Source: a virus
Virus record (IMG/VR): IMGVR_UViG_3300042398_000969
Coordinates: 32,001-96,000 of that record
Reading direction: 5' to 3' (one strand)
DNA: 64,000 nucleotides
The notes under the pieces: generated by a model
What the model was told of the DNA's origin: nothing
The model's input: only the letters and a program-made list of their open reading frames with translations
The model's database searches: none
Program-made: the position numbers and the translations under genes
Shown here: positions 1 to 64,000 of the stretch, one piece after another
Layout of the letters: each line of letters opens with the position of its first letter
Numbering within the stretch: the first letter of the stretch is position 1

Positions 1-2329
1 AATCGAAAAGTAATGACCCGGAAACTGTTGGTGATGAACCACTGTCTATAACCGCTAATCCACCAAATCTTGTACCTGGGTTTTGTACGTTGACAGTTAT
101 AATATTTGTACCAATGTTTAAGGTGCTTTGAGAAATAAAATTGATTGATGATGAACCACCAATAAGTAAGTTTTGTGAAACGTATAAAGATCCTGTAATT
201 GTTTGATCGCCTTGGAATACATTTGATCCGGTAGTTGCATAACTACCGGTTTTACCTTCAATAGAATCTAATCTATTATTTTGATTTAAATTTACTGTTG
301 CAACAGATGAAGATAAACTTCCAATACTTGAACTTAGTCCTGATGTTGTTGTTGCAACGCTTGAACTTAAAGAACTTATTGATAATGTTAATCCAGACGT
401 TGTTGTAGCAATACTAGAACTTAATCCATTTGTTGTTGTTGCAACAGAAGAACTTAATCCATTAATTGCAGTATTGATACTAGAACTTAATTCTCCAACA
501 CTTGTAGATATACTTGAACTAAATGTCGAATAACCGGTAGTTCCCGTAATTAAAACTTGTGCACTACCAGATATTACTGATTCAGTATTAAGTTTAGTTT
601 TAATTGTTGTATCAATAGAAGATGTGAATGAATTCAACGAACCCGTTGATGTTTCAATACTGGTTAATCTACTATTTTGAGTATCATTAGTTGAACTAAG
701 TGATGAAGATATACTTCCAATACTTGAACTTAACCCAGATGTTGTTGTAGCCACCGATGAACTTAATGTATTAATAGATGTACTAACACTAGAACTTAAT
801 GATCCAATACTTGTAGATATACTTGAACTAAATGTTGAATATCCTGTGGTACCTGTGATTAATACTTGAACACTTCCAGATATAATAGATTCACCATTAA
901 GTTTATTTTTAATTGTGGTATCGATCGAACTACTGAATGTGTTTAAACTACTTGTTGTTGATTCAATACTACTTAGTTTATTATTTTGTGTATCATTAAT
1001 AGAACTAAATGATGATGATAAAACACCAACACTAGAACTTAACCCCGATGTTGTTGTGGCAACAGAAGAACTTAATGAACCTATAGATGAACTAAGACCT
1101 GATGTCACACTTTCAACAGATGAACTTAAAGAACCTATACTTGAACTTAGTCCTGATGTTGTTGTTGCAATACTAGAACTTAATGCTCCGATGCTTGTAG
1201 AGATACTTGAACTAAATGTAGAATATCCAGTTGTTCCTGTAATATTAACCTGAATTGAACCAGAAATAACATTTTCTTCGTTCATCTCATTCTTAATTCT
1301 GGTGTCTATTGAATTGGTGAATGTATTATATGATGATGTAGAATTTTCAATAGCAAATAGTCTACCATCGTTTGATGATGTATATGCCTGAAAAGTTGTT
1401 TCATCTAATTTACCTGTACCAATTGCTTGACCATTTAATGTAATAGAACCAGTTATATTAACTGAGCCGGTAACGTTATGAGATCCACTAATATCGACGG
1501 ACCCAGTAACAACCAATGAGCCACTTGTTCTTTGAATATTTGTAAAGTTGTTTGACCCGGTTGTGGCAAGTGCAGTTGTATCTACGTTAATGAGACCAAT
1601 ACTAGATTGACCATGTAGAAAATCCGAATATACTGTTATAGCATTACCCATACCAACATGAAAGTCGCAGTAATAATAGAGTGTTGCAGCAGTAGCATCG
1701 GTAACCTCAACTTCAATATAGAAAGGGTCAGCATTAGTTGTTACTCCGGTGGTATATTCCGTACCTCCATTGTGTCTCCCGTTGTCAATTAAAGAGAAAC
1801 GTAATGGATGCTGCCCTATGTTATTATAATAAAATCTATATTTGAATCCCCTAATGAAGGATAACCTTGGGTTTCTAACCCCGTTAATAAAGTATTTCCC
1901 ACCCCCATCTGTTAGGGTTATATCAACAATGTTGTTACTACCTAAATTTACTTTATTAAGTTTTAACGCCCCTGTGATTTCAGTATTTGAGTTAACTTTT
2001 AAACCGTTTGCAGAAGAAATGGATGCGGTAGCACTACCATCAGCAATTCTTGTTAAATTAAGCCCCGTAACCCCACTAGCAGGGATATTATATAATTTAG
2101 ACCCGTCACCATTAAAAGAACCTGTAAAAGATCCAGTGGTGTAGGATGAGGTAAAAGCCCCAAAACTAGATGTTAATGTGTAATTTGCAGCATGTGATGT
2201 AGAAACGGCGTTTTGTGATGTACCAGAAATTGTGGCAAATAATGTGCCTATTACTCTTAAATCACCAGAAATTTCTCCTGAACCAGATACTGATAGGGAG
2301 CCCGATATGTGTGGATCAAATATATTCAT
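1..2329 (-). CDS. Ser/Thr-rich tail-fibre-like protein with cupredoxin-like domain (3' end beyond window)
   Basis: Not in the ORF track. Manual translation from ATG at 2329: MNIFDPHISGSLSVSGSG...GQHPLRF...LYYYCDFHVGMGNAITV...SSSVATTTSGLSSSIGSL repeats...RFGGLAVIDSGSSPTVSGSLLFD, open to the edge. Paralogous to 35035..39135. Confidence 0.85.
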   Translation of the reverse strand, partial: MNIFDPHISGSLSVSGSGEISGDLRVIGTLFATISGTSQNAVSTSHAANYTLTSSFGAFTSSYTTGSFTGSFNGDGSKLYNIPASGVTGLNLTRIADGSATASISSANGLKVNSNTEITGALKLNKVNLGSNNIVDITLTDGGGKYFINGVRNPRLSFIRGFKYRFYYNNIGQHPLRFSLIDNGRHNGGTEYTTGVTTNADPFYIEVEVTDATAATLYYYCDFHVGMGNAITVYSDFLHGQSSIGLINVDTTALATTGSNNFTNIQRTSGSLVVTGSVDISGSHNVTGSVNITGSITLNGQAIGTGKLDETTFQAYTSSNDGRLFAIENSTSSYNTFTNSIDTRIKNEMNEENVISGSIQVNITGTTGYSTFSSSISTSIGALSSSIATTTSGLSSSIGSLSSSVESVTSGLSSSIGSLSSSVATTTSGLSSSVGVLSSSFSSINDTQNNKLSSIESTTSSLNTFSSSIDTTIKNKLNGESIISGSVQVLITGTTGYSTFSSSISTSIGSLSSSVSTSINTLSSSVATTTSGLSSSIGSISSSLSSTNDTQNSRLTSIETSTGSLNSFTSSIDTTIKTKLNTESVISGSAQVLITGTTGYSTFSSSISTSVGELSSSINTAINGLSSSVATTTNGLSSSIATTTSGLTLSISSLSSSVATTTSGLSSSIGSLSSSVATVNLNQNNRLDSIEGKTGSYATTGSNVFQGDQTITGSLYVSQNLLIGGSSSINFISQSTLNIGTNIITVNVQNPGTRFGGLAVIDSGSSPTVSGSLLFD

Positions 2330-2353
2330 CTAAATATGGTATTATTTACTTAG

Positions 2354-2360
2354 ATAAATA
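2354..2360 (-). promoter_or_regulatory. TATTTAT putative late-promoter motif
   Basis: Sense-strand GTATTTATC ~25 nt upstream of the fibre ATG; the same motif recurs before many structural genes. Confidence 0.55.
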
Positions 2361-2411
2361 CTTTGGTTGTGGGTTATTCTTTCTGAATTAGTTATGAATT
2401 GAATTTATAAT

Positions 2412-3071
2412 TTAAATCATTTTTCTGTGGGTCACATCTATTCTAACCCTTATATTTGGGGATAATATATATTTTTCATAATGGGCTTGGATTAATTTTA
2501 ACCCCAAATATTCCAATAAGTCGTTTATTGTACCCTCATCGTGCTTTTCATATATATCTTCGTAATAAAATAATGGGTATTTTTTATTTTGTGATAGGTT
2601 ATGTAAAATATCACTAGATTCGTTATATCTTTTAATCATAGTTTCAATATATGAAGGTTTAATTTTTGTCATGTCATATATTTTTGGGACATGCCATCCA
2701 ACCCCTCTTTCCCTACTCCATGTTTCATTGATAGTAAAACTTTCCGCCTGATGAGTTTTATTTTTTCTATCTAATATCACAATTTTATCAAAGAATGTGT
2801 CACACCATTCAAAATATTCATGTACATTATTGAAGTTTTTTCTTGGGAATTCGTCATAACCAACGATTAATAAGTTTTTTACTAAAATATTATCATAACT
2901 TAATAACGGTTCTATTGTGTCACAATCAAATTTATCAAAATAATCTTTATAATTAGAATCGTTATATGGTTCCATAAACATTTTGTAATTCGGTAATTCT
3001 ATATGCGAATCAATAAACTTAGTCAAGGACGTTGACCCACTTCTTGGGGTTGCCAATATTAAAATTTTCAT
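2412..3071 (-). CDS. Sulfotransferase-like protein (PAPS-binding P-loop fold)
   Basis: N-terminal ATPRSGSTSL 5'-PSB-like loop, EP motif, DR...QAES 3'-PB-like segment, FYYED; paralog of 7487..8104. Confidence 0.65.
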   Translation of the reverse strand: MKILILATPRSGSTSLTKFIDSHIELPNYKMFMEPYNDSNYKDYFDKFDCDTIEPLLSYDNILVKNLLIVGYDEFPRKNFNNVHEYFEWCDTFFDKIVILDRKNKTHQAESFTINETWSRERGVGWHVPKIYDMTKIKPSYIETMIKRYNESSDILHNLSQNKKYPLFYYEDIYEKHDEGTINDLLEYLGLKLIQAHYEKYILSPNIRVRIDVTHRKMI

Positions 3072-3586
3072 AAAAGATTTCTAGATTTCATTCTAAACTT
3101 ATGTATAAACATAGCAATTGCCCATCGTTCTCCGTTTATGATTGGGGTAACTTGGTGTGGTGTTTGGGATTGGTATATGCACACGTTACCTATCTTTTTG
3201 TCGATAAATATAGGTTTATCATTTTCATCGAATACTAAATAATCTCCTCCTTCAAAATCTTCGTTTAATATAATACCAACATTCCATTCCTTTATAGGGG
3301 TTCCTGTATCAATGTGTTTACTGAACTCATCTCCTGATGTATAGTGATGTAAGTTTAACTTTGTCGGTCTTAAAAAAATGTGTAGATTCGTTTCTTTTTC
3401 GAAATAATTACACATTCTATCAATAACCCAATCGATATCGGGTAGGTAATCCAATGCATAAAATTTGTATCTAAAATTGTTAAATTCATCCCATCTACCA
3501 TTGTCACCTAATAATGGGTATTTATCTTTTAAATTTATAATAGATTCACATTCGTCTTTTGTAAATAGGATAGATTGTATTAACAT
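3068..3586 (-). CDS. 2OG-Fe(II) oxygenase (prolyl-hydroxylase-like)
   Basis: HID, LNEDFEGG, HQVTP, GERW facial-triad/2OG-binding pattern. Confidence 0.85.
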   Translation of the reverse strand: MLIQSILFTKDECESIINLKDKYPLLGDNGRWDEFNNFRYKFYALDYLPDIDWVIDRMCNYFEKETNLHIFLRPTKLNLHHYTSGDEFSKHIDTGTPIKEWNVGIILNEDFEGGDYLVFDENDKPIFIDKKIGNVCIYQSQTPHQVTPIINGERWAIAMFIHKFRMKSRNLL

Positions 3587-3614
3587 TTTCTTTATTTATA
3601 TGTTGTTGAATTAC

Positions 3615-4292
3615 TTATATTAGTGAAGTATAATTTTCTTTTCTAATATTTCTAATTTCTTTTATTAGTTGATTATTTGTACCATATTCGGAATGTGGTT
3701 TCCAATTAGTGCCCATCTGAATATATTGAAGTTCTGCATTCCATCTATTTTTATCAACACCGATAATATCTATGGTTTTAGCATATTCACCAGTCAACCA
3801 CCAAAAGTTACCTGAATAAATTATATTTTTAGAGTTATTTACGGTTTCCAATAAAACACCGTATGTGTTAAAATCGGTTCTATCAAATATTTTAAGTACA
3901 TTTTTAACTCTTTCAATGTTAAAATATTGCATTAAATTTCTCCAATTTGACTCCCTATTGTATTTATTTTTGTTTTTTAATTTGGATGCCCCTTTAGTAT
4001 GAAAATAAAAAATATAATCCGAATTTTCAAATATCTCTTTATCTTTTTCTATTAAATTTAAAGTAACAAATTCGTTTCCTCTTGGGTAAATGTCTCTTAT
4101 TATATAATTTGATTTATTGTAATCATGAAATTTTCTTATAATTGAGTCGGTTGGCGGATTATCGTCTGATATTGAGATACCTACATTTAAAATATATGGG
4201 AAATTAAAGTGTTTTTCTATTAAAGAGATTTGTTCATCAATTATTGACTCCACTCCTTCTATTGAATATATGTGATAATAAATTCTTACCAT
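3615..4292 (-). CDS. Putative glycan-modifying/glycosyltransferase-like protein
   Basis: YFHTKG and YSGNFWW motifs, RgpF-like in character; cluster context. Confidence 0.45.
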   Translation of the reverse strand: MVRIYYHIYSIEGVESIIDEQISLIEKHFNFPYILNVGISISDDNPPTDSIIRKFHDYNKSNYIIRDIYPRGNEFVTLNLIEKDKEIFENSDYIFYFHTKGASKLKNKNKYNRESNWRNLMQYFNIERVKNVLKIFDRTDFNTYGVLLETVNNSKNIIYSGNFWWLTGEYAKTIDIIGVDKNRWNAELQYIQMGTNWKPHSEYGTNNQLIKEIRNIRKENYTSLI

Positions 4293-4329
4293 TATAAACT
4301 ATATTATATTTTTTTCCGTTTATAATTAC

Positions 4330-4989
4330 TCATAAAAATTTCACTTTTTTATTGTTATTATAATTTTTAATTAAATCATAAAGATAATTAGACATTTGTT
4401 CGTGACCATGTTCGCTAAAGTGTTTGTCAGATATTTCACCATTTGTTTCATCAAATATTGTTTCTATTTTTTGTGTGATTGGTGTAACAAGCATACCATC
4501 GGTTTCTTGTTTATATGGTGACCAATTAATAATAACGTTATTTGGGTACATTTGATCAATCAATCTAATATATCTGTTTATCTCATCAATATAAATTTGG
4601 TTATTTCTATTAACAACGATTTCATTTAAACAATCAACACAAATATCTGTCATATAAATGATATCGTTTAATTCATCGTTGCTTAAACTATTTGGTCTAA
4701 TTGTTAAGAAATTACCTTTTTTGGATACAATTCTAAATCTTATTGTTGATGACCACCCAATAATAATAATATCATTCGAATTAATTCTACTTAAACTATC
4801 AATTACGGTATCGATAATTGTATAATTATCTGCACCACTAATCCCCATGTTTCTATAGGTAATATTTAATTTATTGGATAAAAAATCTGAAAATACTTTT
4901 GGTACATACCCCTTCCTTTCAACATAACTAGGAACTAGTCGATTATTTTTGGCCGAGAATGAGTCGCCAAAAACCCACAGCTTTGACAT
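4330..4989 (-). CDS. SGNH/GDSL-fold acyl esterase/transferase-like protein
   Basis: FGDSFS block I, G-x-x-G-A-D-N block II, DKHFS block V. Confidence 0.7.
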   Translation of the reverse strand: MSKLWVFGDSFSAKNNRLVPSYVERKGYVPKVFSDFLSNKLNITYRNMGISGADNYTIIDTVIDSLSRINSNDIIIIGWSSTIRFRIVSKKGNFLTIRPNSLSNDELNDIIYMTDICVDCLNEIVVNRNNQIYIDEINRYIRLIDQMYPNNVIINWSPYKQETDGMLVTPITQKIETIFDETNGEISDKHFSEHGHEQMSNYLYDLIKNYNNNKKVKFL

Positions 4990-5000
4990 AAAATAACTAA

Positions 5001-5114
5001 TTAAGAATGTTTATTTCTTATTGCTGTGAATATTGTATGTAATATGTTTAAACAATTAATTTTATCTGTTGTTTGAACCTGTAAAATTGTTGGTCTTTCT
5101 AATAATTTTGCCAT
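5001..5114 (-). CDS. 37-aa small ORF directly downstream of the ATP-grasp-Hint gene
   Basis: Manual translation MAKLLERPTILQVQTTDKINCLNILHTIFTAIRNKHS*. Fills the gap between two genes with ~10-nt spacers and has an A-rich initiation context. Confidence 0.6.
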   Translation of the reverse strand: MAKLLERPTILQVQTTDKINCLNILHTIFTAIRNKHS

Positions 5115-5123
5115 TTTGTTTTA

Positions 5124-6527
5124 TTAAATTTTTTCGAATCGGTTATGCGCAATTACATTAGCCAATAAATTAGCTCCAGTTATACTATTTGAATCGGTAC
5201 CTGCAATGAATACGTCATCCGGTTCTATGTTAATTGTTGTAATATTACCACTATACCATTCTAAATTTATTGATGTAATTTCTGCGGTTACCTGATTTGA
5301 AATAACCAATGAATCAGTGTCTTCAATATCAGTAACTATTTTAAATTTAACTAATCCAGTATTATTTTCTTTAATTAGTAGTTTCTCATTTGTAGTTACC
5401 AATGTACTACCAGTTGATGATTGGAAAGAATATTCAATTTTAGGAAGCCACCCTTGAAATGTGGTGGTTAATTTGTTAACAACTGACGCAGTTGAATATG
5501 TAATTAATTCAGAAATTTCTAATGTAGAAGACCAATTTAAACTTTCATTAGATTTCTCATTTTTATCTAATCCAACTAAAGAAACAGATTTAACGATATC
5601 ACCAATTTCAAGTGAATTTAAATCAACAGAAATTTCTTGATCATCAACAATTTTAATAACATCATATTCACTAGGTATACCAATAGAATTTACTGGATTA
5701 GAGAAATACATAGATCTCCATTTGTTGTCTAATTTAGTGTTAGTGTATGTAGCATTATTTTCATCTAGAGACACCGGATTGGTGTAAACACATCCGCCTA
5801 AATAAATCATAGTTTCGACATCTTCTAACAGTAATGTCCAAGTTCTTATGACATTCGAAATTTTACCGTTTACTAAGGTATTCTCATTAAATTCATATTC
5901 TTGTAACATATTTGTACCGTTAACCGTTGATTTTAAATCATTTAAATCGGTTTCTGTATCAATTTTATAAAATGCCGGATATTCGGTTTTTTCAAAATCA
6001 GGTAATGTCTTTTTAAAAATTATATTTGGGTTTTGATTATTATCAACTAAGTCGTTCAAATTATCGAACATTTTACTATCGTCACTTAAATCTCTAACGC
6101 ACGTTTTTGGTAAAAGGTCTTCGTGATTAGACTCAAATAACAATTTTACCATTTCTGCTTTATCTCGGCAATATATATCATCGATAATTGCGGTAGAATC
6201 ATATGCACATCTCAAATAAAAAGTAGTACTTTCGACATTTACCGATGGGGTTGTTATATCATTATTATTAATAACAATTAGTTCAAGTTCTATGTTATTA
6301 CTATCACAAGCGGATTGAAACTGGTTTATTACAGATTGTCCAATATGTCTCTTTTTATAAACAATAACCAACTTGGTGTACGTATTTGTGGTCAAATATG
6401 TCATTAAATTATCCAATTCCAACAAATGGGACGCCGATTCGTGTAAATCAACGTCTGTGTTTGTTTCCAAAAACTTTATATTGTCCCCCAACTTCAAAAA
6501 ATCGGAGCCTATTAAAACTGCTTTCAT
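5124..6527 (-). CDS. Circularly permuted ATP-grasp-like ligase fused to a C-terminal Hint-like domain
   Basis: N-terminal GSDF...KFLETNT (metal-binding D...ExN at the N-terminus, as in CP-ATP-grasp enzymes), CRDK, LLPKT, NIIFKK, MLQEY. C-terminal LEIGDIVKS...TINIEPDDVFIA...VIAHN followed by RFEKI. Confidence 0.6.
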   Translation of the reverse strand: MKAVLIGSDFLKLGDNIKFLETNTDVDLHESASHLLELDNLMTYLTTNTYTKLVIVYKKRHIGQSVINQFQSACDSNNIELELIVINNNDITTPSVNVESTTFYLRCAYDSTAIIDDIYCRDKAEMVKLLFESNHEDLLPKTCVRDLSDDSKMFDNLNDLVDNNQNPNIIFKKTLPDFEKTEYPAFYKIDTETDLNDLKSTVNGTNMLQEYEFNENTLVNGKISNVIRTWTLLLEDVETMIYLGGCVYTNPVSLDENNATYTNTKLDNKWRSMYFSNPVNSIGIPSEYDVIKIVDDQEISVDLNSLEIGDIVKSVSLVGLDKNEKSNESLNWSSTLEISELITYSTASVVNKLTTTFQGWLPKIEYSFQSSTGSTLVTTNEKLLIKENNTGLVKFKIVTDIEDTDSLVISNQVTAEITSINLEWYSGNITTINIEPDDVFIAGTDSNSITGANLLANVIAHNRFEKI

Positions 6528-6540
6528 GTGCTTTCTTTTT

Positions 6541-6548
6541 TATAAATA
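6541..6548 (-). promoter_or_regulatory. TATTTATA putative late-promoter motif
   Basis: 13 nt upstream of the ATG at 6527; same motif as in front of the fibre genes. Confidence 0.5.
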
Positions 6549-6646
6549 TTTATCATTTGTCTTTCTAATTAGTTCCTCCAATAAAATTTCTCACTTTATT
6601 CATATATTAACAATTTATTCAATGTATATGAAATCAAAGTACTTAT

Positions 6647-6859
6647 TTACTTATCGTTTAACCCATATTTTATCCATTTATACCAAATTCTTTCGTGTAA
6701 ATAATATTGGATAGGTTTATATACCAATTCAGCAATCCCAAAAGCGGTACCTATTTTATAATCACCACTTACCCACCAAACTATAGCAAAACCAACTAGA
6801 GTTGATATAATTCGGTATGAGATTGTTTTAGCTATGTGTCTTTTCCTTTGTACTATCAT
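6647..6859 (-). CDS. DUF2061-like small membrane protein
   Basis: KTISYRI...YYLHERIW pattern with hydrophobic segments; this family is often found next to cysC. Confidence 0.7.
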   Translation of the reverse strand: MIVQRKRHIAKTISYRIISTLVGFAIVWWVSGDYKIGTAFGIAELVYKPIQYYLHERIWYKWIKYGLNDK

Positions 6860-7503
6860 ATCAATTTTTTTATATCTGAACGTTTAACAAACGATTTACC
6901 ATCAAATGTGGTATATTTCAATTCATATCCATGTCTAAATGCCCTGTTATTACTATATGGTAGCGATTCCACCTCATCTGACGTTAGTTTATGTCTAACC
7001 GCGTTAAAAATTTGATTTTCAACAGGAGTTTGAAAAAAACCGACAATGGTTCCATCTTTACAATTTGGTTTTACATAATCTAAAAATTTAGAAATATTTG
7101 GGTCCAAATGTGTATCATGTAAAATACCATCAAACTTTGATTGTAGTGTTGGTAGGACATCGACCCAATCACCTAAAATTATTTTCACATTTGGTTTGTC
7201 TTCAGCCCATTGTAAAGCATTTTTAAACATCTCAGGATGGATTTCAATTATTATGTGTGACGTCACATTTGGGTTAGATTGAACAGCGTCAGCTGACAAA
7301 TGCATGCCGAATCCAATTTCAAGTATGTCTCCACCATTTTTTGTAACTATATCGGCTAACTTATACATCAAAGATTCTTCACCATTGTGCATCACATAGT
7401 CATTTTTTAATCCATCTATTCTAATATCATTAGTGGATATTGATATTTTTTCGTCTCCTTTCATAATTAATTTTGAATACAAATTTTCATAAAAATTTAT
7501 CAT
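6856..7503 (-). CDS. Class I SAM methyltransferase, GAMT/Rmt2-like
   Basis: VM...EE..M, ILEIGFGM, HIIIEIHP, GDW, FDGILHDT. Confidence 0.75.
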   Translation of the reverse strand: MINFYENLYSKLIMKGDEKISISTNDIRIDGLKNDYVMHNGEESLMYKLADIVTKNGGDILEIGFGMHLSADAVQSNPNVTSHIIIEIHPEMFKNALQWAEDKPNVKIILGDWVDVLPTLQSKFDGILHDTHLDPNISKFLDYVKPNCKDGTIVGFFQTPVENQIFNAVRHKLTSDEVESLPYSNNRAFRHGYELKYTTFDGKSFVKRSDIKKLI

Positions 7504-8104
7504 ATTTTTCTGAAATTCTTACCTTTTTATCATCTGATATTAACCAATTATTAATCGATTCTTCAATGGGTTTTAATTCCAAATAATCAAAAATTTCATT
7601 TATTACTGAGGTGTTTTTATTAACAAAAATATCCTCATAATAATATATTTTTTTATTATAATTTTCTGAAAATGATTCTAACGCATCTGAAACAACTATC
7701 AAATTTAGTTCCCATTCATTAAATGTATCTTTAGGGATTGAATTTAAATAATAAACTCGTTTTCTTTTGTGTCTATCTTTAATTTTATTTACGGTGTGAT
7801 ATATAAAACTTTCACTTTGTTCTATTTTGTTTATTCTATCAAGAATAATAACTTTATCAAATGTTTCGAAAATAGATTCATAAAATAATTTCGAATTTTC
7901 TTTGACATTTGATGGTGTTTGACCCAATAACATTTTAAGTAGAACATTTTTATCGTCATCACAAAATGATAGATTTTCTTCAATTTTATAATGTCGGTCT
8001 AGGGGTTCCTCCAAGAAAGTATAATCATCAGTTAAGTGTTCTTTAATACAATTAAATAATGATGATGATCCACATCTACCTGATGCCATTATACATATTC
8101 TCAT
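7487..8104 (-). CDS. Sulfotransferase-like protein
   Basis: SGRCGSSSL loop, EEP, LDR...EQSES, YYED; paralog of 2412..3071. Confidence 0.65.
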   Translation of the reverse strand: MRICIMASGRCGSSSLFNCIKEHLTDDYTFLEEPLDRHYKIEENLSFCDDDKNVLLKMLLGQTPSNVKENSKLFYESIFETFDKVIILDRINKIEQSESFIYHTVNKIKDRHKRKRVYYLNSIPKDTFNEWELNLIVVSDALESFSENYNKKIYYYEDIFVNKNTSVINEIFDYLELKPIEESINNWLISDDKKVRISEKYDKFL

Positions 8105-8484
8105 TACCCTTTAGTTTTATCATATGTTATTTTCCCATCTGAAGTCATATGTCCCGTTCTAATTGCGGTACCACTAATTTGTCCAATATCGGTTGGTGGT
8201 TCGTGGTAAATTACATCATACCCAACTCCTCTACCATAATTTACGGATTCAATATCGGGAATAATTGATAATAGAATTTTATTAAAGTTTTCATTGAAAA
8301 ATGGTTCCTGTATTAACATCTGAAACACCTCTTGAGCGGTCTTTGGGTTGTTTTCATCCACCTCAACATCTCTAATTGCCACCCACACATTCTTACCTTT
8401 TTGTAATTGTTGGTTAATAAGCCATTCGTGACCTTTGTGCCAATTTTGCCATCTTCCGATGTACATTGCGTACTTTTTACTCAT
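8104..8484 (-). CDS. HIGH-class nucleotidyltransferase (cytidylyltransferase-like; candidate minimal ATP sulfurylase)
   Basis: GRWQNWHKGH (HxGH) and ISGTAIR motifs; translationally coupled to cysC. Confidence 0.7.
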   Translation of the reverse strand: MSKKYAMYIGRWQNWHKGHEWLINQQLQKGKNVWVAIRDVEVDENNPKTAQEVFQMLIQEPFFNENFNKILLSIIPDIESVNYGRGVGYDVIYHEPPTDIGQISGTAIRTGHMTSDGKITYDKTKG

Positions 8485-8915
8485 AGTGATAATTTTTTTA
8501 ACAGTTCATAATATGAATCTGTTTCGTTTTTTATTGTTGTGTCTATATCTATAAAATTCTCTAAAGGTGGTTCGTACTCCCCAACATGGAATTCATTCCT
8601 ACCTCTATCCTCTGTGGTGTGCACATAAATCTCAACAACCGATGTGCTGAACTTAAAAGACTCTCTTTGGTCTCTATACGGTGAAACTAAGGACACAATT
8701 ACATTATGTCCTTTACTGTGCATGAATTGTGCAATGTATTGTGCTCTTTGGATGTTTAATCTTCTTCCTGTGATGGAATAGTCTTTATTCTTAAAGATGT
8801 CTCTTAGGTCGTCTCCATCGATGTGAATAACCTTGTCTTTAGGGAAATATTCTACTAAGTATTTTGCTAGGGTTGTTTTACCTGCTCCGGGTTGCCCTGT
8901 TAACCAATATATCAT
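8481..8915 (-). CDS. cysC: Adenylyl-sulfate (APS) kinase
   Basis: WLTGQPGAGKTT P-loop, IDGDDLR, DYSxxGR, SLVSPY, YEPP. Confidence 0.85.
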   Translation of the reverse strand: MIYWLTGQPGAGKTTLAKYLVEYFPKDKVIHIDGDDLRDIFKNKDYSITGRRLNIQRAQYIAQFMHSKGHNVIVSLVSPYRDQRESFKFSTSVVEIYVHTTEDRGRNEFHVGEYEPPLENFIDIDTTIKNETDSYYELLKKLSL

Positions 8916-8920
8916 AATGG

Positions 8921-8950
8921 TAATATAGTTAATTAATTAGAAAAAATAAA
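8921..8950 (-). promoter_or_regulatory. T-tract...TATATTA putative promoter
   Basis: TATATTA ends 5 nt before the ATG, with a T-rich tract ~15-25 nt upstream; the architecture recurs at 32927, 61644 and 62608. Confidence 0.45.
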
Positions 8951-8952
8951 GA

Positions 8953-9072
8953 CTAATGATTATAAACGAACGGATCTCTTTTTTTAAGTTCCTCCATACG
9001 TTTTTTAATCATTTTTTTACGTTTATAGTTCCTGATTTTGTCCTTAATATATTTGATGAGTTTTCCTATCAT
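8953..9072 (-). CDS. 39-aa basic peptide ending KRDPFVYNH
   Basis: Manual translation MIGKLIKYIKDKIRNYKRKKMIKKRMEELKKRDPFVYNH*; ATGA overlap with the stop of the upstream gene. Confidence 0.7.
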   Translation of the reverse strand: MIGKLIKYIKDKIRNYKRKKMIKKRMEELKKRDPFVYNH

Positions 9073-9776
9073 ATCAATTTAATTATTCTTGTTTCATTAT
9101 AAATATCCTTTATATATGCAACTCTGGTCTCATTTAAAAATGTGTAAAATAATTCGGCTAATAAAAGATTTCCCTTTTCACCAAAATGACCGTCATTAAC
9201 CAACCCTTCCGTTTCTTGTTTAATAGATGTAATATTTCCTCTTTTATATAGGTAACCTAATTTCATTATGTTTATGATACCTTTAGATTCTCTTAATGGA
9301 TCAAAAAGTGTCCAAAAATATACTTTATATCCATCTAACACCATTTTAAATAAATTAACATAGTTTTCAAATTCTTTCGCAAAAAGAGGATGCATCCTAT
9401 TCGTCAATATTTCAGATATAGTGTCACTCGATACTGATAAGTTGTCATTACGCCCACCAACCGCTATTGACCTAAAATTAATTTTATCAACAATCCTAAA
9501 ACGAGACGTATCAGTTAGACCAACAAAAATGACATCATTTTCTTTGTCAAATTTTTTAATTTGGTAAAAAAGTGTTTCAAAAATACTATAGTTATCCGAA
9601 CCACCCATTCCATGGTTTTCTAGTTCTAAGTTTAATTTTTCTGCCAATATTTGACTAAAGTTCTTTGGTTCATAACCTAAATAATCAATGTATGGTTTTA
9701 TCCAATCTTGTAATTTCATTGTTCTATCTGTATATAAAGCAGAATTAGAATCTCCAAATACCCATAATTTACCCAT
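9069..9776 (-). CDS. SGNH-fold protein
   Basis: FGDSNS, GMGGSDN, DGHFG. Confidence 0.7.
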   Translation of the reverse strand: MGKLWVFGDSNSALYTDRTMKLQDWIKPYIDYLGYEPKNFSQILAEKLNLELENHGMGGSDNYSIFETLFYQIKKFDKENDVIFVGLTDTSRFRIVDKINFRSIAVGGRNDNLSVSSDTISEILTNRMHPLFAKEFENYVNLFKMVLDGYKVYFWTLFDPLRESKGIINIMKLGYLYKRGNITSIKQETEGLVNDGHFGEKGNLLLAELFYTFLNETRVAYIKDIYNETRIIKLI

Positions 9777-11443
9777 TACTTATAAATTAAAAAATTTTCT
9801 ATTATTAAAATGTCCAAATTAGTATTATAAAAAGTGTTTAGAGCATCTTTTGGTGTTAACACCATTGTTTTATCTTTTATATTAAACGAAGTATTCAATA
9901 GAATTGGGTACCCACTTAATTTTTCAAACTCTTTTAATAATCTATACATATTTGTATGCTTATGTACCGATTGTACTCTAGCAGTACCATCAACATGTGT
10001 AACTGCTTTAAGAACATCTTTATATTCAGATTTGACTTGAACAATTTGGTTCATATATGGAATTTCGTTTTCCATAATAAAATATTTATCTTGGTCATCT
10101 ACTGTTACCATTGGAGCAAAAGGTCTAAAGTTTTCTCTCTTTTTAATCAATTTATTAATTCTATCTTTCATACCTTCTTTGGTTGGGTCAGCAAGTATTG
10201 AACGGTTACCTAGTGCTCTTGCACCAAACTCACAATGACCTTCGAACCAACCAACGACCTTACCCTCATGTATTTTTTTCGCAACATAAGCTCTCAACTT
10301 GTTTTCAGATCTGAACATGTGGTATTTCCCATTACTTAATAGTTTTACAATTTCTTTATAATAATATAGAGGACCGAGAAATGGGTTTTGTGTAACCCGT
10401 TCGAATAATTGTTTATTTTTAACTAAATAATGTACACAAGCTCCGATGGATGAACCCGCATCTGATGGTGCAACGGGTATCCATAATTTTTTGAATGATG
10501 TGTTACTTATAATTTTACCATTTGCGGAACCATTATATGCACATCCACCGCTTAAACATATGTTCCCTGTGTCATCAATGTACGAGATAGCCTTTAATAA
10601 ATCAAAGAAGACTTCCTCATATACTTTCTGAATTGATGCTGCCAGATTCTCATGAATCGCCATAATTGGTTCTTCTGTTAATCTAGGTTGAATACCTAAA
10701 TGTTCCACCAATTCAGAATTAAACATTATTTTATTTGATTTATTCCATGTGAAATATTTTAAATTACATTTAACACCTCCGTTTTTAAATCTGATTAATT
10801 CCCTAACCTTATCGAGATAAACATTAGGGTCACCATACGATGCTAACCCCATTACCTTATACTCACCCTCATTTGGTTTAAAACCTAAAAAGGATGTCAT
10901 AGCAGAATAATATAAACCTATTGAATGTGGATAATCCGATACTGTTATTGTCTCAATCTCTTGACCATTTGCAAAACCAACAGATGCCGTTTCATATTCA
11001 CCAACACCATCAACGGATAGACAGGTTGCTCTTTTAAAATCAGACGTGAAGAAGGAATAGTATTGATGAGATAAGTGGTGCTTAGAATAAAAAACATTGT
11101 CAGAAATTCTGGCCAAATTTTTCTTAAGATTACTTATGTTTTTTTTTATTTTAATATAGGATTGGATAGAGTATAACGGTACACTAAGAAAATTTTCTTT
11201 TATGTTTTGTTTAACTCTCTTTAATTTTAATTCAGGGTCCTCATAATAACACACAGCACTGATATTTTCCTTACCAATTTTATATGTTTTGAATATATGG
11301 TCAATAGTTTTATTAGGAAATGATGAATCATGTTTTATACCTGTGAATTTCTCTTCCTCACAAGCAAATACCAACTTACCGTCTTTAAATAGACACGCGG
11401 ATGAATCATGATAGTATGCCGATACTCCAATTACATATTCCAT
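9776..11443 (-). CDS. O-carbamoyltransferase (NodU/CmcH/TobZ family)
   Basis: YHDSSA, EEKF, HHLSH, DGVGE, EYKVMGLA, SGGCAYN, PSDAG, EFGARALGNRS, RPFAP, HVDGTARVQ, NTSFN. Confidence 0.95.
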   Translation of the reverse strand: MEYVIGVSAYYHDSSACLFKDGKLVFACEEEKFTGIKHDSSFPNKTIDHIFKTYKIGKENISAVCYYEDPELKLKRVKQNIKENFLSVPLYSIQSYIKIKKNISNLKKNLARISDNVFYSKHHLSHQYYSFFTSDFKRATCLSVDGVGEYETASVGFANGQEIETITVSDYPHSIGLYYSAMTSFLGFKPNEGEYKVMGLASYGDPNVYLDKVRELIRFKNGGVKCNLKYFTWNKSNKIMFNSELVEHLGIQPRLTEEPIMAIHENLAASIQKVYEEVFFDLLKAISYIDDTGNICLSGGCAYNGSANGKIISNTSFKKLWIPVAPSDAGSSIGACVHYLVKNKQLFERVTQNPFLGPLYYYKEIVKLLSNGKYHMFRSENKLRAYVAKKIHEGKVVGWFEGHCEFGARALGNRSILADPTKEGMKDRINKLIKKRENFRPFAPMVTVDDQDKYFIMENEIPYMNQIVQVKSEYKDVLKAVTHVDGTARVQSVHKHTNMYRLLKEFEKLSGYPILLNTSFNIKDKTMVLTPKDALNTFYNTNLDILIIENFLIYK

Positions 11444-12270
11444 TTAGTTATGTTGTGTGCGTTTTTAATTTCTTGGTTTATTATTTTAAAAAATGTTTCA
11501 TGTCCCCTAAGATCCCAATGACAGTCATTAACCTGTTTTCCCGTTGAGTAATATATTGAATTTTTATATGAACAAAAATTATACTTTAAAGGTTTCCATA
11601 TTATGGCATCTTCATCATATTTATTCCATAATCCCTTCTCACCATGATGTAAATTGATAAATCCTTTAGTGTTTACTAACCTATCATGTATATGTGTTTT
11701 TTCAAATAATGGTTCGATTTCTTTGTTATATCCAAACTGATATGGGTTCCAAAACCAATGAATTGGTTTAATGTTTTTCTCTTCTAATAATTTATTAACA
11801 ATATCAATCCAATTTAGTAGCTCATGGGCTGAATTTGGGTGATTTTCTTTATAAAGTAACCACTCTTTGAAAAATAATATATCTTTATTTCTTAAATTAC
11901 TCATGACAAGTTCATCGTTTTCAAAATTCATCAATATCGGTAAAAACAATTCTTCTCCAGTAACAAAATTATTAGTCTTCTCATATGACCTAACTCTATC
12001 TAATGTAGTCCAACCAAATATTGCTATATCATTTTCCTTTAATTCTGGTATTCTTCGAAGTACACTCTCAAAAAGTGTTAAATTGTCTGAACCTGGTATG
12101 GAATAAACCTGTACTTCTTTACCTGTTTCCTTTAATAACTCAATCCAATCTTTTGGAATATCTCCATTTTCTAAACATACCTTTAAATAATCGGTACAGA
12201 ACCTTAAATCCAAGTTATAATTAAAATGGAATGGTGTTGAAAATGAATCCCCAAATATTCTAATTGACAT
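11431..12270 (-). CDS. SGNH-fold protein
   Basis: FGDSFS, PGSDN, DCHW...GH. Confidence 0.65.
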   Translation of the reverse strand: MSIRIFGDSFSTPFHFNYNLDLRFCTDYLKVCLENGDIPKDWIELLKETGKEVQVYSIPGSDNLTLFESVLRRIPELKENDIAIFGWTTLDRVRSYEKTNNFVTGEELFLPILMNFENDELVMSNLRNKDILFFKEWLLYKENHPNSAHELLNWIDIVNKLLEEKNIKPIHWFWNPYQFGYNKEIEPLFEKTHIHDRLVNTKGFINLHHGEKGLWNKYDEDAIIWKPLKYNFCSYKNSIYYSTGKQVNDCHWDLRGHETFFKIINQEIKNAHNITKWNM

Positions 12271-12272
12271 AA

Positions 12273-13196
12273 TTAAAGTTCTACAAATAAAAACGGATTA
12301 TTAATTATAAACGGGTTAGCGTTTTTTTCAATATTTTCCAATATTGAGTTGGCAACAGCAAAGTGTGATTCTTTTGAGAAGTGATAACTATTGATTTCGC
12401 CATTTGTTACATCTCTAATATTCTCAAATTTTAATGCATCTTTGTGTAAAAAGAACACATTCATGAATGTGTTCATGTGTTCAACAAATTGTCTTGGTGG
12501 TACATTGGCATCTTTTGCTACCTTTAATATGTCACTCTCAGAAAAGAATATATAAATTAAGTGAGTAAAATTCTTTGATTCCACATATGACTTAATTGAT
12601 AACAAATCCTTTATAAATCCTTCGTAATAACTTTTATATGATGTGGTTAAAAAGAAATGATCTTTGATTGTATTAATCAAATGGGAATCATCTTGTAATT
12701 CTCTATACTTTATGCTATTTTCATCAAACATCATGTTTGGGTGAATAACATAGTACTTGTCATTATAACGAATTGGGTACCTATGACTATAGCTTAGTTG
12801 TGTTATAATTAGTGGGTTTTTATATGCTGAAAATTCATCGACGCCGGCTACCTTGATTTTCTCCTGTTGAATAAAATACCTTTCCTTAGGGAATAAATTA
12901 ACATGATATTCAAAATTAGCGTCTTCAAATAAATCCATATATCTTCTTAAAATGAATTCATTACAACTGCCAGCTTGTGAAATGTTTAAAACGGGTAAAT
13001 TAGATTTCTCACCCATGTGTGATCCCCAGTTATTGACATAGTCAAATAATGATGCAAATTCAATCTCCTTTGGTGTTAGTTCTGAGAAATCTTTTATAAT
13101 CCTACCTTTCTTGTACTGATTTTCAATGAATTGTCCATCACCAAATGAAAAGGAGTCACCGTTTATAACAATTAAATCAAAATCTCTAATATTCAT
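12273..13196 (-). CDS. SGNH-fold protein
   Basis: NGDSFSFG, NISQAGSCN, SYHFS...H. Confidence 0.6.
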   Translation of the reverse strand: MNIRDFDLIVINGDSFSFGDGQFIENQYKKGRIIKDFSELTPKEIEFASLFDYVNNWGSHMGEKSNLPVLNISQAGSCNEFILRRYMDLFEDANFEYHVNLFPKERYFIQQEKIKVAGVDEFSAYKNPLIITQLSYSHRYPIRYNDKYYVIHPNMMFDENSIKYRELQDDSHLINTIKDHFFLTTSYKSYYEGFIKDLLSIKSYVESKNFTHLIYIFFSESDILKVAKDANVPPRQFVEHMNTFMNVFFLHKDALKFENIRDVTNGEINSYHFSKESHFAVANSILENIEKNANPFIINNPFLFVEL

Positions 13197-14565
13197 AATA
13201 TTTTTTTACGTTTTTTACAAAATCCGGGTTTGGGTAATGGTGGTCCACATCTGATCCATCAATTATTGAATTGGTTTTTTCCGCAATACCCACCAATTCA
13301 AAAAGGGTATTTTTAAGTTTGGTTTTACCCCATTTAACTAATCCAGCCTCTGTATTATAACTATTACTAAAATAAATATAATTTTGTCCCTCGGTTAATA
13401 GTTTTTCAACTTTATCTAAATCCAAGACCAAATCAATTAAATGGTATTCGTGGTCTAATTTTCTATATCTATCCCAAAAACCTAACCATGACTCCAATCC
13501 GCCAAATTGCTCAATTACCTTATCATGAGACTCCTGATATGAAAGATGAAACGGTTTGTTCCAATTCATTGGTTGACCTATTTCCTTCTCGAACTTGGTA
13601 ACCGCATCAAACACATCAACACCATCCCAATTATTAACCAACCATTTTTTAAATTGTAAACTTATTTCACTATAATCGATAAATTTAACTTTAGTTGCGG
13701 TTGTGAATAATGACCTATGTAAAATTAGATACGGTCTAAACGCAGCACAAACACTTATCAAATTGTCAACAACCACTTTAGGTGGTTCAAAATCTAAACT
13801 GTCTGTGTTAAATAAGAAAATTGATGTCTTTGCGTTATTGTAATCTATCGATGAGAAGTATTGTTTTTGTAATGGTTGTATAAGTTCATTAACCGTCACT
13901 TTAGAATCAAAGTAGTCCATTAATACTTCATGATTTTCTGGATATAAATGATGCTTAAGCTCTCTAATTTCTTTTGTGAAGTTCACTACCTTTTTACCAT
14001 TGTTTAACCAGCATTTTATTAAACCGGTACCCCAACCTATTTGATGTGTATTTTTGGTTATACCATTTACTGGTTCAATATAAAAAGGAGTATAGTCATC
14101 ATGGAAATTTTCAAGACTTCTGTTGAAATTTGGGAATGATTCATCCTTTGGTGATATCCAAGATGGGTGACCGTATTCTCTATACCTTTTTAAATCGACA
14201 CACCAAAACTCTTTATAGAAATAAGGTATCTTATCGGTATATGAAATTATATGACCGACCAATCCATCACTATCTTTGCATAAATTAATTGAATCGATAA
14301 TAACATGTTTACCACCTCTTTTGGCTGGTCTAAGTAAATGACCAATCCAATTACCAATGGCATAGTCATAGTCATCAACCGATGCAACATCAAGGAACTC
14401 TTGTTCTGATTTAAAATATAAAACATCTAAGGTGATACCATGTAATCTTAAATCTAATTTGGCATTAAATAACCAAAAGTCGGTGAGATTTAATAATTTT
14501 TCAATATATAACTCGCTGACTTTTTCTTTATCTAAATCATTTATTACACCTATTATTACTCTCAT
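13186..14565 (-). CDS. Hypothetical protein (possible GT/methyltransferase-like fusion)
   Basis: Long ORF coupled to its neighbours; HDDYTP motif; family not confidently recognised. Confidence 0.6.
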   Translation of the reverse strand: MRVIIGVINDLDKEKVSELYIEKLLNLTDFWLFNAKLDLRLHGITLDVLYFKSEQEFLDVASVDDYDYAIGNWIGHLLRPAKRGGKHVIIDSINLCKDSDGLVGHIISYTDKIPYFYKEFWCVDLKRYREYGHPSWISPKDESFPNFNRSLENFHDDYTPFYIEPVNGITKNTHQIGWGTGLIKCWLNNGKKVVNFTKEIRELKHHLYPENHEVLMDYFDSKVTVNELIQPLQKQYFSSIDYNNAKTSIFLFNTDSLDFEPPKVVVDNLISVCAAFRPYLILHRSLFTTATKVKFIDYSEISLQFKKWLVNNWDGVDVFDAVTKFEKEIGQPMNWNKPFHLSYQESHDKVIEQFGGLESWLGFWDRYRKLDHEYHLIDLVLDLDKVEKLLTEGQNYIYFSNSYNTEAGLVKWGKTKLKNTLFELVGIAEKTNSIIDGSDVDHHYPNPDFVKNVKKYYEY

Positions 14566-15455
14566 TTAAAATAGATGTTTATAATTTTACCTTGTCTTAA
14601 TCCAAAAAAATATACCAAGTCATCAATGTTACCAATAGGCTTTGCTAGCGGTATTCTACCTGGATTGTAAATTGGTTTTGTGTAATCATAACCATATGTT
14701 TTTACATTATTCTTTTTACACCAATTATAATATTTTGTTTTAATACCATTCTCATATGTTGGGTCAACTTCATCCATACCATCTAATTCAATGTGAATTT
14801 CATTAGATAACCCCTGGCTTTGTCTAACCAATTCCTTTTCAATAACCGGCATATCGTCATCACAAAAACAATGAAATAAATTCTTACCCGGTGTTGCGTA
14901 TCCAACATAAATCCAACCAGCTAACATACTACATTTAAAATGTTCATAATCCTCCTCTTCATATGGTACTTGCATATGTGGTGTGGCCGTCGCTATAATT
15001 CTTTTATCGGGTCTGATTTGATGTCTATTCTTTTCCGCAATTTCAGTTAAGTGAACTAGATCATTTAATCGATGACATAGTTCTTCTGTTTCTCTTACCT
15101 TTGCATTAGAACTGTCCTTCTCACACGTTTCAACATACTTGTGAAACTCCTCATGAATTCTATTTAGTTCTTCTCTCGTAATATCATCATGAATATCGGC
15201 ACTACCAACATAATGTTCACCCAAAGAATCGATGATTTCAACCAGTTGTTTAATTTCTTTAATATAGTTAGAAAAATCTTCATTAGTTGAGGAGATAAAC
15301 CATTTGTCTTTAAATTCTGGTACTCCCTGTTTCCATTGGTCTTTCCAATCTAACATTAAATCTTTCCAGGCTCTAGCATATCTGGTGTCAACTAGTTCCC
15401 AATCAAAAGACTTTTCTTCACCTTTATAGTTTTCAAATACAATCGTTAAAATCAT
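14562..15455 (-). CDS. Hypothetical protein
   Basis: Coupled ORF with LNRIHEEF, LNDLVHLTE and YATPGK motifs; function unknown. Confidence 0.6.
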   Translation of the reverse strand: MILTIVFENYKGEEKSFDWELVDTRYARAWKDLMLDWKDQWKQGVPEFKDKWFISSTNEDFSNYIKEIKQLVEIIDSLGEHYVGSADIHDDITREELNRIHEEFHKYVETCEKDSSNAKVRETEELCHRLNDLVHLTEIAEKNRHQIRPDKRIIATATPHMQVPYEEEDYEHFKCSMLAGWIYVGYATPGKNLFHCFCDDDMPVIEKELVRQSQGLSNEIHIELDGMDEVDPTYENGIKTKYYNWCKKNNVKTYGYDYTKPIYNPGRIPLAKPIGNIDDLVYFFGLRQGKIINIYFK

Positions 15456-16152
15456 TGTTTATTTTTTTAAAAATTATTTCAGATAACCAAATATGCCCTT
15501 CTTCGGATAAATGGTAATCCTTTATTTGTTTATTCGTTTGTTTATATATCGACTTATCTGATTGATCAATCCTTTCTATCCAACCTATCTTTGGATCATC
15601 TAGCCAGATGTTACCGGTATAATCTTTAATCTTATATGATCGATCAATGTTATCATTATACTCAGAAAGTACATCTCCACCAATTGAACATATATTCCAT
15701 AATATAACATTTTTTGTTAAATTTTTGTATATAAAATGGGATATTTTTGTAATCAGATCGATATCATTTCTATATGTAAATCCTAATGAGTGAAAGTTAA
15801 TGAAATAATCTTCAATGGTTTTCCATTCATCAATATTCCAAGTATAACCTTTGTTATTTTTTATCTCGTCATTGTATACACCCATGTCAGAAGCGTAAAC
15901 TGTTCTAGATTCATTTTCAGAAACTGGAACATCCATTCTACCTGGCCCAGATATTTGTATAATAATGTAATCATTTTTGTTTATATTTTCTAATTCGTTT
16001 ATTATGGTTTTTAAAATAAAACTATTTGAACAACCAACTAATCCTTTATTAATCAATTCAACCCCCAACTTATCAGACAATAGTTTTGTCCAATTTAATG
16101 CCTCTCTATTTGGATAAAAATCAGTAAAGCTATCACCAAACGTGTAGATCAT
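15433..16152 (-). CDS. SGNH-fold protein
   Basis: FGDSFT, GLVGCSN, DYHLSEEGH. Confidence 0.7.
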   Translation of the reverse strand: MIYTFGDSFTDFYPNREALNWTKLLSDKLGVELINKGLVGCSNSFILKTIINELENINKNDYIIIQISGPGRMDVPVSENESRTVYASDMGVYNDEIKNNKGYTWNIDEWKTIEDYFINFHSLGFTYRNDIDLITKISHFIYKNLTKNVILWNICSIGGDVLSEYNDNIDRSYKIKDYTGNIWLDDPKIGWIERIDQSDKSIYKQTNKQIKDYHLSEEGHIWLSEIIFKKINNDFNDCI

Positions 16153-16914
16153 TTATATAAATTTAGGGGTTGCTTTATAATTTCTAGTAACCATCTCTGC
16201 CCATTTTTTACCAGCTGGTTCATGGTATTGTGCGTTTCTCCAGTGAACAATTAAGTGTATTCTATCTTCTTTAGAATCATTCCAAACGGCATGTCTATTG
16301 GATAAATCCAATAAGAAACCTTTACCTTCTTTGAATGGTACAATACCTTGATTCTCCATTATGAAATTACAACCCTCTGGATTATTCAATGCAATGTTTA
16401 TCGGGAATAATAATTTATGATCCCTATCTCTGTGTGGTAAAACATACCCTCCAGCTTTTAATAACATGAATCTAACTCTGGTATATGAATCATGTGGGAA
16501 AACGTCTTTAAAATATTCAACCGTTTTAGGTATTCTATCTGATATCTCTGTCCAATCATATGGAACCAGTTTCTCATCACCTAATGCTTTATATTCTTCA
16601 TAACTATTCCAATTCATTGTGTGTTGAGATGATATACCATGTATTGTTAAACTAGCCCACCCGCTATGTGATGCTCCCATTTGACCTGGGTCGTTTGCTC
16701 TATGATCAACAAACAATGACTTTAGTTCTAGTGCTTCATTAAGCATTTCTTTATATGGTAAACCATCTAGTGGTATCTCCCAGTATGGTACACCACTTTC
16801 ATTTTGTAACCATTGGTACTTATTGAACTCCGTTTGAAAATTTGGGAAGTCGATACGTTTTGGTTTTAACATACTATTTGCTTCGTAAAACTCAGTCAGC
16901 TTACTATCTACCAT
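16153..16914 (-). CDS. Aspartyl/asparaginyl beta-hydroxylase-like 2OG-Fe(II) oxygenase
   Basis: RVRFMLL, PHRD, HAVWN, RIHLIVH. Confidence 0.8.
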   Translation of the reverse strand: MVDSKLTEFYEANSMLKPKRIDFPNFQTEFNKYQWLQNESGVPYWEIPLDGLPYKEMLNEALELKSLFVDHRANDPGQMGASHSGWASLTIHGISSQHTMNWNSYEEYKALGDEKLVPYDWTEISDRIPKTVEYFKDVFPHDSYTRVRFMLLKAGGYVLPHRDRDHKLLFPINIALNNPEGCNFIMENQGIVPFKEGKGFLLDLSNRHAVWNDSKEDRIHLIVHWRNAQYHEPAGKKWAEMVTRNYKATPKFI

Positions 16915-16915
16915 T

Positions 16916-18235
16916 TTATAAATGTTTTGTTAATTCTGGTGGAAACACCATTATTGATTTATTTCTTCTAATATCATATTGTAAATAAAACTTTTTAAAA
17001 TCATTCCAAAGTTTAACTGGATCTTGATCTGCGTTTTGATGTGGTCTTTCAACGTCAGTTAAATAATCAACCAATCTTTCAATATCTGTTTGTTCAAATA
17101 AATGTAATTTATGTTTATTCTTAATATACCATTCTTCTAAATGATCTCTTCTTTCTTTTCTAACTTCTTTTGGTAAACTAAGTGATGATTGGAAAGCCGG
17201 GAATCTTAAGATATTAAGACTTAGATAAGGATAACCACCAAACCTTTCTTTTAATTTGATCATATCATCCATGAAGTCTGTAATAGTAAATAAACATAAC
17301 GCATTGATTGTCATCATGATATAAGTTTTAGACCAATTACCTTCTTTCATAAATCTAGTTAAATTGTTTAACCAGGTTTTATATACCACACCATCTCTGA
17401 TATAATCAGCTTGTTCGCCAGTCGCTTCCATGCTAGTATATAAATGGAAATCTTTTAATCCTTTTGACTTCTGAATTATCTTATCAATGATTTCTGGTTT
17501 ACCCATTAAATTAGAGTTAATTGCAAATCTCATATCCAAGTTCTCTTCAATAAGATAATCAATTATCTTCCAAGTTTGTGGGCTCATTGTTGGTTCACCG
17601 CCTGTAATTCTAAGTTCTTCTAATGAATCTTTTAATCCGTTGTGCCACCATTCCCAGAAAGCCTTTATATAAGGGTTATTTTCCTCACTATCATATAAAT
17701 CTTCCTTACTACCGTCTGAACTAAAGATCGTCGCCCCATAGGTCTGCAAATCGCGATACGGACCATTCTTTATAATATCTTTGGCCCAAGTTGTACTGTA
17801 ATCTGCGTTACAATAAGAACAGGCTAAGTTACATGCTCTACTAAAACTTATCTCCAGTGTTTTTAGATTAACATTATCACTAGTTGGTGCTGTTGATATT
17901 CTATCAATATCTTCCTGTTTGTATATGATTGATTTGTGAACCCTGTCACTAATATGATCTTTACCCATATCTTCAATCTTCCAACAATATTCACATTCAG
18001 GTGGTCGAACACCATTTAACATCATCTCACGCATTTTCTTCTTGTGTGATGTGTTGTGTATTGCTGTGAAATCATTAGCTAACTCATCTAGTGGTATTGT
18101 TTGTTTCGGTGGATGGTGACAAGATGTTGTACCACCACTATTAAGCCATATGCTGGCGTTTAACCATTTAGCTGCGCAAAATGATGGACTAATAACATCC
18201 AATACCGATTTTCTATATTTTAAATGTTCATTCAT
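16916..18235 (-). CDS. Radical SAM enzyme with N-terminal twitch/SPASM-like domain
   Basis: CAAKW...SCHHP...CEYC auxiliary cysteines; CNLACSYC; ITGGEP. Confidence 0.9.
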   Translation of the reverse strand: MNEHLKYRKSVLDVISPSFCAAKWLNASIWLNSGGTTSCHHPPKQTIPLDELANDFTAIHNTSHKKKMREMMLNGVRPPECEYCWKIEDMGKDHISDRVHKSIIYKQEDIDRISTAPTSDNVNLKTLEISFSRACNLACSYCNADYSTTWAKDIIKNGPYRDLQTYGATIFSSDGSKEDLYDSEENNPYIKAFWEWWHNGLKDSLEELRITGGEPTMSPQTWKIIDYLIEENLDMRFAINSNLMGKPEIIDKIIQKSKGLKDFHLYTSMEATGEQADYIRDGVVYKTWLNNLTRFMKEGNWSKTYIMMTINALCLFTITDFMDDMIKLKERFGGYPYLSLNILRFPAFQSSLSLPKEVRKERRDHLEEWYIKNKHKLHLFEQTDIERLVDYLTDVERPHQNADQDPVKLWNDFKKFYLQYDIRRNKSIMVFPPELTKHL

Positions 18236-19234
18236 CTAATTAAAATTATGTACAACGTTTTTATATTTTTTTAGTTTCTCAACTTCAACTTTGAAATCGG
18301 AATTTAACTCATGGGATTCATCCCAAACTTTGATTTCATTATACTTCGCATCTGAAAATGTTCCCCAGTTAGCAACTTTGTAAAAGAAGATCAAAACCTT
18401 TTTATTTTGGAAGATATTGTTAACCATGTCACAGAAGATATCCATCTCTTTGTAGTTTTCCTTTTGTGCAACAAAAGATAATATAACCTGTTCAACGGTT
18501 GAGATTGTATTAATGAACTTTAAGTTTTCAACTAACGTTTCCCACTTACCACCAAGTCTAACTTTCTCATAAGTTTCCTTTGTAGCGGCATCAATACTAA
18601 TCTCACAGCTTTTTACATATGGATGAATGTTACGCATCATCTCCCAAACTTTTGGAGTCCAAAGAATGCCATTGGTATGAAGGATAATGTTTTTTAGTTT
18701 AGGATATTTTTCAGAATTTATATTCATCAAGTATTCACGCATTGGAATACTATAGAATGGATCACCAGTACCACTAGTAAAAATCTCTTCTAGCTCATCA
18801 CTATATGCTTCTTCTATCTTTTGAAATATTAATCTACTTTTCTTTGTTCGTTCTTCAGTATTGGGAACAATATCCAATCTACAACTAGGGCACCTTAAAT
18901 TACACGCAACATCAAAACATAACTTAATTCGTTTTGGTTTATTGTAAATTTGATTTTTAAATTCAACTATAGGTTTGATTGGTCCAGTAACTGCACCAGT
19001 TTTAACTAATGTGTTTAACGATGGACAAAATTCTGTGCTACAGTTTTTAAACGACCCATCTAACATTGACTCTCTAATTTCAACAGCTGGTTCACCAAAC
19101 CAATTATCTAAAAAGTTCTCACTAATTTGAATGTTGGTTGTATTCCAATATGGACAGCACAGAGTTTGTTTATCTGTGTGTAATTCTGTGTAGGTGAAAG
19201 GTAACTCACAGTAATAATTTTTTAAATCAACCAT
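18236..19234 (-). CDS. Radical SAM enzyme with N-terminal twitch/SPASM-like domain
   Basis: CELPF...LCC...C....C; CNLRCPSC; GTGDPF; HTNG; SIDA. Confidence 0.9.
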   Translation of the reverse strand: MVDLKNYYCELPFTYTELHTDKQTLCCPYWNTTNIQISENFLDNWFGEPAVEIRESMLDGSFKNCSTEFCPSLNTLVKTGAVTGPIKPIVEFKNQIYNKPKRIKLCFDVACNLRCPSCRLDIVPNTEERTKKSRLIFQKIEEAYSDELEEIFTSGTGDPFYSIPMREYLMNINSEKYPKLKNIILHTNGILWTPKVWEMMRNIHPYVKSCEISIDAATKETYEKVRLGGKWETLVENLKFINTISTVEQVILSFVAQKENYKEMDIFCDMVNNIFQNKKVLIFFYKVANWGTFSDAKYNEIKVWDESHELNSDFKVEVEKLKKYKNVVHNFN

Positions 19235-20247
19235 TATGATAAATTTTCGTTTACGTGTTCAATACCTTTTATTTTTTCTATCTCATCTAGGAATAAATTA
19301 TATTCTGGGTGTGTTGGTTCGTAGATACATTGTTCATCCCAATACTCTTTAGTATGGAATGGGAACTTGATGATCTTGAATAATTGTATTCTAGCTTTAT
19401 CACCAAAATATCCTTTAATCATTTTAACAAAATCAACCATCTCTTTGTAGTTGTCTTTTTGAACAACCATTGAGCATATGATAAACTCAAAATTTGGAAT
19501 AACTTCTTTTGAAAGATATTCTAAGTTTGATAATAGAACGTCCCACTTACCATTTAACCTAACCTTCTCGTATGTTTCTTTTGTTGCGGCATCTATTGAT
19601 ATGTGTGCGCTCTTAACATATTGATGAACATTTGGCATTCTTTCCCACATATCCTTATTCCAAAGAGTACCATTTGTATGTAAGTGTATCTTTTTAAGAT
19701 TTGGATATTTCTCAGGCTTGAAGTTAATCAAGTAGTCTCTATATGATTTTGAATAGAACGGATCACCAGTACTGGTAATGTGTAACTCCTCAACTTCATC
19801 ACTATAAGCCTCCTCAATCTTTAATACCTTGTCATCTATCTCCAATATTTTTGTTGGATCTGCATTGATTAAAGATGGTCGACATGATGGGCATTTAAGG
19901 TTGCAACTAAAATCAAAGCAGAAGTTAATCCATTTTGGTTTGTTCCACTCCCTACTCATGAAATCTTCTCTAGTTAATATGTTATGATTTGGTTTATCAT
20001 CTCTAATAACACTATGTAAGTGTGAACATTGTTCTTTATCACAGTATTTGTAAGAACCATCAAGAATGGATTCTCTAACCATCTTAGCTTTATCTCCAAA
20101 CCAATCTTTTTCAAAATCTCCGGTCTCATGAACGTTAACACCCATTAAGTTAGGACAACAAAGATATTGTCTATCATTGTCATAAACTTCTGTGTACATG
20201 AACGGCCAAGTACAAACATATTTCTTTAAATCAACTTCTTTATTCAT
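19234..20247 (-). CDS. Radical SAM enzyme with N-terminal twitch/SPASM-like domain
   Basis: CTWPF...LCC; CNLKCPSC; TGDPF; HTNG; SIDAATKETYEKVRL shared with its neighbour. Confidence 0.9.
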   Translation of the reverse strand: MNKEVDLKKYVCTWPFMYTEVYDNDRQYLCCPNLMGVNVHETGDFEKDWFGDKAKMVRESILDGSYKYCDKEQCSHLHSVIRDDKPNHNILTREDFMSREWNKPKWINFCFDFSCNLKCPSCRPSLINADPTKILEIDDKVLKIEEAYSDEVEELHITSTGDPFYSKSYRDYLINFKPEKYPNLKKIHLHTNGTLWNKDMWERMPNVHQYVKSAHISIDAATKETYEKVRLNGKWDVLLSNLEYLSKEVIPNFEFIICSMVVQKDNYKEMVDFVKMIKGYFGDKARIQLFKIIKFPFHTKEYWDEQCIYEPTHPEYNLFLDEIEKIKGIEHVNENLS

Positions 20248-21481
20248 AATATTTCGATATTTCTGGTATCATCACAGAAATGTTTTGGTTTCTTTTTATA
20301 TCCAAAGCGTTAGTGAATTTTTTAAATAAAACTATTTGATATTCATTTCTCTCTAACGACAGTTGGTTCTTTATTGCTATTAATCTTTCTATCACCCAAT
20401 CAACTTGGAACACATCCGGATACTCTCTACTTTCGATATCACCCAGCGTCTCATCGATCTTAACTATAAGATCATTCTTCAAATTGTCTGGCATGTTCCT
20501 AATATTAAGATAAGAGGGATTTTGCAATATGTGTAGTATAGGTAAAACTGATTTCGATAAGAAGAAGTCAATTAGATCAAACATACAAAACACATTATAT
20601 ATTTGAACGGTGAAATTGGCATTCATCTTTATGTTATCATGATCGACCATGAACTTATATGTCATATCAATCTTATTTTTGGTTATATCCCATACCATCG
20701 GGTATCTAATGTACTCATAAACAGGGCCTAACCCATCAATTGAGAAATCTATGGTTACACGTTTAAACTTACTTAGTTTTTCTAAGGTTTCTTCTTTCAT
20801 CTTTGTTAGATTCGTATTCAATCTAAACTCAATGTTTTTAGCATAATCACCTTCAATCAAGTAATCTAATAATTCATAGAAAGATTTGTTAATCAAAGGC
20901 TCTCCACCAGAAAATCTAATGATTTTAATTGTACTAGCATTATCTCTGATCCCTTGTATGTAACTTGTTAAATCATCGGTGATTTCAAAGTCAACAATTG
21001 GTAAAATTTCACCTAGAGTACTGTCCAATGATATCAACTCCTTATACTCTTTATTAATAAGGTCAGAATCCTGTGGTTGACACATTCTACATTTTAAATT
21101 ACAAAGATTACCAACACGTAGCTCAATTGCTGTTGGGAATTTATCTAGTTGGCCACCATTTTCTTCCGCTACTTTAACACTATCCAAATAGTCTTCATTT
21201 TCCTCGTATATTTCAACCAGATCTTTTCTTAATGATGTACCACCATTTCTTTCAGATCGATAGCATTCTTCACAACCTTTAATTTCCTCACCATTGATGG
21301 CTTTAATCCTAGATTGTTTCATGTAATCGCTATTCCAGAATGTGTCTAGGCTTTCATTAACACCGATACCAACAACCTTATTATCTTTGATTGGTACATG
21401 TAAACAACAAGTTTTATAAACCCCAAAAGAGTCATTCATGACATTGTTAAAAAAGTTAGGACAAATCGTTTTGTTATCCAT
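20240..21481 (-). CDS. Radical SAM enzyme with N-terminal twitch/SPASM-like domain
   Basis: C...TCC...CEEC; CNLKCRMC; FSGGEP; SIDG...YIRYP. Confidence 0.9.
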   Translation of the reverse strand: MDNKTICPNFFNNVMNDSFGVYKTCCLHVPIKDNKVVGIGVNESLDTFWNSDYMKQSRIKAINGEEIKGCEECYRSERNGGTSLRKDLVEIYEENEDYLDSVKVAEENGGQLDKFPTAIELRVGNLCNLKCRMCQPQDSDLINKEYKELISLDSTLGEILPIVDFEITDDLTSYIQGIRDNASTIKIIRFSGGEPLINKSFYELLDYLIEGDYAKNIEFRLNTNLTKMKEETLEKLSKFKRVTIDFSIDGLGPVYEYIRYPMVWDITKNKIDMTYKFMVDHDNIKMNANFTVQIYNVFCMFDLIDFFLSKSVLPILHILQNPSYLNIRNMPDNLKNDLIVKIDETLGDIESREYPDVFQVDWVIERLIAIKNQLSLERNEYQIVLFKKFTNALDIKRNQNISVMIPEISKYYE

Positions 21482-22644
21482 TACAATAATTTTTTAATAA
21501 AATTGTTACCGTCTTCCCATCTTTCTTTTTCTGGGAATATTTCACAAAGTTTTTCATAATAATAATTTCCTAAACCATTGAGATACAGTTTCTTTTGTGA
21601 TTCTAAAATCTCCGTTTCAGTATTACCATATTTTATCTTTTCAACCAACACGTTTAAATGGTCATAACCATTATGTTGTATTGTATGTATATCTTTCATT
21701 CTATCTAGCATGATATTGTTGATATAATCATCAATTTTATGTTCCGCTAAGTGTAAATACCCACACAGATTATGGTACCTTAAGTATTTAAGATCAGTAC
21801 CAATACTTATAACATCTTTTGGTGTGTCTATAAACCTACCTATCTCCATTATCTTCTTCACATTCGAATTTACTGTGAACTTATTGTCATCACCCGGTTT
21901 TGGTATAATAGATAATGATGGATAATCACTAAATAAAAATGTATGTGCTTCAAACATTGTCCAGTTCTTCAAATACCCCTCGGTTATTTTATTATAGATT
22001 GGGAAAAATAATAATTGTTCCACAATCTGAGGTGACCTGAATGTATCAGTGTCTAATAACTCACGATTTGTAAAATAAAAATCAACCAAATAGTCATAAG
22101 TCTTTTTGATGTTCTCCAAATCATAACCACCAAAAATTGACATGTTTGGTATGAAGTCCATTGGCATTGTTTTAAAGAAATCCAATTCAAAACAATCTTT
22201 TAACTTTATGAACAACTCGTAGTAGTACTCGTAAAATGAAATAAACCTAGAATTCTCAATTCTATGTTCAAATCGTGGGTACAACATCACATCAGGGAAA
22301 GCAAAGATTAACTTTTTATTCTCTGGGATCTGAACCCTTTCGAAAAGGAAAGTATCAGTATCGATGTGTAGGAATGGTGTGTTTTGGTGTCTGTATACCT
22401 CCATTTTGGGTATAGCAAAGTTTGGACCATCATAGTTTAGTTTATCCAACAAGTCTGTGTTAATTCTATTGTATGGAAGATCTAATGGTTTTATGATCTC
22501 ATAAATGTCACTTGTGGTATATAAATGAACATTGTCATATAATCTTTTTGCACATAGCAGTGACATGATCATATGGAAGATCGTTCTTTTGTTAGTATAG
22601 TCTGGTTTTGAACTAACGTTAGCCCATGTGTGGATTATGTTCAT
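21481..22644 (-). CDS. DxD nucleotide-sugar transferase-like protein (DUF6734-like)
   Basis: AIPK...PFLHIDTD, PNMSIFGG, VEQ, YLHL. Confidence 0.55.
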   Translation of the reverse strand: MNIIHTWANVSSKPDYTNKRTIFHMIMSLLCAKRLYDNVHLYTTSDIYEIIKPLDLPYNRINTDLLDKLNYDGPNFAIPKMEVYRHQNTPFLHIDTDTFLFERVQIPENKKLIFAFPDVMLYPRFEHRIENSRFISFYEYYYELFIKLKDCFELDFFKTMPMDFIPNMSIFGGYDLENIKKTYDYLVDFYFTNRELLDTDTFRSPQIVEQLLFFPIYNKITEGYLKNWTMFEAHTFLFSDYPSLSIIPKPGDDNKFTVNSNVKKIMEIGRFIDTPKDVISIGTDLKYLRYHNLCGYLHLAEHKIDDYINNIMLDRMKDIHTIQHNGYDHLNVLVEKIKYGNTETEILESQKKLYLNGLGNYYYEKLCEIFPEKERWEDGNNFIKKLL

Positions 22645-23261
22645 AAATAAAATCTATTCAGTAGGTTGAAGTGCGGTGACCTATCCCAAACTTTTTGTTC
22701 TGTTTTCCTGTTGAAATCATAACAACCAAGTATATTAATATCTATTTCACTTTCACTTTCCAACGCTCTTATTTCATCAATATAACACATTTTTTTCGCA
22801 ATAACTAATCCGGTTAAATCATACTCAATATTGTCAGCATGACCACCACCAAAATTATATGTGCTGGTTGGTAAAAATATCATATTACCCATAAAACTAT
22901 GTACCAATGAGTCATTTATGTATATGAAATTTTCATTATCTCTTCCACTTAATAAAATCTCAAAAGAGGTTTCACCTTTCATTTCTGCATAAAACTTAAG
23001 AACACCCTTTTCTTTATCTTCTTGATCATCAACGTGTCTAAAGGTGAACTGTAATTGATCATCACATATTTGTATGCCCAGTTCATCATTACCTTTCCAC
23101 ACAATATTAGAAACAGAATCTTGTATACCACCAATTAAATCAAATTTGATATAGAAGGTATATTCGTTAGAATTGTCAAATGCTAATATATTACCGCTAT
23201 TCATACCATATGATATGATATCCGGATTTAAGCACCAGGGTTCCTTATATTTTATTATCAT
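22641..23261 (-). CDS. Concanavalin A/LamG-like lectin domain protein
   Basis: Beta-rich, with YTF, IYIND and YDFN...VWDRS patterns resembling the LamG inserts of the GT7 genes. Confidence 0.45.
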   Translation of the reverse strand: MIIKYKEPWCLNPDIISYGMNSGNILAFDNSNEYTFYIKFDLIGGIQDSVSNIVWKGNDELGIQICDDQLQFTFRHVDDQEDKEKGVLKFYAEMKGETSFEILLSGRDNENFIYINDSLVHSFMGNMIFLPTSTYNFGGGHADNIEYDLTGLVIAKKMCYIDEIRALESESEIDINILGCYDFNRKTEQKVWDRSPHFNLLNRFYL

Positions 23262-24634
23262 ATTAAATGTGTTTTATAAAAATCTTCTAACTCTGGAAAA
23301 GTTTTGACAAAATCAGTTCCTCTTCTTTGATCGATTTGTTTAATGTAATGTGAAAACGTTTTTCTTTGTTTAAATAATTCATTATCATCTATTGGTGATA
23401 TTGCCCAATCATACGTTCGTTTAAGTTTCTGTATTTCCATATCAGAACATCCCATATGTGTGTGATCATACATAAGAGTAGCGTTGAATAGTGCCAATTT
23501 AGATTGCTCTAAAATGTTATGTTTCATTTGATGTGGTAATATTTGAATACTCATGAAATTAGGGTAACGCAAATATGATGTATCAAATATCGCTGGTTGT
23601 ATCCAACATCTTTGTTCATTCTGATGTACTCTTTTCAACTCCAGAACATCTAAAATAAATTTATCAAATGAGAAGACGCTTAAAGCGTTATATGTAACCA
23701 TGAAATCAATAGTCACTTGTGGTAACTCTGTCAATATTTTATTAACGTTATTCATGAATCTATTATAATCCATACCATTTCTAAGATATTCCGCTTGTTT
23801 ACCGTGGGCATCACATGATGTGAATATTACTAGTTCTCTAATTCTACCTTCACCCAATATGCGTTTACATTTCTCAATTAAATTATCAATTAGTTTGTCA
23901 GGTACACCTAGATTGGTATTGATGGCTAGATTTAAATTTCTATTAGGTTCTTTTTGTTCTAATATGTAATCTAAAACACCCCAAGTATCTTTTGATAATA
24001 AGGGTTCTCCACCAGTAATTCTAAATGTGTGTAGATCTCTATATAGTTCCGGCCACCACTCCCAAAATGCATCAACATATGGATTATGTTCTGAATTTAA
24101 ATAAGGTGTGGTTTCTTCATTAAAATGATTAAAACCATTTTCATATGGTCCGTATTTTTTAAGTTCTTCAACCCATGAACTTGAGAATTGTGGGCCACAG
24201 TACATACATTTGAAGTTACAAGTATTGCTAAATGCTACCTCAACATATTTTGGATTAAAATCCGCTCTCCAATTCAAATCTTTAATTTCATTATAATATT
24301 CCCAAGACCATGGTTCAGATGATTTAAAAACCCTATCAGAATATCTATCCGAATTGTCTTCTATTTTCCAACAATATTCACATTCCGATGGTCTACCGCC
24401 ATTTAACATTTCACGTCTTTTCTCTTTTTTAAATCTCGTGTTATGTAATGCGGATGGATTGTTTTTAATTTCAATCTCAGGTATCTTATGAAGACTTGGG
24501 TGGTGACATGAGTGGTTGTGCCCAGTATGTAATTGTAACGTTACTTGTGTCCATTTAGCTAGACACATACCATTACCAATCCCATTGAGTGATTCACTTA
24601 CTTTTTCATAATGTTTATTAATGTCTATACTCAT
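23258..24634 (-). CDS. Radical SAM enzyme with N-terminal twitch/SPASM-like domain
   Basis: CLAKW...SCHHP...CEYCWKIED; CNFKCMYC; ITGGEP; paralog of 16916..18235. Confidence 0.9.
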   Translation of the reverse strand: MSIDINKHYEKVSESLNGIGNGMCLAKWTQVTLQLHTGHNHSCHHPSLHKIPEIEIKNNPSALHNTRFKKEKRREMLNGGRPSECEYCWKIEDNSDRYSDRVFKSSEPWSWEYYNEIKDLNWRADFNPKYVEVAFSNTCNFKCMYCGPQFSSSWVEELKKYGPYENGFNHFNEETTPYLNSEHNPYVDAFWEWWPELYRDLHTFRITGGEPLLSKDTWGVLDYILEQKEPNRNLNLAINTNLGVPDKLIDNLIEKCKRILGEGRIRELVIFTSCDAHGKQAEYLRNGMDYNRFMNNVNKILTELPQVTIDFMVTYNALSVFSFDKFILDVLELKRVHQNEQRCWIQPAIFDTSYLRYPNFMSIQILPHQMKHNILEQSKLALFNATLMYDHTHMGCSDMEIQKLKRTYDWAISPIDDNELFKQRKTFSHYIKQIDQRRGTDFVKTFPELEDFYKTHLI

Positions 24635-25851
24635 ATTGATTTTATTTCATTTTCAATCCATGGACTCACACTTCTAAAGTCACTATTTCTCAGCACATCT
24701 AATTTCTTCACAAAATCTAATGTATTGTGCTCCGTTCTTGTTGGTTCGAAAACATTTAAATAATTAATAAACCCGTTTAGATCGTCCTTTATTTTTTGTG
24801 TTAACGTTGTATCTTTTGCTACGTTCTCAGTAATAAAATTCCTAACTTTAACTTTAAACTCTTCGCTGGTATTTCCAACAGACAAATGATATGGATATGT
24901 TACCCATTGTGTCATAACATTATCGAAAAACAAATCTTCTTGTTTGATATAATCGATAAAATCAAAAAAGTGAAACACATTAAAGATCGATATGGTGAAG
25001 TTAAAAGAGAAACTAATTGAATGATATTTCGTTTTGCTTAAATCTCTTAACTTCTTTACATTAGCGAAGAACTTCTCATGTGAGAATCCTGTTCTAATAT
25101 ATTCACCCATTTCACCATAGCCGTCACAAGAAACAACCATGTGACAGTTTTTAAAGTTTGATAACAATTCTAATATATCTGTTTTCTTATACATAAGATT
25201 TGATAGATTAGTATTAATAACAATTTCACATTCTTTCGCATTTGGAAGCAACTGATTTAGATATTGAAATGTCTCATCCATGATCAATGGTTCACCACCA
25301 GCCAAATATACCCAGTTTAAATTGTTTGTATGTTTATCCAGCTTCTGTACAAAATTATCACCAATCTTTATTGACTTGTTATCCATGTTCACAACGTGAT
25401 TAGGATAAACTATTTTAGCATCCTCATACCAGTTTGTTGAATAGATCGGTGCACACATTCTGCACGAGAAATTACATAGGTTGGAAAATCTTAAGTCAGT
25501 TGATTTTAACTTGGAGATGTTATAATTTTCATCCACCAATTCTTGGGATAAATCAACATAGTTTTTACCAGTGATTCTTTCCCATAGGTTATTAAAATCA
25601 TTTCTCATCCCATGACCATTCTTGAAACAAATGTCACATACTTTTGGCTTCTCGCCGTTTAGCATTTGCTTACGTAATTCTAAGAATTTTGGGTGGTTGA
25701 TAACATCATCAATATCACCCTCATTAACAGAAATATCCCAGCCGTCTGATATACAGCAGGGAGCAACTAAACCATCTGTTCTAACAAATAAATGTAGAAA
25801 AGGAAGAATACATATTGATTCTTTTAAAACATCATCTCTATCCATGGACAT
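24631..25851 (-). CDS. Radical SAM enzyme with N-terminal twitch/SPASM-like domain
   Basis: CILPF...PCC...CDIC; CNFSCRMC; LAGGEP. Confidence 0.9.
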   Translation of the reverse strand: MSMDRDDVLKESICILPFLHLFVRTDGLVAPCCISDGWDISVNEGDIDDVINHPKFLELRKQMLNGEKPKVCDICFKNGHGMRNDFNNLWERITGKNYVDLSQELVDENYNISKLKSTDLRFSNLCNFSCRMCAPIYSTNWYEDAKIVYPNHVVNMDNKSIKIGDNFVQKLDKHTNNLNWVYLAGGEPLIMDETFQYLNQLLPNAKECEIVINTNLSNLMYKKTDILELLSNFKNCHMVVSCDGYGEMGEYIRTGFSHEKFFANVKKLRDLSKTKYHSISFSFNFTISIFNVFHFFDFIDYIKQEDLFFDNVMTQWVTYPYHLSVGNTSEEFKVKVRNFITENVAKDTTLTQKIKDDLNGFINYLNVFEPTRTEHNTLDFVKKLDVLRNSDFRSVSPWIENEIKSI

Positions 25852-27017
25852 ATATTTTTGTAACTTGTGTTTCTCATTAGATCTAATTTTTGAAAATAAA
25901 CTTTTAAATCATTTCTATGAAAATCTCCTTTAATTATTTTTGAATCAATTCTAACATAATCTTTAAACGTTTGCATGATATCATATATGTTAGAAGCATA
26001 TTGTTTTTTCGCTAAGTTCTCGTCAATATAATTGATTACCTTTTCTTTAAATTCATCTGGTGCAGCACCAACCGCAAAATAGTATGGTGTTGTCGCCCAA
26101 TGAAAATGCATCTTCTCCTGTGGTAAATAACCATTACCGGAAACATAATCAATAAAGTCAAAGATATGAAATATATTCATCAATGTTATTGTATATTCAA
26201 TTTCAGCATAAACATTTTTATGTGTCTTATTGAACTCAACAATTTTACTTAAATTATTGAAGAACTTTTCTGAAACAAACCCAGTTCTCTGAAATTCTCC
26301 AACCTCACCATAACCATCACAAGAACAACCAATGATAACATTGTTGAATTTCTTAAGTTCCTCTAATACATCTCTGTCTTTGTACTTTAGTGTGGATAGA
26401 TTGGTGTTGATATACATGTTAATACCTTTAGCTTGCTCTTCACCAAAACGATCAAGTAATTTAAAGATATTATCATTGATAAATGGTTCACCACCAGCTA
26501 AGTATAAGTGGTGTATGTGTTTTAAATCTTCATCTGTGAACTTATCAACCGGGTCTTTACCAATATCAATAAATTTGGTATGTGAATCAGAGAATCCTTT
26601 CCCATATATCTCAGTTAGGTCATCATGCCATGATGATGATAAGCTTGGGCCACACATTCTACACTTAAAGTTACATAAATTAGAAAATCTAACATCTAGA
26701 TATTCCAATCTGTTAACGCTATAATCAGGATTTATCAATGTTGGGTCATCCATTTTGTGTGACCACATTTTATTCCAATTATCCTTTAACGTGTTACCTT
26801 GTTTAAAGCACACATCACATGATCTAGGTGCCGTACCTTCGTCCATTTCTTTTCTTAGTTGTTTAAACTGTTCGCTATTAAACAACTCCATGATTGTTGG
26901 ATAATCATTAAAATTCAAATCCTTATCGAATTTGCTTGATATACAACAAGGTCTAACTGACCCATCTGGATCAACATAGATTGATGTATAACCTAATACG
27001 CATTGTGTACTTTTCAT
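25824..27017 (-). CDS. Radical SAM enzyme with N-terminal twitch/SPASM-like domain
   Basis: C...PCC...CDVC; CNFKCRMC; LAGGEP; tandem paralog of 24631..25851. Confidence 0.9.
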   Translation of the reverse strand: MKSTQCVLGYTSIYVDPDGSVRPCCISSKFDKDLNFNDYPTIMELFNSEQFKQLRKEMDEGTAPRSCDVCFKQGNTLKDNWNKMWSHKMDDPTLINPDYSVNRLEYLDVRFSNLCNFKCRMCGPSLSSSWHDDLTEIYGKGFSDSHTKFIDIGKDPVDKFTDEDLKHIHHLYLAGGEPFINDNIFKLLDRFGEEQAKGINMYINTNLSTLKYKDRDVLEELKKFNNVIIGCSCDGYGEVGEFQRTGFVSEKFFNNLSKIVEFNKTHKNVYAEIEYTITLMNIFHIFDFIDYVSGNGYLPQEKMHFHWATTPYYFAVGAAPDEFKEKVINYIDENLAKKQYASNIYDIMQTFKDYVRIDSKIIKGDFHRNDLKVYFQKLDLMRNTSYKNICPWIEMMF

Positions 27018-28423
27018 TTCATTTTTACATTTATAAATTTAGTGTTTGGGTATAAGCTATCGTCGACATTTACTATCTCCATAGTATCCAAAACATTTTT
27101 TAAACCATCTTCTTTATAGTTTATCTTTCCTTGTTGCATTTCTGTAACAAATCTTTTTTCATTTCTTGCAGTTGTTTCACCTTTAGCCCATCTACCATGT
27201 ATAAACCCCTCGTCAACATGTGGCAAACAATAAAATTTACCTTCTCTTCTATATGGAATAATATTTTCAATTATTTCAATATCTTCAGTAGTTAGATTAA
27301 CGTTTTGTCTAATTACGTCTTGGCTATTCATATCCATATTTAAAATAAGATTTTCTGTGTTTGTATAAACATCCTCTACGTTGTTGAAAAACTTATCATA
27401 AATTTTAAAATCAGATATTTTACCTTTAAATCTTGTATTACTATGTGAACAAAATCCTAACAAGAACGGTTTAACCGAATCGTGAGTTTTTAAATGTTCT
27501 TTGATTTGAAATGGAACATTTTCTTTAGTTCCACTTCTTTGTGATATAAGTTCATCATTTACATAAATGTACACACTTTTTTCTTCTGAATTATAACTAA
27601 GTGTTACTTGTGTCCACATTCCTTCAAATCTTTTTGCCCAGTTGTAATGTCTCATGTTTGTTCTATCAAACACAGTAACCGTTACTGCTCTAGAATTGTT
27701 GAAAGATAAACCCCATGTCCAGCTACCATCTTTTCTTAATATTGGATATTCAATAAATTGTTTATTTTGATCCCCTACTAGCCAAATTGGTACCTTATTC
27801 TCTTGTTGTTCAGCATTAAATGTTAAAGTTATTGTGTGATCGTTATGTAAGCATGAACTAATTTCTCTATTTGTTGGTACATATATTGCAGAATCATCCC
27901 CATTAAAAGTTGCTATTAACTTATCTTTTTCTGTTTTTATAATTCTACCGGTAGTCAATCCCTCAAAATAACATCTCCAGAATAAATCATCATCTTCTTG
28001 TCCCCAGTCCCAATATTCATTTGAATATCCATTGGTATTATATGCTTGTTCTTTGTTAAATAAAACAACCCCACCGAAGTACTGATCATAACCCAATCCA
28101 TAGTTGTACTTTGATAGTTTTGTAGCAATGTGTAGTGGGAAGTTTTCTGGGTATGCATAACTAACACCAACCTCTTCTTTGTTATAAACTAACATATCCA
28201 CGTCATGCCAAGCCACATAGTCACATCCATCTTCAAAAGCGTGGTGTGCAGCAATGTTTTTCATTGCACCTCTGTTAAATAATTTATCATCAACTTGATG
28301 ACCAACATAAAATGTGTGATCAATACCCTGATTAGTTAGTTCTTTTGACAGATGTGGTATTAAAGACTCAATATGTTCTTTTCTATTTCTGTATGGTATG
28401 CATATACCTAATTTATGACTCAT
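27014..28423 (-). CDS. GT7 (beta-1,4-galactosyltransferase-like) glycosyltransferase with inserted LamG domain
   Basis: IPYRNR, FNRG, HDVD, YFGGV, NGYSNEYWDWGQEDDD; then LamG-like FNG...IYVND...FKGKISD; then GT7 tail PH...DGL. Confidence 0.85.
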   Translation of the reverse strand: MSHKLGICIPYRNRKEHIESLIPHLSKELTNQGIDHTFYVGHQVDDKLFNRGAMKNIAAHHAFEDGCDYVAWHDVDMLVYNKEEVGVSYAYPENFPLHIATKLSKYNYGLGYDQYFGGVVLFNKEQAYNTNGYSNEYWDWGQEDDDLFWRCYFEGLTTGRIIKTEKDKLIATFNGDDSAIYVPTNREISSCLHNDHTITLTFNAEQQENKVPIWLVGDQNKQFIEYPILRKDGSWTWGLSFNNSRAVTVTVFDRTNMRHYNWAKRFEGMWTQVTLSYNSEEKSVYIYVNDELISQRSGTKENVPFQIKEHLKTHDSVKPFLLGFCSHSNTRFKGKISDFKIYDKFFNNVEDVYTNTENLILNMDMNSQDVIRQNVNLTTEDIEIIENIIPYRREGKFYCLPHVDEGFIHGRWAKGETTARNEKRFVTEMQQGKINYKEDGLKNVLDTMEIVNVDDSLYPNTKFINVKMK

Positions 28424-29847
28424 ATTCCAATTATTGCGTGATATGTTTTATTGTCCCTCATTAAACCATGTTGCACAAAGTCTAAATCAGATAGCCCGTC
28501 GTTATATAACAACTCTTTATTTATTGATACCTCATTTAAAAATCTAAGTTGATTCCATCTAGTCGCCTGATCTTTCCATTTTGTACCAAGAAACCCATTT
28601 TGTTCATGTGGTAAAGATTTAAATAAAGAGGGTCTTCTATATGGTATTTTAACCTCTGTAAATTCATCATAATTACTATCAACAATTTCACATTTTATTA
28701 TGATACCATTATTACCATTGCCAGATAAATCTACCAATTGATAGTTTTCGATGAAATTAACATCATAATATGTTTTTAGGTCTAATGATGATTTATATCT
28801 TTTAAAATTATTTGTTAAATCTTCGTTTTCGTTTGTTGAGATATCAAAAACCTCGTCACTTTCTAACATGTCATCAAAATAAGCAAACCTATCAATCGTT
28901 CCTCTAAAATAATTTTCAGTTTTTTCTCTATTTGGATTACCAACACCTAAATAAAAAAATTCTTCTTTTTTATAAAAATGTAACTTTTTAAAAACTGGTG
29001 TTTCCCCAATAAAAACACCATCTTGATAAACCTTTATAATTTTTTCATCCCTATCTAAAACAACCGTCATGTTTGTTTTGTAATTAGGTTTTATTTTTGA
29101 ATTCACATACAATGCGTTATGTGAAATATCAAATGCACAAAAATTATATCTCGAAAATGAATTATAGCAAATAGCAAAATCCCAACCAGGAATACTAAAA
29201 ACTGTAAACTCATCAGTTTCTCTAGTGTGATCTAAATTTAGTTTATCTGGATAAAATGAAATAAAAAAAGTAGCGTTTGAATTTAAATTAATAATGTTTT
29301 TACATTTAACAAAAGCATTATTACCATTGAATCTTAAAGACTTACCATTTCTACCAAAGTTTTTTATTTTTAATGAATCTAAATTAATGTTGTTCTCCTT
29401 ACATCTTAATAATAAATCATCATCTTCATATCCCCAAGCCCAATACTTATTTGAATACCCATTTATTTTTTTAAAATCCTCAACTGGAAACATTGTAACT
29501 CCACCAAAATATTCTTCAAACATGTCTCTTTCTTTTTCGTCATTTTCATATTCGAAATTTGTAGATAAATGAAGTGGTTTATCACTATAAGAATAATCAA
29601 CCTCTGATGGTATCATATCAATATCATGAAACACAACATAATCACATTTGTGCTCTAGTGCATACTTAAATCCAATATTAAGTAACATACCTCTATTGAA
29701 TTGCTTAGCACCATCTTGTTCAACGATAAAAATATTGTGGTCTATCCCATTTTTACTGAGATAAAACGGCATCAATCTTTTAAACTTAGAAAGTTGTGAT
29801 AATCTATCTCTGTAAGGTACAATAACACCGAGTTTATGTTTATCCAT
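28420..29847 (-). CDS. GT7 glycosyltransferase with inserted LamG domain
   Basis: VPYRDR, FNRG, HDID, YFGGV, NGYSNKYWAWGYEDDD; LamG-like SLRFNG...FRGTID...DLSGNGNNG; then PH...DGL. Confidence 0.85.
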   Translation of the reverse strand: MDKHKLGVIVPYRDRLSQLSKFKRLMPFYLSKNGIDHNIFIVEQDGAKQFNRGMLLNIGFKYALEHKCDYVVFHDIDMIPSEVDYSYSDKPLHLSTNFEYENDEKERDMFEEYFGGVTMFPVEDFKKINGYSNKYWAWGYEDDDLLLRCKENNINLDSLKIKNFGRNGKSLRFNGNNAFVKCKNIINLNSNATFFISFYPDKLNLDHTRETDEFTVFSIPGWDFAICYNSFSRYNFCAFDISHNALYVNSKIKPNYKTNMTVVLDRDEKIIKVYQDGVFIGETPVFKKLHFYKKEEFFYLGVGNPNREKTENYFRGTIDRFAYFDDMLESDEVFDISTNENEDLTNNFKRYKSSLDLKTYYDVNFIENYQLVDLSGNGNNGIIIKCEIVDSNYDEFTEVKIPYRRPSLFKSLPHEQNGFLGTKWKDQATRWNQLRFLNEVSINKELLYNDGLSDLDFVQHGLMRDNKTYHAIIGI

Positions 29848-30031
29848 TTATTGTTGGGTCCTTTGGTTTAGCAATGTTATGCCATTCAGCTAAATAATAT
29901 TGAATTCTATCACTCCACTCTTGTTTGTCGATCTCTTCAAACCAAATGGTCAACGCATCTAATGAATTAGCAATCTTTTCTAGTGCTTTTACTTTCTTTT
30001 GCTCTAACGCAAATTCTTCTTCTTTTGTCAT
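29840..30031 (-). CDS. Small hypothetical protein
   Basis: 63-aa ORF overlapping both neighbours. Confidence 0.65.
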   Translation of the reverse strand: MTKEEEFALEQKKVKALEKIANSLDALTIWFEEIDKQEWSDRIQYYLAEWHNIAKPKDPTING

Positions 30032-30630
30032 AATAGTTTTTTTGTTTTTATGTTATTTTTATTTAACACATATGATAACGCAGCACCTTCTCCACTACCG
30101 ATGATACCTTTATCACCCTCATGTAGTATACTTAACGTTTCAAATATAGGTTTTAATAATTCTAGTTCACAAATTAATTGTGTTGCAGGTAATGATTTAG
30201 GTAAGTAAATAAAATTTTCTTTAATTGTTTCACTATCTAAATGGATATCATCAATCATATCCTTAAACATACCAAATCTAACATCATCAAGATCTTTTAA
30301 TGTTCTTTTTGGCCAGTTTTCTAAGTATACAACAAATTTTTCATTCGGATTAATCTCTTTAATCCAATATAATAAATTATCATTAAATAACTCATCAGCA
30401 TCGATATATAAAACATCCTCTCTATACTCTTCCACTATCCTTAACGCGTGTAATATTTTATCAAAATATGAGAATATTTTATTCTTATATTCTACTGTCA
30501 AAACATCGGTAAACATATCTACATTGTTTGTTAACACAATGGAATCATTTTTAAATGATCCATTTCTACTCAAAAAATCGCTTAAGATTTTTGAATATGA
30601 TAACCCAACTGAAACAAACGCGTACTTCAT
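30028..30630 (-). CDS. DxD glycosyltransferase-like protein
   Basis: VLTN, FSYFDK, YIDAD, GSGEG; paralog of 32196..32921. Confidence 0.55.
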   Translation of the reverse strand: MKYAFVSVGLSYSKILSDFLSRNGSFKNDSIVLTNNVDMFTDVLTVEYKNKIFSYFDKILHALRIVEEYREDVLYIDADELFNDNLLYWIKEINPNEKFVVYLENWPKRTLKDLDDVRFGMFKDMIDDIHLDSETIKENFIYLPKSLPATQLICELELLKPIFETLSILHEGDKGIIGSGEGAALSYVLNKNNIKTKKLL

Positions 30631-31475
30631 TATATTGCAATTATGTTTTTAATTAAATTATCCCAAGGTCTATATGATCTGTATCTACCCTCGCATTTCT
30701 CAAACATAAATTCCGGATTATTTAGATCTAGTCTAAATCTACTTTTTCTTAATTGATCATACATTAATTTATATTCTTGTGAATACGCATATTCTTGTTT
30801 AAGATTAGCAACTGCTTGTATTCTTTCTATTGATGTTGCGTCCCACTTAAAATGGTGAACCTGAACATACGAATGTTGATTAATTAATGGGTGATTCCAA
30901 CCCTGCCATCTCCAAGTTGTTTCACCGTTTATTTTTGCATAATGCTGACCAGACGTTAGTTCAATGTGACCTTTCATCACACAAACTTTATTAGGGCAAG
31001 CCTTACTCATTGGGTACCTAAAGAATCCCGCATTTGGAAATTGATCGAATAAAGAAACATCTGGTATTATTTCAGAGAACTCACCATTCTCACCAATTCT
31101 GTCTATGAATCCACCTCTAACTAATTGATAACCAAACTTTTCGCAGTTATCCACCAGATAACGTAAATTATCATTCGGATATAAATGAAGTTCGTCGATA
31201 TCAGCAATTACCCACCAGTCATTTGGTTTTTGTGATTTAATAAAATTGTATAATTTGGTAACCTTATCCCAATCAAATATTCTATCTTTGATTACTTTGA
31301 TAATCTTTACATTATCTTGATTACCAATGATTTGTGAAACATCAATGGATAATTGTGGATACATATCCGTTTCATAAACAGCAATATTAATCTCATCAAC
31401 ATATTGTTGATAATGCTTTATAAAATGTGGAAGTAAAGTAGTTCCGTGACCAATAACTGTTAAAAGCCTAATCAT
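30630..31475 (-). CDS. GT-A (GT2-like) glycosyltransferase
   Basis: LPHFIKHY, WWVIADIDE, GGFIDR, GQH, VHHFKW. Confidence 0.75.
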   Translation of the reverse strand: MIRLLTVIGHGTTLLPHFIKHYQQYVDEINIAVYETDMYPQLSIDVSQIIGNQDNVKIIKVIKDRIFDWDKVTKLYNFIKSQKPNDWWVIADIDELHLYPNDNLRYLVDNCEKFGYQLVRGGFIDRIGENGEFSEIIPDVSLFDQFPNAGFFRYPMSKACPNKVCVMKGHIELTSGQHYAKINGETTWRWQGWNHPLINQHSYVQVHHFKWDATSIERIQAVANLKQEYAYSQEYKLMYDQLRKSRFRLDLNNPEFMFEKCEGRYRSYRPWDNLIKNIIAI

Positions 31476-32217
31476 ATCTCCTGTTAATAATGGTTATACC
31501 ACTTGATGATGGTTTATCCATTAATATACGGAAATTGTGTAAATTAATCAAGTTCCAGGCCGGATTTTTTTGTAGTTCTTTGACTAACCTACTAGGGCCA
31601 TCAAACCTGTGGTGATCTTTTTTTGCGTCTTCTGAAATGATTAACGTTTCTTCGTACTGATCGTCAGTATCATGAAGAATGATGACACCCTTTGGTGACA
31701 ATATTGTTGAATATAAATCAAAGTCTTGTTTAACACCCTCATATGAGTGGTCCCCATCGATAAATAATAAATCTATTTTAATATCCTGTCTAATAAAAAA
31801 ATCATGATACGCGTCGAGAGAAGTTGATTTAATAAATCTCGGATAAAAATTCTTGCGGTAGAATGAATCTTCATTATCCAAATCGTTAGGGCCACCGATG
31901 CCATTGCAAGCATCAACAACGTAAGTAGACCCAATGTCACCCCAGTTATAGTCTCCATTTCCTTCAAATATATTTTGTTTATGTAAATCAATTCTAGCTT
32001 GTGTCATGATTCTAGGTATAAATCCACCACCAGACCCAATACAAACGCATACCTTGGTTCTCATCTGTTGAATCAATGAATATACAACAATACCATCACC
32101 GATATGAAGATCGGTTGCACCGTGTGTCCAACGATATGGTACCGGTTCATCACCATTGTTGGTGATATTGTTTTTTATAAATTCATTATTACTTATCATC
32201 TCATCCATCTTGGCCAC
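31468..32217 (-). CDS. Class I SAM methyltransferase (Methyltransf_24-like)
   Basis: IGSGGG, LFIDGDHSYEGV, GVIILHD; the true start may be a downstream Met. Confidence 0.8.
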   Translation of the reverse strand: MAKMDEMISNNEFIKNNITNNGDEPVPYRWTHGATDLHIGDGIVVYSLIQQMRTKVCVCIGSGGGFIPRIMTQARIDLHKQNIFEGNGDYNWGDIGSTYVVDACNGIGGPNDLDNEDSFYRKNFYPRFIKSTSLDAYHDFFIRQDIKIDLLFIDGDHSYEGVKQDFDLYSTILSPKGVIILHDTDDQYEETLIISEDAKKDHHRFDGPSRLVKELQKNPAWNLINLHNFRILMDKPSSSGITIINRRYD

Positions 32218-32921
32218 TGACTTTGTGGTGTATGTCTTCTACTTATACTTATCATCTTACCTTCTAATAACTTATACAATTCAATGTCTCTTTCTATTTC
32301 AATATTAGTAGACTTACAACTTATTTGTATTGATATACCTTCTCCGGCACCACTAATTTCTTTTTTTAATGGAAGATCCGAATATTCTTTTACTAGTTGT
32401 AGTTTTTCATAATAATAGTAAAATGATTCCATATCAAATCCATCTTTATTAATCACTAAAAAATATTCCCACATTGTTTCAAGATTAAAAAATGGTGGAT
32501 ATAATTTAGATGCATATTCGACATATGGTTTCCACTCAGGATTTGTTTCATTAAGTAATTCTTTTACAATTCCTTTTTTTGCACTATGATTCAATAAAGT
32601 ATCGATGTACGAAACTCCCTTTTTGAAACTATATGTTTTTAATAATTCTAAGAATGTATAATCTGTGACGTGGGTATCAGCATCAAGTAAGATGCAAATG
32701 TCATGATTTTTTAAGATGTATTTTGGTAATATCATCTTGTCTGAATATGATTTTAAGTTCCTATCATATTGAATTGTTGTAACATCAGTAAACTCCTCAG
32801 GTTTATCTGTAAGTACATACACAGATAACCCAACACTTAATAAATGTTTGATTTTTTCTTTAGTTCCTCTGTAATAGTAATCTTGACCAAAGCAAAATAT
32901 TCCAAATCCTATGTTATTCAT
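32196..32921 (-). CDS. DxD glycosyltransferase-like protein
   Basis: VLTD, SYSDK, LLDAD, GAGEG. Confidence 0.55.
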   Translation of the reverse strand: MNNIGFGIFCFGQDYYYRGTKEKIKHLLSVGLSVYVLTDKPEEFTDVTTIQYDRNLKSYSDKMILPKYILKNHDICILLDADTHVTDYTFLELLKTYSFKKGVSYIDTLLNHSAKKGIVKELLNETNPEWKPYVEYASKLYPPFFNLETMWEYFLVINKDGFDMESFYYYYEKLQLVKEYSDLPLKKEISGAGEGISIQISCKSTNIEIERDIELYKLLEGKMISISRRHTPQSQWPRWMR

Positions 32922-32926
32922 AGGTG

Positions 32927-32948
32927 TAATATAAGAAAAAAAAATAAA
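32927..32948 (-). promoter_or_regulatory. T-tract...TATATTA putative promoter at the head of the enzyme island
   Basis: TTTATTTTTTTTTCTTATATTA ends 5 nt before the ATG at 32921. Confidence 0.45.
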
Positions 32949-33542
32949 TTAGTAAACTCCCAGATACATTCCGGTAAATAATTGATAATCGGAATAAAGT
33001 CGACCTACACCACCACCCCAATATGGTCTAATACTAACATAATCGCCAACAGATAAATAAATTATGGCATGTACGTGGATTCCATCTACGTGGTTGGCAA
33101 CCGCTCCGTGACCATAAATATTGTATGGTGTTCCACCTTGGTTAAATGCTTCAGATCCATTTTTATTTAATAAATAATGAATATAACCAGATGTACTATT
33201 GTTATCATTATAGTAATATGATTGAGCATAAAAATAATAGTTTCCCTCTAATGGTGCAGTATATCTACCGGTACTATTATTAAAACCATATGAACCCGCG
33301 CCAGTTTGTGTTGATGTCCAACCTAATTGACTCCCCATTTCTCTCCATGCTGTTCCACCAAGACTAGATGAATAAATCCATGTTGCTGCGGTTCCTGTTG
33401 CATAAAATGATGGTTGACCGGCAGCCCGTAAACTATTAGCAACGGTTAGGTTTCCATTTAATGTAAATCCATCACCAAAAGCACCTGTGTTTTGATTAAT
33501 GGTTGATTCTGAGTATGTTGCTGAGCCTACATATATTGCCAT
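32949..33542 (-). CDS. C1q-domain protein
   Basis: PSFYA, TGRYTAPLEGNYYF, YLSVGDYV, FTGMYL. Confidence 0.75.
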   Translation of the reverse strand: MAIYVGSATYSESTINQNTGAFGDGFTLNGNLTVANSLRAAGQPSFYATGTAATWIYSSSLGGTAWREMGSQLGWTSTQTGAGSYGFNNSTGRYTAPLEGNYYFYAQSYYYNDNNSTSGYIHYLLNKNGSEAFNQGGTPYNIYGHGAVANHVDGIHVHAIIYLSVGDYVSIRPYWGGGVGRLYSDYQLFTGMYLGVY

Positions 33543-33544
33543 AA

Positions 33545-34126
33545 TTAACTAATTAAATAACCACAAAATAATGTGTAACTACCATAAAGACGGCCAATAT
33601 TTCCACCCCAATAAGGAATAATACTAGCATAGTCACCAACACCTAAATTAAATATTGCTGACATGTTTATACCATCTGAGTGATTCGCCAATTCTCCATG
33701 ACCATAGATATTATATGGTGTTCTACCATTGTTCCATGTAACATTACCATTTCTAGCCAATTGATAATGAATATAACCTGAGGTACTATTACTATCAATA
33801 TTATAATACGTTGAGGTATGAAAATAATAATTTCCAGCAACGGGTGCCGTGTATCTACCAGTAGATGTACTAAAACCATAAGACCCCGCACCTTGTTGAG
33901 TTACTCCCCATCCCATTGGTGAACCTAATTCTCTCCAAGCACCTCCTCCACCGAAAGATGCTGGATACAACCAAGCACCACTTCCATTTGCATGAAATGC
34001 GGGTTGAACACCTATCGTTGTTTTATAAGTTGATGGCAAAAAAAGGTTATTCGATATGGCCAATTGACCACCCGCACCAGTTATTTGATTTGCCTCATAT
34101 GTTGTACCACCTAAATAAATTGGCAT
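33545..34126 (-). CDS. C1q-domain protein
   Basis: PAFHA, TGRYTAPVAGNYYF, LGVGDY, FCGYLI. Confidence 0.75.
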   Translation of the reverse strand: MPIYLGGTTYEANQITGAGGQLAISNNLFLPSTYKTTIGVQPAFHANGSGAWLYPASFGGGGAWRELGSPMGWGVTQQGAGSYGFSTSTGRYTAPVAGNYYFHTSTYYNIDSNSTSGYIHYQLARNGNVTWNNGRTPYNIYGHGELANHSDGINMSAIFNLGVGDYASIIPYWGGNIGRLYGSYTLFCGYLIS

Positions 34127-34410
34127 TATGCAAAAGGGTTTGTATTGTATCCACCGTCAACATCAGGTTGGAATTGGGCGTCTCTTTCTTCCGCCGACAT
34201 TATATCTGCAGCTAAAACAATTTCTTCTTTTGTCCCTGATATTGTTTGACCCGCTGCCAATTTTTTCTGAACTTCCGCATTTACAATTTCTTCGATTGCA
34301 CTTTGACATCTTGCGTTAACAAAATTTTCAATCCAATCTTGTGGGTCTTTTGCTACCCATCTTAGAGCCTTTTCTTGTGCGTCTGTTAATGTTACTGTGT
34401 ATTGTGCCAT
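34126..34410 (-). CDS. Small protein, possible fibre assembly chaperone (paralog of 47830..48096)
   Basis: YTVTLT...KAL.WVA.D...WIEN....R...AIEE...TKEEIV pattern shared with 47830..48096; both lie directly downstream of a C1q gene. Confidence 0.55.
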   Translation of the reverse strand: MAQYTVTLTDAQEKALRWVAKDPQDWIENFVNARCQSAIEEIVNAEVQKKLAAGQTISGTKEEIVLAADIMSAEERDAQFQPDVDGGYNTNPFA

Positions 34411-34439
34411 GTTTTTCTTTTTTTATAAATATAAATAAT

Positions 34440-35033
34440 TTATCCGATTTTCCAACACCAAAATGCACTATGTGCTGGATATATTCTGGTATCGTTGGTA
34501 TTGATGTATATTCTTTGGTCTACATAATCACCTGAATTAAGATACATAACTCCCGAAATGTTTATTCCATCAGGATAGTTTGCCGCTGCTCCATATGTGT
34601 AAATGGTATAAGGGGTGTTCCCATTATTCCAACCAAGAGATCCGTTTCTTGCAAATTGGGGGTGTATGTAACCCGCTCCCGTGTTATATGGTGCCGATAT
34701 ATCGTTTAACATATAGTGACTCATCATGAAATGATAATAACCATTACTCGGTGCTGTGAATCTACCCGTACTAGTACTAAAATTAGAACCTCTATCTACT
34801 GCCGACCATCCCATTCTTGAATCTAAGACTTGCCAAGTACCTGGCCCGTTCCAACCTGAACTGTTTGGATATCTCCAATCATAAACACCTCCTTGTGCTC
34901 TTACTAATGACTCAGGTCTACCTTTTCTAACCCAACCCGCCATTGATAAATGCGTGCTAGGTAATGTTAGTGTTCCAGATGTCGGCGTGAATGCACTTTC
35001 AGAATATGTTGAACCTCCAATATCTAATGGCAT
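34440..35033 (-). CDS. C1q-domain protein
   Basis: TGRFTAPSNGYYHF, YLNSGDYV; WNNG.TPY.IY shared with the neighbouring C1q proteins. Confidence 0.75.
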   Translation of the reverse strand: MPLDIGGSTYSESAFTPTSGTLTLPSTHLSMAGWVRKGRPESLVRAQGGVYDWRYPNSSGWNGPGTWQVLDSRMGWSAVDRGSNFSTSTGRFTAPSNGYYHFMMSHYMLNDISAPYNTGAGYIHPQFARNGSLGWNNGNTPYTIYTYGAAANYPDGINISGVMYLNSGDYVDQRIYINTNDTRIYPAHSAFWCWKIG

Positions 35034-35034
35034 A

Positions 35035-38000
35035 TTAAATTATTTCTGTTAAATCTATTTTGAACTTCTTACCATTCTTATTGTTAATAATATATAAGTT
35101 TTCATTACCTTCCTGTATTGTCCAGTTACCTGTTGTTCCATCTATTTCGTTTCCGCCTTCTTTACCTTCATTACTTAGGTGTAAGTCGTTGGTATATAAG
35201 TTAGCCCATCTAAGCGATGCGTTACCTAAATTGTATGAATTGTTTGCAGATGGTAATAAATTCGTGTGGCTTCTAACGTTACCATCACTAGCACCAATCG
35301 AAAATAATACACTACTTAAATCTTCATTATTATAGAAACGAATACCACCATACCCAGGCTGTGCTCCCATACGAATACCTGTATGCCATCTTAAATCTAA
35401 TTTATTATAGTTACCACCATAATCTTCCATGTTGGTACCAATATAATAATTTCCTTGAGCGTCTGCATCACCACCACCAAACATTAATCTTACACCACCA
35501 GCGATTGCATTATATGCATTTGCCGAATAATTACCACCGATAACCAAATAACCACTTGTAACAGCATTACTTGATAAAGTACCGGTACTACCTGCGGTTG
35601 TTGCAGATGTTGCGGTTGATGCGTTACCTATAAAATTACCACTATTATCGATGTAAGATACATCGGTTCCATTTCTTCTAAACTGAACAATTCTATCTGA
35701 AGAACTGTCAGCAACTATGTACCATCTATTGGCATGATATTGTATTTTTCCTTGTACACCAGGATCACCTGTCCAACTAGAAGAAGCGTTACTTCTGATA
35801 TCAGAACTAGTAATTGTTATAGCACCCGCGCCTCCTGTAAATGTTTTTGCCCCACCGATACTTTGGTCACCAACAGTATAAACTCCGTTTGTTACCGTTC
35901 CAGCATTTCCAGATACACTTGTTTGGTCACCTGTGTTAGTTCCTGAAGAAGACCCACTAAAATTTGCTGCAGCCCAGTTACCACTATCATCACAATATGC
36001 TCCCCACGATCCAGCTTGAGTTAAGAAACCAATCCGGTTAGAGTTACAATGTATTTCGCGTTGTCCCTCATCAGAATCACTCATGTAAATAGAACTAGAT
36101 GTACCAGCCCCAGTTACTGTAAGATATCCACCTACCGTTACACTACCACTACTTGATAAAAATGCACCCGTATTTTGATAAGCGGCAGAACCAAGACCTA
36201 AAAAAGATTGTACTTTAGCTGCAGTTGCAGACCGGTGATAGTTATCACCGAACTTAGCCATGATATGGGTTATAGTACCTGTACTTATATCATCGGTTGT
36301 GTTTACATAACCACCTAAGAAATAACGTGCATATAAATCACCACTACCATCTCTATATGCTATTGTGTTAGCAGTAGCGGCTGCTGTTGGATTATTGAAT
36401 CCTGATATAGAACCTGCAGTTGTTGCACTTGACACAGATTGTGAACCAATATTACCTGAATCAATAATCGTTTTCCAAGCTTGTGATGTGTTAATCGCTG
36501 TAGCATTAAAGCTTCTATAAAAAATTGTTCCTGTTGAATTAAAACCTAATTGACTATAGTAATTACCTGGATGTCTATTAAATGTTATAATACTATTTGA
36601 ATTATCACCTGTTGAAAATAATCCTGTCTCACTACTAACAATTGGAGAACTATGTATTAAAGTTCCACTACCCGCTTGCGTTGTTAATGTGCCAGATGCA
36701 GAAAGTGTTGGTGTGCTACTAGCTGTTGAAGCGTTACCACTTAATGCTCCAGTAAATGTTGTTGCACTTACTGTTGAGAATGTTGGTGTTGAGGTTGTTA
36801 ATACCGCTTGATTTAAATAGGTACCAAATCCTGTTGTTGATGACAATGTAATTTGTGAAGAACCTGATACTAAACCGGATGGTATACTACTAATTGATCC
36901 GAATGTTATTTGAGACGAACCCGATACTATACCAGATGGAATACTCGATAAACTACCATATGTAATTTGACTAGACCCAGATACAACACCATCTGCATTC
37001 ATTTTAGTTTTTACACCACTTGTAAAAGTTGCTGATGTTGTATCAAGACTAATTGTCCGTGTTGCTGATATGTCACCACCTCCACTCAAACCATTACCAG
37101 CACTAATTGATACTGCTGTGTGGTCAATATGTCTATTTGCAACATAATTTGTTGTTGCGTTATGATCAATTTGAGATGAACCAGAAACTATTGTTGTTCC
37201 GGTTGAAGTAATAGTACCGTTAATAACTGTATTAGATAAAATAGTTACCGTTGTTCCATTATCACTAATATTACTATCACCCAAATGTTCCGCATTAACA
37301 GCTTTAAGTAATCTATTATTTGTTGGGAACGCTTCATTACCTAAATTATTATACGTTTGTGGCCCCATCAATAATATTGATGATGTAACCGTTGTTTGAT
37401 TTTGGTGTACAAATATCCATTGGTCGTTTATTGAGTCAAATAAGATTGATCCAGACACTTGTGGTGACGAACCACTATCTATTACAGCAAGACCACCAAA
37501 TCTAATACTTGGGTTTTGCGCGTTAACTGTGATAATATTATCGGCGATGTTTACCACCGATGAACTGATGTGTTGTATCGATGATGAACCGGCAATAATT
37601 AAATCTTGTGAAACATATAGTGAACCAGTAATCGTTTGATTACCTTGAAAAATATTACTTCCTGTTGTTGCGTAACTACCTGTTTTTCCTTCAATAGAGG
37701 TTACTCTACCTTGAATGTTTGATGTTGTTGTAGCAACAGAAGAACTTAATGATCCAATGCTTGAACTTAGTCCTGATGTTGTTGTTGCAACTGAAGAACT
37801 TAAACTTGTAATCGTTGATGTTAAACCGCTGGTTGTTGTTGCAACTGATGAAGATAAACTTCCAATACTACTTGTTAAAGAAGAACTTAAATCATTTGTA
37901 GTTGTTGCAACTGATGAAGATAAACTTCCAATAGATGTACTAACAGAAGAACTAAAAGTATTATATCCGGTTGTTCCTGTTATGTTAACCTGAACACTAC

Positions 38001-39135
38001 CTGATATGACATTTTCAGCGTCTAATTTACTTTTAATAGTTGTATTAATTGAACTAGTAAATGAATTTAAACTACCTGTTGATGTCTCAATTGAATCAAC
38101 TCTATTTTTTAAATTTAATGTTGTTGTTGCAACTGAAGAACTAAGTTCACCAAAACTACTTGTTAAAGATGAACTTAACATTGTTATTGTTGAAGTTATC
38201 CCACTAGTAGTTGTTGCAACTGACCCACTAAGATTATTAATACTATTTGAAATACTTGAACTAAACGTTGAATATCCGGTTGTACCGGTTATATTAACTT
38301 GTGCGGAACCAGATATTACAGATTCAGTATCTAATTTAGATTTAATTGTTGTATTGATGGATGAAGTAAAACTATTTAAACTTCCACTACTTGTTTCTAA
38401 CGCATTTAATCTATTTTCTTGATTTAAATCAGTTGTTGCAATTGAACTTGATAAACTTCCAATACTACTTGTTAAAGATGAACTTAAACTTGTTACCGTT
38501 GATGTTAAACCGCTGGTTGTTGTTGCAATACTTGAACTAAATGTATCATACCCCGTTGTTCCTGTTAATACTACTTGTGCACTACCAGAAATAACATTAT
38601 CACCATCTAATTTTGATTTGATTGTTGTGTTAATAGAAGAAGTAAAACTATTTAAACTTCCTGTTGATGTCTCAAGTGCGGTTACTCTGCTATTATTACT
38701 TGATGTATATGATTGGAATGTTGTTTCATCCAATTTACCTGTACCAATTGCAACACCATTTAATGATATTGATCCACTAATCTGAACAGACCCAGTAAAT
38801 TTGTGGGTATCCATCACATCGTCACCAAATGCGGATGAACCACTAGCAAAACTGGTGGTCATGTAAGTTACTGATGAACTTACAATATATTCGTTAGCAA
38901 TTAAAGCCCCACTAACTGATAAATTACCTTGAATTTGGGTATTTTTATTAACAGTGAATCCTGATGTGGTAATAGATGCTGTAGCGTCTCCACTAGCAAT
39001 TTGTGATAGGTTTAAGCCGGTTACTCCGGAAGCTTGAATTCCGAATAAACCTGAACCATCACCAACAAATGAGCCAGTAAAGGCTGAGGCCGTAACTGAC
39101 CCCGAAATATTGAATAACGAACCGTATAATTCCAT
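35035..39135 (-). CDS. Long Ser/Thr-rich tail fibre-like protein
   Basis: SSSVATTTSGL/SSSIGSL coiled-coil-type repeats, VSGSSQI repeats, C-terminal LYTNDLHLSN...DGTTGNWTIQEG domain. Confidence 0.8.
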   Translation of the reverse strand: MELYGSLFNISGSVTASAFTGSFVGDGSGLFGIQASGVTGLNLSQIASGDATASITTSGFTVNKNTQIQGNLSVSGALIANEYIVSSSVTYMTTSFASGSSAFGDDVMDTHKFTGSVQISGSISLNGVAIGTGKLDETTFQSYTSSNNSRVTALETSTGSLNSFTSSINTTIKSKLDGDNVISGSAQVVLTGTTGYDTFSSSIATTTSGLTSTVTSLSSSLTSSIGSLSSSIATTDLNQENRLNALETSSGSLNSFTSSINTTIKSKLDTESVISGSAQVNITGTTGYSTFSSSISNSINNLSGSVATTTSGITSTITMLSSSLTSSFGELSSSVATTTLNLKNRVDSIETSTGSLNSFTSSINTTIKSKLDAENVISGSVQVNITGTTGYNTFSSSVSTSIGSLSSSVATTTNDLSSSLTSSIGSLSSSVATTTSGLTSTITSLSSSVATTTSGLSSSIGSLSSSVATTTSNIQGRVTSIEGKTGSYATTGSNIFQGNQTITGSLYVSQDLIIAGSSSIQHISSSVVNIADNIITVNAQNPSIRFGGLAVIDSGSSPQVSGSILFDSINDQWIFVHQNQTTVTSSILLMGPQTYNNLGNEAFPTNNRLLKAVNAEHLGDSNISDNGTTVTILSNTVINGTITSTGTTIVSGSSQIDHNATTNYVANRHIDHTAVSISAGNGLSGGGDISATRTISLDTTSATFTSGVKTKMNADGVVSGSSQITYGSLSSIPSGIVSGSSQITFGSISSIPSGLVSGSSQITLSSTTGFGTYLNQAVLTTSTPTFSTVSATTFTGALSGNASTASSTPTLSASGTLTTQAGSGTLIHSSPIVSSETGLFSTGDNSNSIITFNRHPGNYYSQLGFNSTGTIFYRSFNATAINTSQAWKTIIDSGNIGSQSVSSATTAGSISGFNNPTAAATANTIAYRDGSGDLYARYFLGGYVNTTDDISTGTITHIMAKFGDNYHRSATAAKVQSFLGLGSAAYQNTGAFLSSSGSVTVGGYLTVTGAGTSSSIYMSDSDEGQREIHCNSNRIGFLTQAGSWGAYCDDSGNWAAANFSGSSSGTNTGDQTSVSGNAGTVTNGVYTVGDQSIGGAKTFTGGAGAITITSSDIRSNASSSWTGDPGVQGKIQYHANRWYIVADSSSDRIVQFRRNGTDVSYIDNSGNFIGNASTATSATTAGSTGTLSSNAVTSGYLVIGGNYSANAYNAIAGGVRLMFGGGDADAQGNYYIGTNMEDYGGNYNKLDLRWHTGIRMGAQPGYGGIRFYNNEDLSSVLFSIGASDGNVRSHTNLLPSANNSYNLGNASLRWANLYTNDLHLSNEGKEGGNEIDGTTGNWTIQEGNENLYIINNKNGKKFKIDLTEII

Positions 39136-39151
39136 TAATTTATAGTTTAAC

Positions 39152-39159
39152 TATAAATA
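39152..39159 (-). promoter_or_regulatory. TATTTATA putative late-promoter motif
   Basis: AAGTATTTATA upstream of the ATG at 39135. Confidence 0.55.
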
Positions 39160-39189
39160 CTTGAGATATCGGTTATGGGGCGATATTAT

Positions 39190-39552
39190 TTAAGGTATGA
39201 TCAGTTCTAATGAACCATCCCAAGGATCTGGATTCTCTTGATTTGACCAATCTCTGACCGCATCAATGAAAATACCCATTTTTGTAACCTTTTCTGTGTC
39301 ATTTTCTCTAAGTATATTTGATTGCTTCCATGATGGATAATATTTGAAAATATGTTCCTGAGCAAATTCATTTATTTCAGATTGTTCCCATTCAATATAA
39401 AGTTCTTCATCTGTTTTTGTGTAAACTAAAACAGGTGGGTCTTGATTAAAATCATACACTTGTTTAAGATGTAATAAATCATCTTTACAGGTTATACCTT
39501 TATTTTCTTTTGTACCATTCCATATACAAAGTCCGTATTCTATAATTTTCAT
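39190..39552 (-). CDS. Small protein, possible tail-fibre assembly protein
   Basis: YYPSWKQSN...FIDAVR pattern; position within the fibre array. Confidence 0.5.
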   Translation of the reverse strand: MKIIEYGLCIWNGTKENKGITCKDDLLHLKQVYDFNQDPPVLVYTKTDEELYIEWEQSEINEFAQEHIFKYYPSWKQSNILRENDTEKVTKMGIFIDAVRDWSNQENPDPWDGSLELIIP

Positions 39553-39568
39553 ATTAATATATTTTAAA

Positions 39569-40270
39569 TTAATTATTCCCTGTGGTACCTAATCTACCAT
39601 GAAGAATATATACTAAATCTATTATTCTTAACCGACTACGTTCATCGGTATTTCCGCCTAAATTTATTATTCTAAGTGTATCTGTACTTCCAAATAAACC
39701 ATTAAAATGGTTAGATAAACAATACCAACCACCATAAGCACCACCAGCATAAAATTGACCACTAACTCTAAAGTTTGCAAATGTATTAAGGCTATTATTC
39801 CCGTCTAATGTTCTAGGTTCACTATAGTTTGGTGAAGGGTCATTAGTTGTTTGAAATTGGTGATATGCACCGGCTTGAGTGCTTAACATCGCAACGTGTG
39901 TGTATGAATAATTATAACCAGGGTGTGGGCTATCTCCAACACCTAATTGTGCCCATAAAGATGCTTTACCAATATCACCTATAGCCGTTCCGGAGTTATT
40001 TCTTCTTCCATAATTTGTATCATGTAAATTATTATACCAAGTACTATGATGTGGAAACATTGGTATTGTTAAATCAATATATGCATTACCTCCAGCCGCA
40101 GCTCCTGGTGCATAATCACCAGCTGAGGTAAATAATTTTGTATCAGCTGTTGAATTATTATATCTTGGATTTAATGTTATAGTACCAACAGTTGTTGATG
40201 CATGTTGCACAATTGGTATTTGTATTTGCATGTATTGTATTGGTAAATTCGCACTTGATAATATTGCCAT
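39569..40270 (-). CDS. Hypothetical virion/appendage protein
   Basis: Gly/Asn/aromatic-rich ORF within the fibre array. Confidence 0.55.
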   Translation of the reverse strand: MAILSSANLPIQYMQIQIPIVQHASTTVGTITLNPRYNNSTADTKLFTSAGDYAPGAAAGGNAYIDLTIPMFPHHSTWYNNLHDTNYGRRNNSGTAIGDIGKASLWAQLGVGDSPHPGYNYSYTHVAMLSTQAGAYHQFQTTNDPSPNYSEPRTLDGNNSLNTFANFRVSGQFYAGGAYGGWYCLSNHFNGLFGSTDTLRIINLGGNTDERSRLRIIDLVYILHGRLGTTGNN

Positions 40271-40271
40271 T

Positions 40272-42683
40272 TTATTCTATTATTTTTTCTAATTTTATTT
40301 TAAATTTCTCCCCACTTCTATTGTTTAACATATAGATATCATTCTCACCTTCTTGTAACGTCCAATCACCCCATGTTCCATCAACAACGTTTTGTTTTCC
40401 TTCGTTTGATAGGTGTAAGTCAGTTGTGTATACGTGGTTCCATCTTAGTGATGTGGAACCTAAATTGTGTGTTGCGTCACTAACTGGAAGTATTGCACCT
40501 CTTACATTAACTTCGCCGCTAGATTTTATTATAAATCTATCCGCGTATGCCCCACTACTATAACTTCTAAAATAAAATCCATCGGTTCCCGCACTATCCA
40601 TTCCGAATTGTGTTTTACCAGATGAGTATGATATTGAAAATGAAGATACTCCTGGTTCTGTTATTGAAATTGGGCCATATGTGGTAAATCCACCACCAAT
40701 AGGTGTTCTCCACCTCTCAATCCAAGATGTTCCGTTATGATTCCAATATGATAATTCACCACCGCTACTATTAAAATCAAAACTACCTTTATATGTTCCA
40801 CCAGTATCAAATCCCAAACTTGCCAATGTTGATGAACTTGGTCTTGAACCAATTACAATTGACCTATCATTTAAATCGGACGTTCCGATTGTATTTGGTT
40901 TTACTTGTAATGTACCGGCACCACTTACACTTAATCTTTCTGCAAACGCACCACCAGATGCTTGTGTAAAAAATGATAAACCAATTGCATCGGTACCATT
41001 TTTAGATGCTTGAATTTTAACGGTTCCCGAATCGTATAAAAATCTACCCCAACCGTTATCACCATCTCCACTTGCAATTGTTCCTGAAACTTGTAATGCA
41101 ACTGTTGGTGTTAGATATCCCACACCAACTTTCCCATCTCTTAGAACAGAGAATCTACTTGTGTATGCACTACCGTTATAATATCTTAAATTAAGTATTC
41201 TATCTAAATCATTTGCCCCTTGTATATCAACAATCAAACCAATATCTTGGTTTCCATTACCTCCAGCGGTTGTTTGTCTAACTATTAAAGAAGTTCCATT
41301 TGTTGCAAATGGTTTGTTAAAATATCCAGATTGTGCTGTTAGTGATAAATTAAATGTGACATCACCGGCTGGCGTTATTTGATATGAATATACCTCATTT
41401 GTGTTATTATAAAGACCAAAATTACCATTATTTAAACTATATAGGTGCCAATCTCTACCTGTTGTACTTGTTGTATTGTTTATTCTAACACTTGCGGATG
41501 TACCAGTACCTACCGATGTTACAGACCCACTAACAATTTGATTATTTGTAAAAGTGTTTGAACCAGTTGTTGCCAACCGAGCTATATTTGTTGTTGACAT
41601 CACATCAACTTGAACACTACCAGATACAACCGATATACCATTAAAGAATGATCCAGAATGGATTGTTGTTCCGTTTAGCACTTGTGAACTTCCTGATACA
41701 ACTCCACTCGGTAAATTGGCAATTGTTTGTGCTGAGCTAGATACCAATCCCGAAGGTAACTGAGCACTACCACTAACAATACCACTTGGTACCCCACTTA
41801 ATCCACTATATGTGATTTGAGACGATCCTGAGACCAATCCTGAACCAGGAACACTAATACTTCCACTAACGGTTAAGCTCCCTGTAAATGAATGTGTGTC
41901 ACCTAATTCGTCACCAAATTTTGTACTACCACTTCTATATAAAATCGAACTACTAATATATGTTGTTCTTAATTCTTGTGTTTCAATAAATCCAGTCACA
42001 ACTAATGAACCAGTCATTGTTACACTATTACCAAACTGAATAGCATTACCATCAGATGATAATACCTTGTTACCCGCATAAATTGTTGTTGTACCTTTAA
42101 GTGCAATAACACCTGTTGTTGGGTCTAATATAACATCACCACCGCCCGACGTTGCAAGTGTAATGTTTCCGTCGGCTGCTTGTAATGTAATTGTATCTGA
42201 ACCAGCTTCTAATATTTTAAATGATTGTCCAGCATCTGTTGTTATTTGAAGTTCCTGTGTTGTACTTCCTAATACCTTTGTTCCATCGATATATAATGAT
42301 GCAGATGATAAATATAAGTGTCTAAATTCATGTGTTGACGAACCTAAATCATAGGTACCATTAACAGCCGGTACAATTGAACCAGATATTGTTTGGTTAC
42401 CAACAAACACATTAGAACTAGTGGTTGCCATCATCCCTTTTATTGAAGATGAGACGTCGTTCATTGATGTCATCATTGATGACGATAAACTACCTATACT
42501 TGAGGTCAATGACGAAGATAAACTTGTCATAGATGACGCCATTGATGATGATAGTTGACCAATACTTGCCGATACGGAAGATGATACACTTGTAACCGTA
42601 GATGCTACGGATGACGATATTGATGTAATGTTTTCCCCACCACTTTGGAGAGAACCTGTAACTAAGAGATTATGGACTTTCAT
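40272..42683 (-). CDS. Tail fibre-like protein
   Basis: Shared ~270-aa fibre cassette; C-terminal YTTDLHLSNEGK...DGTWGDWTLQEG domain as in 35035..39135. Confidence 0.8.
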   Translation of the reverse strand: MKVHNLLVTGSLQSGGENITSISSSVASTVTSVSSSVSASIGQLSSSMASSMTSLSSSLTSSIGSLSSSMMTSMNDVSSSIKGMMATTSSNVFVGNQTISGSIVPAVNGTYDLGSSTHEFRHLYLSSASLYIDGTKVLGSTTQELQITTDAGQSFKILEAGSDTITLQAADGNITLATSGGGDVILDPTTGVIALKGTTTIYAGNKVLSSDGNAIQFGNSVTMTGSLVVTGFIETQELRTTYISSSILYRSGSTKFGDELGDTHSFTGSLTVSGSISVPGSGLVSGSSQITYSGLSGVPSGIVSGSAQLPSGLVSSSAQTIANLPSGVVSGSSQVLNGTTIHSGSFFNGISVVSGSVQVDVMSTTNIARLATTGSNTFTNNQIVSGSVTSVGTGTSASVRINNTTSTTGRDWHLYSLNNGNFGLYNNTNEVYSYQITPAGDVTFNLSLTAQSGYFNKPFATNGTSLIVRQTTAGGNGNQDIGLIVDIQGANDLDRILNLRYYNGSAYTSRFSVLRDGKVGVGYLTPTVALQVSGTIASGDGDNGWGRFLYDSGTVKIQASKNGTDAIGLSFFTQASGGAFAERLSVSGAGTLQVKPNTIGTSDLNDRSIVIGSRPSSSTLASLGFDTGGTYKGSFDFNSSGGELSYWNHNGTSWIERWRTPIGGGFTTYGPISITEPGVSSFSISYSSGKTQFGMDSAGTDGFYFRSYSSGAYADRFIIKSSGEVNVRGAILPVSDATHNLGSTSLRWNHVYTTDLHLSNEGKQNVVDGTWGDWTLQEGENDIYMLNNRSGEKFKIKLEKIIE

Positions 42684-42710
42684 ATGTAAATAAATAGTCC
42701 GATTGACCGA

Positions 42711-42917
42711 TTAGATCTCAACAATTCTGTAAACTCTACCAGACGGATCTGCAGTTTCTAATTCAACCTTTTTGGTTTCAGCCTCTTCTAATGTATCAAA
42801 CTCATCCACAGAATCTTCTGCGTTTAATTTTGATACCCATATTTGTCTTTTTGCCCAATCTGGATCACCATTGTTGGTGTCTACCGGAACGAATTGTTTT
42901 TGTATTCTATATGCCAT
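42711..42917 (-). CDS. Small hypothetical protein
   Basis: 68-aa ORF preceded by a TATTTAT motif. Confidence 0.6.
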   Translation of the reverse strand: MAYRIQKQFVPVDTNNGDPDWAKRQIWVSKLNAEDSVDEFDTLEEAETKKVELETADPSGRVYRIVEI

Positions 42918-42931
42918 ATTAATAAATAGTT

Positions 42932-43300
42932 TTATTCTTCAGTATATTCTACCCAAGATTGTTCATCTTCATTCCACGTATAAACTTTACCATCAGATGG
43001 TCTTTCTATTGGTGCTTCCCATAAACAAGTTTCTTCATTTAACACCCAAGAAGAGAATGGTTTTGATGGTAAAAATGCGTCTCTAATTTCATCATACGTA
43101 TCATCTAAACCAGCATATCTTTTTCTAAAATTTGAATTGTATGATGTTTGTTTCCACGTTCCAGTTAACCCAATTGAACTTATAAAATTTTGTCCAACGA
43201 TTTCACTTTCAGGAAATTCTAAATCTCCACAATCCTCGTTTGTAATTACAATAACTTGTTTAACTATATTGTTTTCATCTATTTGTGCAAAATGTGCCAT
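42932..43300 (-). CDS. Small phage protein (MAHFAQ...WKQTSYN type) accompanying a Gly-rich fibre
   Basis: MAHFAQID, WKQTSYN, FRKRYAG, PFSSW, WEAP, YTWNE. Confidence 0.65.
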   Translation of the reverse strand: MAHFAQIDENNIVKQVIVITNEDCGDLEFPESEIVGQNFISSIGLTGTWKQTSYNSNFRKRYAGLDDTYDEIRDAFLPSKPFSSWVLNEETCLWEAPIERPSDGKVYTWNEDEQSWVEYTEE

Positions 43301-43313
43301 ATTTTTTTAATAT

Positions 43314-45803
43314 TTAAATTCCGTATTTATTTTTATATGAGTTATAATTTTGTAGAACTTCAGTAGAAGTTAAAATTCGATTATATAATTTAAAAACACC
43401 CATATTACCTTTGAAAAAATCTAAATTCCAGTTCTGCCCTGAATTTGTATTAAAACTTTTTCCGATATCAATAATATTAGATCCAATATACGTACCCGCA
43501 GATGACCATTGTGCATATGTTGCCACATCAAAATTTGCAGTAGCTGATAATACACCATTTAAATAGATTTCCATCAAACCTGTTGTTGTGTTTTTATTGA
43601 AAATAACATGATGATATTGATTTAAAGTAATTGTTGACGTTGTCTGTGCAACAACATAAACTTGTGATGCGGCGATAACCGACGCCCATATTTGATTGTT
43701 TTCACGAATATATAACCAACCAATAGTACCGTTGCTATAACCACCGTTATGTCTATAACCACCCAAACTCATTCTTGTATTGTTTGTTGTTGGTTTAAAA
43801 ATAACCTCAATTGCACTACTACTTAAATGACTATGACTTGTTGGTATACCTAAAATTTGATCATTAACCCCATCGAATAACATTGTACCACCATTTTCAG
43901 GACTATAAGCAATATCACCCGTTAATACCGCATGACTTCCGTATCCGCTTATATCATTCCAACCAGCTCTTGTTGTGTCTGTTGGTGTAAATGTTCCGCT
44001 TGATGTAAATGTATGAACTGTATACCCATTAACTGTTGATATTGTTCCTCCGGTTGCCTTTGGAGCACCGAAGTATCTTACACATACTATACCCGAACCA
44101 CCATTTCCTGAACCACCACCAGCACCGCCTGTTGTTCCTCCACCTATTCCACCAGGCGAACTTGATCCACCACCACCACCGCCAGAAAACCAACCACTCG
44201 CGTTAAAGTTTGTACCAAATTTATCACCATAATATAATCCATTACCACCTCTACCACTCACACTTCCACTTTGGCTATCTTGACCAATACCACCGGCACC
44301 ACCACCACCTGCACCGGGATAATTTGGTTCGGTGTAATTTCTAGCTCTTCCTCCAGCATTTCCTTGCCCACTTGTTCCCGCTCCACCATTTCCTGCGGAA
44401 CCATCCGGACCATCACCACCTCCACCTGAACCACCAGGTAATCGGTTTACTCCACTAACGTTACCACCATCACCCGTATAACTTGCACCACCACCGCCAC
44501 CTGATGCGGTAACACCAAAAGCAGAACTATCAGTTCCTCTATTTCCACTTGCATTTGTTACTGATGTACCACCAGCACCAACCACTATTGTTGAAGCACT
44601 TTGTGTTTGATTTATATTTAAAGTTGTTGTACCATATACTAATCCACCGGCACCACCACCTCCACCAGATCCACCAGGTCCGTGATTTCCACAACCACCA
44701 GCACCTCCGCCAGTATTTGCAGTTCCATCTGGAGATTTTGTACTACCACCACCACCTGCACCACCACCAGCAACTATGAGATACTCAACAGTTAATGTTT
44801 GTGTAAATCTAGTTGGGTAACTCACATCATTTGACGCGTCTAAGTTTAATACAACACCATCTGTTACATTTATATTTTCATTGATTGATGATTGATTTTT
44901 AGTATAACGTATAATAATAATACCCGAACCTCCGGCACCACTACTTCTAGCAGTTGAACCTCCATTGGCTTCAGTACCTCCACCTCCACCACCTCTATTT
45001 GCTGTTCCACTAGTGGCAGTTGCACCACCATGTATTCCACCCTTTCCACCACCACCTAAACCGCCATTACCACTATCTCCTCCATATGATACTGAGTTTC
45101 CGCCACCGCCACCACCACCATAATATGTGATAGTTCCAGATATAATACTTTGCATTCCATTTCCACCAGAACCAGATCCACCGCTTTGTGGTCCAATACC
45201 AGCAATACCGATACCACTAGCGCCGCCACCTCCCGATACAAAATCACCACTACCTCCGTTAGACCCTTGTCCTCTTGTTCCTAACGCTAACGTTGGTCTT
45301 TGGTTACTACCTCCACCGCCAGATCCACCAGCATTACCTCGTCTTCTGTCTGGTATGGTACCGCCGTAAGGTGAACTTAAATCATCACCACCTCCACCGC
45401 CACCACCGATTGCGGTTAATCCTAATGCAGTTGTATTTGAACCATTATTACCCGCAAGTCCTGTTGAACCTTGAGCACCACCACCACCACCAATTGTGAT
45501 ATTGTATGATTGTTTGTTTAATGTCATCATTCCGGTCAATACACCACCCGCACCACCTCCGGCGCCAGGTGTACCACTATTACCAAAACAGTTTCCACCG
45601 CTACCTCCACCAGCAACAATTAGATATTCAACCATTAAAGTTGGATCAATAACTGTGAATTGTCCGCTACCGGTAAATGTATGTATTCTGTAATTGCCAG
45701 ATTCTGTTATAGTCCCACCAACAGCTCTAATACCTTGAGCCCTTAATAAAGATTCAGAATCGAATCCATTTAACCCTCTTTGTTGTGATGATTTTATTGC
45801 CAT
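43314..45803 (-). CDS. Glycine-rich virion protein with C-terminal ConA/LamG domain
   Basis: Two YLIVAGGG...HTFT Gly-rich modules; LNLDA...FDGVND...IYLNG...YNRILTSTEVLQNY. Confidence 0.8.
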   Translation of the reverse strand: MAIKSSQQRGLNGFDSESLLRAQGIRAVGGTITESGNYRIHTFTGSGQFTVIDPTLMVEYLIVAGGGSGGNCFGNSGTPGAGGGAGGVLTGMMTLNKQSYNITIGGGGGAQGSTGLAGNNGSNTTALGLTAIGGGGGGGDDLSSPYGGTIPDRRRGNAGGSGGGGSNQRPTLALGTRGQGSNGGSGDFVSGGGGASGIGIAGIGPQSGGSGSGGNGMQSIISGTITYYGGGGGGGNSVSYGGDSGNGGLGGGGKGGIHGGATATSGTANRGGGGGGTEANGGSTARSSGAGGSGIIIIRYTKNQSSINENINVTDGVVLNLDASNDVSYPTRFTQTLTVEYLIVAGGGAGGGGSTKSPDGTANTGGGAGGCGNHGPGGSGGGGGAGGLVYGTTTLNINQTQSASTIVVGAGGTSVTNASGNRGTDSSAFGVTASGGGGGASYTGDGGNVSGVNRLPGGSGGGGDGPDGSAGNGGAGTSGQGNAGGRARNYTEPNYPGAGGGGAGGIGQDSQSGSVSGRGGNGLYYGDKFGTNFNASGWFSGGGGGGSSSPGGIGGGTTGGAGGGSGNGGSGIVCVRYFGAPKATGGTISTVNGYTVHTFTSSGTFTPTDTTRAGWNDISGYGSHAVLTGDIAYSPENGGTMLFDGVNDQILGIPTSHSHLSSSAIEVIFKPTTNNTRMSLGGYRHNGGYSNGTIGWLYIRENNQIWASVIAASQVYVVAQTTSTITLNQYHHVIFNKNTTTGLMEIYLNGVLSATANFDVATYAQWSSAGTYIGSNIIDIGKSFNTNSGQNWNLDFFKGNMGVFKLYNRILTSTEVLQNYNSYKNKYGI

Positions 45804-45806
45804 ATA

Positions 45807-46136
45807 TTATGTTAATTCTGAACCAAATGCGTTAAAACTCATATTTGCAGAACTTGCATATATGGTTACCACATCTGTTGTTGCTAAAGTTATTCCTAGT
45901 GTGAACGTTACCGTGTCATTTGCTGCAATTGCTGAATCATAAACAATATAATGTTGATTCGCAAGTGATGCACCTGATGGCCGAACTGCGATTCTAAATG
46001 TTCCCGCAGAACTATCTCTGTTACATACTGTTAATGTTGACACTATAGTTGAAGTACTTGAGGGTACTGTGTACAGTGTTGTTGCTGTTGTTGCTGAAGG
46101 TGCTGATTGACCTAATACTTTATAAGTTGCTGGCAT
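45807..46136 (-). CDS. Small beta-rich virion protein
   Basis: MPATYKVLGQSAP...LYTVP...SFNAFGSE, a pattern typical of small phage tail-associated proteins. Confidence 0.6.
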   Translation of the reverse strand: MPATYKVLGQSAPSATTATTLYTVPSSTSTIVSTLTVCNRDSSAGTFRIAVRPSGASLANQHYIVYDSAIAANDTVTFTLGITLATTDVVTIYASSANMSFNAFGSELT

Positions 46137-46148
46137 ATTTTAAATTTT

Positions 46149-47807
46149 TTATGATCCCATTAATAAAAATTGTTGAGCAAATAAATCATTTGGTAATGAT
46201 AATCCGTTTATTGTTCCTGTTGTTGTTAAGTTACCGGTTATTGTTGCGGAACCAGATGTTAATGTTAATGTTAAATTTGAGTCTCCAACAAAAAATCTAA
46301 ATCCAGATGTGTTATCAGCACCATATATTGACCCTCTATTGACACCATCTTTTCTAAAAAATAAATAAGGTTCTCCGGATGTGCTTCTATTAATTACAAT
46401 ACCGTCTGAGTTTACATTAACATTACCTGTTGTTGTTAAGCTACCACTAACTAATGCATTACCATTAACATCTAATGTTGCGTTTGTTGAGTTTTTATTG
46501 ATACCAACTTGACCGCTACCGCTTGCAAAAATTATAACATTACCATTAGCTGCAGTGGCATCATCTTCTCTGAAAATTCTTAACGCATTCCCACTCCAGT
46601 TATCTACGTTATATCTATTAACTGGTCCTCTTAAAATTAATTGTCCACCTTCTGTTCCTAAATTATCAAAAGATGATTCTATTGACCCACTTACCCTAAA
46701 ACTACCACTAACAATTTGATTACCTACAAATGTATTTGAACCTGTTGTTGCAAGTCTTGCAATGTTTGTTGTTGACATAACATCAACTTGCGCACTTCCT
46801 GACACAACACCTGATGGTAATTGAGCACTACCGCTCCATACACCACTTCCATTTAATATTTGTGATGATCCTGAAACTAAATTAGAATCTGGAACACTAA
46901 TCGTTCCACTAACCAATAAACTTCCTGTGAATGAGTGAGTATCACTTAACTCATCTCCGAATTTTGTGCTTCCACTTCTGTAAAGTATAGACGATGAAAT
47001 ATAAGTTGTTCTTAACTCTTGTGTTTCGATAAATCCTGTAACAATTAAACTACCTGTTATAGTTGCACTATTACCAATTTGAATTGCGTTTCCGTCTGAT
47101 GATAATATTTTATTACCGGCATATAATGTAGTTGTTCCTTTAAGTGCAATTACTCCCGTTGTTGGGTCTAATATTACATCACCACCACCACTTGATTTTA
47201 ATTCAATGTTACCATCGGCGGATTGAAGTGTGATATTGTCACTACCAGCTTCTAATATCTTAAATGACTGACCTGTGTCGGTTGTAATTTGTAATTCTTG
47301 TGCGGTACTACCTAAAACTTTTGTTCCATCAATGTATAATGATGCCGATGAAAGGTATAAATCTCTAAATTGGTGTGTAACACTACCTAAATCGTAGGCA
47401 TTGTCAACTGCAGGTATAATTGAACCTGATATTGTTTGATTACCTTTAAATAAATTGGAACCAGTTGTTGCATAACTACCCGACACACCTTCAATAGAAT
47501 TTAATCTTGTTGTTGCACTTGAGGTAAAACTATTTAAACTACCTGTACTTGTTTGTAGTGTTCCGATAACTGTATCGGTTGTTCCACTATATGTGTTAAA
47601 CGAAGATGTTAATAGATAACTCGCAGCGTGTGAAGCTGATAATGCGTTCTGTGTTGTACCACTTAAGGTAAGATTACCCAAGGTTAAACCTGTCATTCCT
47701 GATAGGTCAAGTGTACCTCCTGAAAATGATATATTTGAACCACTTCCTGAGATAAATGATACCACATTACCCGAATTGTCTTTAAATTTAAATGCTCCGT
47801 TTGCCAT
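46149..47807 (-). CDS. Tail fibre-like protein
   Basis: Shared ~270-aa cassette; GQVGINK...LDVNG beta repeats; ends FLLMGS. Confidence 0.8.
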   Translation of the reverse strand: MANGAFKFKDNSGNVVSFISGSGSNISFSGGTLDLSGMTGLTLGNLTLSGTTQNALSASHAASYLLTSSFNTYSGTTDTVIGTLQTSTGSLNSFTSSATTRLNSIEGVSGSYATTGSNLFKGNQTISGSIIPAVDNAYDLGSVTHQFRDLYLSSASLYIDGTKVLGSTAQELQITTDTGQSFKILEAGSDNITLQSADGNIELKSSGGGDVILDPTTGVIALKGTTTLYAGNKILSSDGNAIQIGNSATITGSLIVTGFIETQELRTTYISSSILYRSGSTKFGDELSDTHSFTGSLLVSGTISVPDSNLVSGSSQILNGSGVWSGSAQLPSGVVSGSAQVDVMSTTNIARLATTGSNTFVGNQIVSGSFRVSGSIESSFDNLGTEGGQLILRGPVNRYNVDNWSGNALRIFREDDATAANGNVIIFASGSGQVGINKNSTNATLDVNGNALVSGSLTTTGNVNVNSDGIVINRSTSGEPYLFFRKDGVNRGSIYGADNTSGFRFFVGDSNLTLTLTSGSATITGNLTTTGTINGLSLPNDLFAQQFLLMGS

Positions 47808-47829
47808 TAGTTATAAATAGTTTTAAAAA

Positions 47830-48096
47830 TTATTGTTCAGAAGATAATTCCTCGTCAGTTTTTTGTTTTGCTGTCTTTACCCATCCATATTCATATGCGC
47901 CGGCAATAATTTCTTCCTTAGTTGGTGGCACTTGTATATTATTCTCCAAATACTTATCAACTGCAATTCTATATAAATCTTCAATAGCAATACCTGCTCT
48001 GTGATGAGCAACATTTTCTATCCAAGACTTAACGTCATATGCAACATATTCCATTGCTAGTTTTTCCGTTTCACTTAATGTTATTGTATAATTCAT
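47830..48096 (-). CDS. Small protein, possible fibre assembly chaperone
   Basis: Paralog of 34126..34410; follows the C1q-tipped fibre. Confidence 0.55.
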   Translation of the reverse strand: MNYTITLSETEKLAMEYVAYDVKSWIENVAHHRAGIAIEDLYRIAVDKYLENNIQVPPTKEEIIAGAYEYGWVKTAKQKTDEELSSEQ

Positions 48097-48119
48097 ATTT
48101 ATAATTTTTATTTTTATTT

Positions 48120-51086
48120 TTATTTTAATAGATACCCACAGAAGTGATTAGCACCAAATAAATCAAACTGTCCGTCCCTAACTAATATTCTAACAGTATC
48201 TCCATAATTAAGGTATAAAACCACTGTAGCAGATCTTTGCGTTAAACCAGAAGTTGCTGCGCCAGCTAAATCATTTCCTCTAAAATGAACCGAATTTCCT
48301 ATATCGGCACTGTTAATTTGCCAATAAGCTCTTGGAACCGTATTCGGATAACTTCCTCCAGCATATGCGTTACATGTTGCAGAGAACATATACATTCCCG
48401 CAACAGGAGCGGTATAAGTTCCGTTAGTGTTATAACCACCACCATAATCATATAATTCATTCTGATATGGAAGAATTGTGTTTACATAGTTAACATCACT
48501 AGCATTATGATATGCAAAAAATCCAATGTCTTGAACTACAGTTTCAGAAGATGTTATTGTAAAATTAGAAACCTCAAGGGTTCCTGTGAAATTTAATATT
48601 CCACAATAACCAAATCCTGGATTATATCCGTACCGGTTGTGATATAAAACACCATCAACCCAAATTCTTACTCTCCCATCGTGGGATAGTTCAGTAACAT
48701 AATGATGCCAATTACCATCCTTTTCATCAAAAGGAACAGCGGCAGATACTGCTTGATCGCTATTTCCGTTGATGTCTCTTATATTAATTGTGTTTGAGCT
48801 TGGTTGAAATACCCATTTGAATCCTGCATTAGAATCAGCACCGAGGGTTGTTTGACTACTAGACCAGAAAAATCCATAATGGTCAGCATTACTAGATTTT
48901 ATATCGGCCTCGATTCTCATATATCTCCATCTTGAAGATTGAGTTCTTAATCCACTATATGAACCGGAGTTTATTATATTGAATCTGTTTGATCCTGCAT
49001 ATCTGATTATTGAAGGGGTTGTTCCTACCCATGTTGTTACTTCATATCCATCATAATCAGGAGATGTAATTTGAAATCCCGCAGAACTACCTTGAAGATT
49101 TACACCTAAATTTCCAGAACTATTAACATTCAAATATTCTTTATTAACAGCCGTGCCACCAGCAACTCTCTGATACACCCCAAAAGAAGATGTGTCGGTG
49201 TTAGATGCACCTAATGACCAGTTACCTGATGTAGAAATTAAATCAATCCACGTGTTTGCATTGGGTGACTCAAATCCTGCCACTTGATTAGCATTTTTCT
49301 TAACATGGAGTGTATATGATGGTGAATCTCCAATACCAACCTGTCCTCCATTTGGAACCATTACTATATTACTTTGAGAGTAACGATTTAAATATAACGC
49401 GGCTCCGTCAATGTTTAAACCAATTCCCGTACCTGATGAAATTTTAGGATCAACACCCTTACTTAAAACAATATCACCACTAAATGTGGCCAATTGATTT
49501 GTTCCTAATGTTAGTGCTAATGTACCATTAGCGGCACCTGCAGTACTAGTGTAAAATCTTAACCTACTAGCAGCAATATCCACATCACGATACCCATTAG
49601 CAACATTATAATTTCCTATTTCTACAATATTGTCTCCATTATATATCGCTCTAAAAATTGCACCTGTTCCGGTATTTGCAATTAAAGTACTACCTACGGT
49701 TACAACTCCTGAGGTGTTTAAACTCCCCGTAATATTTGCACTACCATTAATATCTACTCTTCTTGCTGAACCATATACTGCTAATATTTCTGTTCCACCA
49801 TACCCATCACCAATTCTTACATCTGATTTTGATACAGCATTACTCATACCATACCAGTTGAGCCATAACGTTTTATTTCCCGCAGAATTTAACCATACAT
49901 TTCCGTTATCCGCCATTAATAATGACCCCGTATCATTATGTGTTGGGTTATTTAATGCAATATAATAATCACCAGCAGCGTCTGGTGACGCCGCACTAGC
50001 TAATTTTGTTGTTATTTTAACTCTACCAATTGTGGACAAACTTCCTGACACACTTTCCGTTCCAATAAATGTATTTGACCCTGTAGTTGCAAGTCTTGCA
50101 ATGTTTGTTGTTGACATAACATCAACTTGGACACTACCCGAAACTGTTCCTGACGGTAATTGAGCACTACCGCTCCATACACCACTCGCATTTAATACTT
50201 GTGAAGATCCCGAAACAATTCCAGAAGGGACATTTGATAAACCTGTATAAGATACTTGTGAACTACCCGAAACTAATCCTGAACCAGGGACACTAATACT
50301 ACCACTTACCAATAAACTACCCGTAAATGCATGTGTATCACCTAACTCGTCTCCGAATTTTGTTGATCCTGAACGATATAAAATCGAACTACTAATATAT
50401 GTTGTTCTTAATTCTTGTGTTTCGATAAATCCTGTTACCGTTATACTACCTGAAACTGTTAACCCATCACCAAAAACAATATTGTTTCCGTCTGATGAAC
50501 GAACTTTATTACCGGCATATATTTGTGTTGTGCCTTTTAAAGCAATAATACCTGTTGTTGGGTCCATTATCACATCACCACCTCCTGAAGTTGCCAATGT
50601 TATATTACCATCAGCACTTTGTAATGTGATTGTATCAGACCCAGCTTCTAATATCTTAAATGATTGTCCAGCATCTGTTGTGATTTGTAATTCTTGTGAT
50701 GTGGAACCTAAAACCTTTGTTCCGTCAATATATAATGAACCAGAAGAAATGTAAATGTGTCTAAATTGATGTGTTGATGAACCTAAATCATAAGCATTTG
50801 TTACTGAAGGAATAACGGAACCACTAATTGTTTGATTTCCAACAAACACGTTACTACCAGTTGTTGCATATGAACCAGTCACACCTTCAATTGTATTTAA
50901 TCTTGTTGTTGCACTACTTGTAAATGTATTTAACGAATGTGTCGCTGTCATAACATGACCCATCGTTGTATTCACCGATGAAGTATATGTATTCAGCGAA
51001 GATGTTGTTACTAACACATCTAAGTCGGCAACCGTATCACCATTTAAATTAAAACTACCTGTAATTTGAGGTCCGTCTATTCTCAT
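48120..51086 (-). CDS. Tail fibre-like protein with lectin-like domain and C-terminal C1q
   Basis: Shared cassette; WHHY...IWVDG lectin-like segment; GTYTAPVAGMYMF...LNYGDTV...FCGYLL. Confidence 0.8.
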   Translation of the reverse strand: MRIDGPQITGSFNLNGDTVADLDVLVTTSSLNTYTSSVNTTMGHVMTATHSLNTFTSSATTRLNTIEGVTGSYATTGSNVFVGNQTISGSVIPSVTNAYDLGSSTHQFRHIYISSGSLYIDGTKVLGSTSQELQITTDAGQSFKILEAGSDTITLQSADGNITLATSGGGDVIMDPTTGIIALKGTTQIYAGNKVRSSDGNNIVFGDGLTVSGSITVTGFIETQELRTTYISSSILYRSGSTKFGDELGDTHAFTGSLLVSGSISVPGSGLVSGSSQVSYTGLSNVPSGIVSGSSQVLNASGVWSGSAQLPSGTVSGSVQVDVMSTTNIARLATTGSNTFIGTESVSGSLSTIGRVKITTKLASAASPDAAGDYYIALNNPTHNDTGSLLMADNGNVWLNSAGNKTLWLNWYGMSNAVSKSDVRIGDGYGGTEILAVYGSARRVDINGSANITGSLNTSGVVTVGSTLIANTGTGAIFRAIYNGDNIVEIGNYNVANGYRDVDIAASRLRFYTSTAGAANGTLALTLGTNQLATFSGDIVLSKGVDPKISSGTGIGLNIDGAALYLNRYSQSNIVMVPNGGQVGIGDSPSYTLHVKKNANQVAGFESPNANTWIDLISTSGNWSLGASNTDTSSFGVYQRVAGGTAVNKEYLNVNSSGNLGVNLQGSSAGFQITSPDYDGYEVTTWVGTTPSIIRYAGSNRFNIINSGSYSGLRTQSSRWRYMRIEADIKSSNADHYGFFWSSSQTTLGADSNAGFKWVFQPSSNTINIRDINGNSDQAVSAAVPFDEKDGNWHHYVTELSHDGRVRIWVDGVLYHNRYGYNPGFGYCGILNFTGTLEVSNFTITSSETVVQDIGFFAYHNASDVNYVNTILPYQNELYDYGGGYNTNGTYTAPVAGMYMFSATCNAYAGGSYPNTVPRAYWQINSADIGNSVHFRGNDLAGAATSGLTQRSATVVLYLNYGDTVRILVRDGQFDLFGANHFCGYLLK

Positions 51087-54000
51087 TTCTTCTTATTTTT
51101 ATTTTCTAATTTAGTAACTCTCTTGGTTAATTCTTTAATTCCCTCAACTAACAATGCATTTACTTTAGCATAGTCTAATAATTTAATTTCCTCTTCTTTA
51201 CCACCTAATAACATTGTTCTTTTAGAAATTAATTCGGGTTGTACTTCATAAACTTCATCAGCTAACATACCGATTTGTTTTGTTCTATCATCACTATACT
51301 CCTCTAACCAATTGAATGTATAACCATTTAATTTTTCAATCTTATCTAACGCACCTTCAATTCTAATTAAATCTGTTTTTAATTTCTTATCAGATGTTGT
51401 GTTGAAAGTATTTGCATCAACATCACCAGTAACAACCAATGAACCCGTGATTCCAATATTATAACTTGTGTTATAATATGAACCTGTTTGAACAAATAAT
51501 GATGTTGTACGAGGTCCACCCACTGTTATAGTTGCATTACCAGATGTTGGTGTTGCAAAATCAATTTGTGTTCTGTTAACAGAAACCGCAGTTATTTTTT
51601 GTGGTATTAATTGTTCGTCAGCACCATCATAAACATTTATTGTTACATATTTGTAACCAATGTTATGGTCAATAACCCACGAACCTGTTGCAGATGTTTG
51701 TGTGTGTAGATATCTATCAGCAGTGCTTGTTGATATACCTCCAACTGACACCAACGCGTATCCATATTCTGGTGTTGCGAATGTTACTTGTGTTGTGTTT
51801 GCATTTATTGATATAACATCGGCAGGTAACATCACCTTATTATTTGAACCATCATAAATTGTTACGTTAGGATAGTTGTAATTTAAGTTGTGTGTAATAT
51901 TCCATGTTGTGGAACCAGTTGTTTGTGTAAACAAGTATCTTGAACTGCCGACATTTGCACTTGATATATCTAATGAACCTGATATAACAACACTACCCGT
52001 TACAGATAAATTACCATTTATATTTTCGTTACCAACAAACGCGTTACTACCAGTAGTTGCATAACTTCCTGTTTTACTTTCCAATGAAGAAACTCTACCA
52101 TCATTACTTGATGTGTATGTATTAAATGAACTTGTTTGTAAAAATCCAAATGCACCTATTTGAGTGCTACTTGAAACAATGTCATTTGGTTTGTTTGCGA
52201 TATTATCCCAAGTTGTTTGTGTTATACTTCCGCTAAGAACATAACGTGTATCATATGAACCTGTTAATTGTTCACTACCACTTACAATGTTGTTAGGTAT
52301 TCCTGTTAATCCTGAATAAATAATTTGTGAACTTCCAGATACAATACCTGAAGGTATTCCTGTTAAACCACTATAAATAACTTGTATCGAACCAGATATA
52401 ACACCATCACTATCTAACTTACTCTTAATTGTTGTATTAATTGAAGAGGTGAATGAATTTAAACTTCCTGTTGATGTTTCTAAATTTACTAATCTACCAT
52501 CTTGATTGAAGTCTGTGGTTGCAATTGAAGAAGATAGTAAACCAATACTTGAACTTACTGAACTACTAAAAGTTGAATATCCTGTTGTTCCTGTTATATC
52601 AATTTGAGATGATCCTGAAACTAACGTTGGTCTATTAACTAAACCTAAAAAATCAAACGCTCCCGTTATTGAATTTGCAACCAAATCACCCGCAACTGTT
52701 ATTGTTGTTCCGGTTTCAGATATGATAGACACGTCAATATGATCTCCACCAACTGACTTTACAATTCTACCATTTATCAAGTTTGGTTCATCACCTAAAG
52801 AACCTGAATTTCTTGGCCCCGAAAGTAACATACCACCAGAATAAGAACTACCACTTGCATTTTGATAAACCCAATGGTTGTGTAAACTATCCCACGCTAA
52901 TGATGCTGTTGCATTTGAACTTCCACTATCATAAACTTTTAATCCTCCAAATCTTTCGGCGGGTTCAAATACATTTACACTTATGAATGAAGCACTTACA
53001 GCTAAATTTGATGAGGTTACATAAACAAGTGATGATGAACCTAATACTGTTAAATTTTGTGTAATTGTTAAACTACCTGTAACGGCATAGTTACCATTTA
53101 AACTTCTACTATTTACCCATACACTACCACTCTTAACCAATAAGTCACCATATGATGAATTGGTTGTGGTATCAACAAAATCGTGTGCTTCACCTAATTC
53201 CGAACCATTATCTATACGAACATATATTGAACCGTTATTTTGTTGAACTCTTAATACTTCACCAAGTCTAACACCGTGATTTGGTGCGGTTGGTGGTGTG
53301 GTGGTGAATGTACCATTAACACCTAAGAATAGTAATTGACCTGCGGTCATTCCATTGGTATTAACACCAAGTAAAACACCTTCAGTAATTACTAAACCAA
53401 AACCATCATTTGGAATATTTTCTGTTGCAATACCTAACGTATTTGCGGATTGACCTTCAGTTAATAGTGATGCCACACCTATTAATGGATTATCACCAAC
53501 CGAACCTACAATTCTTACAACAGTTCCCTTATTTATTTGGGCACCCGACATATTTTTACAATATACATCCGTTTGTAATGTTCTGAATGACATTGAGGAT
53601 GATGGTACAAGTTGTGAACCACTATACGCTTCTAATACATCTAAACGATTATCTATTGAACCAGATACTGTTGTATAAGATGATGTGAATGTATTAAAAT
53701 CACTTCTAATGCTACCACTGGTAGTTTCAAGTGAATCTAATCTACCATTTTGTGTATTATCAATTGAGGCAACGCTTGAACTTAAACTTCCTATAGAAGA
53801 ACTTAGTCCACTAGTTGTTGTTGCAACAGATGAACTAAATGTTGAATAACCTGTTGTACCCGTTAAGTCTACCTGAATTGATCCAGATATTAATCCACTC
53901 GGTTTGTTTGCAATATTATCCCAAGTTGTTTGTGTGATTGATCCACTTAACACATAACGAGTATCGTAAGAACCTGTTAATTGTTCACTACCACTAACAA

Positions 54001-54388
54001 TCCCTGATGGGACATTTGTAATTCCTGTATATGATATTTGTGAAGATCCAGAAACAATACCTGAAGGTATTCCTGTTAATCCACTATAAATAATTTGTGA
54101 AGATCCAGAAATTAATGTAGGCACATTAGTTAAATTATTGAAATTAAGTGAACCTGTTAATGAACTTGCATTAACTTTTCCGTTAACCAATACCGAACCA
54201 GTAAATTCGTGTGTGTCGTCTGATGTGTCACCAAATTTTGTGGAACCAGATTCGTATAGAATTGATGTACTAACGATCGATACATTGTATTGATCTGCGG
54301 TTAATGTACCGCGTACAGTTAGATTTTGTTCGATGTCAGCTGAACCGGATATAATAATCCCGTTCTTGACCTTAAATTCATTTGCCAT
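51083..54388 (-). CDS. Tail fibre protein with C-terminal intramolecular chaperone (peptidase S74)
   Basis: TSDKKLK...GYTFNW...IGMLADEV...PELI...DYAKVNALLVEGIKEL; internal duplicated segments. Confidence 0.85.
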   Translation of the reverse strand: MANEFKVKNGIIISGSADIEQNLTVRGTLTADQYNVSIVSTSILYESGSTKFGDTSDDTHEFTGSVLVNGKVNASSLTGSLNFNNLTNVPTLISGSSQIIYSGLTGIPSGIVSGSSQISYTGITNVPSGIVSGSEQLTGSYDTRYVLSGSITQTTWDNIANKPSGLISGSIQVDLTGTTGYSTFSSSVATTTSGLSSSIGSLSSSVASIDNTQNGRLDSLETTSGSIRSDFNTFTSSYTTVSGSIDNRLDVLEAYSGSQLVPSSSMSFRTLQTDVYCKNMSGAQINKGTVVRIVGSVGDNPLIGVASLLTEGQSANTLGIATENIPNDGFGLVITEGVLLGVNTNGMTAGQLLFLGVNGTFTTTPPTAPNHGVRLGEVLRVQQNNGSIYVRIDNGSELGEAHDFVDTTTNSSYGDLLVKSGSVWVNSRSLNGNYAVTGSLTITQNLTVLGSSSLVYVTSSNLAVSASFISVNVFEPAERFGGLKVYDSGSSNATASLAWDSLHNHWVYQNASGSSYSGGMLLSGPRNSGSLGDEPNLINGRIVKSVGGDHIDVSIISETGTTITVAGDLVANSITGAFDFLGLVNRPTLVSGSSQIDITGTTGYSTFSSSVSSSIGLLSSSIATTDFNQDGRLVNLETSTGSLNSFTSSINTTIKSKLDSDGVISGSIQVIYSGLTGIPSGIVSGSSQIIYSGLTGIPNNIVSGSEQLTGSYDTRYVLSGSITQTTWDNIANKPNDIVSSSTQIGAFGFLQTSSFNTYTSSNDGRVSSLESKTGSYATTGSNAFVGNENINGNLSVTGSVVISGSLDISSANVGSSRYLFTQTTGSTTWNITHNLNYNYPNVTIYDGSNNKVMLPADVISINANTTQVTFATPEYGYALVSVGGISTSTADRYLHTQTSATGSWVIDHNIGYKYVTINVYDGADEQLIPQKITAVSVNRTQIDFATPTSGNATITVGGPRTTSLFVQTGSYYNTSYNIGITGSLVVTGDVDANTFNTTSDKKLKTDLIRIEGALDKIEKLNGYTFNWLEEYSDDRTKQIGMLADEVYEVQPELISKRTMLLGGKEEEIKLLDYAKVNALLVEGIKELTKRVTKLENKNKKK

Positions 54389-54393
54389 ATTTA

Positions 54394-54415
54394 ATTAGTT
54401 TCACTCTCCACTAAT
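54394..54415 (-). promoter_or_regulatory. Leader hairpin ATTAGT-GGAGAGTGAA-ACTAAT
   Basis: 6-bp stem with a purine-rich 10-nt loop, 5 nt before the ATG at 54388 and downstream of TATTTAT (54425-54431). Confidence 0.4.
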
Positions 54416-54439
54416 GTGTTACTAATAAATACTTTGTTT

Positions 54440-56407
54440 TTAACAAGCGTATGAATTAATTACGTAACCAGATGAATCAATTTGTAGTGTTGTCCCAAAG
54501 GTTAATCCAAAGTCTCCATAATATAAACTGTTACCGTTAAATGGTGTTGTCATTCCGCTATTTGTATAGAATCTTGTTACCGATGTCCACACATTACTAT
54601 TCCCATAAACAGAGACAGTAAATGGTCCACCTAATCCATCACAATAATTTGGCGCGGTAGTACCGGTTGCACTAATCATATAGTTTGTACTAGCTGGTGT
54701 TGCTGTTGGCGTTGCCGTTGGTGATGGTACCGATGTTGCTGTTGGTGTTGGTGTTGCCGTTGGTACAATAGTTGGTGTAGGTGTAGGGGTTCTTGTTGGA
54801 GTAGGAGCTGGTGTTGCTGTTGGTGTCACAATTCCATTACCTAAAGCTCTATATAACACCTCAACTAACCATGTACCTGAACTCACGGTTGCATTTAATC
54901 TACCTGTACCAGAAACATTAAAACCAACAGGGTTTGTGTTACCCAAATCCATTGTTGTAGTTTCATTGAATGTTGCATCAGTACCATTCCAAGCACTCAT
55001 TATACTACCGGCTCTCATGTTAGTACCATTCTTAACAACATAGTCAAAGAATGCACCATCAAAAGAACTTAAATTAAAAATTTCTGTGTTACTTGATATT
55101 GTAACAGCTGTTGAACAAATCTTAGCATTATTAAGTGTTAAGCAACCATTGATTGTTTGACTACCAACAAATGTGTTAGACCCTGTGGTTGCATAACCTA
55201 AATTGGAAATCTGTGAACTACCAGTAATTAAACCTGATATTGACTGAGCCGATCCACTTAATATATGACCACCTCTAGATACACTAACATGACCACTAAC
55301 CGGCATGCTAAAATAAATTTTTATTTGATTTGCAGTTATAGATTCAATTCGATTAGGGAAAATTATATTTCTATTAGAATCCCAAACCGTTACATCTGGA
55401 TAATCTGTTCCTAAATTATGATTAACGGTCCACAAATTTGAATTTATAAATTCTTGTGTAGTTCCATTACCACCACCAAGAGAAGCAATAACAATACCTG
55501 TTTGTGGGCTTGGAAATATGATTTCAGCGAGATCTTCATCAATCGCTCTTATTTGACTTGGAATAACAACAAGACCGTTACTATCAAAAACTTGAAATAT
55601 TGGATATTGTTGTCCGGAATTATGAGCAAAACTCCATGTTGAGGCCGCACTTGTAACTTCTAAAGAACTATATGAACCTATTGCTGAACCACCTCCTCCA
55701 CCAGCGCCGGCATTTAACGCAAATGCTGCGGTAACAGCATATGATGCACTTAAGACCGTCATTGAACCAGTTTGTGATGTTAAAACAACACTTGAAGTAA
55801 AATTATTTAAAGTATTAATGGAACCGGTAATGGTGTCCATTCTGGTATTTAATGATGATGATAGGTTTGTAGTACTAATTTTTAGCTCTTTAACATAACC
55901 ATTACTATTTGTATCTGTAATTGACGTTGTAATCTCAATACCACCTAATGGTATAATTTCAAAAGCATCAGATCCAGTAGCACTTAATATTGGTGAACCA
56001 GAAACAAAAATATCTTTAAAATGTGAACCTATTGAAATAAATGCAGTTCCAGGAGTGTTTTCATTAACGTTTAATCCTGTACTATCGTCAAATTGTAATT
56101 TTGTGAATGTTTTGTTATATGTGTTACCACTAATATCCGAACCTGATATGTGAAATGGTACGTTTGTTAAACCAAGTGCACTACCACTAAATGCGGATGC
56201 TGTAATCGAACCTACTAATTGTAAAGACCCCGTATTAACCGTGTTTGTTGAGATTAATTCCTCAACTGATGGTCCGAGAGAACCTGATTTAGCCATATAA
56301 ACCTTACCATCGGTAGTGTTTAAAGCTAATTCACCTAATTGTAAATTTGAGTTAGTGGGTTTTTGACCGGATACACTACTCCTACGCAGTTTTACTATTT
56401 GTGCCAT
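54440..56407 (-). CDS. Fibre/baseplate-associated protein with Pro/Thr linker
   Basis: N-terminal KLRRS...P....LQLGELALNTTDGKVY (Mtd/hyaluronidase N-terminal-like anchor), W.(F/V).HN repeats, PT-rich linker. Confidence 0.75.
   Translation of the reverse strand: MAQIVKLRRSSVSGQKPTNSNLQLGELALNTTDGKVYMAKSGSLGPSVEELISTNTVNTGSLQLVGSITASAFSGSALGLTNVPFHISGSDISGNTYNKTFTKLQFDDSTGLNVNENTPGTAFISIGSHFKDIFVSGSPILSATGSDAFEIIPLGGIEITTSITDTNSNGYVKELKISTTNLSSSLNTRMDTITGSINTLNNFTSSVVLTSQTGSMTVLSASYAVTAAFALNAGAGGGGGSAIGSYSSLEVTSAASTWSFAHNSGQQYPIFQVFDSNGLVVIPSQIRAIDEDLAEIIFPSPQTGIVIASLGGGNGTTQEFINSNLWTVNHNLGTDYPDVTVWDSNRNIIFPNRIESITANQIKIYFSMPVSGHVSVSRGGHILSGSAQSISGLITGSSQISNLGYATTGSNTFVGSQTINGCLTLNNAKICSTAVTISSNTEIFNLSSFDGAFFDYVVKNGTNMRAGSIMSAWNGTDATFNETTTMDLGNTNPVGFNVSGTGRLNATVSSGTWLVEVLYRALGNGIVTPTATPAPTPTRTPTPTPTIVPTATPTPTATSVPSPTATPTATPASTNYMISATGTTAPNYCDGLGGPFTVSVYGNSNVWTSVTRFYTNSGMTTPFNGNSLYYGDFGLTFGTTLQIDSSGYVINSYAC
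54693..54830 (-). repeat. Pro/Thr low-complexity linker
   Basis: VTPTATPAPTPTRTPTPTPTIVPTATPTPTATSVPSPTATPTATPA. Confidence 0.85.
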
Positions 56408-56506
56408 ATATATGGTTCTCTCCTATGATTTGTGGTATATACCACGGTTAATTTAGACCTATATAGATCTTAACTATAAATACACAAAAATTTAGATTAA
56501 ATAAAT

Positions 56507-56535
56507 AAAAAAGGGAGGTTTTTTGGACCTCCCTT
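56507..56535 (-). terminator. Rho-independent terminator
   Basis: 9-bp stem AAGGGAGGT/ACCTCCCTT followed by a T-run on the minus strand, just after the stop of 56558..59062. Confidence 0.75.
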
Positions 56536-56557
56536 ATTATTTTATATTGAACTACGT

Positions 56558-59062
56558 TTAGTAAGTTCCGCCATCGATGACTGTTGAGAAAACTAAGCCA
56601 CCGTTTGAATTTTTATAACCTAAGATTCCATCAAGCACATCTTCAGTTTCTGTTGTTGAAACAAAACCAACAAGATTGTTTGAGTTTCTGAACATAATTG
56701 CAGATGTGTTAGAATTTGTATCGGTTCCACCAGAGTATGATAATGTGAAATTACCACTTACTAAAGTATCACCGTTATCAGAATTAATTGTGAATTTATT
56801 TGTATTAAGTGCTAATGTTGTTCCACTATAAGTTAATAAACTATCACCAATTGTATTGTTTGATGTTGCAATAGGGAATGTTCCAGAAGTTAAACTATTT
56901 TCAGAACCATATGTTCCAGCAGTTGTACCAATAATTTTACTTGACTGACCGCTTGAAGAAACAAACATCCAATAATCGCGTAATGAATCCCAAAGTAATG
57001 AACCAGATGCTCCACCAGATCCTGAATCATATGCTGCTAATCCAGCATATTGTTGGAATGGAGAGTATGCATTAACTAATATAATGTTGTCACCAATTTC
57101 AACTGTGCTTGATTGTAAGCTTACGTTTGTTGCTGTACCTAAAACTTCTAAGTTACCAGAAACATATAAGTTAGCTCCTAATTGTGTGTTACCAGTTACT
57201 GTTAGTACACCATTTACTGTTAAATCTCCATTACTTGTAAAGCCATTAGCTGTTAATGAACCTGAAGTTCTGATATCACCATCAGCGTTGTCAACTTCAA
57301 ACTGACCACCACCGATTTGTAAAACTGTACCGTTATATGTTAATCCACTGTAATCAACTAATGCGCCGCCAGCACCAACACCAACAATTCTATTTTGTGT
57401 TAAGTCTTCAACAACTGAAGAAGAAACCGTTGCAACACCATCAACATTAATTGTTGATGAGAATTGAGCCGATCCGCTAACCCCTAATGATCCTGTAACA
57501 TCTAATGAACCAGTTACTGTTGTACCGCTTTTAACTATTAATGAGCCTGTTAATGTTGTATCACCTTTAACATCTAAAGGACCAGCTACGTTTGCTGAAC
57601 CACTAAGATTAAATGAACCAGTTACGGTCGCACCACCCTTAACCAATAATGAACCTGACATTCTTGTGTCACCACTCATGATGTCAACCTCGAATGCCCC
57701 AGCTCTTAATGTAACTTCATCATATGTCAAATATTGGCTATCACCAACTAATCCGTTAGGGCCAGCTACTAAAACTCTATTGTCTGTTAATTGATCATTA
57801 TATATTGAACCAGTTACTTGTAATGAAGAACTAATAATTACACCGTTTACACCAACAAGTGTTGCTGTTTGTGCATAATTATCTATTTTTAAATAATTTG
57901 TATCATCACCGAAGAAATTTAAATCTGCATTACCCACAAGATGAATATCTGTATAACCTGAAGGTCCTGCACTATTATAAATTTCAAATAATCTAGAGTC
58001 ATTTAAATCGGGTTTCAAATATAATGAACCAGTACCTTGAATGTTTGTTACTTCAAGAGCACCAGATAAATTTAAATTACCATTATCAAAAGTTAAACCA
58101 CTATAATTTGTTAATAAACCATTGGTACCAGCAACTACTAATCTTTTTTCTGTTAATGCATCATTATAAATTGAACCAGAAACAACCACGTTGTCTCCGC
58201 CACCTTGACCTAAGAAAGATGAACCACTAACAACCAAATCTTGGAATACTGTGATACCGCTCAAACTAATTGTTCCTGCGTTTAATGTTCCAACATTTGC
58301 TGTTCCAGAAACATGTAAATCTCTCCACGCTTGGCTTGGAGCACCTAAATCAAAAGCATTATTAACTTCAGGTAAAATTGATGAACTAACTTCACCTTGG
58401 AAAACAACCAAATCACTTGTTTGATTACCAATGAATATATTTCCACCTAATGTTACATTACCTGTTAAATCAATAGAACCAGTTTGAATGATATTACCAC
58501 TAATATATAAATCACCGTCTAATCTTGTTGTTCCGGTAACATTTAATGTTCCACCAGTTAATGTACCAACATATGCATTGCTACTTGTTAATGCAGTAAT
58601 ATTACTATTTGTACTAGTAAACGTTACACCAGTTAAATTTAAAAATTTACCGTTACTACCACTGATTGAACCAGTAATTGATGTTATATCAGCGTTACTA
58701 CCAGTTAAAGAGTTAATTGTAACCCCAGAAATGGTGTTACCCTCGATGTTACCAGTAAGGTCTATTTTTGAGTTACCTGCTTGACTAAGAATATAGAGAG
58801 ATTTATTACCAGAAGCATAGAATGGTGTACCATCAAGTACTGAACCATATGAACCAACTGTAATAGTTGGTGCCGCCGCTCCTTGGTAAATCTTAGAAAC
58901 TGGTCTATATGCACCAGCCACACCTTCTGTTTCACCAACAAAAAGGAACGGTCCATTTAGATTTCCTATCGATCCAGTTGCAACAACAAGTTCACTGATT
59001 CTGGCTGTAACATCCTTTAATTGGGTTATACTACCTCTTCTCTGTTTAATTATTTGTGCCAT
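56558..59062 (-). CDS. Tail fibre/baseplate-associated beta-repeat protein
   Basis: MAQIIKQRRG N-terminus, (V/L)TGS repeats, LT..R.V.AG..G.L repeats, C-terminal IDGGTY. Confidence 0.75.
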   Translation of the reverse strand: MAQIIKQRRGSITQLKDVTARISELVVATGSIGNLNGPFLFVGETEGVAGAYRPVSKIYQGAAAPTITVGSYGSVLDGTPFYASGNKSLYILSQAGNSKIDLTGNIEGNTISGVTINSLTGSNADITSITGSISGSNGKFLNLTGVTFTSTNSNITALTSSNAYVGTLTGGTLNVTGTTRLDGDLYISGNIIQTGSIDLTGNVTLGGNIFIGNQTSDLVVFQGEVSSSILPEVNNAFDLGAPSQAWRDLHVSGTANVGTLNAGTISLSGITVFQDLVVSGSSFLGQGGGDNVVVSGSIYNDALTEKRLVVAGTNGLLTNYSGLTFDNGNLNLSGALEVTNIQGTGSLYLKPDLNDSRLFEIYNSAGPSGYTDIHLVGNADLNFFGDDTNYLKIDNYAQTATLVGVNGVIISSSLQVTGSIYNDQLTDNRVLVAGPNGLVGDSQYLTYDEVTLRAGAFEVDIMSGDTRMSGSLLVKGGATVTGSFNLSGSANVAGPLDVKGDTTLTGSLIVKSGTTVTGSLDVTGSLGVSGSAQFSSTINVDGVATVSSSVVEDLTQNRIVGVGAGGALVDYSGLTYNGTVLQIGGGQFEVDNADGDIRTSGSLTANGFTSNGDLTVNGVLTVTGNTQLGANLYVSGNLEVLGTATNVSLQSSTVEIGDNIILVNAYSPFQQYAGLAAYDSGSGGASGSLLWDSLRDYWMFVSSSGQSSKIIGTTAGTYGSENSLTSGTFPIATSNNTIGDSLLTYSGTTLALNTNKFTINSDNGDTLVSGNFTLSYSGGTDTNSNTSAIMFRNSNNLVGFVSTTETEDVLDGILGYKNSNGGLVFSTVIDGGTY

Positions 59063-59107
59063 CTTACGTGTTTAATTGTTTTATTTATATAAATACTTTA
59101 TTTTTAA

Positions 59108-59899
59108 TTAGAAAAATCCATCTCCACAATCAAGAACACTAATTTGTGCTCTATCTGATAATGCTCCAAGATTCTCTATTTTCAATTGTGCTCTAACCAA
59201 TTGTGCACCTATCTCATTTTTAACTATGTTCATTGCACCAGACACAATAAGGGTATCAAGATTCGGATCATTTGGTTGTCTCAATGTTGTTGTACCGTCC
59301 ACAATTAAATCACCTTTAATTCTCATTGAACCAGTAACTTGTAAATCGTGAGTTGTTGCATAAAATGAACCAGTTTGTCTAAATATACCAACATTATTGA
59401 TTAATGTTGCTACCGAACTTGAGTATTGCTGTAAATCTGGTTGTAGAACAATTATTGATTCGTTTCCTAAAGGTCCACCAATCCATCTATCATTTGTACT
59501 ATCCCATAAAAGTGATCCAGATATAGTATTTGGGCTGGTAACATCTTTTACCATTAAACCACCATAAGCGGCTTCACTACCATTTAACTCAATTACATTG
59601 TCACCAATAGACACAGTAGTTGAATTAACAGCTGTTGTTGTTCCTTTTACTAATAAATTCCCTTTAACTGTTAAATTGGACCCTGTTGTTTCTATTGCTG
59701 CTTTTAACGATGCGCTATAGAGATTTAATTGAGCAGTACCTGAGTTCTCAATATATTGTTGAAGGGTTTGTCCAGAAATAAACAAGTTATCGGCATATAC
59801 CGAATGTAAAGCCCCAGAAACCGCACCTAAATCTATTACCGATCCGGATGGGACTGTTGCTGTGTCAATCTGTAACCAATTAATTTGTTGTAATGCCAT
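59108..59899 (-). CDS. Virion structural protein related to the fibre family
   Basis: IGDNVIELN...GSLLWDS module shared with the fibres; ends LDCGDGFF. Confidence 0.7.
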   Translation of the reverse strand: MALQQINWLQIDTATVPSGSVIDLGAVSGALHSVYADNLFISGQTLQQYIENSGTAQLNLYSASLKAAIETTGSNLTVKGNLLVKGTTTAVNSTTVSIGDNVIELNGSEAAYGGLMVKDVTSPNTISGSLLWDSTNDRWIGGPLGNESIIVLQPDLQQYSSSVATLINNVGIFRQTGSFYATTHDLQVTGSMRIKGDLIVDGTTTLRQPNDPNLDTLIVSGAMNIVKNEIGAQLVRAQLKIENLGALSDRAQISVLDCGDGFF

Positions 59900-59949
59900 G
59901 TAAAAAGTAAAGTCTTTTACATAAATACTTTTATTATAGTTCTTGGCAT

Positions 59950-59979
59950 AAAAAAAGGGATTTTTTTTAAATCCCTTTT
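59950..59979 (-). terminator. Rho-independent terminator
   Basis: Stem AAAAGGGATTT/AAATCCCTTTT with flanking A/T runs, after the glutaredoxin stop. Confidence 0.65.
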
Positions 59980-59987
59980 AGTTTTTT

Positions 59988-60260
59988 TTAAATATACTTT
60001 CTAATTTTCTCAATTGCTTCCTCTTTTGAGTTAAAATCTCTACCGGCAACAAAGATTGGCCCAGATTCTGTTTCCGGATTTTGTAAATAAACTGTTGGTA
60101 ACGCATCTTCTTTTGTAACCTCTGTTATCGCTTTGTACAAATCTCTAAATTTATTAATTTCAAATTCAGTATATTGTATACCTTGTTTTTTTAATTCCTC
60201 TTTTAGAGTTTTACAATGAGAACAACCATCTAATGTGAAAATATTGACAGTATAAGCCAT
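59988..60260 (-). CDS. Glutaredoxin-like protein
   Basis: IFTLDGCSHC, LPTV cis-Pro motif. Confidence 0.8.
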   Translation of the reverse strand: MAYTVNIFTLDGCSHCKTLKEELKKQGIQYTEFEINKFRDLYKAITEVTKEDALPTVYLQNPETESGPIFVAGRDFNSKEEAIEKIRKYI

Positions 60261-60261
60261 T

Positions 60262-60567
60262 TTATAAATCGTTTAAAATATCTTTATAGAAAGAGTCTGA
60301 GTTGGCACCAGTTGATCTGTTTATTAAATCCTCACCTTTATAAAAAATGATAGTTGGAACAGATCTAATACCAGCTTCAACCGCATGTGGCATATTTTCA
60401 TCCACATCTATTGAAACAAATTTTACATTAGGGTAATCGCTTTGTAATGCTGCTAATCTTGGCATAAGTGACTTACAAGGGCCACACCATTTAGCGAAAT
60501 AATCCACTAAAATTGCATCCCCATTTGATTGTAATTGTTTTAATTGTTCTGATGTAATGTTTTCCAT
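60262..60567 (-). CDS. trxA: Thioredoxin
   Basis: DYFAKWCGPCK, IDVDE, IRSVPT. Confidence 0.9.
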   Translation of the reverse strand: MENITSEQLKQLQSNGDAILVDYFAKWCGPCKSLMPRLAALQSDYPNVKFVSIDVDENMPHAVEAGIRSVPTIIFYKGEDLINRSTGANSDSFYKDILNDL

Positions 60568-60570
60568 ATT

Positions 60571-61638
60571 TTAAAATCCTATTTTTGATCCTTTATTTTT
60601 TGATGATTTATGAACTTCAACGTCTATATTATATATATCAGCAAGTACCATTCCTTCCTCTGAAACGTGATCTTTTTCTAAATGTTTTAATAAATTGTTG
60701 GTTTCGTCTATTGATAATTTTTCGAACTTATGTTCAGCAATTAATCTACCTTTTCTAAGTAAAGCTTGATCAATTTTTTCTTTTTTCATGTTGAAAGTAG
60801 CAATTACCTGAATATTAAGACAGTCACCAAGAATACCATCGGTTAGGTTTAATATATTAGAAACACCCGCTGGAGACCCGTTACCTTCTCTATCTGATAT
60901 CACTCTTTCAGCATCTTCGATTATTAGAATACTATTTCTGTGATCCATTAAGAATGGAATAAAACTAGGTTCAGATAACATCTCGGCCATTGATGGTGGA
61001 ATAAATAAAATAACTTTATCCTTAATTAATTTGGTTAGATACTTTATGTATGATGTTTTTCCTGTTCCCGGATCTCCGTGAAGTAGAATAATACCCTTAT
61101 CGTTTGGTTTATTTAATCTTTCAATAATAACATCATGAACTTTAGTAAATTCTTCACCATAATTTAATGTCAAGTCCATATCGGGAATCTGTAAATCATA
61201 TTCTTCTGTATCCATATGACCCATTTCACTTTTAACTAAATTAATATTAGCTTTTCTTTTTTGTCTCTCAAAAGTTTTAATTTCCTCTAAGTTTATTTGT
61301 TCACCCAATTCACCTGAAAGTAAATTATATAAAAACTCAAGACTAACTAAATCATTTTTACTTTCATTTCTTGTTGAAATGTCAATAAAAATATTTTTAT
61401 CTTGATTGATAAGTACTGTTTCCCATGAGCTTTCGCTTCTTCTAGAAGATGCTACTCTAACTACCTCAACAAATCCCGTTTGTTTTAGATGATCTATGAT
61501 TTTAGGATCATACATTGTTTTATTAGTAAATTTTGATGGTACAGCATCAAAGTGTGTTAAATACAATTGTTCACATGGTATATCATTACCATATGATGTT
61601 TCGTAAACAACAAAATTATGTGGGAGTTTCATCTTCAT
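60571..61638 (-). CDS. AAA+ ATPase
   Basis: Walker A GDPGTGKT, Walker B LIIEDAE, LNLTDG, ALLRKGR. Confidence 0.9.
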   Translation of the reverse strand: MKMKLPHNFVVYETSYGNDIPCEQLYLTHFDAVPSKFTNKTMYDPKIIDHLKQTGFVEVVRVASSRRSESSWETVLINQDKNIFIDISTRNESKNDLVSLEFLYNLLSGELGEQINLEEIKTFERQKRKANINLVKSEMGHMDTEEYDLQIPDMDLTLNYGEEFTKVHDVIIERLNKPNDKGIILLHGDPGTGKTSYIKYLTKLIKDKVILFIPPSMAEMLSEPSFIPFLMDHRNSILIIEDAERVISDREGNGSPAGVSNILNLTDGILGDCLNIQVIATFNMKKEKIDQALLRKGRLIAEHKFEKLSIDETNNLLKHLEKDHVSEEGMVLADIYNIDVEVHKSSKNKGSKIGF

Positions 61639-61675
61639 GAATCTAATATAACGGAAAAAAATTGATTTTCAAAAA

Positions 61676-61969
61676 TTAATTCATACAAATTCCTGGGTAG
61701 TCATCTAAAAATAAAAATAATTTATCATCACTATAGAAAACCCTCTGTTTGCTAATTGTTGTTGCTAAAGCAGCAACCCTTAATAACTCAAACTGTTCTT
61801 TGGTTAATTCTGGTTGTCCGTTTGTTTCAAAATTTTTTTCAGAAACGGTTGTTAATTGTCTGTAAAATTCATCAACATCAGATTCACCAATGAAATATTT
61901 GCTGGCTTCTTCGTTTGTTTTTAAAAAGCTTTTTACTTTTTGTAAATAAACTAAAATCTCAGTATCCAT
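61676..61969 (-). CDS. Hypothetical protein
   Basis: 97-aa ORF tightly packed downstream of nusG. Confidence 0.65.
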   Translation of the reverse strand: MDTEILVYLQKVKSFLKTNEEASKYFIGESDVDEFYRQLTTVSEKNFETNGQPELTKEQFELLRVAALATTISKQRVFYSDDKLFLFLDDYPGICMN

Positions 61970-61970
61970 T

Positions 61971-62495
61971 TTAATATACTTTTGAAATTTGATCTAAATT
62001 AACTTCAACTGAGGTATCTCTACCAAACACCTTTACATTCAATTGAACCTTCTCGTTTTTTATTGAACCAATAACTCCATTAAAAGATGAAAAGGGACCT
62101 TCAGTGATAACTACGTTTTCCCCTGAAATAAATTTAATTGATTTACTTTCCTTGTGTTTTTCTAAACTATCATCCTTTAATATCTTTTCGATATCATCCT
62201 CTCTCATTCTTCTAGGTGTTTTATCACCTAACATTCCCATAATAGAAGGATTCGCAGCAACCGTTTTTAATTGATCATCAGTTAAGGTGTTTTCAGATTC
62301 AAAATAAAGATAACCATTGTATATGACCTTTTCTCTTAATGTTTTCTTCTTTCTAACTACAACAAATTCTTTCTCCAATGGACATACGAATCTATTAATA
62401 AACCCTATTTTACCCATTGTTATTTGCGTATTAAATTGCTCAGATAATTGTCTTTCCTTACCCGGCATAACCTTTATTACATACCATTTAGACAT
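61971..62495 (-). CDS. nusG: Transcription termination/antitermination factor NusG family
   Basis: NGN domain (KWYVIKV.PGKE, YNGYLYF) plus KOW domain (GENVVITEGPFSSFNGVI...VKVFGRDTSVEV). Confidence 0.9.
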   Translation of the reverse strand: MSKWYVIKVMPGKERQLSEQFNTQITMGKIGFINRFVCPLEKEFVVVRKKKTLREKVIYNGYLYFESENTLTDDQLKTVAANPSIMGMLGDKTPRRMREDDIEKILKDDSLEKHKESKSIKFISGENVVITEGPFSSFNGVIGSIKNEKVQLNVKVFGRDTSVEVNLDQISKVY

Positions 62496-62618
62496 AAAAA
62501 TAAATTTAAGTTGTTAATATTGATAAATATATACCAATTTTATTAACACTAATATATGGTTTTTTTGGTAAAATACAAAAATATTTGTTTTTTAAATTTA
62601 AATTATTTATATTATATC

Positions 62619-62771
62619 ATGGGCTGTAGTAAATGTAAAAATAAAAACGAAATTAAAGACGAATTTATGGCTAAGGCTAACTTCTTTGAGAAGGTTGGTA
62701 TTGCTATATTAGCCATTTTATTAATCCTATCTAGCTATGGGATATATTCCTTAATTCAAAAAGTAATATGA
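62619..62771 (+). CDS. Small CxxC membrane protein
   Basis: MGCSKCK...one hydrophobic helix. The start at 62619 is preferred over 62556 because TATATTA lies just upstream. Confidence 0.55.
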   Translation: MGCSKCKNKNEIKDEFMAKANFFEKVGIAILAILLILSSYGIYSLIQKVI

Positions 62772-63451
62772 CCGATAAACCAAAGCACAAATACTCAATT
62801 ATAGTAATGCTACAGGATCCTGAAAATCCTAAATTGTGGGTAAGAAAAAAGGTTTTATATTCAACCAATAAAAGAACTACAATACATGAAAAATGGAGAG
62901 AATGTAAAACTCAAGTTAAGCCATTATATTGGGCTGAAAATAGAGGTAGATCTAGGGCTAAATTAATTTTTAAACTATTATTAATTTATCCTAGAAATAG
63001 GTGGACAACAAATGACATTTATCAAGAAAGAGATGAGTTGGGTAGATTAGAGGATGTTAAACTAGATCCAAAGGAGAATCCTTATCAAGTAATTAAAGAA
63101 AGTATGAAATGGTGGGAGCCGGAAAAAATATATGATGCACAACAAAAGAAACATATATTCTTTGAGGAAATGCTAGAAATAGTAAGTAATATAAAAGAGA
63201 ATGGAACAATATATACTTTAAATAATAAAGTGATTATTCAGGTGGATAATGATGTGTGGTTATATCAAAACAAAAATGTGAATGACACAAAAAGATTATT
63301 TTTTCTTTTAAGAGAACAAATTTATAAGAAGGGAAAAACAAATTTTATTTTTAATAATCCAACAACGGTAGCATTCAAGAAACAGCTATATGATATGCTG
63401 GAAGGTATGGGATTCAAGAGGTCTGAGCTGCTTAGACATTATTCATATTAA
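62768..63451 (+). CDS. Hypothetical protein
   Basis: 227-aa ORF with an ATGA overlap to the upstream gene. Confidence 0.75.
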   Translation: MTDKPKHKYSIIVMLQDPENPKLWVRKKVLYSTNKRTTIHEKWRECKTQVKPLYWAENRGRSRAKLIFKLLLIYPRNRWTTNDIYQERDELGRLEDVKLDPKENPYQVIKESMKWWEPEKIYDAQQKKHIFFEEMLEIVSNIKENGTIYTLNNKVIIQVDNDVWLYQNKNVNDTKRLFFLLREQIYKKGKTNFIFNNPTTVAFKKQLYDMLEGMGFKRSELLRHYSY

Positions 63452-63671
63452 AAACAATATTAAGATTTCCAATCTTAACATTAAATGTATCTTTAGGAAA
63501 TCCGGTTGTGAATCTTACCTTGGATTGTACAATTTTATAAATTCTATCAAACTCTTCTTTAGATACTTCAATAACAATAGTTTGGCTTACAGAAACTAAA
63601 TTACATTTCTCTATTAAGTCTGATACAATAGCTAACTGATTAAATAAGTCACCCCTTTTTTCCATATCCAA
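63432..63671 (-). CDS. Hypothetical protein
   Basis: 79-aa ORF convergent with 62768..63451. Confidence 0.6.
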   Translation of the reverse strand: MDMEKRGDLFNQLAIVSDLIEKCNLVSVSQTIVIEVSKEEFDRIYKIVQSKVRFTTGFPKDTFNVKIGNLNIVFNMNNV

Positions 63672-63852
63672 AAATTATTAATATCTTATCCCAAATAGAT
63701 ATTTTCTTTTTTGGTTTTATTGCAAACATTTCGGTCTTATCTAAGGACTTAATTTCTTTTACCAGATTTTTTTTGTGGTTCTGGATCTCCGTCTTGTCCT
63801 TCTCCATCTCCTTCGATAGCCAATCCAATCCCTGTTGAATCCTCTTGCTCAT
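63649..63852 (-). CDS. Hypothetical basic protein
   Basis: 67-aa ORF overlapping both neighbours. Confidence 0.55.
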   Translation of the reverse strand: MSKRIQQGLDWLSKEMEKDKTEIQNHKKNLVKEIKSLDKTEMFAIKPKKKISIWDKILIIFGYGKKG

Positions 63853-64000
63853 TGTTTTCTAAAAAATTAATATCTTTTAATTTATCTAATGATTCATTTC
63901 TGAATAACGTTTCAAGTTCTCTAACCTTTTCTTTAAATAATCTATCCTTCTCTTCTAGTTCAATGTTATATTTGATTATTTCAGTTGCACAAGATCTAGC
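63749..64000 (-). CDS. Partial coiled-coil hypothetical protein (5' end beyond window)
   Basis: Open frame ...IKYNIELEEKDRLFKEKVRELETLF...KKSGKRN*. Confidence 0.6.
   Translation of the reverse strand, partial: ARSCATEIIKYNIELEEKDRLFKEKVRELETLFRNESLDKLKDINFLENNEQEDSTGIGLAIEGDGEGQDGDPEPQKKSGKRN

Follow-up and report, generated by a model that had tools for sequence, protein, structure and literature searches.

A conserved core and a hypervariable set of putative glycan-tailoring genes between the fibre genes of an uncultured giant lake phage

What use could a giant phage have for a long run of glycosyltransferases, radical SAM enzymes and tailoring enzymes placed between its fibre genes? The run occupies positions 2412-32921 of the window (the whole 64,000-nucleotide stretch analysed), which comes from an IMG/VR record of an uncultured giant lake phage that is about 50% complete. 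Because the record, besides its IMG/VR origin, encodes DnaB, RNR, UvsX and a gp6-like baseplate wedge, the locus is that of a phage and not the cellular capsule/LPS locus that an earlier note on this DNA had considered. It is not an assembly chimera either, since identical contigs from independent lake metagenomes span the junctions between the island and the fibres. RNA evidence for the island consists of a few short metatranscriptome contigs.

The island contains 34 open reading frames, all co-oriented on the minus strand, and genes overlap or are spaced by 2 nt or less at 27 of the 33 internal junctions, much as the earlier note had it (about 35 co-oriented, mostly coupled genes). Gaps of 27-82 bp separate it from the fibre array; the boundary with the upstream neighbour (32921/32949) is spaced, not overlapping. 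The flanking genes are:

1..2329, minus strand: C-terminal 776 aa of a 1709-aa Ser/Thr-rich fibre that continues past the window start; downstream flank of the island
32949..35033, minus strand: three small C1q-like paralogs plus a gene of 94 aa; candidate fibre-tip proteins (weak C1q matches, paralogy)
35035..39135, minus strand: 1366-aa Ser/Thr-rich fibre; upstream flank of the island

The island is thus bracketed by paralogous fibres, 63% identical over 571 aa and each with 32% Ser+Thr, in agreement with the Ser/Thr-rich genes originally described on both sides. The downstream fibre shares only 51% identity with its counterpart in the relative G001, while neighbouring genes share 85-98%. 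Neither flanking fibre is enriched in the clade's [S/T]-G-x-T motif (z about 0-1). As a counterpoint to a fibre target, Ser/Thr-rich fibres are common in phages without such genes.

Comparison with relatives divides the island into two parts, a feature new in this analysis: a conserved core of eight genes and a hypervariable remainder. The core, which recurs in 45 IMG/VR loci, consists of a methyltransferase, a GT-A enzyme, a small helical protein, two GT7 enzymes, a radical SAM, a LamG-like protein and a second radical SAM:

31468..32217, minus strand: core methyltransferase (PF13578, E 4e-13), in 38 loci
30630..31475, minus strand: core GT-A glycosyltransferase (AF2 model with pLDDT 75, Foldseek, invariant D-x-D-E)
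29840..30031, minus strand: conserved 63-aa helical protein, in 37-43 loci; Cys-free, with variable tails around an invariant helical core
27014..29847, minus strand: tandem GT7 (beta4GalT-like) with LamG inserted within the catalytic domain (PF13733 + PF02709 + Laminin_G_3)
23258..24634, minus strand: N-twitch radical SAM, most conserved core type (NF033640, 342 bits)
22641..23261, minus strand: stand-alone LamG-like partner of the core radical SAM, in 35 loci; weak match to laminin LG domains
16916..18235, minus strand: N-twitch radical SAM, second conserved core type (NF033640, 308 bits; orthologs of about 49% identity in most loci)

The GT7 pair is present in each of the four relatives with a completeness of 60% or more. 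The association of island and fibres, on which the earlier note leaned, extends across relatives. Of the 31 distinct loci that could be scored, having 5 kb or more of upstream sequence, 30 have the core behind fibre genes of the same orientation; what counted was a Ser/Thr-rich ORF, co-oriented and 350 aa or longer, no more than 9 kb upstream. The exception, L023, has the core without adjacent fibres. In G001, G002 and G003 the islands are likewise bracketed by fibres. Protein identity to G001 is 85-98% in the flanks and 61-85% in the core. The variable part, about 25 kb, has almost no nucleotide similarity to G001 even though the backbone is 85-98% identical, a pattern typical of exposed structures.

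Six genes are glycosyltransferase-like: the two GT7 enzymes with inserted LamG and four that have a GT-A fold or resemble GT-A enzymes. Besides the core GT-A enzyme these are:

32196..32921, minus strand: GT-A-like 'slot' gene (invariant DAD motif; Atlas look-alikes all of the GT-A clan)
30028..30630, minus strand: GT-A-like paralog of 32196..32921
21481..22644, minus strand: DUF6734 protein with a GT-A fold, GT8/glycogenin-like (VIA Z 10.5 to SetA, 10.3 to glycogenin)

For the first two the GT-A-like label is less secure, as it relies only on an invariant DxD motif and on Atlas look-alikes. In other loci the slot is occupied by DUF6734 or family 17. For the GT7 pair the best match is beta4GalT7 (E 2e-28), with HDxD and WGxEDDD motifs present; DxD and WGxED are retained across 71 family members. 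The LamG insert is about 230 aa long and placed before the His loop, an architecture shared by 2413 homologs. Foldseek matches of the core GT-A enzyme include LARGE1, chondroitin synthase, SunS, XT1 and SpsA; giant-virus GT2s also match it, and the PBCV-1 capsid glycosyltransferase is among the fold matches of DUF6734 (Z 7.8). Several of the structures nearest to these glycosyltransferases act on proteins (beta4GalT7, XT1, SunS, glycogenin, SetA, Skp1 GalT), which is suggestive only.

The seven radical SAM enzymes each have CX3CX2C and four N-terminal Cys, and five score above the cut-off of NF033640, an uncharacterised N-terminal-twitch family. Those outside the core are:

18236..20247, minus strand: pair of short radical SAM paralogs (332 and 337 aa) that score under the NF033640 cut-off
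20240..21481, minus strand: N-twitch radical SAM (NF033640, 314 bits)
24631..27017, minus strand: two further N-twitch radical SAMs (NF033640, 304 and 284 bits)

The core enzyme at 23258..24634 has 6853 homologs and is present at 51-60% identity in 44 of the 45 loci. LamG modules accompany both the GT7s, as an insert, and the radical SAMs, as a separate protein next to the core enzyme.

The rest of the variable part holds tailoring genes and several unassigned ones:

2412..3071, minus strand: sulfotransferase-like A (PF00685/PF13469 at 19-20 bits, sub-cut-off; PRSGS[TS] and R..S motifs)
3068..3586, minus strand: 2OG-Fe(II) oxygenase, prolyl-4-hydroxylase-type (PF13640, E 1.9e-10; HxD motif at residue 91)
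3615..4292, minus strand: 225-aa protein, no Pfam or NCBIfam match
4330..4989, minus strand: SGNH-like 1
5124..6527, minus strand: 467-aa protein found again in the islands of relatives (27% homologs in G001/G002/G003; no Pfam, NCBIfam or PDB match)
6647..6859, minus strand: DUF2061 small membrane protein (E 1.7e-15)
6856..7503, minus strand: methyltransferase, weak match
7487..8104, minus strand: sulfotransferase-like B, 31% paralog of 2412..3071; PAPS-loop motifs
8104..8484, minus strand: 126-aa HxGH nucleotidyltransferase-like protein (NMNAT/cytidylyltransferase family, below cut-offs; 79% identity to G001)
8481..8915, minus strand: APS kinase (PF01583, E 4e-17; 94% identity to G001)
9069..9776, minus strand: SGNH-like 2
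9776..11443, minus strand: NodU/CmcH-type carbamoyltransferase (E 1e-65 and 1e-57; phage homologs)
11431..12270, minus strand: SGNH-like 3
12273..13196, minus strand: SGNH-like 4, divergent (GDS block; alignable with the family)
13186..14565, minus strand: 459-aa phage-only family
14562..15455, minus strand: 297-aa protein
15433..16152, minus strand: SGNH-like 5
16153..16914, minus strand: Asp/Asn beta-hydroxylase-family oxygenase (PF05118, E 1.4e-14)

The class counts of the earlier note hold: six GT-like, seven radical SAM and five SGNH-like proteins (the last with a GDS block and D-x-H), one carbamoyltransferase, two sulfotransferase-like proteins with Pfam scores below threshold, two methyltransferases and two oxygenases of 2OG-dependent, often protein-acting families. 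Its PAPS module stands in part. The APS kinase is firm, whereas a recognisable ATP sulfurylase was not found, the neighbouring gene being the HxGH nucleotidyltransferase, with the DUF2061 gene close by. The combination of carbamoyl, sulfo (APS kinase), methyl and acyl functions matches known oligosaccharide tailoring sets.

Where would such chemistry take place? The radical SAM cofactors (SAM with Fe-S clusters), PAPS, carbamoyl phosphate and NDP-sugars are all cytoplasmic. No protein with two or more TM segments was found in the island or in 41 related loci, and DUF2061 is the only membrane-type protein of the island, which bears out the description of a nearly wholly soluble set that lacks a flippase or exporter. 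As a further counterpoint to a fibre target, soluble glycosyltransferases could equally use Und-PP-linked host intermediates. Nucleotide-sugar genes are indeed missing inside the island, as had been said. Beyond it they are not: a NAD epimerase/dehydratase lies outside the window, 14 kb before its start, and relatives' islands include a NAD epimerase/dehydratase in 13 loci and a UDP-Glc/GDP-Man dehydrogenase in five. Host NDP-sugars as the sole supply is therefore too strong a statement. On the opposite strand, 14-21 kb outside the window, lies a further conserved glycosyltransferase operon (GT4/GT2), absent from the earlier note, that includes an NDP-sugar epimerase; it could be the real virion-glycosylation system instead.

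Cytoplasmic glycan building and tailoring, as first proposed, is well supported by the soluble enzymes and cytoplasmic cofactors; the six glycosyltransferases, together with the NDP-sugar enzymes of relatives' islands, make the chemistry glycan-centred. The fuller reading, to which we give about an even chance, is a phage-encoded, two-layer cytoplasmic system that most probably acts on the Ser/Thr-rich fibres of the phage itself or on the small tip proteins encoded just upstream. Within it, we infer the acceptor, the order of reactions and the role of the radical SAM enzymes. The core would place a short glycan on a macromolecular acceptor, with LamG modules serving as acceptor-binding adaptors for the GT7s and radical SAMs. 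The hypervariable set would then diversify that product; in this phage the set consists of additional GT-A enzymes, five further radical SAMs, five SGNH acyl-transfer/esterase-type proteins, the carbamoyltransferase, APS kinase with sulfotransferases, a methyltransferase and two hydroxylases. Modification would take place inside the infected cell, either ahead of virion assembly or while it proceeds. Fibres are put forward as the most likely acceptor from position and co-orientation, that is, from synteny only. If this is true, relatives with different variable sets should make virions with different glycans.

Other products and targets can be envisaged. The soluble enzymes might work at the cytoplasmic face, with the host's Und-PP-linked O-antigen or capsule units, or its NDP-sugar pools, as substrates, and host Wzx/Wzy or ABC systems would export the altered glycan, so that superinfection is blocked or fewer progeny stick to debris. 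The absence of a flippase is compatible with this and not decisive, since ordinary O-unit glycosyltransferases are also soluble; hypervariability would be expected of a trait under phage-phage competition; and carbamoyltransferase homologs are found in cyanophage and pelagiphage genomes, where such clusters have been discussed as LPS-type genes. Against it, 41 loci contain no polyprenyl-phosphate glycosyltransferase, Gtr-type gene or membrane acyltransferase, the tight co-oriented packing in the fibre array suggests late expression, when surface conversion would benefit a lytic phage little, and LamG insertions and stand-alone partners suggest a dedicated macromolecular acceptor. We consider host-surface remodelling unlikely. 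It is rather improbable that the variable half mainly edits fibre polypeptides, with radical SAMs, both oxygenases and possibly the sulfotransferases introducing cross-links, epimerisation, hydroxylation and O-sulfation before glycosylation of hydroxylated or Ser/Thr sites. PF05118 and PF13640 are protein-hydroxylase families, peptide maturases are the next-best NCBIfam matches of the radical SAMs, and the LamG partner could recruit substrate as RRE domains do in RiPP systems. The 'radical-edited glycan' of the earlier note is accordingly one of two readings, SPASM/twitch enzymes belonging to families that often act on proteins. However, twitch enzymes such as BtrN and MoaA have sugar or cofactor substrates, a literature search found no paper describing NF033640, and no precursor-like peptide was found, the 63-aa ORF lacking Cys and varying only at its ends, around an invariant helical core.

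A free decorated oligosaccharide or glycoside, acting as a signal, toxin or protectant during infection, seems very doubtful. The carbamoyltransferase, sulfotransferase with APS kinase, methyltransferase, acyl enzymes and twitch radical SAM do parallel Nod-factor and aminoglycoside tailoring, but neither a scaffold synthase (NodC-type, 2-DOI synthase) nor an exporter was found in the island, its placement in the fibre array is conserved, and the LamG adaptors again point to a macromolecule. Phage glycosyltransferases, carbamoyl groups and radical SAM enzymes are also known from DNA hypermodification pathways (literature cited in PMC12619734). That phage DNA carries the decorated sugar is nonetheless highly improbable, as the island sits among fibre genes, distant from replication genes, and its GT7/GT-A enzymes with lectin-like LamG are not of known DNA glucosyltransferase families. 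We know of no sulfation or SGNH acyl chemistry on DNA.

Parts of the proposed fibre-directed system resemble known pathways. The rhizobial Nod-factor set (NodU, NodH with NodPQ, NodS, NodL) combines carbamoylation, PAPS-dependent sulfation, methylation and acylation on a cytoplasmic oligosaccharide; the island differs in that it has no NodC chitin-oligomer synthase, no NodIJ exporter and no identified ATP sulfurylase half of NodPQ, and its acceptor is probably a macromolecule. The animal proteoglycan linker/GAG pathway (XT1, beta4GalT7, sulfotransferases) shares a Ser-rich acceptor (a candidate here), sulfation, the GT7 closest to beta4GalT7, and the XT1 and chondroitin synthase fold matches of the core GT-A enzyme. 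That pathway is luminal (Golgi) and its GT7 domain contiguous, whereas here GT7 is interrupted by LamG, and the homology seen is that of the GT-A/GT7 folds. Bacterial serine-rich repeat adhesins are O-glycosylated in the cytoplasm by GtfA/B and accessory glycosyltransferases, and Asp2 O-acetylates them. By analogy, sequential soluble glycosyltransferases and a Ser-Asp-His acyl enzyme may act here on a Ser-rich fibrillar protein before assembly, although the initiating enzyme there, GT4 GtfA/B, is of a different family and aSec is absent here. Giant viruses such as chlorovirus PBCV-1 (capsid glycans) and Mimivirus (fibril glycans) encode cytoplasmic GT-A enzymes and methyltransferases with which they decorate surface proteins or fibrils of their own. 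They infect eukaryotes and use other GT families, and to our knowledge their glycosylation includes no radical SAM, PAPS or carbamoyl module. In mycobacteriophages, virions are glycosylated by phage-encoded glycosyltransferases (Freeman et al. 2023, as cited in PMC12619734). As that citing source presents it, soluble glycosyltransferases there also adjoin structural genes, with virion proteins the proposed acceptors in the cytoplasm of the infected cell, and glycans are chemically shown on capsid and tail-tube C-termini, whereas here a glycan is predicted from the genes and the neighbours are fibres. Relative to the mycobacteriophage system so described, the island has a much more extensive enzyme set (GT7 with inserted LamG, N-twitch radical SAMs, sulfation, carbamoylation, SGNH), arranged as a conserved core followed by a hypervariable tail.

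The island at window 2412-32921 lies in phage DNA. It comes from a single IMG/VR virus record of 169,422 bp with a GC content of 0.32 and a CheckV completeness estimate of about 50%; 144 of 157 ORFs are on the minus strand. PHROGs matches include DnaB helicase, class I RNR, a UvsX-like recombinase, SbcC and a gp6-type baseplate wedge, and these replication and baseplate genes identify a myovirus-type jumbo phage, not a cellular locus. The earlier note, which proposed a system for decorating virion fibres with glycans, had named a cellular capsule or LPS locus in the flanks as evidence against it; the record's phage genes do not fit such a locus. The closest cultured phages are distant, with a baseplate wedge identity of just 25-28%. 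The window sequence recurs in many lake and freshwater metagenomes, and identical contigs from independent samples span the junctions between radical SAM (rSAM) and GT7 genes, between the island and the C1q-like genes, and between the C1q-like and fibre genes. The gene arrangement is therefore not an assembly artefact.

With one GT7 as query, IMG/VR yielded 45 loci at 33-67% identity, onto which all window proteins were mapped. A short run of genes is shared in a fixed order, as listed below.

Conserved cassette, in gene order (minus strand in the window)
1, slot gene: DUF6734, a relative of w32196 (the ORF at window 32196-32921), or a third family
2, methyltransferase
3, core GT-A glycosyltransferase
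4, 63-aa helical protein
5, first GT7-LamG
6, second GT7-LamG
7, N-twitch rSAM of the 23258 type (window coordinate); the most conserved one, at 51-60% identity
8, LamG-like protein of about 195 aa
9, rSAM of the 16916 type (window coordinate)

One locus consists of exactly the eight core genes, without the slot gene and with opposite-strand neighbours on both sides. Past the core, gene content varies between loci, with extra rSAMs, SGNH proteins and uncharacterised ORFs. Genes for NDP-sugar conversion also occur in related islands, an NAD-dependent sugar epimerase/dehydratase in 13 loci and a UDP-Glc/GDP-Man dehydrogenase in 5. Among 20 relatives identified by the baseplate wedge, the GT7 pair is present in each of the four with a completeness of 60% or more, and the records without it are fragments at most 45% complete.

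A close relative, G001, shows how fast the remainder can change. Backbone proteins are 85-98% identical between G001 and the present genome, the C1q-like genes and the core 61-85%, and the downstream fibre 51%. From window 27,000 down to 2,400 almost no nucleotide similarity is left, except for the APS kinase/nucleotidyltransferase pair (85%) and DUF2061 (75%). At the protein level DUF2061, the 126-aa nucleotidyltransferase and the APS kinase (window 6647-8915) are 74-94% identical between the two genomes amid wholesale replacement of the surrounding genes. G002 and G003 are more distant, and their island, of about 14 kb, comprises the core, four uncharacterised genes, a carbamoyltransferase and a relative of w5124 (the ORF at window 5124-6527); it too is bracketed by fibre genes, including one for a 4057-aa fibre. 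Within a model of fibre decoration, the best-supported reading of this split, with chances that appear about even, is that the core would build a conserved inner glycan and the variable genes a fast-diversifying outer chemistry.

The two tandem GT7 paralogs of the core lie at window 27014-29847. Both match Glyco_transf_7N and 7C at 58-73 bits, against Pfam gathering cut-offs of 23-27; the catalytic region is similar to beta4GalT7 and beta4GalT1 (E 2e-28) and keeps HDxD and WGxEDDD. Across 71 family members H74, D75, D77, W138, G139, E141 and D142 are each at least 95% conserved. In both proteins a LamG-like insert of about 230 aa separates WGxEDDD from the PYRR...H...RF...DGL elements, which in beta4GalT enzymes form a metal-binding His loop beside the acceptor site; of the residues after the insert, R404, H414 and G451 reach at least 95% conservation across the 71 homologs. 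Pfam order suggests a LamG appended at the C-terminus, but the sequence places it within the catalytic domain. Read from sequence, the GT7s carry the hallmarks of their family but break its contiguous-domain architecture. The databases hold 2413 GT7-LamG homologs; none of the best 120 of these has a functional name, and every cultured phage record searched lacks one.

The other candidate glycosyltransferases are recognised by fold or by motif. The AF2 model of the core GT-A (w30630, at window 30630-31475) has a pLDDT of 75, and Foldseek matches it to LARGE1, chondroitin synthase, SunS, XT1, SpsA and viral GT2s. The DUF6734 protein (window 21481-22644) gives VIA Z values of 10.5 to SetA and 10.3 to glycogenin, and all its top Foldseek matches are GT-A. 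DUF6734, here and in the related loci (their family 9), thus looks like a GT-A of the GT8/glycogenin type with an invariant DxD. For w32196 and its paralog w30028 (at window 30028-30630), GT-A-like character is a lead to follow: the two share an invariant DAD motif and every named Atlas look-alike falls in the GT-A clan; hhalign of the w32196 family against DUF6734 aligned the DxD region alone. Searching the PDB by sequence or profile was unproductive for the w32196 and sulfotransferase-like families, DUF6734, w5124, and the core rSAM and GT-A.

All seven rSAMs of the window carry CX3CX2C, a GGE SAM motif and four N-terminal auxiliary-cluster cysteines. Five belong to NF033640, the 'N-terminal twitch' family, at 284-342 bits against a curated cut-off of 170; two short paralogs, at 35-57 bits, fall outside it. 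Conservation in 98 family members is 90% or higher at C139/C143/C146, G208-P211 and C24/C43/C85/C88. The stand-alone protein of about 195 aa that accompanies the core rSAM is weakly LamG-like (laminin LG at E 0.03; D.SGN.N motif). At least 6853 N-twitch rSAM homologs were found, and these and the GT7-LamG homologs are very abundant in metagenomes, the longest contigs reaching about 310 kb. Neither a function for NF033640 nor this cassette is described in the literature searched.

Gene content of the island as a whole largely bears out the earlier note. It had counted about 35 co-oriented, mostly coupled genes; 34 minus-strand ORFs lie between 2412 and 32921, and most junctions overlap or are at most 2 nt apart. 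Pfam, NCBIfam, paralogy and fold evidence recover six GT-like proteins, seven rSAMs, five SGNH-like proteins, a carbamoyltransferase, two methyltransferases and two oxygenases, so that the enzyme list is essentially right apart from two corrections. Of the claimed PAPS module the APS kinase is firm, and the ATP sulfurylase half is not recognised in the island, the neighbour of the kinase being a 126-aa HxGH nucleotidyltransferase. The two claimed sulfotransferases are indeed paralogs with PAPS-loop motifs, and the calls are weak, with Pfam matches below cut-off. Five island ORFs received no assignment by any of the four kinds of evidence.

Tailoring and associated genes of the island
Island, minus strand: NodU/CmcH-type carbamoyltransferase (strong match)
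Island, minus strand: APS kinase (firm match), translationally coupled to the 126-aa HxGH nucleotidyltransferase
Two genes further downstream of that pair: DUF2061 mini membrane protein
Island, minus strand: two methyltransferases
Island, minus strand: P4H-type 2OG oxygenase and Asp/Asn-hydroxylase-type oxygenase

A minimal sulfate adenylyltransferase, or an activating enzyme of the CDP-alcohol type, is a possible identity for the 126-aa protein. The five SGNH-like proteins (window 4330-16152) have the GDS of block I and G..SN, block V reads D-x-H, not DxxH, and their Pfam matches cover the N-terminal part only, with scores near or below cut-off. In some relatives (loci L009, L015 and L017) block I reads G-C-S instead of G-D-S.

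The association with fibres extends well beyond this genome. The flanking fibres of 1709 and 1366 aa are each 32% Ser+Thr and are 63% identical over 571 aa, and further fibre genes continue to about 59.9 kb of the window. Loci whose sequence extends 5 kb or more upstream were examined for a co-oriented ORF of 350 aa or longer, with a Ser+Thr content of 18% or more, no further than 9 kb upstream of the GT7s. Such an ORF occurs in 30 of the 31 distinct evaluable loci, and many match the window fibres. Between the last large fibre and the cassette lie small beta-rich proteins, represented here by three C1q-like ones and in 13 other loci by a 150-aa protein (32% Ser/Thr); they are candidates for tip proteins and acceptors. 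Phage-encoded glycosyltransferases thus adjoin virion structural genes, as in mycobacteriophage virion glycosylation. An [S/T]-G-x-T motif is enriched in several tail/baseplate proteins of this genome (z up to 15.7); the two fibres flanking the island show no such enrichment (z -0.2 and 1.0). Beyond the 1709-aa fibre, outside the window at genome 18587-24227, are three propeller-like paralogs, another rSAM, a methyltransferase and an 8-TM DUF401/CitMHS-type permease. Fibres and tailoring genes thus alternate across a stretch of more than 55 kb.

The locus was compared with several known kinds. Carbamoyl, sulfo, methyl and acyl transfer together make up the classical tool kit of oligosaccharide decoration, for example in Nod factors, and the likeness to the Nod-factor tailoring set lies in the NodU-family carbamoyltransferase. 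A Nod-factor synthesis locus can be rejected: the island has neither a NodC-type membrane chitin-oligosaccharide synthase nor a NodIJ exporter. Of the PAPS/sulfation part it has the APS kinase, with no recognised ATP sulfurylase and sub-threshold sulfotransferase matches. A Wzx/Wzy or ABC polysaccharide locus was likewise rejected, with no polyprenyl-phosphate initiating transferase, flippase, polymerase or exporter. The earlier note's statement that flippase, Wzy and export genes are missing holds, as no such Pfam family was found in the island, none of its ORFs has two or more TM segments, and multi-pass membrane proteins are virtually absent from 41 related loci (by a crude hydropathy scan and Pfam scans of islands). 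The lack of a flippase is not decisive, because soluble glycosyltransferases can act on lipid-linked host intermediates. A RiPP maturase cluster was rejected as well: there is no precursor-like peptide, and the sole conserved small ORF, of 63 aa, lacks Cys and varies at its ends around an invariant helical centre.

A different objection comes from a second operon (L001), outside the window at genome 11185-18063 on the plus strand, opposite to the island. Its order is GT4, GT4, a 93-aa ORF, GT2, a 251-aa ORF, a methyltransferase of the CmcI-like rhamnosyl O-methyltransferase type, GT2 and an NAD-dependent sugar epimerase/dehydratase. Conservation in G001-G003 is 59-93%, and with the island the operon places more than 10 glycosyltransferases around the fibre array. 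This operon could be the general virion-glycosylation system, which would count against the island in that role.

The model of fibre decoration by the island, judged about evenly balanced between right and wrong, is that the phage's own fibre or tip proteins would be decorated late in infection, the inner glycan being conserved and the outer chemistry diversifying rapidly. Because rSAM chemistry, PAPS, carbamoyl phosphate and NDP-sugars are involved, the pathway would be confined to the cytoplasm. The LamG modules would be acceptor-binding adaptors common to the GT7s and the rSAMs, and adaptors so shared argue for a common macromolecular substrate, not free nucleotide sugars. Both oxygenase families and twitch/SPASM-type rSAMs are more often protein-directed; part of the variable set may therefore edit the polypeptide rather than the glycan. 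A more specific proposal is tentative and rather doubtful: that a large clade of freshwater jumbo phages carries a sulfated, carbamoylated and acylated fibre glycan differing among close relatives (virion 'serotypes'), on which, or on the fibre itself, LamG-recruited N-twitch rSAMs perform new radical editing. As to expression, a freshwater metatranscriptome has short contigs on rSAM, GT7, methyltransferase, w32196 and fibre genes (window 19500-39400), one a 266-nt piece on an rSAM gene identical to the window and the others 90-95% alike; these are a weak hint that the island is expressed, and DNA carry-over may account for them also. Scans for sigma-70 promoters and terminators gave no excess of sites over shuffled sequence.

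Self-glycosylation of virions has been established in a few mycobacteriophages and among giant eukaryotic viruses (chloroviruses and mimiviruses). On its gene content the island would be an elaborate variant of this strategy with different enzymes, and to our knowledge no documented self-glycosylating virion approaches this chemical scale. A paper on a 'moraphage' reports core glycosyltransferases in another aquatic jumbo lineage (PMC12619734); no link between that lineage and the present clade was established. The cassette fixes together two abundant families without known function, GT7-LamG and N-twitch rSAM, and its core of eight genes (about 8.5 kb) is small enough for heterologous expression with a fibre fragment. 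Three questions thereby become testable: what the rSAMs do, whether phages diversify their own surface glycans, and whether in lakes such a coat influences host range, stability or decoy binding. With its core and variable parts, the architecture also amounts to a natural library of glycan-tailoring enzymes.

N-twitch rSAMs occur in other settings as well. MAGs of the predatory Bdellovibrionota (loci L053-L062) encode them at 37-45% identity, often with 2-5 paralogs at one locus; the neighbours are housekeeping genes (DNA pol III tau, HAD phosphatase, OMP), and glycosyltransferases are absent. Ralstonia phage RsoM2USA has one, 41% identical, with a carbamoyltransferase elsewhere in the genome and no GT7, all annotated as hypothetical. 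Within the island, a raw reading of this AT-rich DNA gives many unrelated enzymes a C-terminus of the form K/R-x-hydrophobic-hydrophobic (...KKLI, ...KKLL, ...KFL, ...KLI).

Follow-up and report, generated by a model that had tools for sequence, protein, structure and literature searches.

Recurrent C-termini in a phage enzyme island

The locus raises the question of why enzymes of unrelated folds, encoded together in a viral genome, should end in nearly the same few residues, and whether this likeness belongs to the proteins or is a consequence of overlapping genes and A-rich start regions. The window analysed is a 64,000-nt stretch of a 169,422-bp record. An earlier note had listed eight C-termini with a strict K-[LFM]-[IL] ending and three near matches, and all of them were present when the minus-strand ORFs were read back. 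These proteins, together with one that carries a half-tag, are:

2412..3071 (-), sulfotransferase-like enzyme, 219 aa; tail ...VRIDVTHRKMI-COOH, then an 82-nt gap
3068..3586 (-), 2OG-Fe(II) oxygenase, 172 aa; tail ...RMKSRNLL-COOH (near match)
3615..4292 (-), protein of no recognised family, 225 aa; tail ...KENYTSLI-COOH (near match), then a 28-nt gap
4330..4989 (-), SGNH/GDSL-like enzyme, 219 aa; tail ...NNKKVKFL-COOH, then a 37-nt gap; paralogue of 9069
6856..7464 (-), GAMT-like methyltransferase, PF27704, 202 aa from Met14; tail ...SDIKKLI-COOH, then an ATGA overlap with the DUF2061 gene
7487..8104 (-), sulfotransferase-like paralogue of 2412, 205 aa; tail ...SEKYDKFL-COOH
8481..8915 (-), APS-kinase-like P-loop protein, 144 aa; half-tag ...LLKKLSL-COOH
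9069..9776 (-), SGNH-like enzyme, 235 aa; tail ...ETRIIKLI-COOH, then an ATGA overlap with a conserved basic ORF of 39 aa
16153..16914 (-), Asp/Arg beta-hydroxylase-like oxygenase, 253 aa; tail ...YKATPKFI-COOH
21481..22644 (-), DUF6734 protein, 387 aa; tail ...NNFIKKLL-COOH
23258..24634 (-), radical SAM enzyme, 458 aa; tail ...FYKTHLI-COOH (near match)
30028..30630 (-), protein of no recognised family, 200 aa; tail ...NIKTKKLL-COOH

The proteins at 2412 and 7487 are paralogues, as are those at 4330 and 9069 (30-32% identity), so the eight strict cases represent about six independent families. Even with paralogues merged, the motif is spread over unrelated enzyme folds, as the earlier note had held. 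The methyltransferase gene most likely starts at 7464 (Met14), because its 120 homologues are about 202 aa long, and the gene at 7487 therefore precedes a 22-nt gap, not an overlap. Comparison of island and structural-gene DNA with 50,697 phage records gave no match, and neither tblastn nor a scan of viral contigs returned a match for DUF6734.

The ending is enriched in island proteins and fixed at the chain end

Strict K-[LFM]-[IL] C-termini were found in 8 of 32 island ORFs versus 1 of 132 elsewhere (Fisher P = 7.5e-6), as counted in a greedy ORF call over the whole 169,422-bp record. At internal positions of island proteins the frequency of this tripeptide is 0.29% (binomial P = 5.5e-14 for the termini). 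The structural proteins encoded at 33-60 kb had been said to lack the ending, and none of them carries the strict motif; the protein at 35035 (TEII) is the only one among them to end in two hydrophobic residues. When the window and four related islands are pooled, 45/96 island proteins have two terminal hydrophobics versus 8/150 proteins outside (P = 1e-14), and the rate outside matches the 5-6% at which such dipeptides occur internally.

Among tagged island proteins the last residue (P0) is Ile in 73%, Leu in 25% and Val in 2%, P-1 is hydrophobic in every case, and a basic residue stands at P-2 or further back. Lys makes up 24-47% of residues at P-2 to P-6, versus a background of 8.5%. The P-2 position itself is variable, being S, T, N, K, G or Q in methyltransferase homologues and N or K in sulfotransferase homologues, and linkers differ in length and sequence among relatives while the terminal end is fixed. 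Of the K-[LFM]-[IL] unit proposed earlier, the terminal pair is thus invariant in residue class (hydrophobic), and the Lys at P-2 is not conserved. Judged from sequence, the conserved unit is a Lys/Asn-rich linker followed by [L/I/F]-[I/L]-COOH, for which K-[LFM]-[IL] is too narrow a description.

The residue type at P-2 tends to follow the genome, being K/R in the window, L011 and L012, and S/T in L005, L007, L009 and L010. Lys occupies P-2 in 8 of the 11 tagged proteins of the window and S/T in 1 of 11; in the latter four relatives S/T is found in 20 of 36. Unrelated enzymes of one genome tend to have their P-2 type in common (P = 1.4e-5), a flavour that a co-evolving reader would produce, and the contrast across genomes is confounded by differing family content. 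Among the island families, the tag is missing from the carbamoyltransferase, from DUF2061 and from a 126-aa protein without family assignment. The GT7 glycosyltransferases, most radical SAM enzymes and the carbamoyltransferase are untagged despite an expected common pathway.

The tail is kept in relatives and appears to be an add-on to the fold

Orthologue conservation, which the earlier note had named as a check, bears out a shared C-terminal feature, as the tail is kept in relatives of at least seven unrelated families. Two hydrophobic residues end 119/120 homologues of the 2412 sulfotransferase and, after a variable K/N-rich linker, 11/11 of the 2OG oxygenases in the window and four related loci. 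All 120 methyltransferase homologues have hydrophobic residues at both P-1 and P0, and 89 have Lys at P-3. Three families of unknown function keep the tail in 5/5, 4/4 and 4/4 members, and halogenases keep it in 2/2. For the hydroxylase at 16153, it is present in 7/15 close orthologues versus 3/105 more distant homologues (below ~50% identity). DUF6734 proteins have two terminal hydrophobics in 46/150 cluster representatives; among the best 35 representatives (30-37% identity), P-1 and P0 are 83-86% hydrophobic. Orthologues of the APS-kinase-like protein at 8481 end in KLSL, KLDL, KLKI or NHL, and in DKLI in L012. A related radical SAM enzyme in L011 has the C-terminus ...EKRLI, and the homologues of 30028 end in NPKLI in L012 (tagged) and DLYG in L007 (no tag).

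Because distant hydroxylases lack the tail, and because linkers vary while the end is fixed, these comparisons indicate that the tail is an add-on to the fold. AlphaFold2 was run on two tails only, those of 2412 and 6856, and predicted an exposed, low-confidence coil in both enzymes, in models that give no burial data. Residues 211-215 of the sulfotransferase fall below pLDDT 50; in the methyltransferase the last 9 residues are coil and the last 3 fall below pLDDT 50. The idea that IKKLI forms the last beta-strand of the methyltransferase was rejected, as the model gives coil with falling confidence.

Gene overlaps and start regions do not account for the tail

The simplest account would make the tail a nucleotide-level by-product of the next gene's start region, of termination-reinitiation coupling or of a mobile-cassette recombination junction. 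Several observations are in keeping with this: NNA-TGA overlaps occur at 13/31 island stops, stretches of identical bases run across the stop (15 for 6856/9069 and 12 for 4330/7487), and the last Ile over-uses ATA. When overlaps are set aside, terminal Ile is encoded by ATA in 19/28 cases versus 40% expected (P = 0.002), and a small nucleotide-level pressure therefore acts too. The genes at 4330 and 7487 end in ...TTATGA, and no gene starts at that ATG. At 9069, a 39-aa ORF (8953-9072) starts in the ATGA overlap, so there is no empty gap; this ORF is called as a gene in the relative L001, and a 38-aa ORF of L012 matches it at 50% identity.

Against this account, the tail is as common where genes are separated as where they overlap, in agreement with the earlier claim that the motif is not overlap-bound: of the island genes, 19/31 that overlap by 4 nt have it, as do 16/31 separated by gaps of at least 5 nt, and gaps after tagged genes reach 82 nt in the window. 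Outside islands the corresponding numbers are 0/9 and 2/86. Island genes that are equally coupled (DUF2061, the 126-aa protein and the carbamoyltransferase) lack the tail. The motif keeps its position with respect to the stop and not to the ATG that follows, and synonymous codons vary within it: AGT as well as TCN is used for Ser, four codons for Leu, and ATA or ATT for Ile. An origin in the start region was rejected, as positions -5/-4 of other start regions in the genome are rich in A and not in T, and arithmetic on this phage's start-region base frequencies, taken upstream of 67 intergenic starts, predicts K[LFM][IL] in only about 0.5% of ATGA overlaps. The by-product account is already largely refuted and we regard it as very improbable; the sequence data argue that the tail is a C-terminal feature selected at the protein level.

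A recognition label as the proposed explanation

We give about an even chance to the reading of the tail as a short linear motif under protein-level selection that most likely serves as a recognition label read by one common partner. We infer, rather than see directly, that one such partner is most likely what reads the tail. A flexible Lys/Asn-rich linker of about 4-10 residues, ending in [L/I/F]-[I/L] with a free carboxylate, would have been appended to unrelated small enzymes (oxygenases, methyltransferase, sulfotransferases, SGNH enzymes, DUF6734 and some radical SAM enzymes) whose genes lie in the tailoring islands of a set of uncultured aquatic phages. The partner would read the free C-terminus and so bring the enzymes to the same place or scaffold. 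It may be a host factor, or the acidic protein at 5124-6527, listed here with the DUF2061 protein:

5124..6527 (-), strongly acidic protein, 467 aa, untagged; conserved in related islands and, by inference only, a candidate for the common partner
6647..6859 (-), DUF2061 small membrane protein, 70 aa, untagged; follows a tagged enzyme with a 4-nt overlap wherever present

The 467-aa protein has a net charge of -34, and its five homologues range from -29 to -40. In L005, L007, L009 and L010 the homologues carry a six-Cys peptide after a conserved His-Asn; the copies in the window and in its near-identical relative L001 end in HN-RFEKI and lack the Cys-rich end. Sequence and profile searches of Pfam and PDB gave no significant match to this protein, and its assignment as an ATP-grasp plus Hint protein was not confirmed, as the profile searches were empty; a protein atlas gave a weak feature-based lead to ATP-grasp/TTL clusters (0.90). 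Were the protein a TTL/RimK-type ATP-grasp, the tails might even serve as substrates for C-terminal ligation. It is conceivable, though we think it unlikely, that the tails are handles for this protein, acting as a giant 'leader' scaffold. Oxygenases, methyltransferase, sulfotransferases, halogenase and radical SAM enzymes would then plug in by their free C-termini and tailor the six-Cys peptide before its cleavage from the 467-aa protein. In RiPPs (ribosomally synthesized, post-translationally modified peptides) the recognition sequence is usually on the peptide, a logic that such a scaffold, if real, would invert. DUF2061 is present in six copies that are 75-94% identical; a predicted complex of it with the methyltransferase scored 0.00, which is no answer and speaks neither for nor against binding.

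No reader for the tail was found, and PDZ domains (PF13180 and PF00595) had no match in the record, which CheckV rates as ~50% complete. A BCS1-like AAA+ gene lies at 60571-61638, and nothing ties the tag to it.

Other protein-level readings

A C-terminus that is basic, then aliphatic, could also be a degron, recognised by an AAA+ protease of the host (ClpXP, FtsH or Lon) for timed clearance of the enzymes. The extreme-end position would suit a protease that binds the free carboxylate, the two modelled tails are predicted to be exposed and flexible, and the tails resemble RRKKAI, the C-terminal signal by which ClpX recognizes MuA (PMC8138137). However, the Leu/Ile/Phe preference at P0 and P-1 is unlike Ala-Ile or Ala-Ala, and it is hard to see what a lytic phage would gain by destroying a dozen enzymes within one infection cycle; we consider this unlikely. 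A somewhat similar judgement, that it is improbable, applies to the proposal that the polybasic linker and two aliphatics anchor the enzymes to the inner face of the membrane or to an anionic polymer, and so place them where a lipid-linked substrate sits. The elevated Lys content upstream of the terminal pair is in its favour, as is an island that encodes NodH-like sulfotransferases, a carbamoyltransferase, glycosyltransferases and a DUF2061 membrane protein always located after a tagged enzyme. Two hydrophobics beside a charged carboxylate would nevertheless make a weak membrane anchor, and a protein reader would better suit the strict chain-end requirement. The sequences known to target bacterial proteins to membranes are amphipathic helices, about 10 or more residues long.

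Alternatively, the ends might be structural and independent, each family's hydrophobic element packing on its own fold or mediating its own oligomerisation, with the likeness due to AT-rich codon usage and compact phage genes. AT-rich codons do favour K, N, I, L and F, and the sulfotransferase model has a two-residue bridge at 217-218. Yet the tails are low in pLDDT, the end is fixed while linker length varies within families, distant hydroxylase homologues lack it, and non-island proteins of the same genomes end this way no more often than background (8/150). Convergence of at least seven unrelated folds in one genomic context would be required, and we hold this reading to be quite improbable.

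Significance and comparison with known systems

Literature searches returned nothing relevant on a phage C-terminal enzyme tag, and no description was found of a C-terminal address label on phage-encoded metabolic or tailoring enzymes. A recognition label would mark which genes of a large, variable island act together, and would offer a cheap computational handle for pathway members in thousands of uncultured phage contigs. A tail peptide of 7-10 residues could serve experimentally to fish out the partner, and the tag might become a portable label for co-localising enzymes. More generally, likeness of gene ends in AT-rich, tight phage operons is not always an overlap artefact.

Eukaryotes (PTS1 and PDZ ligands) and encapsulins offer well-known cases of C-terminal labels that bring unrelated enzymes together. 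PTS1, of the Ser-Lys-Leu-COOH type read by Pex5, is likewise a C-terminal Lys/Leu tripeptide that addresses unrelated enzymes. The tag differs in being Lys followed by two hydrophobics, where PTS1 is small-basic-Leu, and so does not conform to [S/A/C]-[K/R/H]-[L/M]; it also occurs in a phage of bacteria, which have neither peroxisome nor Pex5. Encapsulin and microcompartment peptides similarly use short terminal peptides on flexible linkers to gather unrelated enzymes at one assembly. The cargo-loading peptides of encapsulins share a conserved core of Gly-Ser-Leu type and are encoded near an encapsulin shell gene, whereas the tag has neither such a core nor an amphipathic helix, and no shell-like gene was seen in the islands. 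The general pattern of basic then aliphatic residues at a free C-terminus, on a tail predicted to be exposed, recalls the MuA signal, although the residues differ from RRKKAI, the tag's last two being large (Leu/Ile/Phe) where those of MuA are Ala-Ile. The class I PDZ-binding motif (X-[S/T]-X-hydrophobic-COOH) likewise spans four residues at the very end of the chain, the last of them aliphatic, and has many unrelated carriers. Its Ser/Thr at P-2 is replaced by Lys in most tagged proteins of the window, and the tag's P-1 is strictly hydrophobic, which that of PDZ ligands need not be; in the related islands, S/T at P-2 is common.

Setting and content of the island

The virus record (169,422 bp, 32% GC, completeness ~50% by CheckV), of which the window covers bases 32001-96000, carries nearly all of its genes on the minus strand. 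Throughout the record, starts of every gene class lack a Shine-Dalgarno sequence and are preceded instead by A/T-rich DNA, about 72-77% of genes having an A at -11 relative to the start; ATGGCA or ATGCCA opens many structural genes. A AAACTATTTAT-like element just upstream of several structural genes (2354, 42922, 47813, 54425, 59089 and 59921, minus strand, and others) has 17 matches at ≤1 mismatch versus 8.8 +/- 3.1 expected, and may be a late-promoter-like signal. The island encodes small enzymes and has fibre-like structural proteins on its flanks. Its contents are:

2412-30630, enzymes: sulfotransferase-like, 2OG-Fe(II) oxygenases, SGNH/GDSL-like, GAMT-like methyltransferase
2412-30630, further enzymes: APS-kinase-like, carbamoyltransferase, Asp/Arg hydroxylase-like
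2412-30630, also present: 8 radical SAM/SPASM paralogues, a DUF6734 protein, 2 GT7-LamG glycosyltransferases

The 8 radical SAM genes lie in a ten-gene run (16916-27017, minus strand); 7 are paralogous by BLAST, and in 3 a scoring SPASM domain precedes the radical SAM core. Just downstream of a 1709-aa fibre gene, on its side remote from the island, are three tandem minus-strand paralogues of 368-379 aa (genome 25793-29182, window -6207 to -2818), 59-67% identical and all terminating in GHCGWR(G/A).

Unrelated island enzymes share a C-terminal tail

The earlier note had listed eight island proteins ending in K-[LFM]-[IL] and three near matches (RNLL at 3068, TSLI at 3615 and THLI at 23258), and each was found as described. 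In a simple ORF call over the whole record, the strict motif ends 8/32 island ORFs and 1/132 elsewhere (Fisher P = 7.5e-6). Inside these island proteins, the tripeptide has a frequency of only 0.29% per position (binomial P = 5.5e-14). Since the tagged genes include two paralogue pairs (sulfotransferase-like 2412/7487 and SGNH-like 4330/9069), about six independent families stand behind the eight cases, which is still far more than chance.

Because the motif had been defined after inspection of the data, replication was sought elsewhere. Homologue searches led to hundreds of metagenomic relatives, whose contigs were then examined. A close, syntenic relative (L001) keeps every tail, the sole change being KKLI to KTLI. 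In four more distant islands (L005, L007, L009 and L010) the effect is stronger still, with tails on 2OG oxygenases, a methyltransferase, a Trp-halogenase, sulfotransferases, three families of unknown function and a 95-aa protein, with ends such as KKNKTLI, KKNKSII, KKTKSIL, KKEKSLL, KSNKSLI and KNKQNLI. Two loci found via distant DUF6734 homologues (L011 and L012) have the ends KPLI, KRLI, KDLI, NKLI, RKMI, IKLI, PKLI and DKLI. When the window was pooled with the four more distant islands and a tail scored as terminal [LIFMV][ILV], 45/96 island proteins were tagged versus 8/150 outside (P = 1e-14), the outside rate matching the internal dipeptide frequency of 5-6%. Among pooled island proteins of 100-260 aa the count was 36 of 52, and by family it was 12/36 in islands versus 6/133 outside (P = 1.2e-5). 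The observation is confirmed and extends well past the window.

In the family-weighted profile, the last residue (P0) is Ile (73%) or Leu (25%) and P-1 is Leu (60%), Ile (19%) or Phe (18%). P-2 is Lys (41%), Ser (27%) or Thr (10%). From P-3 to P-6 Lys makes up 24-47%, where the background is 8.5%. The earlier note's idea of a shared tag is supported as far as selection on the protein goes, but K-[LFM]-[IL] does not hold as a unit; the tag is better defined as a K-rich linker followed by two terminal hydrophobic residues, with P-2 free to vary. Unrelated enzymes of one genome tend to agree in the type of residue at P-2 (K/R for the window, L011 and L012; S/T for L005, L007, L009 and L010; P = 1.4e-5). 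Such a pattern would result from a co-evolving reader, but is only suggestive because enzyme-family content differs between the two genome groups.

Gene overlaps do not account for the tail

Thirteen of 31 island stops read NNA-TGA, and ten of these are true ATGA overlaps, which force an A on the third position of the last codon. This accounts for terminal Ile/Leu at ATGA overlaps and not for the remainder. The base composition in front of 67 intergenic starts predicts A-rich positions -5/-4, and hence codons for Lys or Asn in place of Leu or Phe; calculated on that basis, about 0.5% of ATGA overlaps should carry the strict motif. The position of the motif is set by the stop and not by the next ATG: its Lys falls at -8 where genes overlap by ATGA, at -11 in the DUF6734 gene (21481) and at -12 in the hydroxylase gene (16153), and 2412 has no start codon within 82 nt. 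Across the stop, 15 identical bases are common to 6856 (methyltransferase) and 9069, and 12 to 4330 and 7487. The longest methyltransferase ORF begins 13 codons too early (7464-7503, minus strand); in 120 homologues the start is the equivalent of Met14 (7464), so that an apparent 17-nt overlap with 7487 disappears.

In the pooled set of the window and the four more distant islands, two-hydrophobic tails accompany 4-nt overlaps in 19/31 island cases and 0/9 outside. At spacings of -1 to +3 the counts are 9/23 and 6/34, and at gaps of at least 5 nt they are 16/31 and 2/86. Codon use within tails is varied (AGT and TCN for Ser at P-2; TTA, TTG, CTT and CTA for Leu; ATA and ATT for Ile). A last Ile without overlap is ATA in 19/28 cases versus 40% expected, a modest excess (P = 0.002) which implies that a weak nucleotide preference beside the stop coexists with amino-acid selection.

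The hydrophobic end is conserved among orthologues

Orthologues keep the two-hydrophobic end, in 119/120 sulfotransferase homologues (51-96% identity) and in all 120 methyltransferase homologues. The former end mostly in QNLI, KKLL, KKII or QSLI, with the strict motif in only 30/120; the latter have P-1 and P0 100% hydrophobic, Lys at P-3 in 89/120, and S, K, T, N, G or Q at P-2. For DUF6734, sampled as representatives of 50%-identity clusters, P-1/P0 are 83-86% hydrophobic in the best 35 (30-37% identical to the query), and the two-hydrophobic end occurs in 46/150 versus 6.8% expected. The hydroxylase tail, present in 7/15 close orthologues versus 3/105 more distant homologues, is therefore a setting-specific addition that does not belong to the fold. 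The linker from the last conserved fold element to the end is variable in sequence within families; in 2OG oxygenases its length varies too, while the last two residues are constant.

AF2 models of the sulfotransferase and the methyltransferase, built from alignments of 41-42 sequences, are of good overall confidence (mean pLDDT 86 and 89). Residues 211-215 of the sulfotransferase fall below 50 and its final block averages 50; the last nine residues of the methyltransferase are coil, the last three below 50. In both predictions the tails look exposed.

Candidate partners and interpretation

No reader of the tail was identified, and no PDZ domain was found in the record (~50% complete). Families recurring untagged in islands are a 126-aa protein of no recognised family, a carbamoyltransferase and the two proteins below; a recurring APS-kinase-like protein is half-tagged.

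5124-6527, minus strand, 467-aa protein, strongly acidic (net charge -34), of no recognised family
6647-6859, minus strand, DUF2061 membrane protein, always behind a tagged enzyme with a 4-nt overlap

Few proteins of these genomes are as acidic as the 467-aa protein (homologues, -29 to -40), an attractive candidate that might act as an acidic hub for the Lys-rich tails. Pfam and PDB sequence searches gave no naming match, and a protein-atlas lead to ATP-grasp/TTL is weak. Four of five fetched homologues (L005, L007, L009 and L010) close with a six-Cys peptide directly behind a conserved His-Asn; L001 and the window copy terminate in HN-RFEKI, five residues past His-Asn. A small ORF of 37-45 aa follows the gene in the window (5001-5114, minus strand) and in all five homologue loci. 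A second, unannotated ORF (8953-9072, minus strand; 39 aa, very basic) has an ATGA overlap with SGNH gene 9069. L001 has a gene call for it, and a 38-aa ORF behind the upstream gene in L012 matches it at 50% identity; all three end in DPF[V/I]YNH. The window also encodes an AAA+ ATPase (60571-61638, minus strand) whose C-terminal two-thirds match BCS1-like ATPases from Pseudomonas jumbo phages of the PA5oct group at 43% identity; no finding ties it to the tag.

Docking to a common partner is the most likely function of the tag, which we infer with middling confidence. A degron is unlikely. Slightly more doubtful is a membrane or polyanion anchor, for all the Lys-rich, hydrophobic character of the tail. 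That these are independent structural ends is improbable, given the variable linkers and the near-invariant last two residues, and a nucleotide-level by-product of overlaps or start regions, despite the ATA excess, is very improbable. Docking is thus ranked ahead of these four, in the order given.

Literature searches turned up no account of a phage tag of this kind. Among known systems, RRKKAI is the MuA signal for ClpX (listed in PMC8138137). DUF2061 is 75-94% identical across phages, whereas the adjoining enzymes are only 57-69% identical; in rhizobial nod loci a DUF2061 gene occurs together with nodH, nodP and nodQ (bioRxiv 10.1101/2022.04.26.489235), a placement in keeping with a link to sulfation.
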